A DNA stretch of 64,000 nt from Heteronotia binoei (Eukaryota), in contig NC_083240.1 of assembly GCF_032191835.1 (NCBI RefSeq), positions 13,764,001 through 13,828,000 of the forward strand, read 5' to 3'. A program made the position numbers and the translations under genes. Under the pieces are notes generated by a model, which was given only the letters and a program-made list of their open reading frames with translations, searched no databases and was not told the origin of the DNA. Below are positions 1-64,000 of the stretch, piece after piece (the first letter of the stretch is position 1; each line of letters opens with the position of its first letter).

Positions 1-548
1 AACACCGTCCCGGTTTCCAGTGGGTTACAAATTCTGTGTGTCTCGGGCACAATTACAGCTACGTCCTCTGAAGACGACAGTAATCACCAAAGATAATACG
101 CCATAACAATTATGGTACAAACACGTGTAAATAGCATTTATACAACTTGCCTTTCATAAAAGACTTCATTAAGCTTTTTCACATAAAAAAAATAATTAAA
201 TCAGCACAACGGCTTGTTACTTTTCTTCCTATGAGGATATAAAACCATGTCTCTGCCTTTATAAAAAGCATTCATTAAACATCTTGGACGCAAACATGCT
301 GCCTCAGAGAGCCAACCATGACTGAAGAACATCCTCTACAGACTTGTCACAGAGTAACTCCTTCCCCACGCCCTTAGCTATACTGTCTACAAATATTATA
401 GAGCTGAAGGCTAGATTCTGCAAAAGGGTCCGTTTGTGTAAATGGCTAAAGGGTATCAGTTCCCCAGGCTTCTATCTAAATTGCTACCCTACACTGGTTT
501 TAGAATAGTTGTCTTTCTTTCACCCCACAAAGAATCCTTGGAATTGTA

Positions 549-774
549 GTATGGTGAAGAAGATAAGAATACTCCATTCCTTAGCTTTTTCTCTCAGGAC
601 TACACTTCCTAGGATTCCATATTAAGCTGAGACAACTATTAAACTAGCCTGCAGAAGTGCCAGAAAGATTCCCTGTTTGAATTTTGTTTCTGCCATGAAC
701 TCATAGCCTTTGGCAAACCACTCTAGCTTAGCCTCCATTCTGCCAATTGCAGAGAGGATAAGAAAAACACCAAT
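549..774. repeat. ~226 bp repeat, inverted relative to 9633-9859
   Basis: Reverse-complement match to 9633-9859; both encode the same spurious peptide SAIGRMEAKLEWFAKG. Confidence 0.85.
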
Positions 775-1453
775 CTGTCTTACAAGGCTGTAAAGACTGC
801 AACAAGATTTTTGACAGGATCCAAAGGCGTTCCTTTTGCTTGTGGAAGGAAGCATTCTACAAATGGGGGGAAAACTCACCTCAAATCCAACCCACTGTAG
901 GCAAAGCTGTTTGAATGTGCTAAGCCAAAGTATTGAGTATACCTTTTTTCTGTAATGTTTCACCCTCCCCCCCCCCAACTCGGAGGAGTGAAATCCATCC
1001 CCATGCTATAGTTATTAGCAGATATCTAAGATGCAGGAACCCTTTTGGAAACCTCAGCCTAAACTTCTTAGAAGTTACTCATTTGCAAAAAAACCACATA
1101 CACCCTCCCCAATATGCAGACACATGATCCCTTTTCATAAGGGGGAGAAAAACCTCATCAAGGTTAAAAACCAATATTCTCTTAGAGCAGCTATCTAGAA
1201 TTATTCCTAATACAAGGATTACTTTCTGACTCATTCTTTTAGAATGGCTTTCTCTCCGCAGTTGACGGGAGAACTCTAATCTTTCTGAGCGAAGAAGGAA
1301 CCCCACAACGACGCGTCAGAATATTTTAAGGGGGATATCATCTTCCCTACGCATTAGAGGAGCAACAGACATTTGTACATCAAATTGCTAACTCCTCAGG
1401 AATTTCTTAACACCGATCCGAGCCCTTCCCTCCCCTCCAGACGTCCTCCGCTT

Positions 1454-2636
1454 CTACCAAGGCCTCCACAATGGGCAGGGGGGCTTTGGTGCTGCCTTTT
1501 GGGGGGTCAGTTGCTGGACCGAAGACGAGGCTGAAGAAGAGGCCATCTCTTTGGCCGCAGATGCCCAGGGCTTCTGGAAGTGGTTCAAAAGTTTGAGCTG
1601 TGTTTCAGTGTTTGCTGAGTGAACAGCCAGAAACTGCAGCGTTTCTTTCAAGCAGGAGGAATAGCCTTTGCTGTAATCCTGGGTTAAGTTTTCAGAAGAC
1701 AGAGCCATTGCTGTAGAAAAAAAGAAGAAGAGAAAAACACAAGGTTTAGAAACCGGATAGTTCAAAGCAAGATTTAGATCTTCCACTAACAACCAGTTTG
1801 ATCATAAGGGTATATTTACTCCCCAGCAAGGATGAGTTTGGATTTCTCACCCCTGGCATTTTGTTCCCACCCTGGTTTCAATTTTTCTTCCCTCTTGTGA
1901 AAATTGAATCTTGTGATTTTGTGACCTGTTTTCTTGTACCAAGTCCCCCCTTCCATAAAATATGCGTTTTGGTACATTATTTGCAAGTGACGATGCACAT
2001 AGTATTAACGATGTTCACTGTATGTATGAATACTGCATACTTTGCATTTCAAAACCATACAATATAAAGAAGCCTACTTAAAATGGAATTGATGGTCATT
2101 CCCATCTCCAGAGAACCTTAGGAAATGGGGGGGGGGGTTTGCTGAGTGGGCAAAAAAGAATTATCAGAGCCCTCACCAAACTACAGTTCCCAGGATTCTT
2201 TGCAGGGGGGGAAAGCCACATCTATTACACTGGCATAGAAAAAGACAGGTTGGTAGTGTGGATTGCCTCATAGTGGAAACGGTACTCACTTTGGCTATAT
2301 TTCAGGTAGCTGACAGTCATCTCCAGAACATCTGCTTTCTCCAGTTTGGAGTTGGGCTGATGTTTCTGGAATTCCTTCTCCAGCAGAAGTTTCAGCTGCT
2401 CAATGCTGCTGTTGATCCGGTCACGGCGCAGCTTCTCCACCATGGGCTTCCGTAGCTGTGAGGTGACACAGGGAGAGAAAGAGACAAAAGATTAGCAATC
2501 AGGCTCCCTCGCTGTCCATGTTATCTTTTGTGGTGGAATCTGAACATTCTGAACTGCAAAATAAAGAGACGCTTACTCTGTTTTTCTCTTTGGAGGCCAA
2601 GATTTCCAGGGAGAGAGCGTGGGCAGTGGGTGCCAT
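1454..2636 (-). CDS. HES5: HES5 paralogue 1 (bHLH-Orange-WRPW repressor), 160 aa; complement(join(1454..1710,2290..2455,2577..2636))
   Basis: Exon 1 [20 protein letters not shown]; exon 2 [55 protein letters not shown]; exon 3 Orange domain [17 protein letters not shown] ending WRPW-stop. GT-AG introns, phases 0 and 1, frame continuous. Confidence 0.95.
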
Positions 2637-2710
2637 GCTACCGCCAGGCCCACGAGCCACTGTTTGGCTTCAGATGCACTGTCTGGAAAGGGCACAAGCC
2701 CCCCGGCTTC

Positions 2711-2948
2711 TATTTATACCCGAGAGATGCATACAAATGTATGGGGCCAGAGAGTCTCTCGTTTTCCCACACTCCCTGGCCAATCCGGGCATTGCTCCGG
2801 AACAATAGGGGAGGCATCTATTACAGCATAGTAAATTGACTGTGAATCGCCTTGGGATAATACCCTGCTCCCCAAGGAGCAGGTGGAGTGGGGAGCGTGG
2901 GTCACAATAAAGGCTGGCTTCAAGAAGGATGGGACAGGAACGTGGGAA
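2711..2948 (-). promoter_or_regulatory. HES5 paralogue 1 promoter
   Basis: TATAAATA 2711-2718; RBPJ site TGTGGGAA 2764-2771 with cryptic partner 2740-2747; CCAAT 2780-2784; SOX-like CTATTGT 2802-2808; extra CGTGGGAA 2941-2948. Confidence 0.85.
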
Positions 2949-3771
2949 ACCTCCGTCTCCCATTATCATCCAGCTCAGAGGCCTAGCGTCGGGAGCGTCA
3001 ACAACTCAATATGCTGCCTTTTTCCCAGACTTGGGCAAAAACATTCTCCAGTAGGCCAGCTCTCAGGATAGGCTCAGATTTGAGGGGGGGGGGGTGCTCC
3101 TTTCTTCCCCTCCCCTTCCAACTTGCCAGTCTTCGAAATGATTGCCATAAAGGAGTGTGAAGCAAACAGAATTAGAAAGACTAAGACCTTTTCATCGACA
3201 TTAAAGTGTGCTTAAATGAATACAGTGTGAGTCAATTTTCAGCAGATCGCAATCAAAATTTAAAAAGAAAAACATATATTCTTTGGGGGTGGGGAGGGCT
3301 GTTTGACAACAGTACAGAAGGAGGCAAGCATCCGAAATTTTGTTTCCACCCTCAAACATATAGTTTGGTTTTTTTAATTGTGGTTTTAGCTATTGTAAAC
3401 ATACAAATACTTGCCTATGAAGGAGTAAACAGGACGGGTCTTTTTTAAAAATGGCATACAGTATAACTGAGCAGAATAACATTCTGAAGTCAATAGGCTT
3501 AGGAGGATATGTATTCCTGTACAGCTCCGGGCACACAGTCGAAGGAAGTATTAAAAAGAGTGCTGTGAAAAGTGTAATAGCCACACAGTGGAAAAGTCAA
3601 TCAAGCCCACACATTCAGTTATAATATAAATGGAACCTATTTGTGATGGCTAAGATCACTGACAGACTCTCTGAAGTAGAATCTTATACTCCCACATTCG
3701 ATTTTGATACTGTTTGGTTCCCTATACTGGAACATTTGACTGTACAGGATGAAATTCCGAAAGAACAAGAC

Positions 3772-4079
3772 CAGGGGTGGCCAAACTTGCTTTATGTAAG
3801 AGTCACATAGAATAAACACCAGATGTCTGAGAGCCACAAGACATGGATGTCAGATGTATGAGAACCGCAAGACAGTAAGAGAGGGAGGGAGGAAAGCAAA
3901 TAGATGGGGGAGGTAGAACTAGAAAGAAAGCAACTTTAACTTTAAATGCATTCTCCAAGCTGCCAGCTGGCTTGGCTTGGAGAAGTGATTTAAAGAGACA
4001 GCTTGGAGAAGGTATTTGTCCACAAAGTATATGTGAAAGAGCCACATGTGGTTCCCAAGCCACAGTTTGGCCACCTCTG
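3772..4079. mobile_element. hAT-type MITE (CAGGGGTGGCCAAAC TIR family)
   Basis: TIRs CAGGGGTGGCCAAAC / GTTTGGCCACCTCTG; 8 bp TSD AACAAGAC/AACTAGAC. Related copies near 41410-41679 and 63260-63575. Confidence 0.75.
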
Positions 4080-4284
4080 AACTAGACAAATGGTGGGTTT
4101 GGTAATCTTATGTCTAATATATTTTGCATTTTGTTTTGATGGATTTTTTTATCTTATTGTTTATGCCCTTCCTTGTATTTTCTGATTTTTTTTCATTAAA
4201 GATACTTAAGTTGGGGAAAATATAGAAATAGTAATAATAGCTTTTTAGATTAAGATAATAGACTGGGGTGACAGAGACTCTCTG

Positions 4285-4645
4285 AAAATGTGACTGACCC
4301 CTACTGGGGACCTGGAGAATATTCAGAGAGTTGGCTGAATAAAGAGTGCCAGGGTGGAATTCTAACAGGAGCTCCTTTGCATATTAGGCCACACCTCCTG
4401 ATGTAGCCAATCCTCTAAGAGCTTACAAAAAAGAGCCTTGTAAACTCTTGGAGGATTAGCTACATCATGGGTGTGTGGCCTAATATGCAAAGGAGCTCCT
4501 GCTAGAATTCCACCCCTGAAGACTGCTCCTACCTCCTAGCTCTGGTGTGCCAAGGAGATCTCCCATCCACATACTTGCCAGAGTCAACTTTTGCTCAGCT
4601 TCCAAAATCTGACAAGATCGGACTTGCCTGGGCTATCCAGGTCAG
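4285..4645 (-). mobile_element. 5S rRNA-derived SINE (5S-Sauria-like), interrupted by hAT MITE at 4350-4518
   Basis: Minus-strand 5S-like head; body matches copies at 28190-28413 and 37300-37679. Confidence 0.7.
4350..4518. mobile_element. Palindromic hAT MITE, family A
   Basis: Near-perfect fold-back; TSD AAGAGTGC/AAGACTGC. Confidence 0.85.
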
Positions 4646-4794
4646 GGTTGGAAATTAATATTTTACAGAGTAGTGTTACATCCGTCAATGGCTTCAATGT
4701 GGGTGGAAAGGATGTAACTCTTTTTTAAGATCTCATGCTTAGTTGTCAAGATTATTCTCAGTTTTTGAAGCTCAAGTTCTGTGTTACTCAGAAG

Positions 4795-4965
4795 CAGGGG
4801 TGGAATTCTAGCAGGAGCTCCTTTGCACAGTAGGCCACACACCCCTGGTGTAGCCAATCTTCCAAGAGCTTACAAGGCTCTTTTTTGTAAGCTCTTGGTG
4901 GATTGGCTACGTCAATGGGGTGTGGCCTAATATGCCAAGGAGCTCCTGCTAGAATTCCACCCCTG
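4795..4965. mobile_element. Palindromic hAT MITE, family A
   Basis: TIR CAGGGGTGGAATTCTAGCAGG; perfect 8 bp TSD CTCAGAAG at 4787-4794 and 4966-4973. Confidence 0.9.
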
Positions 4966-5075
4966 CTCAGAAGCCTGTATACTTTGACTCCCAGATGTAG
5001 TTGGTCAAAAGAGTCAGGATGATTGTATTTATTATCACCTCTCTCAAAATGGTGTATGTCGTCCCGCCCTTTATC

Positions 5076-5260
5076 CAGGGCATTTTTTGTAGCAGGAACT
5101 CCTTTACATATTAGGCCACACCTCCCCGATGTAGCCAATCCTCCAAGAGCTTATACGGCTCTTAGTACAGGGCCTACTGCAAGCTCTTGAAGGAATGGCT
5201 ACAAAAGGGGGGTGTAGCCTAATATGCAAAAGGAGTTCCTGCTAAAAAAAAAAAGCCCTG
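5076..5260. mobile_element. Palindromic hAT MITE, family A (CAGGGCTTTT ends)
   Basis: Fold-back structure homologous to 39954-40136. Confidence 0.8.
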
Positions 5261-5541
5261 CTTCTACCTTCACAGAAACCCAATTATACAGATTAGGCTG
5301 AGACAGAGGCCTTGGGCAGTTTTGGAACCAAAGAGGCATTTGAATCTGACTCTCTTCTGTTCAGCTGCACCACTATCCTGACTCTTTAGATTTCAGTTTC
5401 AATGTTTGCCATACTCCTGTCCCCAATTTCAGTTTTCCCATGCTGTTCATTGAAGGAATTCTGTGCAATCTAGAAGGTTGCATGTTCGTTAACCCTCCAT
5501 GCACTATTCAGGCTTCAGATAGCCTGAGCAACGGTTCGGTG

Positions 5542-6104
5542 TAGGATTGTCAGCTCTAGGTTGGAAAATACTTGGAGAATTTGGTAGTGGAACTTAAGGA
5601 GCCAGAGTTTGAGTAGGGGAGGGACCACCACAGAGTATATCACCATAGAGTTTCCCCTCCCAAGCAGCCATTGTTCTCCAGGGGAACTGATAGAATCATA
5701 TAATCATAGAGTTGGAAGGGACCTTCAGGGTCATCTAGTCCAACCCGCTACACAATGCAAGAAACCCACAAACACCTCCCTCTAAATTCACAGGATCTTC
5801 ATTGCTGTCGGGTGGCCATCTAGCCTCTGTTTCAAAACCTCCAAGGAAGGAGAGCCCACCACCTCCTGAGGAAGCCTATTCCACTGAGGAACCCTTCTAA
5901 CTGTCAGGAAGTTCTTCCTAATGTTGAGCTGGAAACTCTTCTAATTTAATTTCAATCCATTGGTTCTGGTTCTACCCTCTGGAGCCACAGAAAACAATTC
6001 CACACCATCCTCTATAGGACAGCCTTTCAAGTACTTGTCATCTGGAGATCAACTGTAATTATTCCCGAAGATCTCCAGGCCCCACCAGGAGGTTGGCAAC
6101 CCTA
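5542..6104. mobile_element. hAT-like MITE (TAGGGTTGCCA TIR family) split by a CR1 3' fragment
   Basis: MITE halves 5542-5688 and 6038-6104 flank the CR1 segment. Confidence 0.65.
5689..6037 (-). mobile_element. CR1 LINE 3' fragment
   Basis: ATAGAATCAT-type tail followed by AGAGTTGGAAGGGACC...CATCTAGTCCAACC, the typical CR1 3' end. Confidence 0.8.
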
Positions 6105-6433
6105 ATTCCGTACCCAACCCTCGGCAGAAGTATGTGTTATAAACGTCTGGTTTGCTTTTTTGACATTTCAGAGAGCAAATCCTGCCTTTTCCATTGTGCA
6201 CGGCCTGCTACGAGCTATACCGGACAAGGCGGAGAGAGGGCTAAAGACCCTGTTATGGGGTGGAGCATTTCCTCCTCGAGGAAAGGCCGCTTTGATCCCC
6301 TGTACAGTCTGGGAGAAGTATGAAACGAGTGGGCTTCAGTTATGACCGGGCGCCACCCACACAAATGCCCCGCGGGACTCCCAGGGACAGCTTGCCCCCC
6401 CCCCTTCCCGGCTGAAGCCTTCTCCTTTCTTTC

Positions 6434-6558
6434 CACGCGGTGCCGGCCAGATGGCACGAGAGGCATCGGCCCTGCGATCAGGCACACGTCTTTTGTCCGC
6501 AGTTTAACACCGTGAATGGGGCCGACGTGTGGGAAACGGAGATTTGTGAGCTCACACC
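6434..6558 (+). promoter_or_regulatory. Candidate Notch-responsive enhancer module, copy 1
   Basis: CACGCG 6434, TGGCACGAG 6452, GGCACACGTCTTTTGTC 6481-6497, TGTGGGAA 6528-6535; CpG-rich, non-repeat context. Confidence 0.6.
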
Positions 6559-7406
6559 ATCTGAGGTGAATGGTGAACCAGGCACGGTGCCCCACAGCAG
6601 CCGTCCAAGGGAGGAGGGGCTGTTGCAGATTCCCAAGTTCTCTCCTACCTTCCCTCCTCCTTCAGTGCCCATCAAAGCAGCAAGGCCATTATTGAACATC
6701 TGCTGGAAGTTAATTCCTTAAAAACACACACACACACTCGTACCCAGAGGTGCCGGCTTTCAGGAGACTTCCAAAGCCTTTGAGCAGGAAGGTCTGCCTC
6801 TGAACTCCAGGGTCAGAAGAGCTGGCTGAGAATGCCAAAGGAAATTCACTCTGCATATGCTCAGAGACACTTTGTTATTTATTTCAAACACTCTAGGCTT
6901 TTAAAAAAAAATTAGGTTCAGCAGACTTAAATAGGTTCACCTTACAACTTCAGAGTTAGATCTGCGTGGCTGAATTGATGTAGTCACCACATTTATTAAC
7001 TAGAGTGGCATTTTATTCATTAGGAGATCCAGTTTTAATTGGTGGGGCACTTTTGAAAAAAAAGCTGTTTGACGGGGGAATAAGAAAAACACACAAGCCG
7101 TTCCTTCTACCGACGTGTGTGATAACTTTTTTTGTTTGACATTGCCTTAACACTAGCCTCTTGAAAAGGCACCTGTGGTAAAGTTGTCCATCATATCTTT
7201 GTTGTTCCAGGTGCTGTTTGCAGTCCCCCCCCTTCCCCATTTTATCTGCACAACAACCCTGTAAGGTAGATTAAGCTGTGAGTGATTAAAACAAAGGCCA
7301 CTCAGGGAACTTTGTGGCTGAGCCGAGGTTTTGGATTCAAGTCGTGCCCTAACATGAATGAGAAGCTAGCCTTAAACTTCCTACACTTTGGGAGATATTT
7401 ATATTT

Positions 7407-7484
7407 ATAATTTATATACATTTAAACATGGCTGGGTAAGTTATATATAACTTACCCAGCCATGTATAAATGTATATAAATTAT
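7407..7484. repeat. 78 bp loop-less palindrome
   Basis: 39 bp arms centred at 7445/7446, single mismatch (7425 vs 7466). Confidence 0.9.
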
Positions 7485-7523
7485 TTTCTACCCAATTGAC
7501 GTCACCTTATATTCTCCTTTAAA

Positions 7524-7821
7524 GAGCCCCGTGGCGCAGAGTGTTAAAGCTGCAGTATTGCAGTCCTAAGCTCTGCTCGCGACCTGAGTTCGATCCCTGG
7601 CAGAAGCTGGGTTTTCAGGTAGCCGGCTCGAGGTTGACTCAGCCTTCCATCCTTCCGAGGTTGGTAAAATGAGTACCCACCTTGCTGGAGGGAAAGTGTA
7701 GATGACTGGGGAAGGCAATGGCAAACTACCCCATAAAAAGTCTGCTATGAAAATGTTGTGAAAGCAACGTCACCCCGGAGTCGGAAACGACTGGTGCTTG
7801 CACAGGGGACCTTTCCTTTCC
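7524..7821 (+). mobile_element. Sauria SINE
   Basis: tRNA-like head, Bov-B-like tail GGGAAGGCAATGGCAAAC, flanking direct repeat TATATTCTCCT (7508-7518, 7822-7832). Confidence 0.85.
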
Positions 7822-8428
7822 TATATTCTCCTACAATGGTAAGAGTTTCTCTCCTCTCACTTTAAAAAAAAATGTAAGTAAGCCAGTATCCCTCATTTTA
7901 GTAGGATAGCCAATCCCCAGTTGGGGGCAGGGGATCCCCTGGTTTGGAGGCCCTTTCCTTGTTTCAGGGTTAGCAGGAAGTGTGGGGAGGAGCTGGCAAC
8001 CCTAATTTCTCTCAGCCTAGACTACCTCAAAGGACTGTTGTGAAGATAAAATGGAGCTGGAAAAAATCCCGCTGCAAGCCGTCTTGCTCCCCCACTGTTG
8101 AGAAAAGCAGATAAACGTCTAAAATAAATGAACACTCAGGTGTTATCTTCCAGCATCACCACACTAATGTAGGGTGCCAGGTCTGACTCAGGGAATATCT
8201 GGGGACTTTGAGGGTGGAGCCAGGAGCAAGGTTGTGACAAGCATGGTTGAACTCTGAAGGGAGATCTGGCCATCGCATTTCAAGGGACTGCATTTGTTTA
8301 AAATGCCTTCCCTCATTGGAAATAAAGCAGGATGGGGGCACCTTTGGGGGCTCATAGAATTGGACCTTCTCAGGAAACATTTCCCCCTTCTTAATGTTTT
8401 AAGCTCTATTTCACTCTTCATGAAGTCG

Positions 8429-8626
8429 NNNNNNNNNNNNNNNNNNNNNNNNNNNNNNNNNNNNNNNNNNNNNNNNNNNNNNNNNNNNNNNNNNNNNNNN
8501 NNNNNNNNNNNNNNNNNNNNNNNNNNNNNNNNNNNNNNNNNNNNNNNNNNNNNNNNNNNNNNNNNNNNNNNNNNNNNNNNNNNNNNNNNNNNNNNNNNNN
8601 NNNNNNNNNNNNNNNNNNNNNNNNNN
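8429..8626. other. Assembly gap (198 N)
   Basis: Run of N. Confidence 1.
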
Positions 8627-8995
8627 TCCATAATTTCCTCTTTGGCTTTCTGTTGAAATACCTCCTGTATTTGAAAGGCAATTATAAGGCAGAAGCACAA
8701 CATGCAAATAATACAGCTACAATTTCAAATTCTGGATTCCCCTCTCTCTCCCCCCCCCTCCCCGCTGCCACCACCTTTCCCTCCATTTCTAGACTTTGAA
8801 GAGGCCTTCCATTGAAGTGGGAAGCCCTCTTTGGTGTCAGAGAGCGTAACATTCCCAGCATTTTGAAAAGGCCCCGGGATAATGCGGATCGATCAATGTG
8901 GTCTCTCTGAGAAAGTGAACTGCTCCAGATGGTTTATCGGGACAGGAATTGCTGGTCACCACAATGGGGAGCCGCACAGCATCACTAATGGGAGC

Positions 8996-9083
8996 TGTAG
9001 CAGGGCACGCTTCTTTTGTCGCGCCCCTGAATGTCATCAATGGGCGAGAAAGTGTGGGAAACACCGAGAAAGCCAGCCCCACA
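8996..9083 (+). promoter_or_regulatory. Candidate Notch-responsive enhancer module, copy 2
   Basis: TGTAG-N3-GGCACGCTTCTTTTGTC (9004-9020), TGTGGGAA 9053-9060, partner GCCCCACA 9076-9083. Confidence 0.6.
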
Positions 9084-9386
9084 CTCTGAGGTTAATAGAA
9101 GCATTGTCTAGAGAGCCTCCCCGGGCCATGGGGTCAGCATAATAAACATCACCCCCAGGTCTGACTCCCTCGCTGGCTAAGGGACATCCACTGGGGTTTA
9201 AAGTCAAGATTTTTTTTTTTTTTTAAACATAGGCTGATTTAATAATACTTGAGTTCTGATATAAGATATATTAAACTTGCAAGCTTTCTATTGTCAGGAT
9301 ACGCATTTCTCCGCACTGACCTACCCAACAATTAACTCTCTCGAACAGAACTCCTGGATTCTGTGTTTACCCTTAGAACCCCAACT

Positions 9387-9602
9387 GAACATATGAACAT
9401 ATGAAGCTGCATTATACTGAAGCAGACCGTCAGTCCATCGAAGTCAGTATTGTCTACTCAGACTGGCAGTGGCTCTCCAGGGTCTCAAGCTGAGATTTTT
9501 CACACCTATTTGCCTGGACCCTTTTTTGGAGATGCCGGGGATTGAACCTGGGACCTTCTGCTTACCAAGCAGATGCTCTACCACTGAGCCACCGTCCTTC
9601 CC
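9387..9602 (-). mobile_element. tRNA-derived SINE with (CATATGTT)n tail (Squam2-like, name tentative)
   Basis: A box GGCTCAGTGG and B box GGTTCAATCC; matching copies at 32163-32384 and 61469-61673. Confidence 0.8.
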
Positions 9603-9632
9603 AAATGATCCTTTTAAAAAATTATTTACAGC

Positions 9633-9859
9633 ATTGGTATTATTCTTATCCTCACTCTGCAATTGGCAGGATGGAGGCTAAGCTAGAGTGGTTTGCTAAA
9701 GGCCATGAGTTCATGGTAGAAACAAAATTCAGACTAGGAATCTTTCTGGCACTTCTGCAGGCTAGTTTAATAGTTGTCTCAGCTTAATATGGAATCCTGG
9801 GGAATGTAGTCCTGAGAGAAAAGCTAGGGAATGGAGTATTCTCAGCTTCTTCACCGTAC
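9633..9859. repeat. ~226 bp repeat, inverted relative to 549-774
   Basis: Reverse-complement match to 549-774. Confidence 0.85.
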
Positions 9860-10026
9860 CTCACAGCGAAAGGAGATTGTAAACCACTCAGAGATTGAAG
9901 GATGGGGTATACATTCAGTCTCTTCTCCTCAAGATGAATCAAGGCCCCACCATTTGCTGTTTATAAAGAAAAAGCGCCAATCAGCTCCAGCGAGAAAATC
10001 CCCTTCGCCACTAAATAAATCAGATT

Positions 10027-10240
10027 TAGGGTTGCCAGCCTCCAGGTGGGGCCTGGAGATCTCCCGCTTTTATAACCTCCAGCTGGTAGCGATCAGCTCC
10101 CCTGGAGAAAATGGCTGCTTTGAAGGGTGGACTCTAGGGCATTGGACCCTGCTGAGGCCCCTCCCCTCCTCAAAACCTGCCCTCTCCTGGATCCAGCCCC
10201 AAAGCCTCCGGGTATTTTCCAACACAGACCTGACAACCAG
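10027..10240. mobile_element. hAT-like MITE, TAGGGTTGCCA family, short form
   Basis: TAGGGTTGCCA start and degenerate TGACAACC end; shared body CCCCTGGAGAAAATGGCTGCTTTG seen in many copies. Confidence 0.7.
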
Positions 10241-10420
10241 GCCTCAGATTCAGCAGGAGCTCCCAGGAGCACAGCTCCTGAACCTTTCTGAGAGTTCCCC
10301 CTCTTCCTCCCCACAAACCTTGTCCATTGAATAGTAGGTGCAGCTGCATAACAATCCCTGGATTAGGAGAGCAGGCAGCCAGCCAGCTACCAGGAGCTTT
10401 GCCACGCCCCCAGCAGCCCT
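10241..10420. repeat. Unclassified interspersed repeat
   Basis: GCCTCAGATTCAG...GTGCAGCTGCATAACAATCCCTGGAT also present at about 56525-56670. Confidence 0.7.
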
Positions 10421-10900
10421 CATTAACCTCTGGAGAAGCCCGTGCCACCCTTTCTCCACTTTTTATGTGATTTTGGGCAGCGGGTGGCTTGCAACTTCAA
10501 CAGGAGCCAGTTTTTAGAAACTGTAATTGGCTCTTCTTCAGCTTTTACAGTTGGTTAATTTATCCCTGCCAGCCTCCGAGGAGCACACTGCGCAGGCGCT
10601 GTCCGCTTTCGCGTCTCCCGGGTCTGTAACAGACCCGAGGAACACGAAACCGGCCAGGCAGCATCTGCGCTCCATGGAGCGAAGGCAGGAGCCAAGGAGC
10701 ACACACGCTGCACGTGGGGAGAGTAGGAGGCGCCCTAGGCGGCCACCTACTTGGCCTACTCCCATGCACCGGCCATGTGTATAAAGTTGATCTATTCACA
10801 CTGGTGGTTCCCCAGGTCGCTAAACTCAGCCATAGAAATGTGTCTTCAGACCACTTGCGGGGGAAGGGAGGGGACTGCAACTCGTCTGTTCAATCATCAA

Positions 10901-11097
10901 CAGGGCTTTTTTTTTGTAGCAGGAACTCCTTTACATATTAGGCCAAACACCCCTGATGTTTTTCAGAGGCAATGAGAGACCAACTGTTTACAGGGCTCTA
11001 AGTATAGGAGCCACTGTAAGCTCCAGGAGGACTGGCTACATCAGGGAGGTGTGGCCAAATATGCAAAGGAGTTCCTGCTACCAAAAAAAGAGCCCTG
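10901..11097. mobile_element. Palindromic hAT MITE, family A
   Basis: CAGGGCTTTT...AGCCCTG fold-back. Confidence 0.8.
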
Positions 11098-11451
11098 ACC
11101 GACATCATCCTGAGAGTTTTAAAAGCAGCCTTGTGTTCACGTTTCTGGTCTGTAAAATGTACTGATCTGGGATTAAAGAAGTAGTTTTTCTCCCCTCCTT
11201 TCCCTTTGGAGTCAATTTAATATGGAGGTTTGAATACCACTCAAGGGAGCCAAACCTCTGGTCTCAATTGCGCCAGGGTATGCCCAGCCTTACCACCTAC
11301 CGTGACCTAAGGCTGTTGATTCTGATTGGTCACGATTCAAACCTTTATGAGCTATGCTCCATCTCCGAGCCGGTAAGTGATGTGTCAGACAGATCCAATT
11401 TTCTTAGCTGCAGGAACACATTCAAGATTGCTCAAGATATGTGACCATGTG

Positions 11452-11545
11452 AGTCTGTCTGTAGCAGTAGAAAAGAGCAAGAGTCCAGCAGCACCTTAAA
11501 GACTAACAACATTTGTGGCCGGGAAGGAGCTTCTGTGAGTCACTG
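11452..11545 (-). mobile_element. Penelope-like element terminal fragment, truncated by a SINE
   Basis: GAGTCCAGCAGCACCTTAAAGACTAAC motif shared with the 34210 and 52590 fragments; partial hammerhead remnant. Confidence 0.6.
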
Positions 11546-11816
11546 AATAGATTGAATTTATATCCCACCCTCCATTCCAAATCTCAGAGTGGCTCACAAT
11601 CTTCTTTATCTTCCTCCCCCTGTGAGGTGGGTGGGGCTGAGAGAGCTCTTCCAGAAGCTGCCCTTTCAAGGACAACTCCTATGAGAGGTATGGCTGACCC
11701 AAGGCCATTCCAGCAGCTGCAAGTGGAGGAGTGGGGGACTCAAACCCAGTTCTCCCAGATAAGAGTCTGTGCACTTCACCACTGCACCAAACTGGCTCTC
11801 CACACCAAACTGGCTC
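11546..11816 (-). mobile_element. tRNA-derived SINE, Squam3-like (name tentative)
   Basis: Matches the ~280 bp consensus AGCCAGTTTGGTGTAGTGG...GGCGGGATATAAATCC repeated more than 10 times in the window. Confidence 0.85.
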
Positions 11817-12204
11817 ATGTAAAGTATTCCTCCTACATTCTCCCACCTGTCCGTCCAGCATCCTGTCCATCCCACCCGTCCAACAACAAATCTCTGGATT
11901 GCAGAGGAGAAAACTTCGGGGAGAAATTGGCTTCTTGAAGACCACCAGTTGTGTTTATGGCTGAGGAGGCATTGGAACTATGGACTTCTCCAGCTCCCAC
12001 ACTACCCTAGACCTCATCTTTGCACCTATTGTGGCCCTTTTAAATTAGAGGTGGCCAAGGATTGTTCCCTCATAATAACTTGCAGGATTCCCCATTGACA
12101 TTCCCATTTCAGATCAGAAAAATGGCATTGGAAGGCAAGCTGATGCCCCTTTGTCATCTGTACCATGGTCCCAATTCAAACTGGGCACTGAATGCACAGG
12201 AATT

Positions 12205-12389
12205 AAGAACATAAGAGAAGCCATGTTGGATCAGGCCAATGGCCCCTCCAATCCAACACTCTGTGTCACATAAGAACATAAGAGAAGCCATGTTGGATCA
12301 GGCCAATGGCCCATCCAGTCCAACACTCTGTGTCACACAGTGGCAAAAAAAACCCAGGTGCCATCAGGAGGTCCATCAGTGGGGCCAGT
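12205..12389 (-). mobile_element. CR1-like 3' end with ~65 bp tandem duplication
   Basis: AAGAACATAAGAGAAGCCATGTTGGATCAGGCC occurs twice in tandem. Confidence 0.7.
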
Positions 12390-13414
12390 GGGTATAACTC
12401 ATACTTGCTACACAGACCGGGGACCCCAGATCTAACTTGTGTACTCTGTAATGTCTGAACTGTCATTCGTAAAGCCACTGTAGCAGTGGTGAAATTTGAG
12501 CTTCCTGTCTCACTCACACCAAGTTCTGTAAGGAAATATTCATTCATGGACAAAATAATAATAATAATAATAAATGAGAATCTTTTTATTGGCATTTCCA
12601 TCCAAGAAATTCAAATGGTATTCAACATCACAAGTGATGAATGCACAATATCTTTTATTCCTTTCTTTTAAAAAGCATCGCACATAGTTCATCTACGTAC
12701 CCTCAGTTCTTTCTCCTTATTAAAGATACCCAGGCAACCGTTTCCTTTACAAAAGGCATTGACATCTCTCTCAAATGAGAGAAGCACACAGATGCAACAA
12801 AACCTAACTGAAATGGCCCAATACGTTATCATAATAACTTTTAAAAGTTCATCTACAAACGTAGTACAGGATTCTCAGTAACATAGCTACTGTTCAGGAG
12901 GCAAAGGGGTTCACGCAAAAGGTTAAAAAAAAAAATAGACTACAGCACTTTTAATACAAAACTACATCATCAAAAATAGCCCTTCTCTTGGAAGGACAAC
13001 CTGAACAGAGAGCCAGTGCTGATCTTCAACCCTTTGGATCCTCAGCACCTTCAGTGCTGTACCTCTCGGATACCAGAGAGACATCTTTTGAGCAACACTG
13101 TGGCTGCAGATAATTCTGGGGTTTTGTTTTGCATTCTGCACAGGAACAAAGACACTGGCTGTCTGTCACGGTCACCCATTAAGGGTGGACTTTATCCACT
13201 CTGCGAAAAGCAGGCACGATCCTTCATTGTGAAGGGAAATTACATTAGCCGGCTTTCTCTTTGCAGAAAAAACAACCGCATTCTCCTTCTCCCCCACCTC
13301 CTGGAAATCAAAAGGTTTCCTACTTAAGAAAGAGGAATCCTAAAACCAAAGATTCCTCTAGTATATATATATATATTTTTGTAGACAGCTATCAGGAAAG
13401 TCCATCAGTGGTCT

Positions 13415-15637
13415 CTACCACGGTCTCCAGATGGTCACTGCAGCTGGTGGGTTCTTGTGGGCAGGGTGTTTCTTGGGAAGAGGGTGAAGAGGCACAGGTG
13501 GGCAGCCTAGGGCCGGAGCGGGTGGGCGCGTGTGGTCGGCAATGACGTGGACTTTGCAGAAGTGCTTGATCAGCCGGCTCTGGGTTTCCCTCTTGGGTTC
13601 ACAATAGGAGAGGAAATTAAACGTTTCCCTCAAGCAACGCAAGTACCCGGTGTTGAAGTCGAGTTCTGGATTCTTCTGGCCGAAAGCTAGAGAAAAGAGA
13701 AAATTTGCAAAAAAGAAAGAAAGTCAGCAGTAGGCACATGCAAATCCCACAGTGATCTGAGAGTCTTTATCGTTGCATTAGATAGCAATCCAATCCTCCC
13801 TCTATAGGGCAACATGTTGATTCCCACTGGTTATCTTCACAAGAAACCTGTGAGGTTGAACGAGAGAGCGACGGGGCCAAAAATACTCAGTGAACTGCAT
13901 GGCTGAGTAAGGACTCTAAATCCAAGTCTCTAAATCTGACTTTCTACCAATGTTCCCTCTGAGCTGAGTTAGTGTGAGCTAGCTCACAGTTTTTTAGCAT
14001 CTGGCTCACACATTTTTGTCTTAGCTCAGGAAAAATGGCCCCAGAGCAAACTAATTTATGCAGTAGCTCACAGCTTTAATGCTAGTCGCTCACAAAGTAG
14101 AATTTTTGCTCGCAAGACTCCACAGGTTAGAGGGAATATTGCCTTCTACCCTTTCGCTATACAAATGAGCTCGTTTTACATATTAGGCAGGGTAAACTGA
14201 CGGTCTGCCAGTCCTGACACTCTGATCTGTATGTGGACAGGATTGTTTCATCCTATATTTTTCTGTGCACACCTAATGTACTGAAAGGTCAACCCAAGTG
14301 ACCTAACCAGAACACAAAATCTTAAAGCAGCAAGAGCCTCACTCAGCTTGCATGCAGATGCCTTTAGGGGCCTGTTGACCACTAAACTTGCAAGAAAAGT
14401 CCTGTCTATCTGAGACTGCAGGAGCTTTCTCTCTCCTTACCTTGGCCCTGAGCTTGACGCTGCTGTTTCAGGTAACTGACAGCCACTTCCAAGATGTCAG
14501 CTTTCTCCAGCTTGGAGTTGGGCTGGTGTCTCTGGAACTCCTTCTCCAGCAAGACCTTCAGCTGCTCGATGCTGCTGTTAATGCGGTCGCGGCGCATCTT
14601 CTCCACCACTGGCTTTCTCAGCTGTTGAGGAGAAAGAATACAAGGTCAGCCTGCAGGAATGGGAAAGAACTTGCAGTGCAAAGTTTTTCCGGTAACCCAA
14701 ATCCCATTCTTCCCCTCTCCCATCTTCTGTTCCAACATTTAACAGAATTTCCAGATGTCTACATTGAGACGCAGCTGTCAAGGACACAACAGATGTCTCG
14801 CCCCCTGATATATCTCTGACTAATCTCTTGCCTCTCTCATGCCCCTTGGTCACAGAATTCCCATCCATCCATCTAGCTAGCTAATCTTTTTTTTCTTTCT
14901 TAAAAACACATGCATACACAACTGCTTGTTTGATTCAAGCTAACCCCAGCCCCTGTTCTGACACCCTTCCTTTCTATCATTCTCAGAACTTGTCATTTTA
15001 AGACCTGGTTAACACATCCCTGTTGAGTTCTTGATGCCTCTACATTCCTGGCATTGGAACATGTGAACGCACTTCCCTGGAAAGCAGTGTGAGACCCGTT
15101 CACACCTGCAAGTCCTCATCCTCAAATGATGAACAAGCCGGTATGAAACTGGGATGCTTTCACACGGAAGGTGCATTCACACGACACTAAATAATGTTTT
15201 ACATCCAGATTTTTGCTATTCTTACACAGTAAAAATCTGGATGTAAAACGCATTATTTAGTGTAGTGTGAATGCACCAACAGTGAATAATGCATTTTCAA
15301 TCCACTTCAAATGCCCTTTTTGCAACTGGATTTTACTTTCTGCAATGGCCAAACCTGCCTCCACACAATGCTAAACCGTACTGAAACTGCATTATTCAGA
15401 ATGTGCGATTATGCTTTCGAATACACTTTGCAACTGGGTCGTACTGTGTGCAATGGCAAAGTCTGCTTGCAAACAGTCACAAAAGAGCATCAAAAGTGGA
15501 CCAAAAGCATGGGTGAGCCCACCCTGAAAGCGGTGCGTGTCTGCTGCTTCTCTGAAGCTCTGCCTTACCTTGTTCTTCTCTTTTGCCAACAGCCTCTCCT
15601 CCTCCATGTGGACCATACAGCTGTTGCTGGGAGCCAT
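13415..15637 (-). CDS. HES5: HES5 paralogue 2, 173 aa; complement(join(13415..13686,14441..14621,15569..15637))
   Basis: Exon 1 [23 protein letters not shown]; exon 2 [54 protein letters not shown]; exon 3 [17 protein letters not shown], Pro-rich tail, WRPW-stop. GT-AG introns, phases 0 and 1. Confidence 0.95.
13948..14141. mobile_element. hAT-type MITE in intron 2 of HES5 paralogue 2
   Basis: TIR CAATGTTCCCTCT / AGAGGGAATATTG; TSD CTTTCTAC/CCTTCTAC. Partial copies near 31490-31690 and 42283-42465. Confidence 0.8.
15170..15277. mobile_element. Harbinger-like fold-back MITE nested in a second Harbinger-like MITE, intron 1 of paralogue 2
   Basis: GGTGCATTCACAC / GTGTGAATGCACC ends with ~45 bp arms. 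Host element starts GGGATGCTTTCACAC at 15151 and resembles 41687-41817. Confidence 0.7.
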
Positions 15638-15738
15638 CCTTAACCCAATTGGCTAGGCAGTCAGACAGAGCTGGATGTCAGCTGCTCCGAGCTTAACCCG
15701 AGCGCCACCCTTATGCCCCAGATCCTTCCAAGAGCCTC

Positions 15739-15876
15739 TATTTATATCTGCAAGCGGCTTAGCAGTTACGTGAGTTTCCAGCTTCTCAGTGTTTCCCACA
15801 GTCGCGCAGCCAATCCGGGCCTGCGGTCAGATAATAAAGCATCTCTCTTTAGTACACGCTACATTGACTGTCAATG
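15739..15876 (-). promoter_or_regulatory. HES5 paralogue 2 promoter
   Basis: TATAAATA 15739-15746; RBPJ TGTGGGAA 15793-15800 with partner CGTGAGTT 15769-15776; CCAAT 15810-15814; CpG-rich. Confidence 0.85.
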
Positions 15877-16303
15877 CCCCAGAGAGAATAACCTTCTGCC
15901 TGTACCAACTGGTGCAGCGCGCAAAGCTGCACGACGGGCCCGTGGGAGGAATCTGGGAAAGCCTTGCCCCTCCAGATGCTTTGCAGGGGATCAATTACAT
16001 TCCTAAACCGCTATCCTGTGCCACTCCTGCTCACAGTTAAAGATGCTGGGGGGGGGCAGGGGCGTGGGAGAGAAGGCATAAGGAAGGAATAAGGTGCAGG
16101 ATGGTGGAAGGCGGGCGGGGAGAACCCAGCAGCGCCCCCAAAAGATCTGTGTCTATTCATCCCGCAGTCCCACTAAAAGAGATCACAGCACCCAAGCAAT
16201 CAGATTGAGAAGACAAACAGTGGAACAGAGTCCAAACATGGCAAAACGCCACACATTGTTTATTATTATTATTCCACCACATCCCAGCCAATGCCAGACT
16301 CTA

Positions 16304-16577
16304 CAAGAAGAAGATATTGGATTTATATCCCGCCCTCCACTCCGAAGAGTCTCAGAGCGGCTCACAATCTCCTTTACCTTCCTCCCCCACAACATCCTGT
16401 GAGGTGGGTGAGGCTGGAGAGGGCTCTCACAGCAGCTGCCCTTTCAAGGACAACCTCTGCCAGAGCTATGGCTGACCCAAGGCCATGGCAGCAGGTGCAA
16501 GTGGAGGAGTGGGGAATCAAACCCGGTTCTCCCAGATAAGAGTTTGCACACTTAACCGCTACACCAAGCTGGCTCTC
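16304..16577 (-). mobile_element. Squam3-like SINE, full length
   Basis: Consensus match with (TCT)n tail. Confidence 0.85.
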
Positions 16578-16765
16578 TAGGCGATGTACAACAGAAAATA
16601 TACATAAAAACAATAAAATCAGATTAATATAAAAACAATTTCAACTCAATGGACTCAATTCAACTTAATTCTGCTTTCTAAGCATTGTGAGCAATCTCTC
16701 CCTTAAGTGAAAGGGGAGGGGGGGTGTGCCAGCCCCGCAACCGTCGCTGTCCTCAGGCAAAAGCC

Positions 16766-17654
16766 TGAGAAAAAATACAACCAAACGGTTAAAGTGACCA
16801 AATAACAAAGTAATAATAAGGCAAGGTACAATTTACAATGCAATTACAATAATAACAAGGAGTCCCAACATGCAGGGGGTTGACTTGAAACTTCCTGCCA
16901 GGTAGGATCATTCTTCAAGCATAGGGTGCTCCATTTGTAATAACATGCAAAAAACTTCCAAGTCAATAGAAATCAACACTGATACTTCCACAGCGTTCTG
17001 TGATTGCAAATAATATTAATGCTCACAACGGTGCCTGTCTTTTAATATTATTTGGAGACACTTTTTGTGCCCTTGTGAATACATAAAAAGGTAGTCCCCT
17101 GTGCAAGCACCGGTCGTTTCCAACTCTGGGGTGACGTTGCTTTCACAATGTTTTCATGGCAGACTTTTAACGGGGTGGTTTGCCATTGCCTTCCCCAGTC
17201 ATCTACACTCCCCACCCCCACCCCCGCAAGCTGGGTACTCATTTTACCGACCTCGGAAGGATGGAAGGCTGAGTCAACCTGGAGCTGGCTACCTGAACCC
17301 AGCTTCTGCTAGGATAGAACTCAGGTCGTGAGCAGAGGGCTCCGACTGCAGTACTGCAGCTTTACCACTCTGTGCCACCGGGCTCTTACCCCATTAATAC
17401 ATACATTAATATTATTTGCAGTCACGGAACGCTGTGGAAGTATCAGTGTTAATTTATTTTGAACTGGAAGTTTTTTGCACGTTATTACAAATGTAGCACC
17501 CTATGCTTGAAGAATGATCTGGGCAGGAAGTTTCAAGTTGATTCCCTACACCTTGGGACTCCTTGTTATTATTGTAATTGCATTGTAAATTGCACCTTGC
17601 CTTATTATTATTTTGTTATTTGGTCACTACAACTGTTTGGTTGTATTTTTTCTC
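16766..17654. mobile_element. Fold-back element with ~250 bp inverted arms (16766-17021, 17406-17654)
   Basis: Arms align as reverse complements by eye; the loop holds a Sauria SINE. Confidence 0.75.
17088..17385 (-). mobile_element. Sauria SINE
   Basis: Reverse-complement match to 7524-7821. Confidence 0.85.
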
Positions 17655-18004
17655 AATCTGAAGTGACCTCTCTCCTGTTTTTTTTCCCTCAGGCAAAATC
17701 TTGGCAGAACATCTCTGCTTTATAGGCCCTGTGGAATTGTAAAAGATCCCGAAAAGGTGTCTTCCTATAGAGAGTTCCACCAGGTCGAGACCAGGACAGA
17801 AAAGGTCCTAGCCCTCACTGAGGATAGTCAAACCTCTTTAGGGTGGGGGATCACCAGCAGGTTTTGGCCAGTAGAGCACAATGCTTATCCAGGGACATAG
17901 CGGAGGAGGCGGTCCCTTAGATATGTTGGTCCCAGACCTCTCAAGGCCTTAAAGATCATAACTAGAACCTTGAATCTAACCTGGTACTTGGTAACTGGGG
18001 ACTC

Positions 18005-18220
18005 TGAGGTGGCTTACATCATTCTTCTCTCTTCCACTGTATCTTCACGACAACCCTGTGTGGTAGCTTAGGCTGAAAGAGTGTGACTGGCCCAAGGTCG
18101 CCCAGCGAGTTTCCATGACACAAGTGGGGATTTGAACCTGGGTCTCCCAGATACTAGTCTCCCAGATACTACACTACACTACACTACACTACACTACACT
18201 ACACTACACTACACTACACT
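18005..18220 (-). mobile_element. Older tRNA-derived SINE with (ACACT)n expansion
   Basis: ACAACCCTGTG...GACTGGCCCAAGGTC...GGATTTGAACCTGGG; similar copies at about 35745-35903 and 36880-37066. Confidence 0.6.
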
Positions 18221-19228
18221 GCAGTACATTACGGAAGGAGTTTTGATGAAGGCCTTAGAACTGTAGCAGAACGGAACCATGTGAGAATTGGAGACTTGAC
18301 ATATGGAGGCCTCCCTTGCTTGTGAGAAGATGGGGGGGGGGGCAGGGTCTCAATCAATTACTCTCAGCATTCTACCATTAAGGATACCTCAAGCTCCACT
18401 TTTCCTTCACTGTTTTTGCCCCAGAATGGAACCCAAACAAATGGTTACTATATAAACTAAGCTTGTTATTCCCATCTGATCCTTGAATCTGCTAAACATC
18501 TTCATTATGCTGTAGGATAATTTACTGCTCAACCCTCTATCGATATGTATGGACTGGAAATTTTCAGTTTTGTTTCTGACTCCATGTTTAATTGGCCCTT
18601 CCTGGCAACTCCCCCCCCCCCTTCTATATGTAACAGCTGAGGGAATTCTGTTTCACTGTTTCTGAAGAAGCGTGCATACACACAAAAGCTTGTACCTTGA
18701 CTTAAGCTTTGTTGGTCTTAAAGGTGCCAAAATGCCAAAAGGAAGGGAAGGAGATTGTAAGCCGAGGACCCGTTTACCTGGGGGACCGTCTGTCCCCACA
18801 CGTTCCCAAGAGAGTGCTGAGATCTGGATCTCAACATTTCTTAGTGATCCCTGGGCTGAAGGAGGCAAGACTGTCGACCACCAGGGATCAGGCCTTTTCA
18901 GTGGCAGCCCCCTCCTGGTAGAATCAATTGCTGGAAGAGGTTAGAGCCTTGCGAGACCTCGCTCAGTTCTGCAAGGCCTGTAAGACCGTTCTCTTCCGGC
19001 AAGCCTTCAGTTGACCGTAGGAGAATTCTGGAACAACTGTCGTCCTGAGAATGAGTAACATCTAATTTGTAGCACCAACTGTATATTGTTTTTAATTTAT
19101 TTTGTTTAATAGTTTTATTGATTTTATGATTGCGATCATAGTATACTGTGATCTGATGTAAGCTGCCCTGAGCCCGCCTTGGCGGGGAGGGCGGGGTTTA
19201 AATCAAATTAAACATAAACAAGCTGCTC

Positions 19229-19904
19229 TAGGCTTGCCAATCCCCAGGTCCCAGCGGGGGTTCTTCCGCTTTCCCAGGCTCCTTCCTGCCCCCAGTCAGC
19301 TGGCCGGCGGGGGGAAGCCCCGGCCCCAAAGCCATCATGTGACTTTCCCCCTCCAGAGGCTCCAGTCTCCAATTGGAAAGGCTTCTTCTCGGAATGGGGT
19401 GTCTGTGTTACTTGGAAGAAGTTGACTGCAACTCATGAGTACAGAGGCCAGTCCCTCACTTCAGAGTTGCCAGAAATGGGGCAGGGGGGGGGCACTTCAT
19501 TATTCCCTATGTGGAGATCGGTTCTCATAGGGTATAATGGGGAATTGATCTGGAGGTTTCGGGGGCTCTGGGAGAGCTGTTTTTTGAGGTAGAGGCACCA
19601 AATGTTCAGTATAGTATCTAGTGCCTCTCCTCAAAGTACCGCCCAAGTTTCAAAACGATTGGACCAGAGGGTCCAATTCTATGAGCCCCAAAAGAAGGTG
19701 CCCCTATCCTTCATTATTTCCTATGGAAGGAAGACATTTAAAAAGGTGTGCTGTCCCTTTAAATGTGATGGCCAGAACTCCCTTGGAGTTCAATTATGCT
19801 TGTCACATCCTTGTTCCTGGCTCTGCCCCAATGTCTCCTGGCTCCACCCCCAAAGTCTCCTGGCTCCACCCCCAAAGTCCCCAGAATTGGACTTGGCAAC
19901 CCTA
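19229..19904. mobile_element. hAT-type non-autonomous element, long TAGGGTTGCCA family
   Basis: TIRs TAGGCTTGCCAA / TTGGCAACCCTA; TSD AGCTGCTC/AACTGCTC. Confidence 0.8.
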
Positions 19905-19946
19905 AACTGCTCTGAGACTCTGAGTGAAGGGCAGGGTATAAACCCA

Positions 19947-20016
19947 TTCCTTCCTTCCTTCCTTCCTTCCTTCCTTCCTTCCTTCCTTCCTTCCTTCCTT
20001 CCTTCCTTCCTTCCTT
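19947..20016. repeat. (TTCC)n microsatellite
   Basis: About 17 tetranucleotide units. Confidence 0.95.
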
Positions 20017-21336
20017 ACAATTCGGTGCAGTGGCTAAGAGTGGTGGACTCTAATCTGGAGAACTGATTCCCCACTCCTCCTCCACATGCAGTCGGCTGGG
20101 TGACTTTGGGTCAGTCACAGCTCTCTCAGAGCTGTTCTCTCAAGAGCAGTCCTCAAAGAGCTCACTCAGCCCCACCTATCTCACAGGGCGTCTGTTGTTT
20201 TCTGGGTGTATTTATGCTGTAGGAATGCATTGTTTTTATCCTGCAACCTTCTTTTGAGTCTCAGCAAGAAAGGTAAATTATAAAGCAAATAAATGAGAAA
20301 TACATTTAAAAAGAGAAAACAAGCTAGATTAAGGGAAGCTAACTGGCAGTCTTGAGGCCAAGGGATCTGGGAACATCTTGATCTAGCAGTTTTATCAAAG
20401 GGGAACCAAAAGGCAGTTTAACTGTTGAGCTGCAAGCCAGAGACGTTAAAAAAAAAATTAAAGAAGTCTTTGCCCACGGAAACCATAGAACAGGATCAGA
20501 TGACACTCTGGTGGGCTGTGGTAGGGCGTCTGTGTGTGTGAGATCATGTATTACTTCCTTGAGCATCAGTTATGCTTGCCCTGCCTCTAGTCAGTCCTCA
20601 TTTTGGGCAGGAGCTCACAGGAGCAGAGTTCCGGAACCTCTACATTTTATTGTGCTCTTTCTTTCTTACCCCGCCCACCCCTCAATACTTATTTCTGGGC
20701 TCTATTCTTCAAACCCCCTGAGAGAATTTTGCTGAATAAGATTTGACAAACTTTCAAATATTTTCCCCCACAAAAAATGGGAAAACGACCAAAACTAAAG
20801 CAGACAGATGGAAATCTTCCTCATGCCACTGTGGCCACAAAGGAGAAAGTAATGTCAAAAGTACAACGGGAGTAAGGTTTTATTATGGCAATTCTAATTC
20901 AAGAAGCATTTCAAGGTAGATGCTGAGCCGATAGAATTGAGTACACCTTCTGGTGATGTCAGAGGTGTGTGGCAGATGCAAGTGAGTTGTGCTGATGAGC
21001 TCTGGCATCCCTTTTTCTACAAAATGACCCCTGCCTCCAGTACTCCCAGGCTTCTACACCTGAGTGTAACCTTCAAATGGGGCTTATGTGCACACAAGTC
21101 CAACGTGCAGCCTTCTACAAAGTTACTCCAGTTGAAGCCTATTTGTATCAACAGGCTTTGAGTGGAGTAACCACATAGACTGCACAATGAGTCTCTGTGT
21201 GTCTGTTACTGATCCATTTCTGCCCCTATTTTTTTCCATCGCCTTGTTGATTTTATTCATGGGAGTTGATAACAATGATGTTTTTTCAAGGCTCAGGGCC
21301 CCTCCTGGGCAGGTAGATTTCAGAGCAGGTAAGACG

Positions 21337-21542
21337 CCACTTGCAGCTGCTGGAATGGCCTTGGGTCAGCCATAGCTCTGGCTGAGGTTGTTCTTGAAAG
21401 GGCAGCTGCCGTGAGAGCCCTCTCCGGCCCCACCCACCTCACAGGGTGTCTGTTGTGGGGGAGGAAGATAAAGGAGATTGTGAGTCGCTCTGAGACTTTG
21501 AGTGGAGGGCGGGATATAAATCCAATGTCTTCTTCTTCTTCT
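21337..21542 (+). mobile_element. Squam3-like SINE, 5' truncated
   Basis: Consensus match with (TCT)n tail. Confidence 0.8.
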
Positions 21543-21705
21543 ATTACACCATCAACCAGGTCTACCACCACCTTGGCTTTTGATTTAATGGCGGCTGAGC
21601 CCAAACATTGCCACTGGTACAAATTCATCACAGAGCACATGTCACCCACATCCCAGCCACATACTATACGCATAATCTTATGAGCCACAAAAAGGGGAAC
21701 AAAAC

Positions 21706-21904
21706 TAGGGCTATTTCTGTAGGGAAAGCCCAGCAGGAACTCATTCGCATATTAGGCCACCCCCCTGACACATCATTGTTTCATGTGGGGCTTTTTTGCA
21801 GAAAAAGCCCAGTAATGACTCATTTGCATATTAAGCCACAACCTCTGATGCCAAGCCAGCCGGAACTATGTTCCTGTGCATTCCTGCTAAAAAAAAAAGC
21901 CCTG
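21706..21904. mobile_element. hAT MITE, family B
   Basis: TAGGGCT...AGCCCTG ends; perfect 8 bp TSD AACAAAAC. Confidence 0.85.
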
Positions 21905-21921
21905 AACAAAACTGGCAAACA

Positions 21922-22199
21922 GAGCCAGTTTGGTGTAGTGGTTAAGTGCGCGGACTCTTATCTGGGAAAACCGAGTTTGATTCCCCACTCCTCCACTTGC
22001 ACCTGCTGAGATGGCCTTGGGTCAGCCAAAGCTTTCATAGAAGCTGTCTTTGAAAGAGCAGCTGCTGTAAAAGCACTCTCAGCCCCACCTACCTCACAGG
22101 GTGTTTGTTGTGGATGGGGGGAAGGTAGAGGAGATTGTGACCGCTCTGAGACTCTGAGATTCAGAGTATAGGGCGGGATATAAATCCAAATCTTCTTCT
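21922..22199 (+). mobile_element. Squam3-like SINE, full length
   Basis: Consensus match. Confidence 0.85.
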
Positions 22200-22403
22200 A
22201 TTTTATTTCTGAAAGAATGTAAATAGATAGGATTGCCAACTCGAGGTCAGAAAATGCTTGGAGATTTTGGGGGTGGAGCTTGGAGAGGGAAAAGTTTGGA
22301 GAGTGGAAGGACCTCAACTGGATATAATGCCAACATCAATGTTCCACTCATTCTGTGTAATCTGCCTTCAGTCCAAGGCAGACTATAAAGTAAGTGAATA
22401 AAT

Positions 22404-22570
22404 CAGGGGTGGAATTCTAGCAGGACCTCCTTTGCATATTAGGCCACACCCCCTGATGTAGCCAATCCTCCAAGAGCTCACAAGGCTCTTTTTTGTAAGC
22501 TCTTGGAGGACTGGTTACATCAGGGGTGTGGCCTAATATGCAAAGAATTCCTGCTAGAATTCCACTCCTG
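22404..22570. mobile_element. Palindromic hAT MITE, family A, nested in a TAGGGTTGCCA-family element (22228-22687)
   Basis: TSD GAATAAAT/GAATAATT; host TIRs TAGGATTGCCAAC / GTTGGCAACCCTA. Confidence 0.8.
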
Positions 22571-23044
22571 GAATAATTTTTTTTTAATCCTCCAAAGCAG
22601 CCATTTTCTCCAGAGGAACTCATCTTTGTCATCTACAGTTGTAATTCTGAGAGACCTCTAGGTCCCACCTGGAAGTTGGCAACCCTACAAAATAGATGAT
22701 AGGCTTATAGCTTGGGCCAAAACACCCCTGCGATCCATTGAGCTCCCTATTATCTTTGTCTTTTTTTCCCCCTTCTTTCTCTCTCTCCATCTATTTTTCA
22801 CATGTTTATCCTCTGAGAAGCTATGGGCAATGCTGGTGGTTTACTTCTCTTACTACTAACTTGTGAGGCAGATCAGGCTGCTGGACTAGTAGACCACGAA
22901 GGGACCTTCAAGGCCCTCTGGGCCTGTTTCTCTTTCTTCCATCCCCCAAGGCTAATGTCACCTAAAGTATACAACAAGGAGCTGTTCACACTGTAAATTA
23001 GTAAAAACCTGGGGCTTGCAAAGTGTTCCTATCCTTGGTGTGAA

Positions 23045-23301
23045 AATAGTGATTTTGAGGGATCTCTCCTAAAATGGATGTTGAGAGACCTCTACTAATA
23101 GGGATATTGAGGGATCACTACTAGTAGAGATGTTGAGGAATTGCTACTAATAGGTATATTGAAGGATCTCTACTAATAGGGATATTGAGGGATCTGTACT
23201 AGGGATATTGAGGAATCACTACTAATAGGGATGTTGAGGGATCTCTACTAATAGTGATGTTGAGCGATCTCTACTAATAGTGATGTTGAGGGATCACTAC
23301 T
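23045..23301. repeat. 26 bp minisatellite, about 10 copies
   Basis: Unit approximately GATGTTGAGGGATCTCTACTAATAGG, degenerate. Confidence 0.9.
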
Positions 23302-24102
23302 CCAAGATGAGATGTATTCATGTTGGGTGTGGACAAGAAATTCTGCATCAGTGGAACTGACACACATGGGAAGACAGGAAGATAGCTTATGCTTTGAACA
23401 AGATACATATGAAAGCACTGTCAAGTTAAAATGACTGATTGCAACCCCAACAAGGACCTTTCAAGGCAGTTGAGAAGCAGAGGTAGTTTTCCATTGCCTT
23501 CTTTGGTAGAGTCTTCTTTGGTGATCACCCATCCAAGTACCAACCCAGCTTAGCTTTCCTCCCTTGGCCAAAATAAACATTCACAAAGTTTGAGGAATGC
23601 TATAATTCAGGCAGCGGGTTACTGACTGATGAAATAAAGTACTTGAAAGCCTGTGTGGTCTAGTGGTTAGATTGGTGGACTAAGATCTCAGAGATGCAGA
23701 TTGAAATCTCTCCACTCAGTCATGGAAACTTGCTGGTTGACCTTGGGCCAGTCACCTGTCCTCACAGCATTTCAGCTGTGATTTTGTAAACTGCTTTGGG
23801 TTCACTGGGGGGAAAAGTGGGGTATAAGTGTCTAAATAAATAAATATTTCCTTCCAGAAGGCATTTATGGCATTCACTGCAACCATGTGTGATGGAAAGC
23901 CACTAGCTGACATGGCTTTAGAAAAGGAGTCCATTTAATGGATTAGTCTATCTGTGGCTCTAAATGGAATGTTTATATTCAGAGACCGTAAATCTTTGAG
24001 GAACAGAGAGATAAACAACAGGCAGACTGGTGCCTTTATACCCAGTTTGCAAGTCTTCTAAGAAGATCTATTTAGCACTTGTTGGATATAATATGCTGGG
24101 TT

Positions 24103-24276
24103 GAGTAGTTTGGTGTAGTGGGAGAACTGGATTTGATTCCCCACTCCTTCACTTGCAGCTGCTGGAATGGCCTTGGGTCATTGAAGAGCTCTCTCAGCCC
24201 CACCTACCTCACAAGGTGTCTGTGTGGGGGAGGAAGGTAAAAGAGATTGTAAGCCACCCTGAGATTCAGAGTGAAG
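24103..24276 (+). mobile_element. Squam3-like SINE running into an assembly gap
   Basis: Consensus match with internal deletions. Confidence 0.75.
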
Positions 24277-24474
24277 NNNNNNNNNNNNNNNNNNNNNNNN
24301 NNNNNNNNNNNNNNNNNNNNNNNNNNNNNNNNNNNNNNNNNNNNNNNNNNNNNNNNNNNNNNNNNNNNNNNNNNNNNNNNNNNNNNNNNNNNNNNNNNNN
24401 NNNNNNNNNNNNNNNNNNNNNNNNNNNNNNNNNNNNNNNNNNNNNNNNNNNNNNNNNNNNNNNNNNNNNNNNNN
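24277..24474. other. Assembly gap (198 N)
   Basis: Run of N. Confidence 1.
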
Positions 24475-25189
24475 GTCCAAATGACAGAGCAGACTATCTG
24501 TTAAAATAATAATGGCTTTTTGTACAGATTATGCTTGGACAGAAGCCATTTCACCCCTTTTCTTTGGTTCCCATTTTGAGGGATCATTTAATTTTTTTAA
24601 AAAAAATTGGCAATGCTAGAGAATCAACGTTGCCTGCCTTCATCTTGTATACTTTTTAAAAAATCTCCATGAAAGCTCAAAGTAGTCCTGAGATGATTCG
24701 CTTCTCAGCTTTCCCACAAAATAGAGGGGAAGGAATAAAGGCCTCTGCGGCCAACATCTGTCTTGAACAAAGAGATAAGCCCATTCAGACCCACACAATG
24801 AATACTATGGGGCTGGCTCTTTCCCTGACCCCTTTCCCTTCCTGACAACGGCCTGTTAAAGAACAGCAATCGCTTTAGTCTTCCCCCCCCTAAATTAGAA
24901 AGTGGTCCCAGGGCTTGTTGAATGATAACTTCAGGGTTCCCTCCAGCCTTCTGTTACTTGGCCTCTCAGCATCATTGAAGTTTGGGCCTAAAATGGGTGT
25001 CGAGGCCTAGGGCTTTAAGCCTAGAGTTAGGATTGTCAGATTCTAGAAAGAGCCTGGAGTTCTCCCAGAATTACAACAAAGATAAGCTCTCCTGGAACTA
25101 AGGATGCCAACTCCAGGTTGGGAAATTCCTGGAGATACAGAGGCAGCAATTGAGGAGGGGAGGGCTGCCAAATCCTCCTAGGCTACCAG

Positions 25190-25680
25190 TTCAGGTTGCC
25201 AGGTCCAATTCAAGAAATATCTGGGGACTTTGGGGGTGGAGCCAGGAGATATTGGGGGTGGAGCCAGGGGCAAGGTTGTGACAAGCATAATTGAACTCCA
25301 AAGGGAGTTCTGGTCATCACATTCTGCACACCTTTTAAATGCTTTGCCTCTATTTGGAAATAATGAAGGATAGGGGCACATTGTGTGGGGGCTCACAGAA
25401 ATGGACCCCCTGGTCTAATCTTTTGAAACTTGGGGAGTGTTTTGAAGAGAAGCACCAGATGCTATGTTGAAAAGTTGGTGCCTCTACCTAAAAAAAATCC
25501 CCCACAGAGCCTCCAATACTTACAGATAAATTCTCCATTATAACCTATTGGAACCATTCTCCATAGGATATAATGGAGTGCCCAGCAGACATTTCCTTCC
25601 CCCCATTTTCTGATGACCCTGAAGCAGGGGGAGGGCCTCCAAACCAGGGGATCCCCTGCCACCAACTGGGGATTAGGGAC
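25190..25680. mobile_element. hAT-type element, long TAGGGTTGCCA family
   Basis: Collinear with 36254-36763; boundaries blurred by adjacent family members. Confidence 0.7.
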
Positions 25681-26043
25681 TGGGGAGATCAGTTGTAAAA
25701 GTGGGAGCTCTCCAGGCCTCACCTGGAGGCTGGCAACTGTAGTACCCTCCAAAGCAGCCACTTTCTTCAGAGAACCAAAATCTATAGTGTGGAAATCAGT
25801 TGTTATTCCTGGAGATTTCTAGGAGGTTGATAAGTCCAGGAAGAAATAGCAAGTTTGTAGGGTAGGCTCCACTGTATCCCTGTGGAGCTCCTTTGCCCAA
25901 AGATTTATCAAAATGGAGATTTGGGGGTCGAAAGACCAGGGATGAGAAATTCAGATTCCCAACCCTAGCCAAAATAAAAAATGGAATTTGAATTCAAACC
26001 TTCCTGGTTTGAGTCCGCTATACCTGGCCTTGTTCTCACTGTC

Positions 26044-26311
26044 AGACGCTTATCTGGGAGAACCAGGTTTGATTCCCCACTCCTCCACTTACAGCTGCTG
26101 GAATGGCCTTGGGTCAGCCATAGCTCTCGTAGTTGTTGTCCTTGAAAGAGCAGCTGCTGTAAGAGCTCTCTCAGCCCCATCCACCTTACAGGGTGTCTGT
26201 TGTGGGCGGGGGGAGGGGGGGAAGGTAAAGGAGATTGTAAGCCGCTCTGAGACTCTGAGATTCAGAGTATAGGGTAGGATATAAATCCAATTTCTTCTTC
26301 TTCTTCTTCTT
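26044..26311 (+). mobile_element. Squam3-like SINE, slightly 5' truncated
   Basis: Consensus match with (TCT)n tail. Confidence 0.85.
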
Positions 26312-26547
26312 GTGATTGGGATCTTCCGAGGAAGAAATCAGAGACTGACAGCTAGCTCAGTGATGGAGCTGGTTAAAGAGACTCAGGTGGTGTCAAAGAG
26401 CGTGTCTCTCCCACCTTCGGAGTGGCAGCCCCCTGACCCTCTTTGCTGGATGGCAACTACTAACCAGATGGTCTTTTGGGAGTTGGACTTTTCCCCTCGA
26501 ATGCATTGAGGCTCAAGGAGTGTCGCTAATGTAGCCCGTAGTCACAA

Positions 26548-26614
26548 GGCACGCTTCTATTGTCCGAGTGTGGAGGGGGACAGTGTGGGAAACTCAGTGG
26601 AATTCAAACCCACA
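26548..26614 (+). promoter_or_regulatory. Candidate Notch-responsive enhancer module, copy 3
   Basis: GGCACGCTTCTATTGTC 26548-26564, TGTGGGAA 26584-26591, partner AACCCACA 26607-26614. Confidence 0.6.
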
Positions 26615-28189
26615 CAGCCTGGTGCTAATAACTCTTTTGTAGGGATTGCACTTCTAACAATATGCCGTGAACTCACGTGGTTCCCTCAGCCTGGGCTGGA
26701 AAAAATGCAAGGGAAACAGACATTTTCTCAGGCACCCTCCTTTACCAAGAGGGGAATCAAAGAGACGAGCATAAGGCGAAAGCAGACTTCGCTAATGAAA
26801 GACGAAGCTTGGAATTCAGTAGATTAATAGGACCAAAGATATTTCCATCTGCGGTTTCTGGTTTTTCATTCCACCTGTTCTGATCTGAAAATTCTATTCT
26901 GGTTGTGGTTTTTCACCATTTCCAGTTCCCTCGCAGCACATATCATCTATAAAATGTACACAATTAAACATTGCTTGTGCACTAATATATTGGCCTTTTA
27001 AATCCCGTACACCGTTCTGGACTTAGTTTGTCAGCGTGAAGATCAAAACATCTGCATAGAAGGGCCATGTGTGGATAGAGGAGGTTTTTCTACAAGAAGA
27101 AGAACTGCAGATTCATACCCCGCCCTTCTCTCTGAATCAGAGACTCAGAGTGGCCTACAATCTCCCATATCTTCTCTCTCCACAACAGACATCAGGGGGT
27201 GTGGCCTAATATGCAAATGAGTTCCTGCTGGGCTTTTTCTACAAAAATAGCCCTGCAAGCAAACGGTTGTCATTTTGGAGTTGCTAGGCAACACATAATG
27301 CCAACAGAAAGAAAGGTAGGGAACAGATGAAACACAGGAAGGGGAATGAAAAGTAAAGCTTGCAATGAAACTTGCAGCAGAAGATCTATGGTGGGAAGAA
27401 AGTGCATGTCATTGGGTGAGGTAGAAAAGTGCAGATGTGAAAAAGAAAAGAAAAAAGAATGGTGCATAACTGAGCGGGAGGGGGGAAGTGTGCAAGGGGG
27501 GTCTGGATGGGAGAACCAGTGTAACAGGGGAGCAAGGGCCAGTGGAGGTTCCTGTTTCCCCTTCTCCATGACTCTTTGTGGGTCTCTAGCTTGTTATATG
27601 CATTAAAGCATGCATAGTTTATATTTTTAATGCAGTACAGTACACATAGAAAATGCAAACAAATCTACAAACCCAACAGCAAGGAGTAGAGAATTGAAGT
27701 TGTTTGCAAACATATAAATGGAAACAAAACAGAGATCGTTTGCTCATCTCTAGATCCAAAGGAAGTCCCCCGCTACTAACATGAGATGGGCTCACCCAGT
27801 CCAAGAAGCCACGCCCTCAGTGTGCAAGACCTGAGCAAGGCTGTCAATGAGAGGATGTTTGGAGGTTTTTTTGTTCATAGCATAACGGTCACTATAAGTT
27901 GGGAGTGACTTAATGACACACACACACACATCACTAATGAATACAATGTGTGAGTGCAACAGGATTTTAAAAAAAATAAAAAATGGCCTTTCTTTCTCAC
28001 AAACTGAATGATGCTTTCCACATGGCTCTCCTGTTCATGGAGAAAAGTAAGAAGAATTATAGACCATCTTCCTTCCCTGCCCACCGCACAGGCCTGTCCC
28101 TCTACCAATGCTCCTGCACGTACCCACTGAAGATTTTACTTGGGGGTGGTATTTTTATTGTGTGTGTGTGTGTGTGTGTGTACATGTAC

Positions 28190-28413
28190 ACACACACACC
28201 TGGAAGTCCACACCTGGAAGTCATGGTGACCTCTGGTGATTGATCCCTACTGGGGACATGGAAGATATTCAGAGAAGTGACTGGATAAAGCCTGGCCCTG
28301 GCTCCCAGCTCTGGTATTCCTTGGTGGTCTCCCATCCAAGTACTTGCCAGAGTTGACCCTGTTTAGTTTCTGAGATCTGATGAGATCAGGCTAGCCTGGG
28401 CTATCCAGGTCAG
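28190..28413 (-). mobile_element. 5S rRNA-derived SINE, uninterrupted copy
   Basis: Minus strand GCCTGATCTCATCAGATCTCAGAAACTAAACAGGGTC...GTACTTGGATGGGAGACC matches the 5S rRNA internal promoter region; tail has repeated TTCCAGGTG plus dinucleotide repeats. Confidence 0.8.
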
Positions 28414-28544
28414 AGCTGAAGGTTTTACTTTATATATTCAGTTTATATATTTATATCACGCTTTCCCCCCATTATGGACCCAAAGTGGCTAACAGTGTTC
28501 TCAGCTTCCTCCATTTTACCCATGCAATAACCCTGTGAGCTAGC

Positions 28545-29064
28545 TAGGATTGCCAAGTCCAACTCAAGAAATATCTGGGGACTTTGGGGGTACAGCCAGG
28601 AGACTTTGGGGTTGAGCCAGAAGCAAGGCTGTGACAAGCACAATTGAACCTCAAAAGTAGTTCTGGCAATCATATTTAAAGGGACTGTGCTCTTTTAAAA
28701 TGCCTTCCATAGGAAATAATGGAGGATAGGGGCACCTTCTTTGGGGGCTCATAGAACTGGACCCCCTGGTCTAATCTTTTTGAAACTTGGGGGGTGTTTC
28801 TTCTTGAAACTTGGGGAGGAGAGGCACGGGATGCTATGCTGAAAATGTGGTGCCTCTACCTCAAAAAACAGTGCCTCTGAAGCCCCAGATATCCACGGAT
28901 CAATTTTCCATTATACCCTATGGGAATCGATCTCCATAAGATATAACTGAGTTTCCAGCAGACATTTCCCTCCCTTCCCCTACTTTCTGAAGACTTTGAA
29001 GTGGGGGGGGGGGAGACTCCAAATCAGGGGATCCCCTGCCTTCACCTGGGGATTGGCAACCTTA
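28545..29064. mobile_element. hAT-type element, long TAGGGTTGCCA family, nested in an older SINE
   Basis: TSD GAGCTAGC/GACCTAGC. Confidence 0.8.
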
Positions 29065-29427
29065 GACCTAGCTTAGGATGAGAGAGAGAGAGAGAGAGAG
29101 CAACTGCCCAAGGTCACTTAGCAAGCTTCCATGGTAGATTGGGATTTGAACCTGAACCTTTCAAATCCTGGTTTGACATTCTAACCAGTTCACCATGTTG
29201 GCTCTTAAACTTAACATATGTGTATACCATATGGAATTGTGTTGGTCCAACTTGTGCAAGTGATTGCCAGACTTTGTCTAGAATACCAGCTGCACCATCC
29301 TATGTGAATATGCAAGAGGTATTGGAGGTGAGACAGACAAGCACACTGAGTGGACTAGGAGGTAGGGTTCCCAACTGCCATGGCCAATGTCAGGAGATTT
29401 GGAGGACCGTGTTGGGGTGAAAACTAT

Positions 29428-29715
29428 AACCGTTTTCCCACTGAGCTTACCTCGGAGCGACGTCCCTCTTCACCGCGCAGTGTCTGTGCGGATTTCCCAC
29501 CAACTGCTCCGAGGCTGCTCCGAGGAACCAGGAAGTTCCCGACCTTTTGCGTCTCAAATGGAAACCACTAAAAACCAGTTTATGTTAGCGACACAAAAGC
29601 CGTGACTCTACTTGGTTACTCGGAGCAGCCTCGGAGCAGTTGGTGGGAAATCCGTGCAGACGCTGCGCGGTGAAGAGGGACGTCGCTCCGAGGTAAGCTC
29701 AGTGGGAAAATGGCC
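29428..29715. mobile_element. PIF/Harbinger MITE, 288 bp
   Basis: ~95 bp inverted arms starting GGCCATTTTCCCACTGAGC; 3 bp TSD TAT at 29425-29427 and 29716-29718. Confidence 0.8.
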
Positions 29716-30419
29716 TATGTTTGGAGAGGATGTTGTGACACTTCTGGGTCAAACTGTAGGCTTCCTTCCCCAGTCTCTGTGGTCTTTATCATAGAGATCA
29801 GGGGAAATTCCTAGAGCATCACTATGTAGAGGCCATTATTTTCTTCTGTTCCTCAATTCCTTAGGGGTGCAAAATGGGTTTGTGCACACACACATCTGTA
29901 TTTTTATACACAAACCATGTTAGTACCAAACATGTGTCAGGTGCTGTCAACACCACTTCTTGCTAGGGTTGCCATCGTTCAGGTGGGGACTGAAGGGCCC
30001 CCAGAATTACAACTGATCTCCAGGCTACATTGATCGCTTATTTATTTATTATTTCTTTATTTAAAACATTTACTCCAGAAGATGGCTGCTTTGGAAGGCA
30101 GACTGTATGGCATTACACCCTACCAAGGTCCCTTCTGTTCTTGAACACCACCCTCCCGGATTCCACCCACCCTCAAGTTTCCAGGTATTTCTGAACCCAG
30201 AGCCAACCCTAGCTGAGATCCCCCCCCCTTCACCAAAACCTGCCTTCCCAGACTCCGTGGCCAAATCTCCAGGAATTTCCCAGCATAGTGCTGGCAACCC
30301 TACCTTCTTCTAGAGGACTTACAGCCCTTAAGTGCCAGGGTTATCTCTTCCACACTTCCGGTTTAGCTCAAACGCAACAAATACATCTCTCTAAAAAAAA
30401 AAAATCCATCCCATCCCCT

Positions 30420-30760
30420 TCGCCTTTGCTCTCTCACTCGTGGAAATTCCCACAAGTCCTCTCTATCCGGCACACAAGAGGGATTTATTATTTCCTGGTT
30501 TATTGACTCTGAAAGGCCCGGGGGATTATGGCTGCTTTGCACATGAATTGCCGGAGTGTGTTGTACAAAAGTCCAGGGCTGTGGGATAATGTATTTGGAT
30601 GTGGGAAAGAGCTGACCCTCCGGGGAAGCAGACTGGTGCCTGATGGTAAGAATCAATTACGTTTCAAAAGAACACGTTGCCCTGGGCGCAAAGGCTGGGC
30701 TCGGCCAACACAGTCAGGAAGGAGGGAAATCCCTCCCCGGATCCGTGCCTTCTCCTGCTG
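30420..30760. promoter_or_regulatory. Candidate enhancer with clustered RBPJ, N-box and SOX-like motifs
   Basis: TTCCCACA 30447-30454, TGTGGGAA 30600-30607, CACAAG twice, ACAAAAG, GCTGTGGGATAAT 30578-30590; unique CpG-containing sequence. Confidence 0.45.
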
Positions 30761-30772
30761 TATGATGTATGC

Positions 30773-30835
30773 TGTTAAGACTCCTCTTATATTGCTATCA
30801 TGTTAAGACTCCTCTTATATTGCTATCATGTTAAG
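30773..30835. repeat. Perfect 28 bp tandem duplication
   Basis: TGTTAAGACTCCTCTTATATTGCTATCA twice plus 7 bp. Confidence 0.95.
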
Positions 30836-30859
30836 TGCCTGAAATTTAATTATTATTAG

Positions 30860-31154
30860 CAGGGCTTTTTTTTGTAGAAAAAGCCCATCAGGAACTCATT
30901 GGCATATTAGGCCACCCCCCCCCCCGATGTCACCATTGTTTCACATAGAGATTTTTGGTTGAAAAAGCCCAGCAGGAACTCATTGGCATATTAGGCCACA
31001 CCCCCTGATGTCACCATTGTTTCACACAGATTTTTGGTTGAAAAAGCTTAGCAGAAACTCATTTGCATATTAGGCCACACCCCTGATGCCAAGCCAGCTG
31101 GAACTGAGTTCCTGTGCGTTCCTGCTCAGGAAAAAAAAAAAAAAAAAAACCCTG
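30860..31154. mobile_element. hAT MITE, family B, with an extra internal repeat unit
   Basis: Perfect 8 bp TSD ATTATTAG. Confidence 0.85.
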
Positions 31155-31761
31155 ATTATTAGTAGGCTTGAACAGACCTAAGGAATCTAGCCATCTGGTT
31201 TTACTGCTGTTATACTGTAGGTTGTAAATTGTTTTATGGTTTGATGAAACTGATGTATATGTTCTTATGCTGCTACCTGCCCTTAGCCTGCCTTGGTGGA
31301 ATGGGCAGGAGATAAATCCCCAAATTAAATTAAATTCTTTCCACATTGTTCCTTCCACTAGCTTGCAGAAAAGAAAGAAAGATTACACGCACATAGAAAT
31401 TATGTTTCTGAAAGTGCTGTTCTAAGCAGAATTACACCCTTTTTGAAGTCAAAGGTATAATCACAGTGCAGTTCTAAACAGTCACACCCAGTGTTCCCTC
31501 TAAGCTGAGTTGTGCGAGCTAGCTCACAGGTTTTTAGCCTCCAGCTCACAGGTTTTTGCCTTGGCTCAGGAAGGATGAGCCCAGAGCACAATGATTTATG
31601 CAGTCGCTCACAGCTTTAATGTCAGTAGCTCAGAACTTTAATACCAGTAGCTCATAAAGTAGAATTTTTGCTCACAAGAATTTTAGCTCACATTAACTTC
31701 AGTTAGGGTTTACCCACCTCAAGCAGAGACCTGGAGATCTCCTGGAATTACAGCTGGTTAC

Positions 31762-31927
31762 TATGTTTGGAGAGGATGTTGTGACACTTCTGGGTCAAAC
31801 TGTAGGCTTCCTTCCCCAGTCTCTGTGATCTTTACCATAGAGATCAGGGGAAATTCCTAGAGCATCACTATGTAGAGGCCATTATTTTCTTCTGTTCCTC
31901 AATTCCTTAGGGGTGCAAAATGGGTTT
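31762..31927 (+). repeat. 166 bp direct duplicate of 29716-29881, inside a MITE
   Basis: Near-identical by eye (2 mismatches seen); flanked by the two halves of a TAGGGTTGCCA-family MITE (about 31703-32037). Confidence 0.85.
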
Positions 31928-32162
31928 CCCTGGAGAAAAGACATGCTTTGGAGGCTGGATTCTATGATATTATACCCCTTCTGAAGTCCCTCCCCCCAAA
32001 TCTCCAGGTATTTCCCAACCTGGAGTTGGTAACCCTAACTTCAGTGTATTTAGAAGGCTGTCGTTCTGTTCAGGATTGCACTGTGTGTGAGAGTCTCTTT
32101 CTGCACCTTTGAAGTTTCTCTTACTGCAATGAAACACTATCAAAGACATTGCCTCTACCCAC

Positions 32163-32384
32163 ACATATGAACATATGAAGCTGCCTTCTACTGAATCAGA
32201 CCCCCCTCGGTCCATCAAAGTCAGTATTGTCTACTCAGAAAACTGGCAGTGGCTCTCCAGGGTCTCAAGCTGAGGTTTATTATGGCTATTTGCCTGGACC
32301 CTTTTTAGTTGGAGATGCTGGGGATTGAACCTGGGACCTTTTGCTTACCAAGCAGATGCTCTACCACTGAGCCACCGTCCCTCC
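32163..32384 (-). mobile_element. tRNA-derived SINE (Squam2-like)
   Basis: Matches 9387-9602. Confidence 0.8.
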
Positions 32385-32716
32385 CTCTTCCACACAGCAC
32401 ATTACTATCCCACCCTTCTTCCAAAGCAATAGTTGGTCTTCCATTTTATCCTCACAACAACCTTATCAGGCAGATTAACCTGAGTGAGAATGAGCAACTC
32501 GAGGTGATGATGATGATTTACAAAATATATACCTCTTGCCTCAGGGGGATGACCCAGCAAGCTTCAAGCAAGAACAGCGAGAATTTGAACCCGACTCTCC
32601 GCTTTCCCCACACCCGACACAAACTACTAAGCCATCCACTCAAGAGATCCATTTTCCAGAGATTTAATAAAAGTCTGAATAGACAATGTTGGGATAGGCA
32701 GGCCAATAAGAAGCTA

Positions 32717-33022
32717 TGAATAGCCCTGCTGAATCAGGCCAGTGGTCCATCTCGTCCAGCATCCTGTCTCATGCAGTGGCCAACCAGTTCATCTGGATGG
32801 TCAACAGCAGGGCAAAGAGAGCAAGGCTTTCATAGGAACATCAGAAGAGCCCTGCTGGATCAGACCAGTGGTCCATCTCATCCAGCATCCTGTCTCACAC
32901 AGTGGCCAACTGGTTCCTCTGGATAGCCAACAACAGGGCATAGAGGTCTTCCCCTGAAGTTCCCTCCCAGCTCTGGGATTCAGAGAATGACTGCCTCTGA
33001 ACATGGAAGTTCCCTTTAGTCA
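32717..33022 (-). mobile_element. CR1-like 3' region with internal duplication, interrupted by a SINE
   Basis: GCCCTGCTGGATCAG.CCAGTGGTCCATCTC.TCCAGCATCCTGTCTC occurs twice; resumes at about 33300. Confidence 0.6.
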
Positions 33023-33299
33023 CTAGTTTGGTATAGTGGTTAAGTGTGTGGACTCTTATCTGGGAGAACCTGGTTTGATTCCCCACTCCTCCACTTGTAC
33101 CTGCTGGAATGACCTTGGGTCAGCCATAGCTTTCACAGGAGTTGTCCTTGAAAGGGCAGCTTCTGTGAGAGCTCTCTCAGCCCCACCTACCTCACAGGTG
33201 TTTGTTTTGGGGAAGGAAGGTAAAGGAGATTGTGAGCCGCTCTGAGACTTTGTTTCAGAGTGGAGGGCGGGATACAAATCCAATATCTTCTCTTCTTCT
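33023..33299 (+). mobile_element. Squam3-like SINE, full length
   Basis: Consensus match. Confidence 0.85.
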
Positions 33300-33794
33300 G
33301 CTATGGCTAGTAGCCACTGATAGGCCTCTCTTCCACAAATCTATCTAATAATGCCTTGGTTCACTACAAGGCGGTGTCATGTGTTCACATGTTCAAGATC
33401 TTACACTTGGCCATGTTTGATCCCATTCTCCACCTATCGCTTGTCTCGTTCCGGTTATCCTAGTTTTTGAGGTAACCAATGAGCCTGGAACACCAGCTTT
33501 ATGTGTTTGGATGCTGCCTGAAACCTTTAAAAAGCTCTGAGACTGTTAAACTGTCAATGGGCCTTTTTTCTTCTTCCTCCCTGACTGCCCCCAGCCTCCC
33601 CAGCCAGATGTTAAGCCCTCAAGAGAGAGAAAGGAATTACTTTCCCAAGTCTCTCAGCCTGCCTTGACAGCCCATGATCAACGGCTCTTCCCCCCACCAC
33701 CGCCACAAACAGTAAATGCTATGCAGATGGTCTCCCCAAAGCTCAGCTTTGCCCCACACACAAAAGAAAGTCAAATACCATTTCTAATTCAAGT

Positions 33795-33883
33795 TGTAGC
33801 CTGGCACACTTCCTTTCTCCTCAGACTTCAATGCCTTGAATAGGGACGCAGTGTGGGAAACTCAAACCAACCCGACACTCACA
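33795..33883 (+). promoter_or_regulatory. Candidate Notch-responsive enhancer module, copy 4
   Basis: TGTAG-N3-GGCACACTTCCTTTCTC (33803-33819), TGTGGGAA 33852-33859, partner CACTCACA 33876-33883 at 16 nt. Confidence 0.55.
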
Positions 33884-34204
33884 GACCTGGCCTCAACTCC
33901 ACATCTGCCTGTGGCCAACAGACACAGAGTGAGGAGGGGGGAAAACCCCAGATTAAATGAGAGTAGGAAGGGGGGGAGAGAGAGCTGTAGAAAGAGCGGG
34001 AAGCCATTGGTAACAATGGAAATGAACCTGCAAAGACAAGAAAGTATATGTGTGGGGGGGGGGAATTTTTTTAAACATCCTTTATTGCCCAGAACCTTTG
34101 GAACACCTTTCCTGTGAGGAAAGGCTAGAGAGAGAGGGGCTTTTCAGTCTAGAAAAAAAGGTGGCTAAGATGGAGACAGGACTAGAGTTTTATAAATTCA
34201 GGTG

Positions 34205-34350
34205 AGTAACAGTGTTGGTCTGAAACAATTGAACAAAGTTTGAGTCCAGTGGCACCTTTAAGACCAACCAAGTTTAATTCTGGGTATATCTAACAAAGTT
34301 TAATTCTGGGTATAAGCTTCCGTGTGCATGCACACTTCTTCAGATACAAA
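34205..34350 (-). mobile_element. Penelope-like terminal fragment with mutated hammerhead (34310-34347)
   Basis: Minus strand GTAT-CTGAAGA-A-GTGTGC-AT-GCACAC-GGAA-GCTT-ATAC. Confidence 0.7.
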
Positions 34351-34689
34351 TTATGCATAGGGTAGAGAGAGGGCTGCCAAGCTCCTGCTAGGGGGGTGGG
34401 GGATCCCCCAGTTTGGAGTGCCACAATCCACTGGCATGGATCAGGCTGCTGGGGGGATCCCTGCCCCCAAAGAGCCCTGTCACAACACAATGTGCCCTGT
34501 GTGATGATGTCACCCAGATGTGATGTCATCGTGCCGGGCATGTCATGCCAGGGATGCTCTAGGATTTGCAGTAAAACTCTATGGTACCTTGGAGTTTTAT
34601 CATGAATCCCAGAGTATCCCCAGCATGCCCTAGGTAGAGAAAGTAAATAGAGGGAGCTTTCTGTCCCTCCCCCCCCCAATAGTAGTAGT

Positions 34690-34958
34690 AGAAGAAGAAG
34701 ATATTGGATTTATATCCCGCCCTCCACTCCGAAGAGTCTCAGAGCGGCTCACAATCTCCTTTACCTTCTTCCCCCACAACAGACACCCTGTGAGGTGGGT
34801 GGGGCTGGAGAGGGCTCTCACAGCAGCTGCCCTTTCAAGGACAACCTCTGCCAGAGCTATGGCTGACCCAAGGCCATACTAGCAGGTGCAAGTGGAGGAG
34901 TGGGGAATCAAACCCAGATAAGAGTCCGCACACTTAACCACTACACCAAACTGGCTCT
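34690..34958 (-). mobile_element. Squam3-like SINE, full length
   Basis: Consensus match. Confidence 0.85.
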
Positions 34959-36253
34959 AGTAGAACTTGAAGGGGTGGAGGTGGAGCCCAACAAAGTTGC
35001 TGGGTAATAGATATAGGACAGATCAAAGGTAATAATTCTTTACTCAAAGAGTAATTAAAATGTGGAATTTACAGAAAGTGAAGGTAGTGATAACCACAAG
35101 CATGCTTGAAAAGGGGGTTAATCTCTTCATTCTAAATTGGTAGTTATCTTATTCATAACTAAAGGGAGGTCTGAAGGAAAACTTGGGTCGGGAATCTACA
35201 GGCTCAAAAGTCTTTCATCTGCTGTCTTTGCCCAAGAAAGCACAAAAGGCTCAAGCTCGGTTATGGTTCCCAAGTCCCCCGCTGCCTCTGTACCATAGAG
35301 TTTCCCCTCCCAAATCGCCAGAGTGTCTGGGAAAACTTCCAGGTGATGCCATAATGTTGGGGGAGGCTCCCCCCGCTGGCCCAGTGTGGGCCGGTGGGTT
35401 GGGAACCTCCAGGGTGGGAGAACCTCCAGGGTGGGAGAACTCGGCAGCCCTAAGCTTGGTCCATTTTAAAAGATCAGGAAGAAAATCCTAACCTAGCAGG
35501 AAAAATCTGGATTTCACCACAGCTTTCCATGCTGACAAGGATAAATGGAACCAAGACCAGCCAAGGGGTTAGTCAGATTCATGGAGGAGAGGTCCATCAA
35601 TGGCTATGAGCTATGGTGACTGAAAGGAGCCTAAATATACAGAGGCAGCAAAACTCTGAATTCCAGTGCCAGGAGGCAGTTGCCAGAGATGGTCTCCCTC
35701 GCAGTGCCTGTTTCTTGGCCTGCCAGGACAAACTGCTTCCATAGTCCTCCCATTTTATCCTCAAAACAACCCTGTGAGGTAGGGTAGGCTGAGGGTGTGT
35801 AACTGGCCTAAGTTCACCCAGCAAGCTTCCATGGTACTAGCGCAGATTTGAATCTGGGTCACTCAGATACGAGTCTGACACTCTTAACCACTACACTACC
35901 ACTGGTGCTTAGCCCTTCTTCACAAAGAAAAGTCTTTTCTGGTCAGGTTTCCATATATTCATATAAAATCATAGAATCATAGAGTTGGAAGGGACCTCCA
36001 GGGTCATCTAGTCCAACCTCCTGCACAATGCTGAGAGCTCCAGAAATTAGGGCACGTAAGCACTTGGTTCTGTGTGGGCTTCTTGCTGATGGATAACAGG
36101 CACAGCTAGGAATTCAGGACAACATCTATGGCTCTTCTCCATTTTGTTCAACAAGTGTGTGAAGCAGGTTAAGCTAGGATGGAGTTATTTACCTCAGTAT
36201 GCCCAGTGAACTTCCCTGGCTCTTAGTCCAACATTAAGCACTACACCACAATG

Positions 36254-36763
36254 TAGGGTTGCCAAGTCCAATTCAAGAAATATCTGGGGACTTTGGGGGT
36301 GGAGCCAGGAGACATTAGGGGTGGAGCCAAGATCAAGGCTGTGACAAGCATAATTGAACTCCAAAGGGAATTCTGGCCATCACATTTAAAGGGACGGCAC
36401 ACCTTTTCAATTCTTTCCTTCCATAGGAAATCATGAAGGATAGGGGCACCTTCTTTTGGGGCTCATAGAATTGGACCCCCTGGTCGAATCTTTTTGAAAC
36501 CTGGGGGGTATTTGGGGGAGAGGTACTAGACGCTATACTGAAAATTTGGTGCCTCTACCCCAAAAAACAGCACCCCCCAGAGCCCCAGATACCCGCGGAT
36601 CAATTCTCCATGATTTTCTATGGGAATAAATCTCCATAGGGAATAATAGAGTTTCCCAGCAGACATTTTCCTCCCCTCCCCCCGCTTTCTGACGACCCTG
36701 AAGCGGGGGGAGGGCCTCCAAACCAGGGGATCCCCTGCCCCCACCTGGGCATTGGCAACCCTA
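36254..36763. mobile_element. hAT-type non-autonomous element, 510 bp
   Basis: TIRs TAGGGTTGCCAA / TTGGCAACCCTA; perfect 8 bp TSD CCACAATG. Confidence 0.9.
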
Positions 36764-37299
36764 CCACAATGGCACTCCATCTTGTTAGCTTTTCGTCGGC
36801 AAAGTGGTATAGCTATAATCACAATGTCCTCCTTTTTTATTGATTTACTTCATTTATATACCCTTCCTCTCTCCACAGTGAGGAGGGCCCTAAACAGCTC
36901 ACATTGTTTTCTTCTCCATTTTATCCTCACAACAACCCTGTGAGGTGGGTTAAGTTGGGAGTGTGTGACTGGCCCAAGGTCAACCAGCAAGCTTCCATGG
37001 CACAAGTGGGGATTCGAACCTTGGTTTCCCAGATCCTAGTCAGACACTCTAACCACTACACCACTAGAATCTAAAGAGTTACAAGTAGGCCAGAACATGC
37101 TTTGAATACCCTGCAATGCTGTATGAATCAGTAGCAGATCTCTCATGCTGAGACACATCTAGTGGACGACTGTCCAGGATCTGAGCCACAGAAAGGCATT
37201 TCTCACTACTTGAAGTCATTTAATTAGAAATGGCAGGGAGAGAAAGTGGCTGAGAAAATGTCTTTCCTGTTTGGGGGTATTTTTGTATTTTTTTTAACA

Positions 37300-37679
37300 C
37301 ACACATGTTTGTGCACCTGGAAATCATGGTGACCTGTGGTGGCTTACTGGGGGCATGGAGGATATTCAGAGAGATTTTATTTATTTATTTATTTGGGATT
37401 TATATCCCGCCCTTCCCACAAGTGGCTCAGGGCGGCTTCCAGTGATAGATCCAACAAAATTACAATATTTAAACATATAAAGGGATCAGCATTTAAACAG
37501 ATAAAAACAGATAAAACCATGATTATCAATAAATATTAATAAATGGCCAAATAAAGCCTGCCCCTGCCTCCCGGCTCTGGTATTCCAAGGAAGTCTCCCA
37601 TCCAAGTACTTGCCAGAGTTGGCCATGCTTAGCTTCCAAGACCTGATGAGATAGGGCTTGCCTGGGCTATCCAGGTCAA
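37300..37679 (-). mobile_element. 5S rRNA-derived SINE interrupted by an L2-like 3' tail (about 37374-37546)
   Basis: Two halves match 28190-28413; the insert ends AGCCGCCCTGAGCC...GGCGGGATATAAAT on the minus strand. Confidence 0.7.
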
Positions 37680-37858
37680 GGCTGAAAACGTCCCTGGGTC
37701 CAACGGTCCAACTCTGAGCAAGAGAGTTTTGTACCTCCTCCTCCTCCTCCTCAAAAAAAAAAAAGCTCAGATATTCAGAGCTCTCCCTGCCACCCCAGAA
37801 GGCACATGGCTAAGTAGCTTATTACTACATGGCAAAGGGAGTTCAAAAACCTCAGAGG

Positions 37859-37919
37859 TTCCCACAGCATTTTCTTAATGCCATTCATCCCCTCCACAAT
37901 GGACGTGTGCCTGCCTACA
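37859..37919 (-). promoter_or_regulatory. Candidate Notch-responsive enhancer module, copy 5 (inverted)
   Basis: Minus strand TGTAG-N3-GGCACACGTCCATTGTG (37911->37895), then TGTGGGAA (37866->37859). Confidence 0.55.
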
Positions 37920-39953
37920 AAAACACATTAGCAATGGTCCTTGAGTCAGCATTGTCTTGAGTGGGAAAGCCCTAGCAGTAGAAGACCATCTGGGCGGCAG
38001 CTACTGAGAAGGCAGTGTTCTCTCCCCTCCCCCCTTTCCCCAATGTTCAGTTTAAGTCCCTTTAAAAGCCAACATCTGGCAGAGATTCAGGACGGATGGC
38101 TTCTGCCCAGCAATGCATCTCTTGTGTTGGGAGTACGTCTCCCCAGCTGGGATCTCAGGGCTTTCATGGTTGCCAAAAATTCTGCATGCTGGGGGGCAGG
38201 GGGGGAGTACATTATTTTGTTTTGCATATTTAAAAAAAAATCGGCTAGCTGAAATCTCCACCTAGTGCTATCCTAAACAGCCTGACGCCCATCTAAAGGT
38301 ATCGATCTTAATGAATTAAGAAGAGTGTCACTGTTTAGGATCTGGCACTTTTGTTCTGGATCTTTCTCTGAGTGTACTGACACCCCAGACTTATTTAACA
38401 GTTACTCCTTCACTCAGGGGAACTCTGGGAACTGTAGTTCTGCAGACACAGTGGCAGACTGGCCAGGGTGTCACATTGCCCAATGGGCCCCCTTGAACAT
38501 TAGACAATATGTTAAAAATGCTAAATTACCTTTTAGTAGCTTGAAAATATAACAGAAGTTCCAATATTATTACTGTAATGCAACTCAAATTTACGTTGTA
38601 TTACTATTTTAATGACTCTGTGACCTGGGAAGCTGAGAGCGGCAGGGAGGGGGAGCCTGGCTGCGTCCCTGTAGGCAAGGTGGCACCCTAGACAGCAACC
38701 TACCTTGCCTACTGCCACACGCCAGCCATGGGTGGGCCCCCTTTTGTCTCCTGGCAACCAATATTTTTAGACTCAGTCTGCCACTGTGCAGACGTATAAA
38801 GAAGGCTTGCCAACCCTCAGACAGAGCCTGGAGATCCCACAGAATTACAACTGATCTCCACACTGGAGAAATCAGTTCTTCTGGGGAAGACGGCAGCTTT
38901 GGAGGGTGGACTGTGGACCATCACATTCTTGCTTCTTTCTCTCTCTTCCCCAGACACAATCAAAGAGGTAAGGCCCATCAATAACAAAATGGCTTAATGG
39001 AACCTCCAAGTACAGTCCTCCTCTGAATACCAGTTGCTAGGTGTGGAGGACAAAGGCGGGGGGGGACTTGGTCCCTGTTTTCAAACCTTCCAGAGATATC
39101 TGGTTGGCTACTGTAGAACCAGGATGCTGGACTAGATGGCCCTTTGGGCTGATCCTGCACAGCTGGCCTTTCATTCTTAATATACAGTGACAATAATGGC
39201 AGCATGCTCCTCTCAATATGCTCCTGGAAGAGCATTACACTCTAGTAATATGAACCTTCTAGTTCTTGGGTGTCAGACTCATTTGCTATGAAGGCCAGAT
39301 CTTGACCTTGCTGGGCCGGGCTGTGTGGGTCATAAAATGTAATGCCAGGTCAGGGAGATATAAACTTTATAAAGGACACAGACAAACACATACACTCAGC
39401 CTGATCCACTTCACTGGCTTGCTATGGCTCAGCCAACAGAAGGAATAGCTCTGCTGTGCGATTGAGAGAGCCTGGCAGAGCTTCCTCTCCTCCCCCCAAT
39501 TCCTCCCCAAGGGAGGAGCTTTGCTCTGTAGCTCCTGTGTGATTGAGCAAGCCTGAAAAAGCAAAAGGTGATACAGAAGGAAGCAGATGATGGCGAGTTG
39601 CTTGCGGGCCTGACAGGAGCCCTCTGAAGGCCTAATTTGTCCCCTGGGCCGTATGTTTGGCACCCCTGCTCTAGTGGTCCCCAGCCCAAGAGAGATATAG
39701 CCATCTTGAACCAGGGTCTTTTTGGTCCTGGACCCTGCCTAGTGGAACTCTCTGCCAGAGAACATCTATGCCATACAGGATTTATTATCTTTTGCAGAGA
39801 TGTTGAGGACAGCAACAGACTGTCACTCTCACATCCTTGTCTTCCACCTTTCCTCCACATCCCCTCCATCCAGGGGGCTGGTAGACATCAAAATTATCCA
39901 TCATCTGGGATATAGTATTGTTTTCCTGATGAATTGTTTTAATATATTTTAAT

Positions 39954-40136
39954 CAGGGCTTTTTTGGTAGCAAGTACTCCTTTGCATATTAGGTCACGCC
40001 CCTCTTGTGTAGCCAATCCTCCAAGCGCTTCCAGGGCTCTTCTTCCAGGGCCTACTGTAAGCTCTTGGAGGATTGGCTACATCAGGGGGTTGTGGCCTAA
40101 TATGCAAAGGAGTTCCTGCTACCAAAAAAAGCCCTG
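39954..40136. mobile_element. Palindromic hAT MITE, family A
   Basis: Perfect 8 bp TSD ATTTTAAT. Confidence 0.9.
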
Positions 40137-40804
40137 ATTTTAATATTGTTTTAATCCTACTATGTTCTATATTTGCCCCTGATGTAAGCCGCTCTGAGCT
40201 CTGCTTGCAGGGAGGGAGGCCTGGAAAATCGAATGGAACAAACAAACAAATAAAATAACTATGGTCAGGGACCATGTAATGAAAATACCTGGGTCACCAA
40301 TAAATAAAACACATATTAATGATTGTCATTTATTAAACAGTTGGAAATTCAATAATGCCTGGGACACGAGAGGGCAAAGGCTGAGAGAATCTGCCATTGG
40401 TCTTGTGTTCAAAACAACAACACCACCAGCACAAGAACCCACGCAGAGAGCGAGATTATCGGCCCGCTTTCGGAGAGGGACATGGGAGATGGGGTCGTAT
40501 AAACTTTCCCACCACTTGACATAAAAGGCTCAGAGCTCAACAGCTGCTCCGCTATACAAAAGGTGGCCAGCTTTTCAGGACAGGGAACAATCGGCGTGTG
40601 TGGGGAGTGGGGCGGGAAGAGGAGCGGCTAGAGAGAGACCGGGCACCCTCTGCCTCACCTGATCATGAGGGAGATTAAAACCCACACACACGCACACACA
40701 GTACACACAGATTGGAAAGTGGGGCTCCCAAAGAGCCTGGTGTAATGGGTATATAGTTGGAGCTAGATTCAGATCTCTCATTTCAGCCATGATGTTTACT
40801 GAGC

Positions 40805-41009
40805 AAGGGCTTTTTTTTTTTTTGGAGCAGGAACACACAGGAACGCAGTTCCAGCTGGCTTGGCATCAGAGGGTGTGGCCTAATATGCAAATGAGCTCCT
40901 GCTGTGCTTTTTCTACAAAAAGCCCTATGCTAAACAATGGTGATGCCAGGGGGTGTGGCCTAATATGAAAATGAGTTCCTGTTGAGCTTTTTCTACAAAA
41001 AAGGCCCTG
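40805..41009. mobile_element. hAT MITE, family B (reverse orientation)
   Basis: Reverse-complement match to 21706-21904. Confidence 0.8.
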
Positions 41010-41686
41010 TGAGTGACCATGGGCCAGTTGCTCTCTCACAGCCTGTCCTTCCTCTCAGGGTCATTGTGAAAGTAAAAAATGAGTGAATATTTATGCTCTT
41101 AGACGATGCAGAACTTTGACAGTTCCAAGTGCTTCAGATTACTTTCAAACACCGTGCAAAAACGATGACATAGGCTGAAGCCCCCGGGGCAGATAGTGGG
41201 AAATCAGAAGGACACTGTGCTGAAAAGAGGAACATCAGAGCGGCGTAGGGTGAGTGCGAAATCGGTCAGAGAGTGTGGCTTGCCAAAGGCTATCTAATGA
41301 ATCCATAGCAGAGACAAAAAATTGGAATTTGTGGATTCCTGAATGATGAGACCATCTCCTGACAGCTAGCTCTCATGGAGGGACTGGCTCACATAAATAT
41401 TATTTAGACATAGGTGGTGAAACAGCAGCTCAGGAGCCACATGTGGCTCTTTCACACATATTGTGTGACTCTCGAAGCCCCCACCACTCCGTCAGCCAGC
41501 TTGGGGAAGGCATTGAAAGTTAAAATTGCTTTCTTTCCACCTCTCCCTCCCCTGTCTATTTTCCTTCCTTCCTACCTTCCTTCCTTCTTCAAACATCTTG
41601 ACGTTCATGTCTTGTGGCTCTCAAACAGCTGATTTTTATTCTATGTTGCTCTTACATTAAGCAAGTTTGGCCACCCCTGACATAGA

Positions 41687-41817
41687 AGGTGCTTTCACAC
41701 ACACACTTTCAATCCATTTTCAATGCACTTTGGGACTGTGTGAAATGGCAAAATGCACTCACAAACAGTTGCCGAAGTGGATTGAAACGGCATTATTCAG
41801 CGTGAGTGAAAGCACCC
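41687..41817. mobile_element. Harbinger-like MITE
   Basis: GGTGCTTTCAC / GTGAAAGCACC termini. Confidence 0.65.
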
Positions 41818-42776
41818 CTGCACTCTGAGAAGCTTTTGGCCACTGCATTTTGTGAAGGACCAGTCCTCATGCTCCATCAGTGTCTTGGCTGCCCCACTTC
41901 ATATAGCAAATGAGGCCCCACCTGACCGAATCACTCCTCAGTGCAGAAAACTCCCCTCTGCGTCCTCTGCCAAAAGGAAAGGTTTTAGCCCAGCGACTGC
42001 CTGACAAACTACCTTTTGTCAGGCTGAGAATGTTCAGGGAGAAACATTGTCCTATAGGCCCTACCTGTAGGGGAACAGTGTAGATCAAGGATGGGCAGTA
42101 AGAACTAGGCCTTTCTTGGTGGTGCATGAGATGACACCTTTTTTTTATCCTGCCCTTTCTTCAAGGGGCTCATGAAGACACACATGGCTTGCCCCAGCTC
42201 TACTGCATCATCACAACAACCCAGTGAGGTAGGCAAAGCAGAGAGAAAGGCAGGCTCACCATCACCAGTCTATGTTTCCTCGCAACTGAATTAGTGTGAC
42301 CTGGCTCACAGTTGTTTAGCCCTCAGCGCACACATTTTTTGTCTTAGCTCAGGCAAAATGGCCCCAGAGTGAGTTAATTGATGCGGTAGCTCACAACTTT
42401 AAATGCCAGTAGCTCACAAAGTAGAATTTGTGCTCGCAAGACTCCACAGCTTAGAGGGAGTATTGATCATTACCCAACGAGCTTTGTACCAGACTGGAGA
42501 GTTGAACCCGGGTTTCCGTACTCTTAGCCCTGTCCTCTCACCACCGTACCACGCTGCCTCACACACAGTGCAACTCGTGTCCCCTTCAGGCCAGTGTTCT
42601 TCTTGCCATCAGCTGCCACGCTCTCCCCCTCCCTGTGCCCACTGAGGGCTTCAAAGTGCACCTTCTGATCATCTGGAATGTGATTGATCTCTTCTGCGGT
42701 CTGAGCAAGGGAAGGGGGGGGGAGAGGACTGGCCCATTCCCAGCATCCCCGTGTGTAATCCCTGATTCCAATATTT

Positions 42777-42974
42777 CTCGTGCCACACACTCCCCACCTG
42801 CTCATCTGGGAGAGGGTCATTATCCCGCGGCTATTCACTGCCAATCGAGCATGCAAGAATAGCCGCTTCTTCTATTGTGTCTTGGAGGACCCTTCTGATT
42901 GGCTCCCGAGTGTGGGAAAGTCGAGAGAAGCAGAGACCCACAGCTCTTCTCAGCGTGCCCGGGCTGTATAAATA
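42777..42974 (+). promoter_or_regulatory. HES5 paralogue 3 promoter
   Basis: N-box CTCGTG 42777-42782; SOX-like CTATTGT 42872-42878; ATTGG 42898-42902; RBPJ TGTGGGAA 42911-42918 with partner GACCCACA 42935-42942; TATAAATA 42967-42974. Confidence 0.85.
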
Positions 42975-43060
42975 CAGACCAGGGAGCACAGAGTCTCAGC
43001 ATATTTCCCTCTGGATTGCAACCTGAAACAAACAGCTCCACTTTTTCTACCGGGCAAAAG

Positions 43061-44338
43061 ATGGCACCTACTGGCCTCGTTTTCATGGCTCAAAGCGGCC
43101 TGCTCACCCCTAAAGAGAAAAACAAAGTAAGTAACTGGACTACATGCTAGTTTCTGTGGGTGTATCACTCTGATAGATTTAAATAGGTAAAGCAGCCTCT
43201 TTCCTTAGGGGGAACAGGAATTGTGTAGTTATGTGAGGGGAGGCAGGCGACTAATAGTGAACCAGCAGCACAAAAAGGCAATTCCCAGGATTATTTTTGT
43301 GTGCAGTGTGTCTGGGAAGAAGTTGTGCCCTACCCACTGGCAACAGATATTTCTAGCAGCGTTTGTGAGCTGCTGTTTAATACCATTGACTGCAGTGTGC
43401 TGGCTGGAGAGTTAGGCAGCAGATGGGTTTTAAGACAAGAGTTCTCGTAAACGAACTGCTCTTTTCTTTGCAGTTGAGAAAGCCAGCGGTGGAGAAAATG
43501 CGTCGCGACCGCATGAACAGCAGCATCAAGCAGCTGAAACTCCTGCTGGAGAAGGAATTCCAGAAGCACCAACCCAATTCTAAGCTGGAGAAAGCTGACA
43601 TCCTCGAGATGACGGTGGACTACCTGAAAGAGCAGAGCTGGCTGCATTTGAAAGGTCAGTAGCCCATGCGATGTCGCCTTCTATCGAGTCTGGTTATTGG
43701 TCCATCGAGCTCAGTGTTAACTCTTCTGACTGGCCACTTCTTTCTAGAGTCTCAGGCACAGAAAGGTGTTTCCCAAGGCATGAGAGCCTTCAGTTAGAGA
43801 CAGAATGGCAGAGCTTTGGTTCTGAAAAATAGATATTCTGGCACTGAATTATGGCCACTTCCTCCATAAGAACCTACTGTCTGATCTGTGTTTGACAGTG
43901 GTTCTCAGAAAGAGAACCTTTCCTTTCTTCTACCCCTTTTAATTGGAGATGCCAAGGATGGAATGGAACCATCTTCAAAACATGCATTCTATCATAGAGC
44001 CATCTCAAACAGAGCTTGCAGGGCCACTACAAAGATAACCATCATTGACAGGTGCTCCAAACCGCCATATGGGTCTTAAATAACATTCTCTCTCTTCTTT
44101 TCTCACTGCAGGACCTGCTCATACAGATGCTCAGCAGGACTTCAAAGAAGGTTACTCAAGGTGTCTCCAGGAGGCCTTCCAGTTCATGTCTCTCCACAAA
44201 GTCCACATGGAAACCCAGGCCAAACTCATCAGCCATTTCCAAAGAAACCAGCTGTCCACCTCTGAAATGGTCAGCTCTTCTCCTGCCTTGAAGCACTCAG
44301 CCTGCAAAGGTGCCCACAAACTCTGGAGACCCTGGTAG
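43061..44338 (+). CDS. HES5: HES5 paralogue 3, 157 aa; join(43061..43126,43474..43654,44112..44338)
   Basis: Exon 1 MAPTGLVFMAQSGLLTPKEKNK; exon 2 [53 protein letters not shown]; exon 3 DFKEGYSRCLQEAFQFM ending WRPW-stop. GT-AG introns, phases 0 and 1. Confidence 0.95.
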
Positions 44339-45392
44339 AAGGCAGGAAGCTTTCTGGTGGGCATCTATTCCAGAAGGAAGGCTGAGCTCCAATCCAACCA
44401 TTCAGCCCTGATCTTCTTCTTTGTAGGGAATATTATTTCCCCTTTGTATTATTTATTATGGGGGTGGAGTGGAGAGCACTGGCAGGTCTTTGGGATGTTC
44501 TCCAGTTACGCACAGCAATAATCCGAACTGGGGAGGGGCACGTAGCTTCATAATGAAGATGATGTGTGCATTGAAGGGCAGGTGGTAATGTTGTGTTGCA
44601 ACAGCTGGTATGATTGTGAAATCGTGGTGCTCCTCGAGGTCGTGGTAGGAGAGGATTCTCTGGATAATTGTAAAAATGTCCGGCTTTGCTTCCAAGTGGC
44701 TCTTCCAAAGCAGGCTGCTGAGTTCTCAGCACAAAATCCTGTCCGCTTTGAAAGGCCACTGGGTTTTCTTTTTTCTTTAAAGAAGCAAAAGGCTGTGAAT
44801 TTTTACTGGTATATTTTTTTCTCTCTCTGTTTCTTAGGGAAATGGTACCTTCTTGCTTTATATTAAAGAAAATATCTGATGAGAGATTGTGTTTGCTCAG
44901 CGTCACACATGTCGATGCTAAGATTGATGCTCTCTGTCGGTTTCATTGATATAATGATTGTTTCCTCTGCTGTGGGGAAGTTTCTGTTCATGATGGATGG
45001 CAAGTGTTTTGTCCTGTTGCCAGGATCTTTGTATGGTGCGCATACTGTGTATGCCCTTTGTAAGACATTATTTGTAAGACGCAATAAAAGAAAAATGCTT
45101 TGCATCATTTTGTGACCGCTTCACTTTTAAGGAAAGGGGAAGAAAGGGCACAGAGTGTTTTAAAACTGTTTCCATTGCTACGTAGAAAGATCGAACCAGA
45201 AGGGACCACAAATAGGGTTGCCAGGGTTGGGAAATACCTGGAGCATATGGGGGTGGAGCCTCAGGAGGGTGGGGTTTGGGAAGGGGAGGGACTTCCATGC
45301 GGTATAATACCATAGAATTCACCTTTCAAAGCGGCCATTTTCTCCAGGTGAATAGCTCTCCAGGTCATCATCATAATCATGAGTCCTTTAAT

Positions 45393-45662
45393 CAGGGGGG
45401 GGGGGGTTGTAGAAAAAGCCCAGAAGGAACTCATTTGCATATTAGGCCACACCCTCTGACATCACCATTGTTTTGCGCAGGGGGGTTTGTAGAAAAAGGC
45501 CAACAGGAACTGATTTGCATATTAGGCCACACACCCTTGATGTAGCCAATTCTCCAAGAGCTTACAAGGCTCTTTTTTGTAAGCTCTTGGAGGACTGGCT
45601 ACATTGGGGGGGGGGGAGGTGGCCTAATATGCAAAGGAGCTTTTGCTAGAATTCCACCCCTG
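45393..45662. mobile_element. Chimeric family B / family A hAT MITE
   Basis: Left part has family B GTAGAAAAAGCCCAG units; right part is the family A end AGAATTCCACCCCTG. Confidence 0.7.
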
Positions 45663-46117
45663 ATAAGGAGTGAGTCTAAGGATAAGCCAATAGTGCTGCT
45701 CTTGTTCTCAGTGCAGGCTAGCTAATTAGAGGCTCTGGATTCTGAGAGCATTTGGAAAACAAGGCTGTGAAAGTTAGTTATGATGAACAATGGTAATAGC
45801 AGGAGATTGCCAGCTACCACCTGGAGTCTGGTAACCCTAAGGCTCATCTAGTCCAACCCCCTGCACAACGCAGGAAGTTCACAACTACCTTCCACCCCTC
45901 CCCCATTCCCCCAGCAATGCTCTATGCCCAGAGTAAGGTAGAGGGGTGGGGGACAACAAGCATTTAACATGCTAAAGGCCCCCAGTCTGTCATTTCCTCC
46001 TTGTAGTCTAGAGATCAGTTGTGGAAGGGAAAAATCTTGTTGTCATAAAAAATCCAAAATATCAGCAAAATCATATCAACAGATATTCAATAGTAGACAT
46101 TTTGAGCTATCTCTTTT

Positions 46118-46381
46118 TCAAGAGCTGATGATCCTTATATGAGTGGACATACTCGACTACCGTAGTTGCAGGATATTTTGGTAGCGGAATGCATTCCACT
46201 ATCAATAAATATATTTATTTATTTTATTACTTTAAATTTCTAGCACTAATATAGCTGAAATATAGTGCTAAATATAGCACTAATAAGTTTCTGAAATGAT
46301 GAATTTGGAGGCGAATCCTCTGTCAAAATATCCTGAAACCAGTGGAGTCTGTCCACCGCTGTAAGGATCATCAAGTCTTGA
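46118..46381. mobile_element. Old fold-back MITE, unclassified
   Basis: ~70 bp diverged inverted arms TCAAGA..TGATGATCCTTA...CAGGATATTTTG around an AT-rich core. Confidence 0.65.
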
Positions 46382-47540
46382 TAGTTGGTTCTCCCATTGG
46401 GCTGGTCTTGAACCTAACAAGGCACTTCCAGGGACCTTCTGAAAACCCAGTTAAGTAACTGAAGAAAGACAAAGAAAAAAACCACACAGATCGTTGCAGT
46501 GCTTGAACAGAGAAGTGAGAGAGATCTCTTAAGATATCCGAGGTTAAAAAAGGGCATCTCACCCAAAAACTCCCACCAAAAACCAAGGACAATGAGGAAA
46601 TGGAATCAAAAGAGAAAGGATAACAGCAGGATGTATATTTTGAAGAAGTTTTCTTGTTTGTTTGTTTGTTATAAATGAAAGTGTGTGCAAGGAAGAAACA
46701 CTGGGCAAATCCAGGGGCCACCTGTCACATGCCCTGAAGATCACTTAGCATGATGTAAAAAAATTGGTAGATTGGTTTTTCTAGGGTTGCTAGCTCTGGG
46801 TTGGGCAATACTTGGAGATTTTGGGGTTGAAGCCTCGGGAGAGTGAGGTTTGGGCAAGGGAGGGACCTCAGCAGGATAAAATGCCATAGAGTCCACTTTC
46901 CAAAGCAGCCACTTTCTCCAAGGGAACTGATTTCTGTAGCCTGGAGATTGTCTGTGATGTCAGGAGATCTCCAGATCCCACCTGGAGGTTGGCAACCCCA
47001 GTTCTTACCAGTGGGGCTTTTTTTGGAAAGGTAAATTGCTGCTCCCCAGGTATTGTCATCTTGAATTTTGTGAGCTGGTGGACTCTAGGTAGAGGGGATC
47101 AATTTTATGGTTGCGGAGCCAAAAAATTCGTATACTGCAGTGTGCCGAAAAATTCACTCAGGGAGCATTTTAGGCATAAAAAAACTGTGTGGCACCTTTC
47201 AGATGAACAGGGTGCTAGCCAGAAACCAACTAGCGTAAAGATGGTTTAAAAGCGAAGCAGTTTTGTTTTGCAGAAGGGGAAAGGGAAATAAGATTAAAAT
47301 GGGGATTTTTGAATCGAACTAGGAAGCTGGTACTCTCTGCCTCCACAACTACCTCTGGATAGTTACTGGCGAGAGTAGGAGTTCCCTGCCCTCTTTTATT
47401 TCCTCACAGTTTAGTTGCTTGGACACTGCTGAAGGGTGGTATTATTATCCCTTCAAGCTGGCCACAAGTTCAGGGAAGGCAACAGCTACATTTGAACCGA
47501 GGATTCCTTGCTTATTGCATATGGAACAATGTGGAAGTTT

Positions 47541-47814
47541 GAAGAAGAAGATGATCCTGGATATATATCCCACCCTTCACTCTGAATGTCAGAGTCTCGG
47601 TGTGGCTTACAATCTCCTTTCCCTTTCTCCCCCCACAACAGAAACCCTGTGAGGTGGGTGGGGCTGAGAGAGCTCTCACAGAAGCTGCTGCCCTTTCAAG
47701 GACAGCTCTGCGAGAGCCACAACTGACCCAAGGCTATTCCAGCAGCTGCAAGTGGAGGAGTAGGGAATCAAACCCAGTTCTCCCAGACACTTAACCACTA
47801 CACCAAACTGGCCC
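47541..47814 (-). mobile_element. Squam3-like SINE
   Basis: Consensus match. Confidence 0.8.
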
Positions 47815-48125
47815 TCAGGCAATTTGATGACCAGCTTGTAAAAAAAAAAGAATCCTTTTTTGGTTGGGTTGGTTTTATTTAAAATACTATTACAGGCCCC
47901 GAGCCTGCTTCGGCAGGGAGGGCGGGGTATAAATACAAAATTATTATTATTATATTATTATTATTTTATTTCAGTGAAGGACTTCAGACATTTTATCCTA
48001 GTGAAGGACTTCATCTCTATCTCTCCTTCATTTTACCCTCACAGCCACCCTGTGAAGTAGGTTAAAACGAATCACTGGCTCAAGAACTGCCTTGGAGGGC
48101 TGGAAGGTGGGAGAGGAATTTGGTT

Positions 48126-48407
48126 GAGAGCCAGTTTGGTGTAGTGGTTAAGTGTGTGGACTCTTATCTGGGAGAACCGGGTTTGATTCCCCACTCCTCC
48201 ACTTGCACCTGCTAGCATAGCCTTGGGTCAGCCATAGCTCTGGCAGAGGTTGTCCTTGAAAGGACAGCTGCTGTGAGAGCCCTCTCCAGCCCCACCCACC
48301 TCACAGGGTGTCTGTTGTGGAGGAGGAAGGTAAAGGAGATTGTGACCTGCTCTGAGACTCTTCGGAGTAGAGGGCGGGATATAAATCCAATATCTTCTTC
48401 ATCTTCT
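48126..48407 (+). mobile_element. Squam3-like SINE, full length
   Basis: Consensus match. Confidence 0.85.
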
Positions 48408-49726
48408 AAATAAAATAAGTCAACCTCATCCAAGAAAACTGGGTTTTCTTATTTCTCTAACTCTATGCCAAACTGGAATCAAGCTGGAGTTACACAGCTG
48501 GCCAGGAGGGGACATCTTTAAAATGACTCCTTTTGCAAACAGTTTAAAGGAAGTCATAGGCAGGGGGTATTAATTAACCTCTCTTCTGTTTGGTTCAATT
48601 TGGGAGCGCTTTGAGATAAAAAGAGATCATGGTGCAGGTGACTTCCTTTAAAGCAATGACCAGTTGTAAAGCACTTGTCTGGTTTATCGTATTTTTAACC
48701 ATACTTTTCTGGGGAAAAGTTTCTGCAAAAGTTTGATCTTTTTGATCTTCCTGCAAAAGTTGATCACAGGATTAAAGTCTACTAAAAACGGTCCTCAATT
48801 TGCAAGTAAGGCTGTTAATGATGGGATGTTTTGGAGGTCATTAATTCATAAGGGCACTATAAATCGGAAGTGACTTAGCATATAAATTACAGGGGCGGCC
48901 AATAGCAGGTTAGGAAAATCCTGGAGATTTGGGGGTGGAGCTTGGGGGAGGGAAGGGTTCAGGAAGAGGACCTCCACAGGGTATAATGCCATAGAGTCCA
49001 CCCTCCAAAGCAGCCATTTCCTCCAGGGAACTAGGGTTGTCAGCTGCCAGAGCTCAGTTCCCCTGGATAAAATGGCTGCTTTGAAGGGTGCACTCTATGG
49101 CATTGCCATAAGGTCCCTCCCATCCCCAAACCTTATCCTCCCCAAAATCCATTGCCCAGATCTCCATGTATTTCCAAGTCTAGGGCTGGTCTGGAGATCT
49201 GTTGTAATTCTAGGAGATCTCCAGGTTCCATCTGGAGATTGGCAACCCTAGGCTGAGCTGGATTTGGACACAGTGTGGGGGATGCCGGTGGCCTGGCTAT
49301 ATCTCCCCTCTTTCTGACACCCTCCTTCATAGTGGCTTGACGCTTTCATACCGCCTCTTCCAGGTAATCTACAGCACGATTGCGGTCTCCTCTTCTTGGC
49401 AGTCAAACTTTTACGGTCCTTGAAATCATGTGCCGCTGTTGTTTGCAAAGCAGTGACGCGTGCATTGCTACCACATCAGCACAATGCCTGCCCAGGCTAC
49501 AGATCTCTGTCCTGCTTGTCTTGCATTGCATACCTAGTAGCGGAAGCTCTGGGGGGAAAGGAGACGCTGTATGCATTAAAAAAACCCAAAACCCACAAGT
49601 TAGGGTTTTTTTTTTTTAAGCCTACCCCTACCACAGGGATTGACATGAGAAGAGGTGACATTGCAGTAGGGCTGCCAGGTGTCTCCCTGACTGTTGGCAG
49701 GGGATGGGGTGCCAGATCCAGCTTGG

Positions 49727-49887
49727 CAGGGCTTTTTTTTGTAGCAGGAACTCCTTTGCATATTAGGCCACACACCGCTGATGTAGCCAATCCTCCTGGA
49801 GCTTACAGGGCTCTTGGAGGATTGGCTACATCAAGGGTGTGTGTGGCCTAATATGCAAAGGAGTTCCTGCTACAAAAAAAAGTCCTG
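49727..49887. mobile_element. Palindromic hAT MITE, family A
   Basis: Fold-back with a shortened centre. Confidence 0.8.
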
Positions 49888-50859
49888 GTTTTTTTGTGAG
49901 AAGGTATGCCTCCATTCACTTTGCGCCATGTTGTACTTGACAATGTTTGGCACTCCCAGTCAGCAGGATGAAGATCTTGCTGACACCCTGACCGGTTACA
50001 GGACTTCCACAGCAAGAGAACCACCATTTTTTAAACATTGGGCCAATTAGGTAAAAGGAGGGAGAGGAGACTTGGGAGACATCTCAATCTATTGGCATGA
50101 ACACAGGAGGAGGTGAGATTTACCAAGCTACTAGTGACAGCCAGCTCTACAGGTGAGGAGTGGAGATCTCCCGGAATAACAGTGAATAATTATCTCCAGA
50201 TCAGCTCCTCTGGGGGGGAAATGGCTGCTTTGGAAGGTGGATGCTATGGCATTTTACCCTGTCGAAATCTCTCCTTTCTCTAACCCTCTTTCTCCAGGCT
50301 TCACTCCCCAAAAATCTCCAGGAATTTTCTAACCTGGAGCTGGCAAACCTACAGCAATGTACTCTCTGACTTTCTGTATGCTGAAGAAGGAACTCTCTGG
50401 GGAGTCCCCAGTCCTTGGGCCGACGTGCATTCGAGCTTGTCCAGAAGCAGGGCTGCGAAGGGCTGACTCAGCAGAGCTCAGGACCGAATCAGCAATTTTA
50501 TTTGTGGCCTGGTTTGGGGGGAAAGGACAGACCAAATAAATGCTTCATTGGCAATCAACCCATTTCCTCTTGGTGGGCTTATGAAAGAAGTGCAAGGTCA
50601 TCTTCTGGTACATGGTGCTGACCGAGGACTTGGCGTGTTCTGTTCTGTATTCGTAGCTACTGGGAAGGCAGGTTTAATAGGCTCATTTTGTCCTGCATTC
50701 TACTTCTCCTGAAATCTGGTTTGATTAGAAGAATGGGTACAATTTGTCCCGGAAGCTGAGCATGCATGGTTTATGAGCTCCTTTGACTCTTTTACATTCT
50801 CCCCTATCCGTGTGCATTAATGAAACTCTTTAGAAAAACAAACTGGATGCAATCTCATG

Positions 50860-51021
50860 CAGGGCTTTTTTGTAGCAGGAACTCATTTGCATATTAGGCC
50901 ACACCCCTCTGATGTAGCCAATCCTCTAAAAGCTTACAGGGCTCTTAGTACAGGAGGATTGGCTACATCCGGGGTGTGTGGCCTAATATGCAAAGGAGAT
51001 CCTGCTACAAAAAAAGCCCTG
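50860..51021. mobile_element. Palindromic hAT MITE, family A
   Basis: Perfect 8 bp TSD ATCTCATG. Confidence 0.9.
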
Positions 51022-51682
51022 ATCTCATGTATAATTTTATGAAGTTTCTTTTTTTGTGTGGTGTTTCACCAAGTTGTACATATACTGCTGCATCCTGATA
51101 AAACATCACATTGAAAGAGTCAGCATATCGCTAGTTGTACGACCACACCACAATTCCTCTTTTAGCAGGGTTTTCTCAGGGTACATCAGACATGCCCATC
51201 CATGAAACACCATAGTGCAATGATATATACAGTCATGCCAAGATTCCTTTTTGTGCAAGGTTTTATCAGAAACACAGAGACCAGAAAAACAAAGAGTGAA
51301 CCAAAGGAGCCAAAAGCAATGGAAAACTGAAAGTATGCAAAATTGTGCAGAAAATTAAAAGGGGGGGGGGGGAGAGTGAAGATTCTTGTATTGGTCCAAC
51401 TTTGCAGCTAAAACCAAACCATTTGAAATGGAGGGATGCCAGCCTCCAGGTGGGACCTGGGGATCCCCCAGAATTACAGCTCATTTTCAAACTACAGAAA
51501 TCAGTTCCCTGGGAGAAAAATTAATGTGTTGGAGGGTGGACTGTACTATGGCACTGTACCCCACTGCGGGTTCCTGTCTTCCCCAAGCTTTATCCTCAAA
51601 ACTCCAGAAGTTTTCCAATCGGGATCTGGCAAACCTACCCCACCTACCTATATCCCACCAGTGGGTACTTTACAGGCCTAAG

Positions 51683-51870
51683 CAGGGATTTTTTTGAGCA
51701 GGAACACAATTCCAGCTGGCTGGGCTTCAGGGGGTGTGGCCTAATATGCAAATGAGTCCCCACTGGGCTTTTTCTACAAAAAAGTCCCGTGTGAAACAAT
51801 AGTGACATCAGAGGTGTGGCCTAATATGCAAATGAGTTCCCGCTGGGCTTTTTCTACAAAAAAGGCCCTG
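51683..51870. mobile_element. hAT MITE, family B
   Basis: TSD GGCCTAAG/AGCCTAAG. Confidence 0.85.
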
Positions 51871-52589
51871 AGCCTAAGAATGCCCTAGATGGGATTGCCA
51901 ACCTCCAGGTGCAGTCTGGAGATCTCCCACTATTACAACTGGTCCCCAGGTTACAGAGCTCACCTCCCCTGGAGAAAATGGCTGCTCTGGAGGGTGCACT
52001 CTATGGTATTATAACCTGCTGAAACCCCCAACTTCTCCAAATCCTAAAATCTCCAGGAATTTCCCAACCCAGGGTTGGCAACTAGGTTTGCAAGCTTCCA
52101 GATGGGAATTCGCAATCTCCTGCTTTTACAGCTGATCTCCAGCTGGCAGAGATTAGCTCCCCTTGGGGAAATGGCTGCTTTGAAGGGTGGACTCTGTGGC
52201 ATTGTCCCACGCTGAAGTCCTTCCCCTCTCCAAACCCAACTCTCTCCTGGATCCGCCCCCAAAGTCTCCAGGTACTTTCCAACTGTATTGGAGCCCAGCT
52301 GCTTTGAACTAAAAATCAATGTTCAGATTGTGTTTCTTTCTCGCGCAAACCAAACTTGCACTTCTTTTGTCTCTTGTTTCCTGGCACGGAATTCCTCCCC
52401 TCCCCAAAAAAGAAATCCATTTATCAGCATTCTTTGTACTTTGATAAGTCACCAGTATAATTTATAGGCAAATTATATGTTCAAAGTTATGCAAACAGAT
52501 GCATAAATTACGTAGAAAAAGATAAGCGCAAACTGCAAAATCAGCACAGGCAGAACGACGAAACGAAGCGCCAAACTGGAGAACATCCT

Positions 52590-52720
52590 AGTAGGCAGCT
52601 GTGTTGGTCTGAAGCAATAGAACAAAGCAGTAGACAAGTACACCTTTAAGACCAGCTAAGTTTTATTCAGATGTAAGCTTTCGTATGCTCTTCAGCAGAC
52701 TTCATCAGACAAATGGGAAT
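52590..52720 (-). mobile_element. Penelope-like terminal fragment
   Basis: GTGTTGGTCTGAAGCAATAGAACAAAG...CACCTTTAAGACC shared with 34210-34270. Confidence 0.7.
52672..52711 (-). ncRNA. Minimal type I hammerhead ribozyme (Penelope-associated), catalytic core intact
   Basis: Minus strand TGT-CTGATGA-A-GTCTGC-TGAAGA-GCATAC-GAAA-GC-TT-ACA: CUGAUGA and GAAA cores, 5/6 bp stem II, 3 bp stem I, palindromic AAGCTT stem III. Confidence 0.6.
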
Positions 52721-52968
52721 GGAAGCAGCAATTCTTAAGTGGGCAGTGTAGAATCATGGGAATGTTTTAAACAGATTAAAAGAATCACAAATAGGGATCT
52801 GGATTTGTTAGTGTTAGGACAAAACAGGGCTGAAAAAACACTGGAGGGTGATAAAAAGCAGACTGCTGTTGTAGGTGTGAAGTGCCATAAATCTAGGTAA
52901 AATTCTGGCTTTGTTAGTTTAAATAGAGGGCATGGTTTCTCTATATTTATAACATCCATTATAGTTTA

Positions 52969-53275
52969 CCATTAGAAAAAAAGGAAGACATTAAAATACA
53001 GTGTGGGATGGGTTGGTATATGCAATAAGACAAACAGCCAATATCTCCCATTTGAGTATGTCAATACAAAAAAAAAAAAAACCAAATATTCTGATACACT
53101 GTGCTAAAAGAGAAATAATGTTATAAGTTAGCCATTAGAAAAACAGAGTGCATTAAAGTATAGTGGAAGGTGGGTTAGTATATGCAATGAGACAAACAGC
53201 CCACATCCCTCACTTGAGCATGTCAACACATGTCAACACATTATTCTGATACACTGTTCTAAAAGAGAAATACAT
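52969..53275. repeat. Diverged tandem duplication, ~150-165 bp unit
   Basis: CCATTAGAAAAA...TATGCAAT.AGACAAACAGCC...ATTCTGATACACTGT.CTAAAAGAGAAATA occurs twice. Confidence 0.8.
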
Positions 53276-54455
53276 TGGAACGCTGTGGATGTGCACCTAG
53301 AAATCAATGTAAAAATAAATGAAACGGGGACCATTTTTTCACCTGTACCCTGACCAACGGAGTTGTGAGGTGAGAAATCCCCGATCAGACGATGAGGAGG
53401 AAATCAGCTTGTCAAACTGATATAGCGTCCCTGGAAATCAAGCTCCAAACCAGCTCCAGGAACTGAAATCTAAGACATGAAAGGACAGCTATTCTCCTAG
53501 ACAGTAAGATGTCACAGCGTTCACTGAGGAGGCTTCACTGTGACTGAATCACTGAGATACAAGGAAATGGAGTACAGCCAAAGGGTTTTTTTTTCAGAGG
53601 GGGGTGGGGTACATTAATTCTTTAAGTCATTGACTGACTCCAACTTCCTGCCAATGATATGAACCCAAGACTGCCACAAATAGAAACTGAAAATACCAGG
53701 TAGCTGAGTGTTACTTCCTTTCACCTCACTCCTCAAAGTACACTATTCAGTTTAAAAAAAAAAAACCCTCCCTTTCCCACTGGGGCGTACGTAGGCGGTT
53801 GCTTCTTGAGTATATCCGGTAGGAATAGAAACTCCGGCTATAGAAAATATAGAAGAGGAAAGTTTACTCTCAAGTGTTGCCCCCTCGTTTCTGAGTAAAG
53901 CATGAAACTTAAATTATTGCGTGGGAGGGGTTTGTAGCAGGAACTCCTTTGCATATTAGGCCACACACCCCTGATGTAGCCAATACTCTTGGAGCTTACA
54001 GTAGGCCCTGTACAAAGAGCAAAGGAGCTCCTGCTAAAAAAAATCCCTGCCAGCTCTGGGTTGGAAAATACCTGGAGATATTGGGGTGGAGCCTGAGGAG
54101 CGGAGGGTTTGGGAAAGGGAGGGGCCTCAGCAGAATACAAGTGAGGATTGGCAACCCTATTTCCAACCTCCAGGTGGGGCCTGGTATTTTTGTGGGTATC
54201 TGGGGCTCTTGGGGGATGTTTTTTGAGGTAGGGCACCATATTTTCAACCTAGTATCTGGGGCCTCTGCTCAGCAAACTCTCCATGTTTCAAAAGGTGCCT
54301 TCATCCTCCATTATTTCCTATGGAAGGCATTTAAAAGGAGCACGGTCACTTTAAATGTGATGACCAGAACTTCTGGCTCCACCCCCAAAGACTCCTGGCT
54401 CCACCTCCAAAGTCCCCAGATATTTCCTGACCTGCCAACCCCAGTTGAAAACCCT

Positions 54456-54730
54456 AGCCAGTTTGGTGTAGTGGCTTAATTGTGCGGACTCTTATCTGGG
54501 AGACCTGGGTTTGATTCCCCACTCCTTCGCTTGCACCTGCTGGAATGGCCTCGGGTCAGCCATAGCTCTGGCAGAGGTTGTCCTTGAAAGGGCAGCTGCT
54601 GTGAGAGCCCTCTCAGCCCCACCCACCTCGCAGGGTGTCTGTTGTGGGGAGAGAAGATAAAGGAGATTGTGAGCCGCTCTGAGATTCGATGTGGAGGGCA
54701 GGATATAAATCCAATATCATCCCCATCATC
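54456..54730 (+). mobile_element. Squam3-like SINE, full length
   Basis: Consensus match. Confidence 0.85.
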
Positions 54731-55129
54731 ATTTTATTATTATTGTTATCCTTATACTAGAGACTGAGGAGGAGGAGGCAGGGCGAGGTTGAGAGACAGT
54801 AACTTCCAGGCTGGTGAGCTTTGCTTGACAGGGACTTCCTGTTACAGGATGTTAGTGATTACATCACATTGCCAGATTAGATCTTGCAGCAGTTATTTGG
54901 AAATCAATCTCACAGAAAGCGAGTCAGCTTCTTCTTCTTCTTTTTTAATTAACAACTTACTGTATTTTCACAACATAAGCATAACACAATAAAAATAATA
55001 TAGTACAATACAATAGTTATAAATAAAATTAAAATGCAGCATTTTCACTAACATACGTCTGTTTAAAACATATACTGCAATGGGGGATTCCTTTTAGTGG
55101 TTCACTTACAGAGTATTTTTCTTGTTTGA

Positions 55130-55540
55130 TTGACCCCCATATTTGAAGAGCGTTTATGTTAGCCTGTTTTAATGTGCTTCCTTCTGCTGTGCTATACAGG
55201 AGGTTTAAAAAAATACCATTCCTTGATAGGCTATGTCCCTGTGGGCTGAAGAAAACTGAAGGAACGGACCATGTACTTTTATCCTGCAGATTCTACTGTG
55301 ATTTATGTGCATCCTATCTGGATCCTATATTGCAATCCCTGGAGGGTAAATCTGTTGAAAATAAGATAATAAGCTTACTAGCCTCAAATAAGGCTGAAAC
55401 CTTCGAAGTGGTGGCAAATTTCCTTTACTGTGCTTATAAGAGTAGAAGTCTGTTTAGAATGTTTAATTAACCACCTTTCCCGCCCCCCGCTTCCTTGATT
55501 TGATACTATTATGCCAATAAAGGTTCTGTGACTGTGACTG
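55130..55540 (+). mobile_element. 3' end of a non-LTR retrotransposon with C-terminal zinc knuckle (clade uncertain)
   Basis: ORF 55156-55470 contains RLCPCG...TDHVLLSC, followed by a stop, AATAAA and a (TGTGAC)n tail. Confidence 0.65.
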
Positions 55541-55987
55541 TTAGCTTTCAATGTTTAAATCACAGTTTTGCCAAACACTTTCAATAGAGTCTACAGTCTA
55601 AGGAATTTAAAATCCGGTAAGTTTACCATAAACAGAGCGTATCAATCAAATCAGGAATATCATCATATTTTGATAAATATTTCATGATGGGGAACTAGAT
55701 TACCTCAAAATTGGATGGACATTTTTTAAGAAATAAAAAAAAAAGATAAATGGTCAGAGAGTTTGGCCATAATATATGCGTCCCATAACTTGTGGTGCCA
55801 TAGTGATAAGTGCGGAGGAGTTTTGACTTCTGAATAAACGGGCTGAAAAACTGGGGCATGCCAGACTTTCTCAATGCTGCTTTGCACAGGGGTTATTAGG
55901 AAACTATTCTGCTCTTCACTTTGCATGTAAAGTGATGTAAGATGAAGCCAAAATGATGCAAGGCTTGTGTGGAATTGCAGTTGTGTG

Positions 55988-56195
55988 CAGGGGCTTTTTT
56001 TTTTTTTTTTTTTGCAGAAAAAAATTTCTACAAAATTTTCATGTTAGGCCACACTCCTGATATCATCATTGTTTCGCAGAGGGCTTTTTGTAGAAAAAGC
56101 CCAGCAGGAACTCATTTGCATATTAGACCACACACCCCTGATGCCAAGCCAGCCAGAAATGTGGTGTTGTGCACTCCTGCTTAAAGAAAGCCCTG
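55988..56195. mobile_element. hAT MITE, family B
   Basis: Perfect 8 bp TSD GTTGTGTG. Confidence 0.85.
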
Positions 56196-56975
56196 GTTGT
56201 GTGTGTGTGTCCTTCAGTGTACTCTGTGACTTTACAAAGCTTCTTTAAAAGAACTGGCAAATGGCGGAAAGGTCGTGTAAGGCACTGGGAGAATTTTACA
56301 GGCTTCCTTTGAATGTTAGCCTTTGCGGCAATTGTTAGATTAAGACAGGGTATAAAGATAAGATTTTTTAAAAAGAGAGAGAGAGAGATTTTATCAAGTC
56401 CATTCTAATCTCATTTTACAAGCCCAACTGTCAAACTCTCCCTAGAGAGGTAAAGGAACAAACTTGACACATGTTCAGAGGCATTTAGCACCCGTAGAAA
56501 TGCCAGCCGCCAGGTGGGACCTGGGCAAGCCTCAGATTCAGTGGGAGCTCACAGGAGCACAGCTCCTGAACCTTTCTGAGGGTTCCACCTCCTCCTTCTG
56601 AGAGTTCCACCTCCTTGTCCATTGAATAGTAGGTGCAGCTGCATAACAATCCCTGGATGAGCTCCACCACCTATCTTTTTACAAAACGACCCCTGGACCT
56701 GGGGATACCCTGGATTGACACTTCATCTCCAGACTACAGAGATCAGTTCCCCTGGAGAAAATGGATGCTTTGGAGGTAGATTCTCTGGCACTGCACCTCC
56801 CCGAGGTCTCTGTTCTCCCCAGGCTTCAGGAGTTTCCCAATGTGGAGGTGATAACCCCATCCCGCTATCCCTGCAGGCGAACCTAGCAACACTAGCCCCC
56901 TGTGCAACTGGTTTTGTTGTTATATATTTGGCAATCCTATAAGGTGTCCCCACCTTTGCTGGTAAAAAGATAAAG

Positions 56976-57265
56976 GCCATCCCCTGTGCAAGCACCAGTC
57001 ATTTCCAACTCTGGGGTGACGTCACATCACGTTTTCACAGAAGACTTTTTACGGGATGCTTTGCCATTGCCTTCCCCAGTTATCTACACTCGCCCCCCAG
57101 CAAGCTGGGTACTCGTTTTACCGACCTCGGAAGGATGGAAGGCTGAGTCAACCTTGAGCCAGCTACCTGAACCCAGCTTTTGCCGGGATCAAACTCAGGT
57201 CGTGAGCAGAGCTTGGACTGCAGTACTGCAGTTCGCAGCTTTACCACTCTGCGCCATGGGACTCT
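56976..57265 (-). mobile_element. Sauria SINE
   Basis: Reverse-complement match to 7524-7821. Confidence 0.85.
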
Positions 57266-57544
57266 TCCACCTTTGTTGCTACTCCAGTCATAGTCAACGG
57301 ACAGTTTGTATCGAATGCCTTTGGGTAGAAGACAGTGATAGTGAGGCCATCAGTCTGTCAATATTGTCCATTCTGACTGACAGCTGCTCTCCAGGAGCTC
57401 TTTCACAGTCCCCTCTCTGAGATCCTTTAAAAAATAAAAATGCAAGCTTCTGTATGCAAAGCATATGCTCTGCCACTGAACTACAAACTGTGGGTCAAAT
57501 TCTACCCACTTTCTGCTGGCTGAAGCAGATCATTTAGAATCATA

Positions 57545-58874
57545 AGTCGTTTTCGCACTTAGCGTTTGCTCCCCTTATTCCGCGGCGCAATTATGTCCGG
57601 ATCATTTTTCTCGTTTTCGCACTAGTGACTCTTTGCGGAGTCGCCTTCCCTGAAGCCCCGGCTCAAATCGTTTTCCCACTGGCATCGACTTGAGTTCGAT
57701 GCCCTGTCAATCATTTTTTTTTTAAGCGCAAGTCTGGTTGCGTAAGGACGTACTAACGTAACATCGAGCTGTTCCCTCCCCTACTTTTCGTGGACAAACC
57801 GCATCACGTGTGCTGCTGCTGCTTATGGATTGGCTGCAGCTGTAGAATCCTCCACAGCCCTTTATGTATTAACAGAAGCATTCGCAGTGGAGAATCCTAG
57901 CACTATATTCCCCCCCCAAATTCTGAAGTTGCGAAATATCGCAATAACAAAGAGAGAAATCGAGGGGTTTGTGTGTGTGTGTGTGTGGCAGCTTCTTCCC
58001 TTCGCTCCCTCCCGGGTGGCGAAGCTGGGATTTCCTCCGCTCTCTTTCCCCTCCCCGGCTGGCGCTTGCAACGGGGACCTGACTGATTCCTGCTGCCAGA
58101 GCTCCCCCCCCCGCCCCATTCTCTCCTTCCCCTTCTGTGGCGCGTGTGAAGAGCGAGCTCGCGTCTATTTTCTAACCGAGCGGAATGTAGCCAGGGAGAA
58201 GAATGCAGGACTCCAACTTCCCATTTTATACATGGCGATTTTGTGCAGGTCCAGAAATCCTGGTGGCACAGCTGAGGGAGGCATTCCCTTTTTAAAACAC
58301 ACACACATGAACGCTTTGGCCCGCACCGGCACTAGATTCCCCCCCCCAACAATGGTCGTTTTCGCATTATCGAGATAACGCAACAGCGAAATAACGCAAC
58401 TAAAGTCAATAATAATTAAAAAAAATTCTAACGAAACCAATTGAAGTGGCAATTGAGGCTATTCCAGGAGGTTTTTTTTTTTTCCTTTGTTAATTTCGAA
58501 ATATCGCTATTACGCAAAACTGTGAAGTTTAAAAAAAAAATGGCCGTGCCGGCACTTTGGGGAAGCGCCACGAAAGGCTGATGATTGGCCAAGAGGGTGG
58601 ATGGGGTGGGAGGACGGAAAGGGAGAGGGTGCCGCCCACACAGCAGTCGATCCGGCGTGGATGGATTTCCCACAGAAAACTCCGCGGAGTGGATCCGGAG
58701 AGGATCCGGAGGTTTTCAAAAACTCCGGAAGGAGGTGGATCTAGATACTCCGGCGTGAAACCCCTGCAGCGCCGGAGCAAACCGCAGCGCCGGAGCAACA
58801 GGTGGGAAAACCAGGAAAAGATCCGGAGGTAAATGGGGTGCTACGCCGGACTAAACGCTAGTGCGAAAACGGCC
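57545..58874. mobile_element. PIF/Harbinger non-autonomous element, 1330 bp, CpG-rich, inserted in a CR1 tail
   Basis: TIRs AGTCGTTTTCGCACTTAGCGTTT / AAACGCTAGTGCGAAAACGGCC; 3 bp TSD ATA; flanks rejoin to TAGAATCATAGAGTTGGAAGGGACC. Confidence 0.85.
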
Positions 58875-59267
58875 ATAGAGTTGGAAGGGACCTCCAGGGT
58901 CATCTAGTCCAACCCCCTGCACAATGCAGGAAATTCACATACACCTTCCCCTCACACACACACACACCGAGTGAGCCCTGCTCCATTCCCAGATGTTAAA
59001 AAAACTCCAGGATCCCTGACCAAACTGGCCTGGGAAAAATGGCTGCCTTTCTCCCTGCAGCCCCTTTTGGTCTCCAAAACGGGCTATGCTGGGGATCAGA
59101 ACCCTCCACTAAAACACACACACAGAGGAGACAGGGTGGCTGCAGTGCAGAGGTGAACTGGGCAAAATCAGCCCCTTAACTCTCGGGCCTGTGGAAAGCA
59201 GGTCGAATGCGGCCTCCCTGATTCCAAACTGCTCTCTGTCTAGTGATTTACTAATTTATTTTATGAC

Positions 59268-59472
59268 AGCCAGCATGATGTAGTAGTTAAGAGCAGCAGA
59301 CTCTGCTCTGGAGGACCAGGTTTGATTCCCCGCTCCTCCACATGCAGCTGCTGGGTGACCTTGGGCCAGTTACAGTTCTCTCTGAGCCCTCTCAGCTCCC
59401 CCTACCCCACAAGGTACCTGTTGCAGGGAGAGGAAGGGAAAGGTGATTGTAAGCTGCTTAGAGACTCCTGAA
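59268..59472 (+). mobile_element. tRNA-derived SINE related to the Squam3-like family
   Basis: Head GATGTAGTAGTTAAGAGC...GGTTTGATTCCCC; body CCTCTCAGC...GATTGTAAGC. Confidence 0.7.
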
Positions 59473-59659
59473 AGCAAGGTAGGAACACCTACTCTTCTAT
59501 TTTTTTTTAAAAAAAATGATATCCTAGCTTTCTCACAACAAGTAATTTTTTTGGGGGGGGGGGAGGACACAGAACACAAGTCTCAGGAGACAAATAAAGG
59601 AATCTGTCAGCAGGTTACAAGACAGCAAACAGATAAATGTTGACTCGGTGGTGGAAAGT

Positions 59660-59830
59660 TTTAGGCCAGAAATTATTAGGAAAGAGGTTGAAAACAGACA
59701 TTATTGCAACATTCTTGTATAAATATATAGTGCAGCTGCACCACTGCCTCTTAAAAAGGATGCTGCAGGGCTGGAAAAGGTGCAGAAAAGAGCAACCAAG
59801 AATGACTAAGAGAGCAGGCATTTCCATGCA
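59660..59830 (+). mobile_element. Degenerate CR1 reverse transcriptase fragment
   Basis: 59753-59803 translates KKDAAGLEKVQKRATKN, matching the CR1 ORF2 motif LEKVQKRATK. Confidence 0.7.
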
Positions 59831-60021
59831 AGGAAAGGCTAAAGAGTGCAGCCAGCAGGGGGGGGGGGTGGCGGGGGTGGCGGGAAGGTTTTCAATGTAG
59901 AGAAAAGGTGATGAAGTGGGGGTAAATGTGACAGAGGTTCATAAAATGTCCTGACCTGGATAGCCCAGGCTAGTTCGATCTCATCAGATCACATAAGCTA
60001 AGCAGGATGGGCTGTGATCAG

Positions 60022-60489
60022 TAGGGTTGCCAATCCCCAGGTGGGGGCAAGGGATTCCCTGGTTTGGAGGCCCTCCTCCCACTTCAGGGTCATCAGAAAG
60101 GGGGGGGGGATGTCTGCTGAGCACTCCATTATTCCTTATGGAGACCGATTCCTATAGGGTATAATGGAGAATTGACCCACAGGTATCTGGGGCTTGGGGG
60201 GCGCTGTTTTTTGAGGTAGAGGCACCACATTTGCAGCATATGCCTCTCCTCAAAACACCCTCCAAGTTTCAAAAGGATTGGACCAGGGGGTCTAATTTTA
60301 TGAGCTCCAAAAGAAGGTGCCCCTATCCGTCATTATTTCCAATGGAAGGAAGGCATTAAAAGGTGTGCTGTCCCTTTAAACGTGATGGCCAGAACTCCCT
60401 TTGGAGTTCAGCTGTGCTTGTCACAACCTTGCTCCTGGCTCCACCCCCAAACTCCCCAGATATTTCTTGAATTTGACCTGACAGCCCTA
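60022..60489. mobile_element. hAT-type element, long TAGGGTTGCCA family, adjoining a 5S-SINE head (59951-60010)
   Basis: Collinear (reverse) with 36254-36763. Confidence 0.8.
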
Positions 60490-61468
60490 ATCACAGTTCA
60501 CAACGTAGTTACGGCCACTAATATAGACTGCTTTAAAGCAGGGAATCAGACAAATGCAGGGAGTCTCGGCCCACCCATGGCTATTAGGCATGCTAACTAA
60601 ATGGAGCCTCCATGTTCAGAGACAATGGGCTTCTGAATATCAGTTGCTTGGGAGCAACCAGAAGAGGAGGCCTCAGTCTCCGGGTTCTGCCTGCTGGCCT
60701 TTCAGAATGCTGGATGAGATAGGCAGGTTGGGCCCGAAGGGTTCTTCTCCTTATCTTCTAAACCCAGCAGGCGAAAATGAGGCTGCAGAGAAACAGGACT
60801 ATCATTCTCAGCCCAGCGGGGCGTCACTGAGATAAACCGTCAAAATCAGCAGAAAGGACGCAGCTACCACACTCTCAGTCCAGCCCCCCACCCCACCCCC
60901 AGTGATGGAATTTCATAAAATTTAGCAGAGAAGAGGCCAGACCTACGTCTCAGAGGAGCAGGTTTACCAGTTGCCCACAATCTCTCTCACCTCTGGGCTC
61001 CGCTCCAATATTTCCTTGATGGAGCAGGGGGAGGGGAAAAATGGGAGGGGGAAATGGAATGGACACTGTGGTGTGATTTCTGGGTGAGCATCACAGAGAT
61101 GTCTTTAGCACAGGGACTGGAGGAAATTCCTAGAATGTTTGTGGAAGCCATGAAATCGCTCCTGCATGCTCCTCTGGAAGTGATGTCACCCGTCCTTTTT
61201 TTGCAGAAAAAGTCCAGCATGAACTCATTTGCATATTAGGCCACACCCCCTGTCACCAAGCCAGCCGGAACTGCGTTACTGTGCATTCCTGCTTAAAAAA
61301 AAAAACCTGGGTGTTACTACATCAGTTATCCTCCCTCTCCTTAGGCTCTGCCCTCCAAACAGAGGAAGGAAACGAGTGTCAGAGCCACCACCAAGAAGGC
61401 CCTGTGATAAGAACTTGCTCCCCTGACCTCTGAAGGCTCAAAATACAAAGCAGCTCAATTAATTGTTT

Positions 61469-61673
61469 GGGGAAGGGCTGTGGCTCACAGAAAGAGCCTC
61501 AGCTTTGCACATAGAAGGTCCCAGGTTCAGTCCCCGTCTTCTTAAAAGGACCAGGTAGTGGATGATGGGAAAGACCTCTGCCTGAACCCTGGAGAGCGGC
61601 TGCTAGTCTGAGTAGACAATACTGACCTTGATGGACCGAGGGTCTGATTCAGTAGAAGGCAGCTTCATGTGTT
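61469..61673 (+). mobile_element. tRNA-derived SINE (Squam2-like), diverged
   Basis: Body CCCTGGAGAGC.GCTGC.AGTCTGAGTAGACAATACTGAC matches 9387-9602. Confidence 0.75.
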
Positions 61674-62035
61674 ATCCATGAGTCATGATAGGGAACTGGA
61701 TAGCATGACCAGTCACAATGCACGGAGTCTAGTGTCTTAGAGAGCATATGATTTTTGGTAGTTCTCCCCTCCCCACTTGCTTGTTAAAAGATTTTTCCCC
61801 TCCTTTACAGTGTAATTCTAACCATATGTCAGAGCAGGAGTAATAAGCTGGCAGCCTCTGAGGCAGACCGTCCCCACCCAGATTTCTGTTTCTGGATCCA
61901 GTGCCTTCTCTCCCTGCTCCAGACAGAGGTCACAAGGTGGATCTCTGCTTCCTACCCAGGGACATCTGCACGGTAAGACATTTCACCGCTTGGAGAGGAG
62001 ACAGCATGCCGATGGAGTCACGAGTGCCGCTTTAT

Positions 62036-62490
62036 GCGGTTGTAGAGGTTAAGAGCGGTGGACTCTAAGCAGAAGAACCAGGTTTGATTCCCCAGTCCTC
62101 TACTTGCAGCCAGCTGGGTGACCTTGGGCCAGTCACAGTTATCTCAGAGGAGCCTAGGGTTGACAGGTCTGCGTTGGAAAATACCTGAAGATGTTGGGAG
62201 GGGTGGAGCCAGGAGGGGGCGGGGTTTGGGAAGAAAGGGGCCTCAGCATGATACAATGCCATTCAGCCCACCTTTCAAAGCAGCCATTTTCTCCAGGGGA
62301 GCTGATCACTGCTGGCTGGAGATCAGTTGTAAAAGCAGGAAATATCCAGGCCCCACCTGGAGGCTGGCAACCCTAGCAGCCCCACCTACCTCACACGTTG
62401 TCTCTTGTGAGGAAAGGAAGGGAAAGGTGATTGTAAGCCACTTGGAGGTGCCTTGGGGTGCTAAAAAGTGGGGTATAAAACCAACTTCTA
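62036..62490 (+). mobile_element. SINE split by a TAGGGTTGCCA-family MITE (62155-62375)
   Basis: SINE head 62036-62154; tail resumes GCCCCACCTACCTCAC at 62376. Confidence 0.7.
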
Positions 62491-63403
62491 TTTTTATTTT
62501 TATTTACTTGGCAACTGTCTGTCCTGTCAGCAACAGAGGAATCACCACAGCTACACTGAGGTGACCATTTTTGTTTCTGCATTTCACACACAAAAAGGAA
62601 GCATGCGGTTTATTTTCACCCATTTCAATTGTTCTCCTCTCTGTTTCAATGCCATGGGTGTGCTCTATGCTGTTTATACGGAATGGATGCAAAAATGAAT
62701 GTTGACCAAAAAAATGCATTCATTTAGAAGCATTCATTGCGAGGAAAAAAAGAAACAGATGCAGGCAGAAACAACATCCAAATGAATTCAGTCTGGACCC
62801 GGGAGCTGAACCTTAGAGACCAAGATTTTCAAGGGATAAGCTTTTGAGAATCAAAACAGGTGCATTTGAATCGAACCAGATGGCTTTGGAAAGCTGGTCT
62901 CCATCCTGGGAAGCGTCACTGTGGAAGCTCACACAGGAAGCCTCTGGAGTAAGGATGGCAGCCTCCAGGTGGGACCTGGGGATCCCCTGGAATTACAGCT
63001 CTTTTCCAGACTCCAGTTGCCCTGAAGAACATGGATGCTTTGGAGGGTGGGCTTTATGGCACTGTACCCCACCGAAGTCCCTGACGTCTTCAGGAATAAC
63101 AAGTTAAGTTTCTGAGGTTTACAGAATTACACCTCTATCTCTAATTTTGGCATATCTATTTGCTTAACTGTTCCCCTCCCCCCGCCCCCCAAAAATTAAA
63201 TCCAAAACAATGGTGACTTTATAAACTTAGCTTGCTATTCTTGTTTGTTATCCGTTAAAACATTTTCATGTGGCTCTTTTACACATATTGTGTGGCTCTT
63301 AAAGTCCTCACTGCCCCTTTGCCCAGGTTGGAGAAGGCATTTAAAGTTGCTTTCTTTCCATCTCTCTCCCCCATCCATTTTATTTTCCTTCCTCCCACAT
63401 ATA

Positions 63404-63406
63404 ATA

Positions 63407-63441
<35 letters not shown>
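63404..63441. repeat. (GAT)n microsatellite forming the tail of an L2-like 3' fragment
   Basis: About 12 GAT units followed by TTTATACCCCGCCCTCCCCGCC...GGCTCAG. Confidence 0.9.
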
Positions 63442-64000
63442 AATGTTTTTATTTATACCCCGCCCTCCCCGCCAAGGCAGGCTCAGTGCTGAGTGTTCAT
63501 GTCTTGTGGCTCTCAAACATCTGATCTGAGGTTTATTCTTTGTGGCTTTTATGTGAAGCAAATGTGGCCACCCCTACCCTAGTTCGACCAAAAGCTGAAG
63601 CTCACAAAAAATGTGGTGCAAATCTGCTTTGCCGGATCAGAGAGACTTCCGCAGGCCTGGTGTCGCCCTTTTGTGCCTGCGTTGTGTCTCTTGCCTTCAC
63701 TTGCCAGATACTTTTAACTAGGAACGGGAATGGCTTGGCAGCTGTCAGGATCGCGGAGTTCTTGGCTTCTTCCCTACCTCGCGGCCGCTTCCTGCCCACA
63801 AACAATTCTAGGAAATGTCATTGGGGGAAAAGTTTGAGGGAGAAAAAACAGACGCTCTTTAACTCAGGCTGCCTGGAAGTCACAAGGCGGGGGAATCGCG
63901 ATAGGAAAATAAGAGATTTGCTGGGAAAGCAAAAGTTTGAGCAGAAATCCCCAGGACCTTTTACTTTCACTTTCAGAGCTGTTGAGCTTCGTGGCCGCGG

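Follow-up and report, generated by a model that had tools for sequence, protein, structure and literature searches.

Why does one ordered set of motifs recur five times between the HES5 genes of a gecko, and what would the five copies do there? The copies (c1 to c5) are paralogous elements of ~220 bp and are most likely distal enhancers of the HES5 cluster, which would integrate Notch and neural bHLH input.

Organization of the locus

The window, i.e., the whole stretch of 64,000 nucleotides analysed, contains three intact HES5 genes and the five modules in the order A(-), c1(+), c2(+), B(-), c3(+), c4(+), c5(-) and C(+). HES5-A (1457-2636, minus strand) has exons at 2636-2577, 2455-2291 and 1678-1457, and is 99% identical to Heteronotia binoei HES-5. 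HES5-B (13418-15637, minus strand) starts with the ATG of exon 1 at 15637 and continues with exons 2 (14621-14460) and 3 (13660-13418). HES5-C (43061-44335, plus strand) has exons at 43061-43126, 43474-43638 and 44138-44335, and is 96% identical to Heteronotia HES-5-like. All three genes end in WRPW. Neither of the two assembly gaps (gap 1, 8429-8626; gap 2, 24277-24474) overlaps a module. In Gekko kuhli, the sequences on either side of gap 1 are collinear, on the same strand and ~44 nt apart, so that a sign of misjoining is absent there. The left flank of gap 2 is a multi-copy repeat, and on the right side of this gap the arrangement x1-c3-c4-c5-gene C (x1 is a conserved element described below) agrees with that of Paroedura.

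A shared core within larger modules

The 16-base core GGCACRCNTCNNTTNT of a 17-mer has exactly five matches in the window (6481+, 9004+, 26548+, 33803+ and 37911-); dinucleotide shuffles predict 0.03, and a count of five was never reached in 100 of them. Each core is followed by TGTGGGAA (at 6528, 9053, 26584, 33852 and, on the minus strand, 37866-37859) after gaps of 30, 32, 19, 32 and 28 nt, just as the first-pass annotation had it; in the entire window TGTGGGAA occurs 13 times versus 4.15 expected. Smaller details given there are likewise found in the sequence: TGTAG-N3 stands ahead of three copies (c2, c4 and c5), CAGTGTGGGAAACTCA is common to c3 and c4, and the proposed motif set is present in the modules, namely GGCACRC, a SOX-like motif and an RBPJ site accompanied by a reverse partner. 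The true extent of the similarity is about 220-270 bp, far beyond the cores first reported, and it includes an upstream CCAGATGG E-box that was absent from the earlier list of motifs. This CAGATGG E-box is invariant and lies ~120 nt upstream of TGTGGGAA (~80 nt in c1). We note that the overlooked E-box is the most informative of the shared blocks, and is the site functionally tested in the Hes5(e1) enhancer.

Module c1 (6382-6604, plus strand; nhmmer E = 3e-33) consists of the E-box GCCAGATGGCA, GGCACACGTCTTTTGTC, TGTGGGAA and the partner GCTCACAC, and is located in a conserved block (6036-7093) with ~150 bp nearly invariant among four geckos. Its orthologues are found in Lagopus (L009, 3687-3800) and in elephant (L011, 6892-6790; E = 2e-19 with the five-copy profile), with clade support of 100/99. 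Module c2 (8905-9132, plus strand; E = 2e-50), in a conserved block at 8627-9363, presents CCAGATGGTTT, CTAATG, GGCACGCTTCTTTTGTC, TGTGGGAA and the partner CCCCACAC, followed by TTAATAGAAGC; it is 80% identical to Lagopus L009 4809-5124 across 323 bp, and has orthologues in three geckos (clade support 92/100). Module c3 (26439-26660, plus strand; clade support 99/99) contains CCAGATGGTCTTTTGGGAG at 26464-26482, GGCACGCTTCTATTGTC, TGTGGGAA and the partner ACCCACAC, and then GCTAATAAC. Module c4 (33699-33919, plus strand; E = 3e-43) contains GCAGATGGTCT, TTCTAATT, TGGCACACTTCCTTTCTC, TGTGGGAA and the partner ACTCACA, with orthologues in Gekko, Paroedura, turtle, gharial and Lagopus (100/99). Module c5 (37785-38006, minus strand; E = 1e-46), inverted in orientation relative to c1-c4, has CCAGATGGTCT, an upstream TTTCCCAC, GCTAATG, GGCACACGTCCATTGTG, TGTGGGAA and a weak partner, and then GTAATAAGC; its orthologues are in Gekko, Paroedura, Eublepharis, Anolis, turtle, gharial and Lagopus (97/92).

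Conservation, orthology and age

A profile built from the five window copies was used to scan ~300 kb from 12 species. Strong matches (E = 1e-22 to 1e-50) are confined to HES5 intergenic regions: three further geckos show c1 and c2, Paroedura shows c3-c5, Gekko, turtle and gharial show c4 with c5, and Eublepharis and Anolis show c5. The bird Lagopus has all five modules, in the order and orientation of the gecko. An unbiased gecko-bird blastn recovered only exons, the three promoters, the five modules and three other blocks, and the modules are 73-81% identical between gecko and bird, versus 67.5% for exon 3 of HES5-A in the same comparison. The strong conservation of the copies from gecko to bird was among the checks proposed in the first-pass annotation, and its description of the modules as unique sequence rather than repeats agrees with their being conserved non-coding elements.

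In the tree, each of c1-c5 forms its own cross-species clade (support 92-100%), and all 28 modules fall into one clade separate from all 16 promoters (100/97). Among the 28 copies, GGCACRC and CAGATG are retained in every one and TGTGGGAA in 27. The five sites are the cores of ~220-bp conserved non-coding elements and, by the tree, true paralogues. Since each copy has its own orthology group and is present across species, the duplications predate the sauropsid ancestor, which excludes chance and a recent transposon; c1 and c3, the two copies with mammalian counterparts, are older than the amniote ancestor.

An ancient transposable element family, with relics from five chance insertions in the locus, would explain five dispersed and similar copies of which one is inverted. 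This origin is extremely improbable: the modules are without terminal repeats, target-site duplications or tails (as already observed in the first-pass annotation), every strong profile match is syntenic within the HES5 cluster (~300 kb, 12 species), and all copies are older than the sauropsid ancestor by the tree. The same annotation had named matches at unlinked loci as the mark of such a relic, and in the ~300 kb examined none lies outside the HES5 intergenic regions. Furthermore, the c1 block drew no reads, whereas true interspersed repeats next to it were covered by reads and contigs to depths in the hundreds or thousands, and the Rfam tRNA-like and 5S-like SINE heads of the window do not overlap the modules.

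Two neighbouring conserved elements have other arrangements. Element x1 (24674-24860) contains TTTCCCACA, a CATCTG E-box, AACAAAG and ACCCACAC in an order unlike that of the modules, and is 73% identical to Lagopus (where it is inverted) and 82% to Paroedura. Element x2 (30443-30690), which is not paralogous to the modules, has RBPJ-type sites of its own (TTCCCACA at 30447-30454, and TGTGGGAT with TGTGGGAA after it at 30600-30607) besides CAGCTG and a SOX-like motif. It is 83-88% identical to Lagopus and gharial; the module profile does not match it, and the profile of the promoters matches it in minus orientation (E = 1e-4).

Module c3 and the Hes5(e1) enhancer

The 19-nt core CCAGATGGTCTTTTGGGAG of the mouse Hes5(e1) EMSA probe (Sagner et al. 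2018, PLoS Biol, PMC5811045) has c3 as its sole exact match in the window, in Paroedura and in Lagopus. The chick e1 primers fall on Lagopus L009 10442-10461 and 10707-10726 with one mismatch each, between HES5-B and HES5-C, and bracket c3. Together, the exact 19-mer and the primers identify c3, at the level of sequence, as the orthologue of the published Hes5(e1) enhancer. Modules c2, c4 and c5 have just the 11-nt core CCAGATGG(T/C)CT of the e1 E-box, and are therefore paralogues of e1 and not e1 itself. As described by Sagner et al., the E-box of Hes5(e1) is bound by Olig2, Ngn2 and E12 (mouse and chick), the element coincides with an RBPJ ChIP peak and is active as a neural-tube enhancer in chick and transgenic mouse, and it works position-independently on a heterologous promoter (PMC5811045).

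We infer enhancer activity and factor binding for c1, c2, c4 and c5 from their paralogy and conservation, c3 being the only copy for which they are shown (in mouse and chick). The first-pass annotation knew of no description of these elements, which does not apply to c3, already published as Hes5(e1) (PMC5811045), and does apply to the other four copies and to the paralogy, for neither of which a description was found in the literature. What is new is thus four members (c1, c2, c4 and c5) of a known enhancer type.

Paired RBPJ sites

A sequence-paired site (SPS) comprises two head-to-head sites with a 16-nt gap (15-17 nt are tolerated in vitro), of which the partner may be cryptic; for the isolated Hes5 promoter pair, dimer dependence was not seen in reporter assays (Crow et al. 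2020, PMC7685452). In c2, c3 and c4, the forward TGTGGGAA is accompanied by a reverse partner that fits 6-7 of the 8 positions of TTCYCACR and is invariant across species, with spacers of 15 nt (c2 and c3) and 16 nt (c4). These three modules appear, on their motif arrangement, to conform to the published SPS definition. The spacer of c1 is 13 nt in gecko (15 nt in elephant), and c5 has a weak partner (4-6 of 8 positions) at 17-18 nt. Hence the partner at 15-16 nt that had been proposed for four copies is present in c2, c3 and c4, and not in gecko c1 or in c5. All three gecko HES5 promoters have a spacer of exactly 16 nt.

HES5 promoters and the origin of the modules

The HES5-A promoter (2700-2920, minus strand) contains a CACCTG E-box, CTATTGT, GATTGGC (CCAAT), TGTGGGAA at 2771-2764 with a cryptic partner at 16 nt, and TATAAATA; that of HES5-B (15729-15932, minus strand) has TGTGGGAA at 15800-15793, the partner ACTCACG at 16 nt and TATAAATA; and that of HES5-C (42765-42984, plus strand) has CACCTG, GCTTCTTCTATTGTG, GATTGGC, TGTGGGAA at 42911, the partner ACCCACA at 16 nt and TATAAATA. 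The RBPJ pair is as in the modules, but the E-box (CACCTG) is different. TATAAA follows ~55 nt past the RBPJ site, and then exon 1 (MAP...KEKN); the TATA box is of the TATAAATA/CATAAATA type in 15 of 15 sauropsid promoters, with TATATCA at the same position in the GC-rich elephant promoter. The correspondences drawn in the first-pass annotation are borne out: CTATTGT lies ~30 nt ahead of TGTGGGAA in promoters A and C, where the GATTGGC box occupies the place of the module GAATGG, CAATGG or GAATAG, and TTAATAGAAGC of c2 corresponds to ATAAATAGAAGC of promoter A. The latter promoter is the top non-module match of the module profile (E = 1e-3; promoter profile, E = 3e-60). The claimed resemblance to the HES5 promoter core holds for motif order and spacing, but when the RBPJ 8-mer is masked the similarity falls to a marginal E = 0.05-2.4, and it may therefore reflect convergence on one motif grammar.

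That the modules began as promoters of lost HES5-type genes, kept through exaptation as enhancers of the surviving genes, was suggested in the first-pass annotation and is unlikely. Modules and promoters do share one ordered layout. The E-box stands at about -115 to -130 and the SOX-like motif some 30 to 45 nt upstream (-30 to -45); in the modules, GAATGG replaces the GATTGG of the promoters; then come TGTGGGAAA, the reverse partner with its spacer of 15-16 nt, and TAATA(A/G) close to where the TATA box would be. The two profiles each take the other class as next-best, on the right strand and collinearly. In addition, amniotes have fewer hes5/her4-type genes in this cluster than do amphibians and teleosts. 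However, no remnant of a HES5 exon was detected downstream of any module in the window and 11 other loci (12 species), where decayed exons had been predicted. TATAAA is absent from the modules of all species, with TAATA(A/G) or GAATGG instead, ~12 nt nearer to the RBPJ site than the promoter TATA. GGCACRC, CTAATG and CAGATG (rather than CACCTG) are common to the modules and occur in no promoter; and the separate clades and the masked comparison above also speak against this origin. A specific form of it, in which the modules would be the surviving promoters of an extinct Hes5/ESR-type subfamily that was lost in stem amniotes and have served as enhancers for >300 million years, is equally doubtful. 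If true, gene death and promoter-to-enhancer exaptation would have occurred five times over in one cluster.

The promoter-like layout might also mean that the modules are not enhancers and instead drive unannotated transcripts, non-coding or of HES5, as active promoters or as promoters of alternative first exons. Downstream conservation extends for ~500 bp from c1 and for ~230 bp from c2, and an alternative first exon of HES5-C is annotated in Lagopus 8 kb upstream of the main promoter. That exon, however, is located upstream of c3, which is therefore intronic to the transcript; the modules are without TATA box or conserved ORF, their indels are not multiples of three, and the reported action of c3 on a heterologous promoter (PMC5811045) is that of an enhancer. 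Such promoter function is quite improbable. RNA-seq depth is zero on c1, and equally zero on HES5-A.

Proposed mechanism

In the preferred reading as distal enhancers, RBPJ would occupy the invariant, high-affinity TGTGGGAA, where NICD/MAML complexes would assemble upon Notch activation, and in c2-c4 a second complex would probably be drawn to the reverse cryptic partner 15-16 nt away, in an SPS-like manner. The CAGATGG E-box would receive proneural/E-protein dimers as activators and, as in Hes5(e1), Olig2 as a repressor in motor-neuron progenitors. Further progenitor-specific inputs could come through CYWTTGT (SOX-like), GGCACRC, CTAATG and TGAATG. The copies go back to duplications of a single ancestral module that are older than the sauropsid ancestor and, for c1 and c3, older than the amniote ancestor; the five, with one grammar, may act additively or redundantly on three promoters. 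Because the copies are true paralogues by the tree and one of them (c3) is experimentally validated, a redundant Notch-input array made by serial duplication, proposed earlier as a shadow-enhancer array, is a reasonable reading; the lost-promoter origin attached to that proposal is the part that is unsupported.

Comparison with known systems

Module c3 agrees with Hes5(e1) in size (~200 bp) and in position, which for e1 is inside the chick HES5 cluster and 5' of mammalian Hes5; the chick forward primer sits on the RBPJ site of the bird c3, and e1 shares its overall layout with c2, c4 and c5. In the portions of PMC5811045 consulted, e1 stands alone and is characterized through its E-box; four paralogues, a GGCACRC block and a pairing of RBPJ sites go unmentioned. 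Modules c1, c2, c4 and c5 are distinct loci, each with its own orthology group.

The SPS of the HES1 and HES5 promoters resembles c2-c4 in its high-affinity TGTGGGAA with a reverse cryptic partner at 15-16 nt, and the 16-nt gap of the gecko HES5 promoters is as described for the mammalian Hes5 promoter. The modules, by contrast, are distal and without a TATA box, the 13-nt spacer of gecko c1 is outside the range of 15-17 nt, and the partner in c5 is poor.

In the 'SPS + A' code of the Drosophila E(spl) complex, paired Su(H)/RBPJ sites and a proneural bHLH E-box are repeated across duplicated HES-type genes, in proximal gene promoters that have a GCAGGTG-type site near the paired sites. The gecko modules likewise combine an RBPJ pair and a bHLH E-box across a HES cluster; sequence homology with the fly code is absent, and the gecko code resides in separate intergenic elements whose E-box is of the CAGATG type and lies ~120 nt away. 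As with shadow or redundant enhancers, several elements with equal input logic are present in one locus, but here the putative redundancy is demonstrably traced to duplicates of a single ancestral element, which have persisted from a time before the sauropsid ancestor.

Five sites with a common layout

The five sites described in the first-pass annotation, each a 17-mer followed by a perfect TGTGGGAA, the high-affinity RBPJ site, are real, and the observation is stronger than first reported. The 16-base core of the 17-mer pattern has five exact matches in the window, at 6481, 9004, 26548 and 33803 on the plus strand and at 37911 on the minus strand, against 0.03 expected by chance, and none of 100 shuffles gave five. 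TGTGGGAA is perfect after all five, with the gaps originally given (30, 32, 19, 32 and 28 nt), and the window total is 13 copies where 4.15 are expected. Only two of the 13 lie outside the promoters, the modules and the conserved blocks x1 and x2, at 37413–37420(-) and 58667–58674(-).

Aligned with their flanks, the sites are similar to one another over ~220–270 bp and define the modules c1 (6382–6604, plus strand), c2 (8905–9132, plus), c3 (26439–26660, plus), c4 (33699–33919, plus) and c5 (37785–38006, minus). Their blocks run in the order E-box CCAGATGGTCT, ACAAT/ACAAAG, CTAATG, TTGTAG, the 17-mer, TGAATG...AAT, AGTGTGGGAAAC, a reverse-oriented C(C/T)CACAC and GTTAATA(A/G), except that in c1 the E-box CCAGATGGTCT stands ~45 nt closer in. 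The aligned sites also bear out the minor motifs claimed earlier, namely TGTAG-N3 and an exact 16-mer common to c3 and c4. Among 28 module copies from all species, GGCACRC is present in every one at -36 to -51, as is CAGATG at -119 to -132 (-80 to -88 in c1), and TGTGGGAA is kept in 27, the sole exception being c3 of the ptarmigan Lagopus muta, which has TATGGGAA. Depending on the copy, the GGCACRC block would resemble a HES, PAX or ETS site. Downstream of TGTGGGAA, a reverse-oriented partner matching 6–7 of 8 RBPJ consensus positions lies at 15 nt in c2 and c3 and at 16 nt in c4, invariant between species; the cryptic partner at 15–16 nt that had been attributed to four modules is thus limited to these three, as the spacer is 13 nt in gecko c1 and the c5 partner is weak and at 17–18 nt.

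Setting within the HES5 cluster

Three intact HES5-type genes, each of three exons with a terminal WRPW, are present: HES5-A (2636–1457, minus strand), HES5-B (15637–13418, minus) and HES5-C (43061–44335, plus). The protein of HES5-A has 99% identity to Heteronotia binoei HES-5, and that of HES5-C 96% to HES-5-like. The cluster reads A(-) c1(+) c2(+) B(-) c3(+) c4(+) c5(-) C(+), and both assembly gaps are clear of all modules. In Gekko kuhli the sequences on either side of gap 1 are collinear, on the same strand and ~44 nt apart; a multi-copy repeat borders gap 2 on the left, and the order of elements to the right of that gap agrees with Paroedura.

The window scan found no Rfam structured RNA within the modules. 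Matches above the gathering score, tRNA-like and 5S-rRNA-like, are located at 9527–9597(-), 32310–32381(-), 28303–28409(-) and 37569–37675(-), the last ~110 nt from c5, and are most likely the heads of tRNA- and 5S-derived SINEs. Interspersed repeats at 3764–6127 and 10021–11097 have several copies each in the window and many in other gecko loci, and draw RNA-seq reads from other genome positions.

Conservation, paralogy and age

The HES5 loci of ten other species, obtained through their proteins, were scanned with module profiles. Strong matches (E = 1e-19 to 1e-50) fall at syntenic intergenic positions only, in the HES5 loci scanned. All five modules were found in Paroedura picta, where the whole cluster is covered, and in Lagopus muta, where the whole cluster lies in one locus with order and orientation as in the gecko. 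Gekko kuhli has c1, c2, c4 and c5, Sphaerodactylus townsendi c1 and c2, Eublepharis macularius and Anolis carolinensis c5, the hawksbill turtle and the gharial c4 and c5, and the elephant c1, in divergent orientation 3.1 kb upstream of HES5; most loci are part of a cluster, and a copy missing from this list usually lay beyond the stretch covered, which is no evidence of its absence. In an unbiased gecko–bird blastn comparison, nothing matches apart from exons, the promoters of A, B and C, modules c1–c5 and three further blocks, x1–x3; identity is 73–81% for the modules versus 67.5% for HES5-A exon 3. Across four geckos, ~150 bp of c1 is nearly without change.

In a tree built by maximum likelihood from 28 module copies plus 16 promoters, every module forms its own cross-species clade (c1 100/99, with the elephant copy inside; c2 92/100; c3 99/99; c4 100/99; c5 97/92), as expected of the true paralogues proposed at first pass, and c3 and c5 are sister clades (94/92). 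From these separate clades it follows that the sauropsid ancestor already had all five modules, and the amniote ancestor c1 and c3, an age that excludes both chance and a recent transposon. Chance co-occurrence of the five sites is ruled out by the shuffle expectation, the cross-species profile matches and the tree.

An ancient exapted element as the source of the modules is a formal possibility, because the scan covered the HES5 loci, but the modules lack terminal repeats, target duplications and tails, as had been noted from the start. Read mapping also speaks against such a source. One same-species raw RNA-seq run (~3% read) and three contig sets were mapped to window 1400–7300, and reads fell only on the interspersed repeats at 3764–6127, with 96% continuing into unrelated sequence. 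These adjacent true repeats drew very many reads, whereas the c1 block drew none; depth was equally zero on the HES5-A exons, in a tissue evidently without HES5 expression and with ~3% of the run.

Relation to HES5 promoters

The HES5 promoters (A, 2700–2920, minus; B, 15729–15932, minus; C, 42765–42984, plus) had been seen as the likeness of the modules. Common to all 15 of the sauropsid promoters compared are CTATTGT, GATTGGC, TGTGGGAA, CCCACA or CTCAC after a 16-nt spacer, and a box of the TATAAATA type; the elephant promoter is a GC-rich, divergent form of this layout. The next-best matches of the module profiles are always promoters, collinear and on the gene strand; conversely, a promoter-only profile next matches c2, x2, c4 and c3 (E = 4e-5 to 4e-4) and gives a weak match to c1 and none to c5. 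The tail of c2 (TTAATAGAAGC) does resemble the context of promoter A (ATAAATAGAAGC), as proposed. However, with the RBPJ 8-mer masked, the only match left is a marginal one at the E-box region of promoter A (E = 0.05–0.8, in four species). The resemblance claimed earlier is therefore, at the level of sequence, one of common motif order and spacing, and little of it survives as similarity outside the RBPJ site. Descent of the modules from a promoter in common is possible.

The first-pass annotation went further and took the modules as promoters of lost HES5 genes, an attractive hypothesis that is unsupported. A tblastn search of the window and the 11 other loci with all exon peptides returned annotated genes only, so that no HES5 exon relic was found in any of 12 species; every module lacks a TATA box; and modules and promoters are fully split in the tree (100/97). 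The E-boxes differ as well, being CAGATG in the modules and CACCTG in most promoters (all A- and C-type; CAGTTG or CAGCTG in the B-type), and thus distal modules and proximal promoters may read different bHLH factors.

Identity of c3

Hes5(e1) is an enhancer that coincides with a ChIP peak of RBPJ and has reporter activity in the neural tube of both chick and mouse, and its E-box is bound by Olig2, Ngn2 and E12 (Sagner et al. 2018, PMC5811045). According to the same study, the enhancer needs this E-box to reach full activity and to be excluded, in an Olig2-dependent way, from motor-neuron progenitors. Of the mouse probe given there, the 19-nt core matches exactly at c3 only (window 26464–26482, Paroedura and Lagopus), and the chick primers flank Lagopus c3 with one mismatch each, the forward primer lying on its TATGGGAA site. 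Judged from these published oligonucleotides, c3 is therefore identified as Hes5(e1). In Lagopus c3 (locus L009, 10707–10726), TATGGGAA replaces TGTGGGAA at an RBPJ site that is invariant elsewhere. The published chick forward primer has the same variant, and hence the chick element that was tested may have a weaker Notch input than the element of other species.

The array had been thought undescribed, which does not hold for c3. For c1, c2, c4 and c5, their paralogy and their promoter-like grammar, a literature search short of all journals found no description, and these four appear to be undescribed.

Other conserved blocks

Block x2 (30443–30690), a separate and very strongly conserved non-coding block with 83% identity to ptarmigan and 88% to gharial, contains RBPJ-type sites TTCCCACA and TGTGGGAT, the latter followed 20 nt on by TGTGGGAA, in addition to CAGCTG, TTGTACAAAAG and AATCAATTA. 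The block lacks collinearity with the modules, and the promoter profile matches its minus strand (E = 1e-4); x2 is probably another Notch-input enhancer. Block x1 (24674–24860), ~200 nt right of gap 2, uses the motif vocabulary of the modules in another order (TTTCCCACA, CATCTG, AACAAAG, CCATTC, ACCCACAC). Its orientation in Paroedura is that of the window and in ptarmigan is inverted, pointing to a small inversion in one lineage. The short block x3 (40480–40562), ~2.5 kb upstream of HES5-C, has 77–86% identity to its counterparts in bird, turtle, gharial and Anolis.

In Lagopus, the annotation includes an alternative first coding exon (MPEDLEVETAEG...; L009 10001–10048), 8 kb upstream, that splices to exon 2 of HES5-C. 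This exon is immediately upstream of x1 and c3, and by its position transcription may start within this intergenic region in birds.

Proposed function and comparison with known systems

Widely used Notch reporters are based on HES5, a principal effector of Notch. To our knowledge, what is known of distal HES5 regulation comes essentially from a single element, Hes5(e1), which now becomes one member of five ancient paralogues sharing a conserved grammar. Both c1 and c3/e1 remain beside the single mammalian Hes5, and c1, c2, c4 and c5 are four candidates for missing Notch/proneural input to HES5. The set is a clean case for the origin of redundant enhancers through duplication and for their lasting conservation, and the idea of promoter-to-enhancer exaptation becomes testable against anamniote Hes5 clusters.

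On the best reading, c1–c5 are five HES5 enhancers of Notch/bHLH type that form an ancient set made by duplication. The RBPJ pair would receive RBPJ/NICD input, the E-box would, by homology to e1, mediate proneural/E-protein activation and Olig2 repression, and CYWTTGT would provide SOX-type input. A coding function of the c1 and c2 blocks was rejected, as these conserved blocks contain no conserved ORF and their indels are not multiples of three.

With spacers of 13, 15, 15, 16 and 17–18 nt, the modules are a natural series for RBPJ-pair spacing and partner strength. The definition of the Notch sequence-paired site admits a cryptic partner, and c2–c4, in which TGTGGGAA is paired with a reverse-oriented partner at 15–16 nt, are like such a site (PMC7685452).
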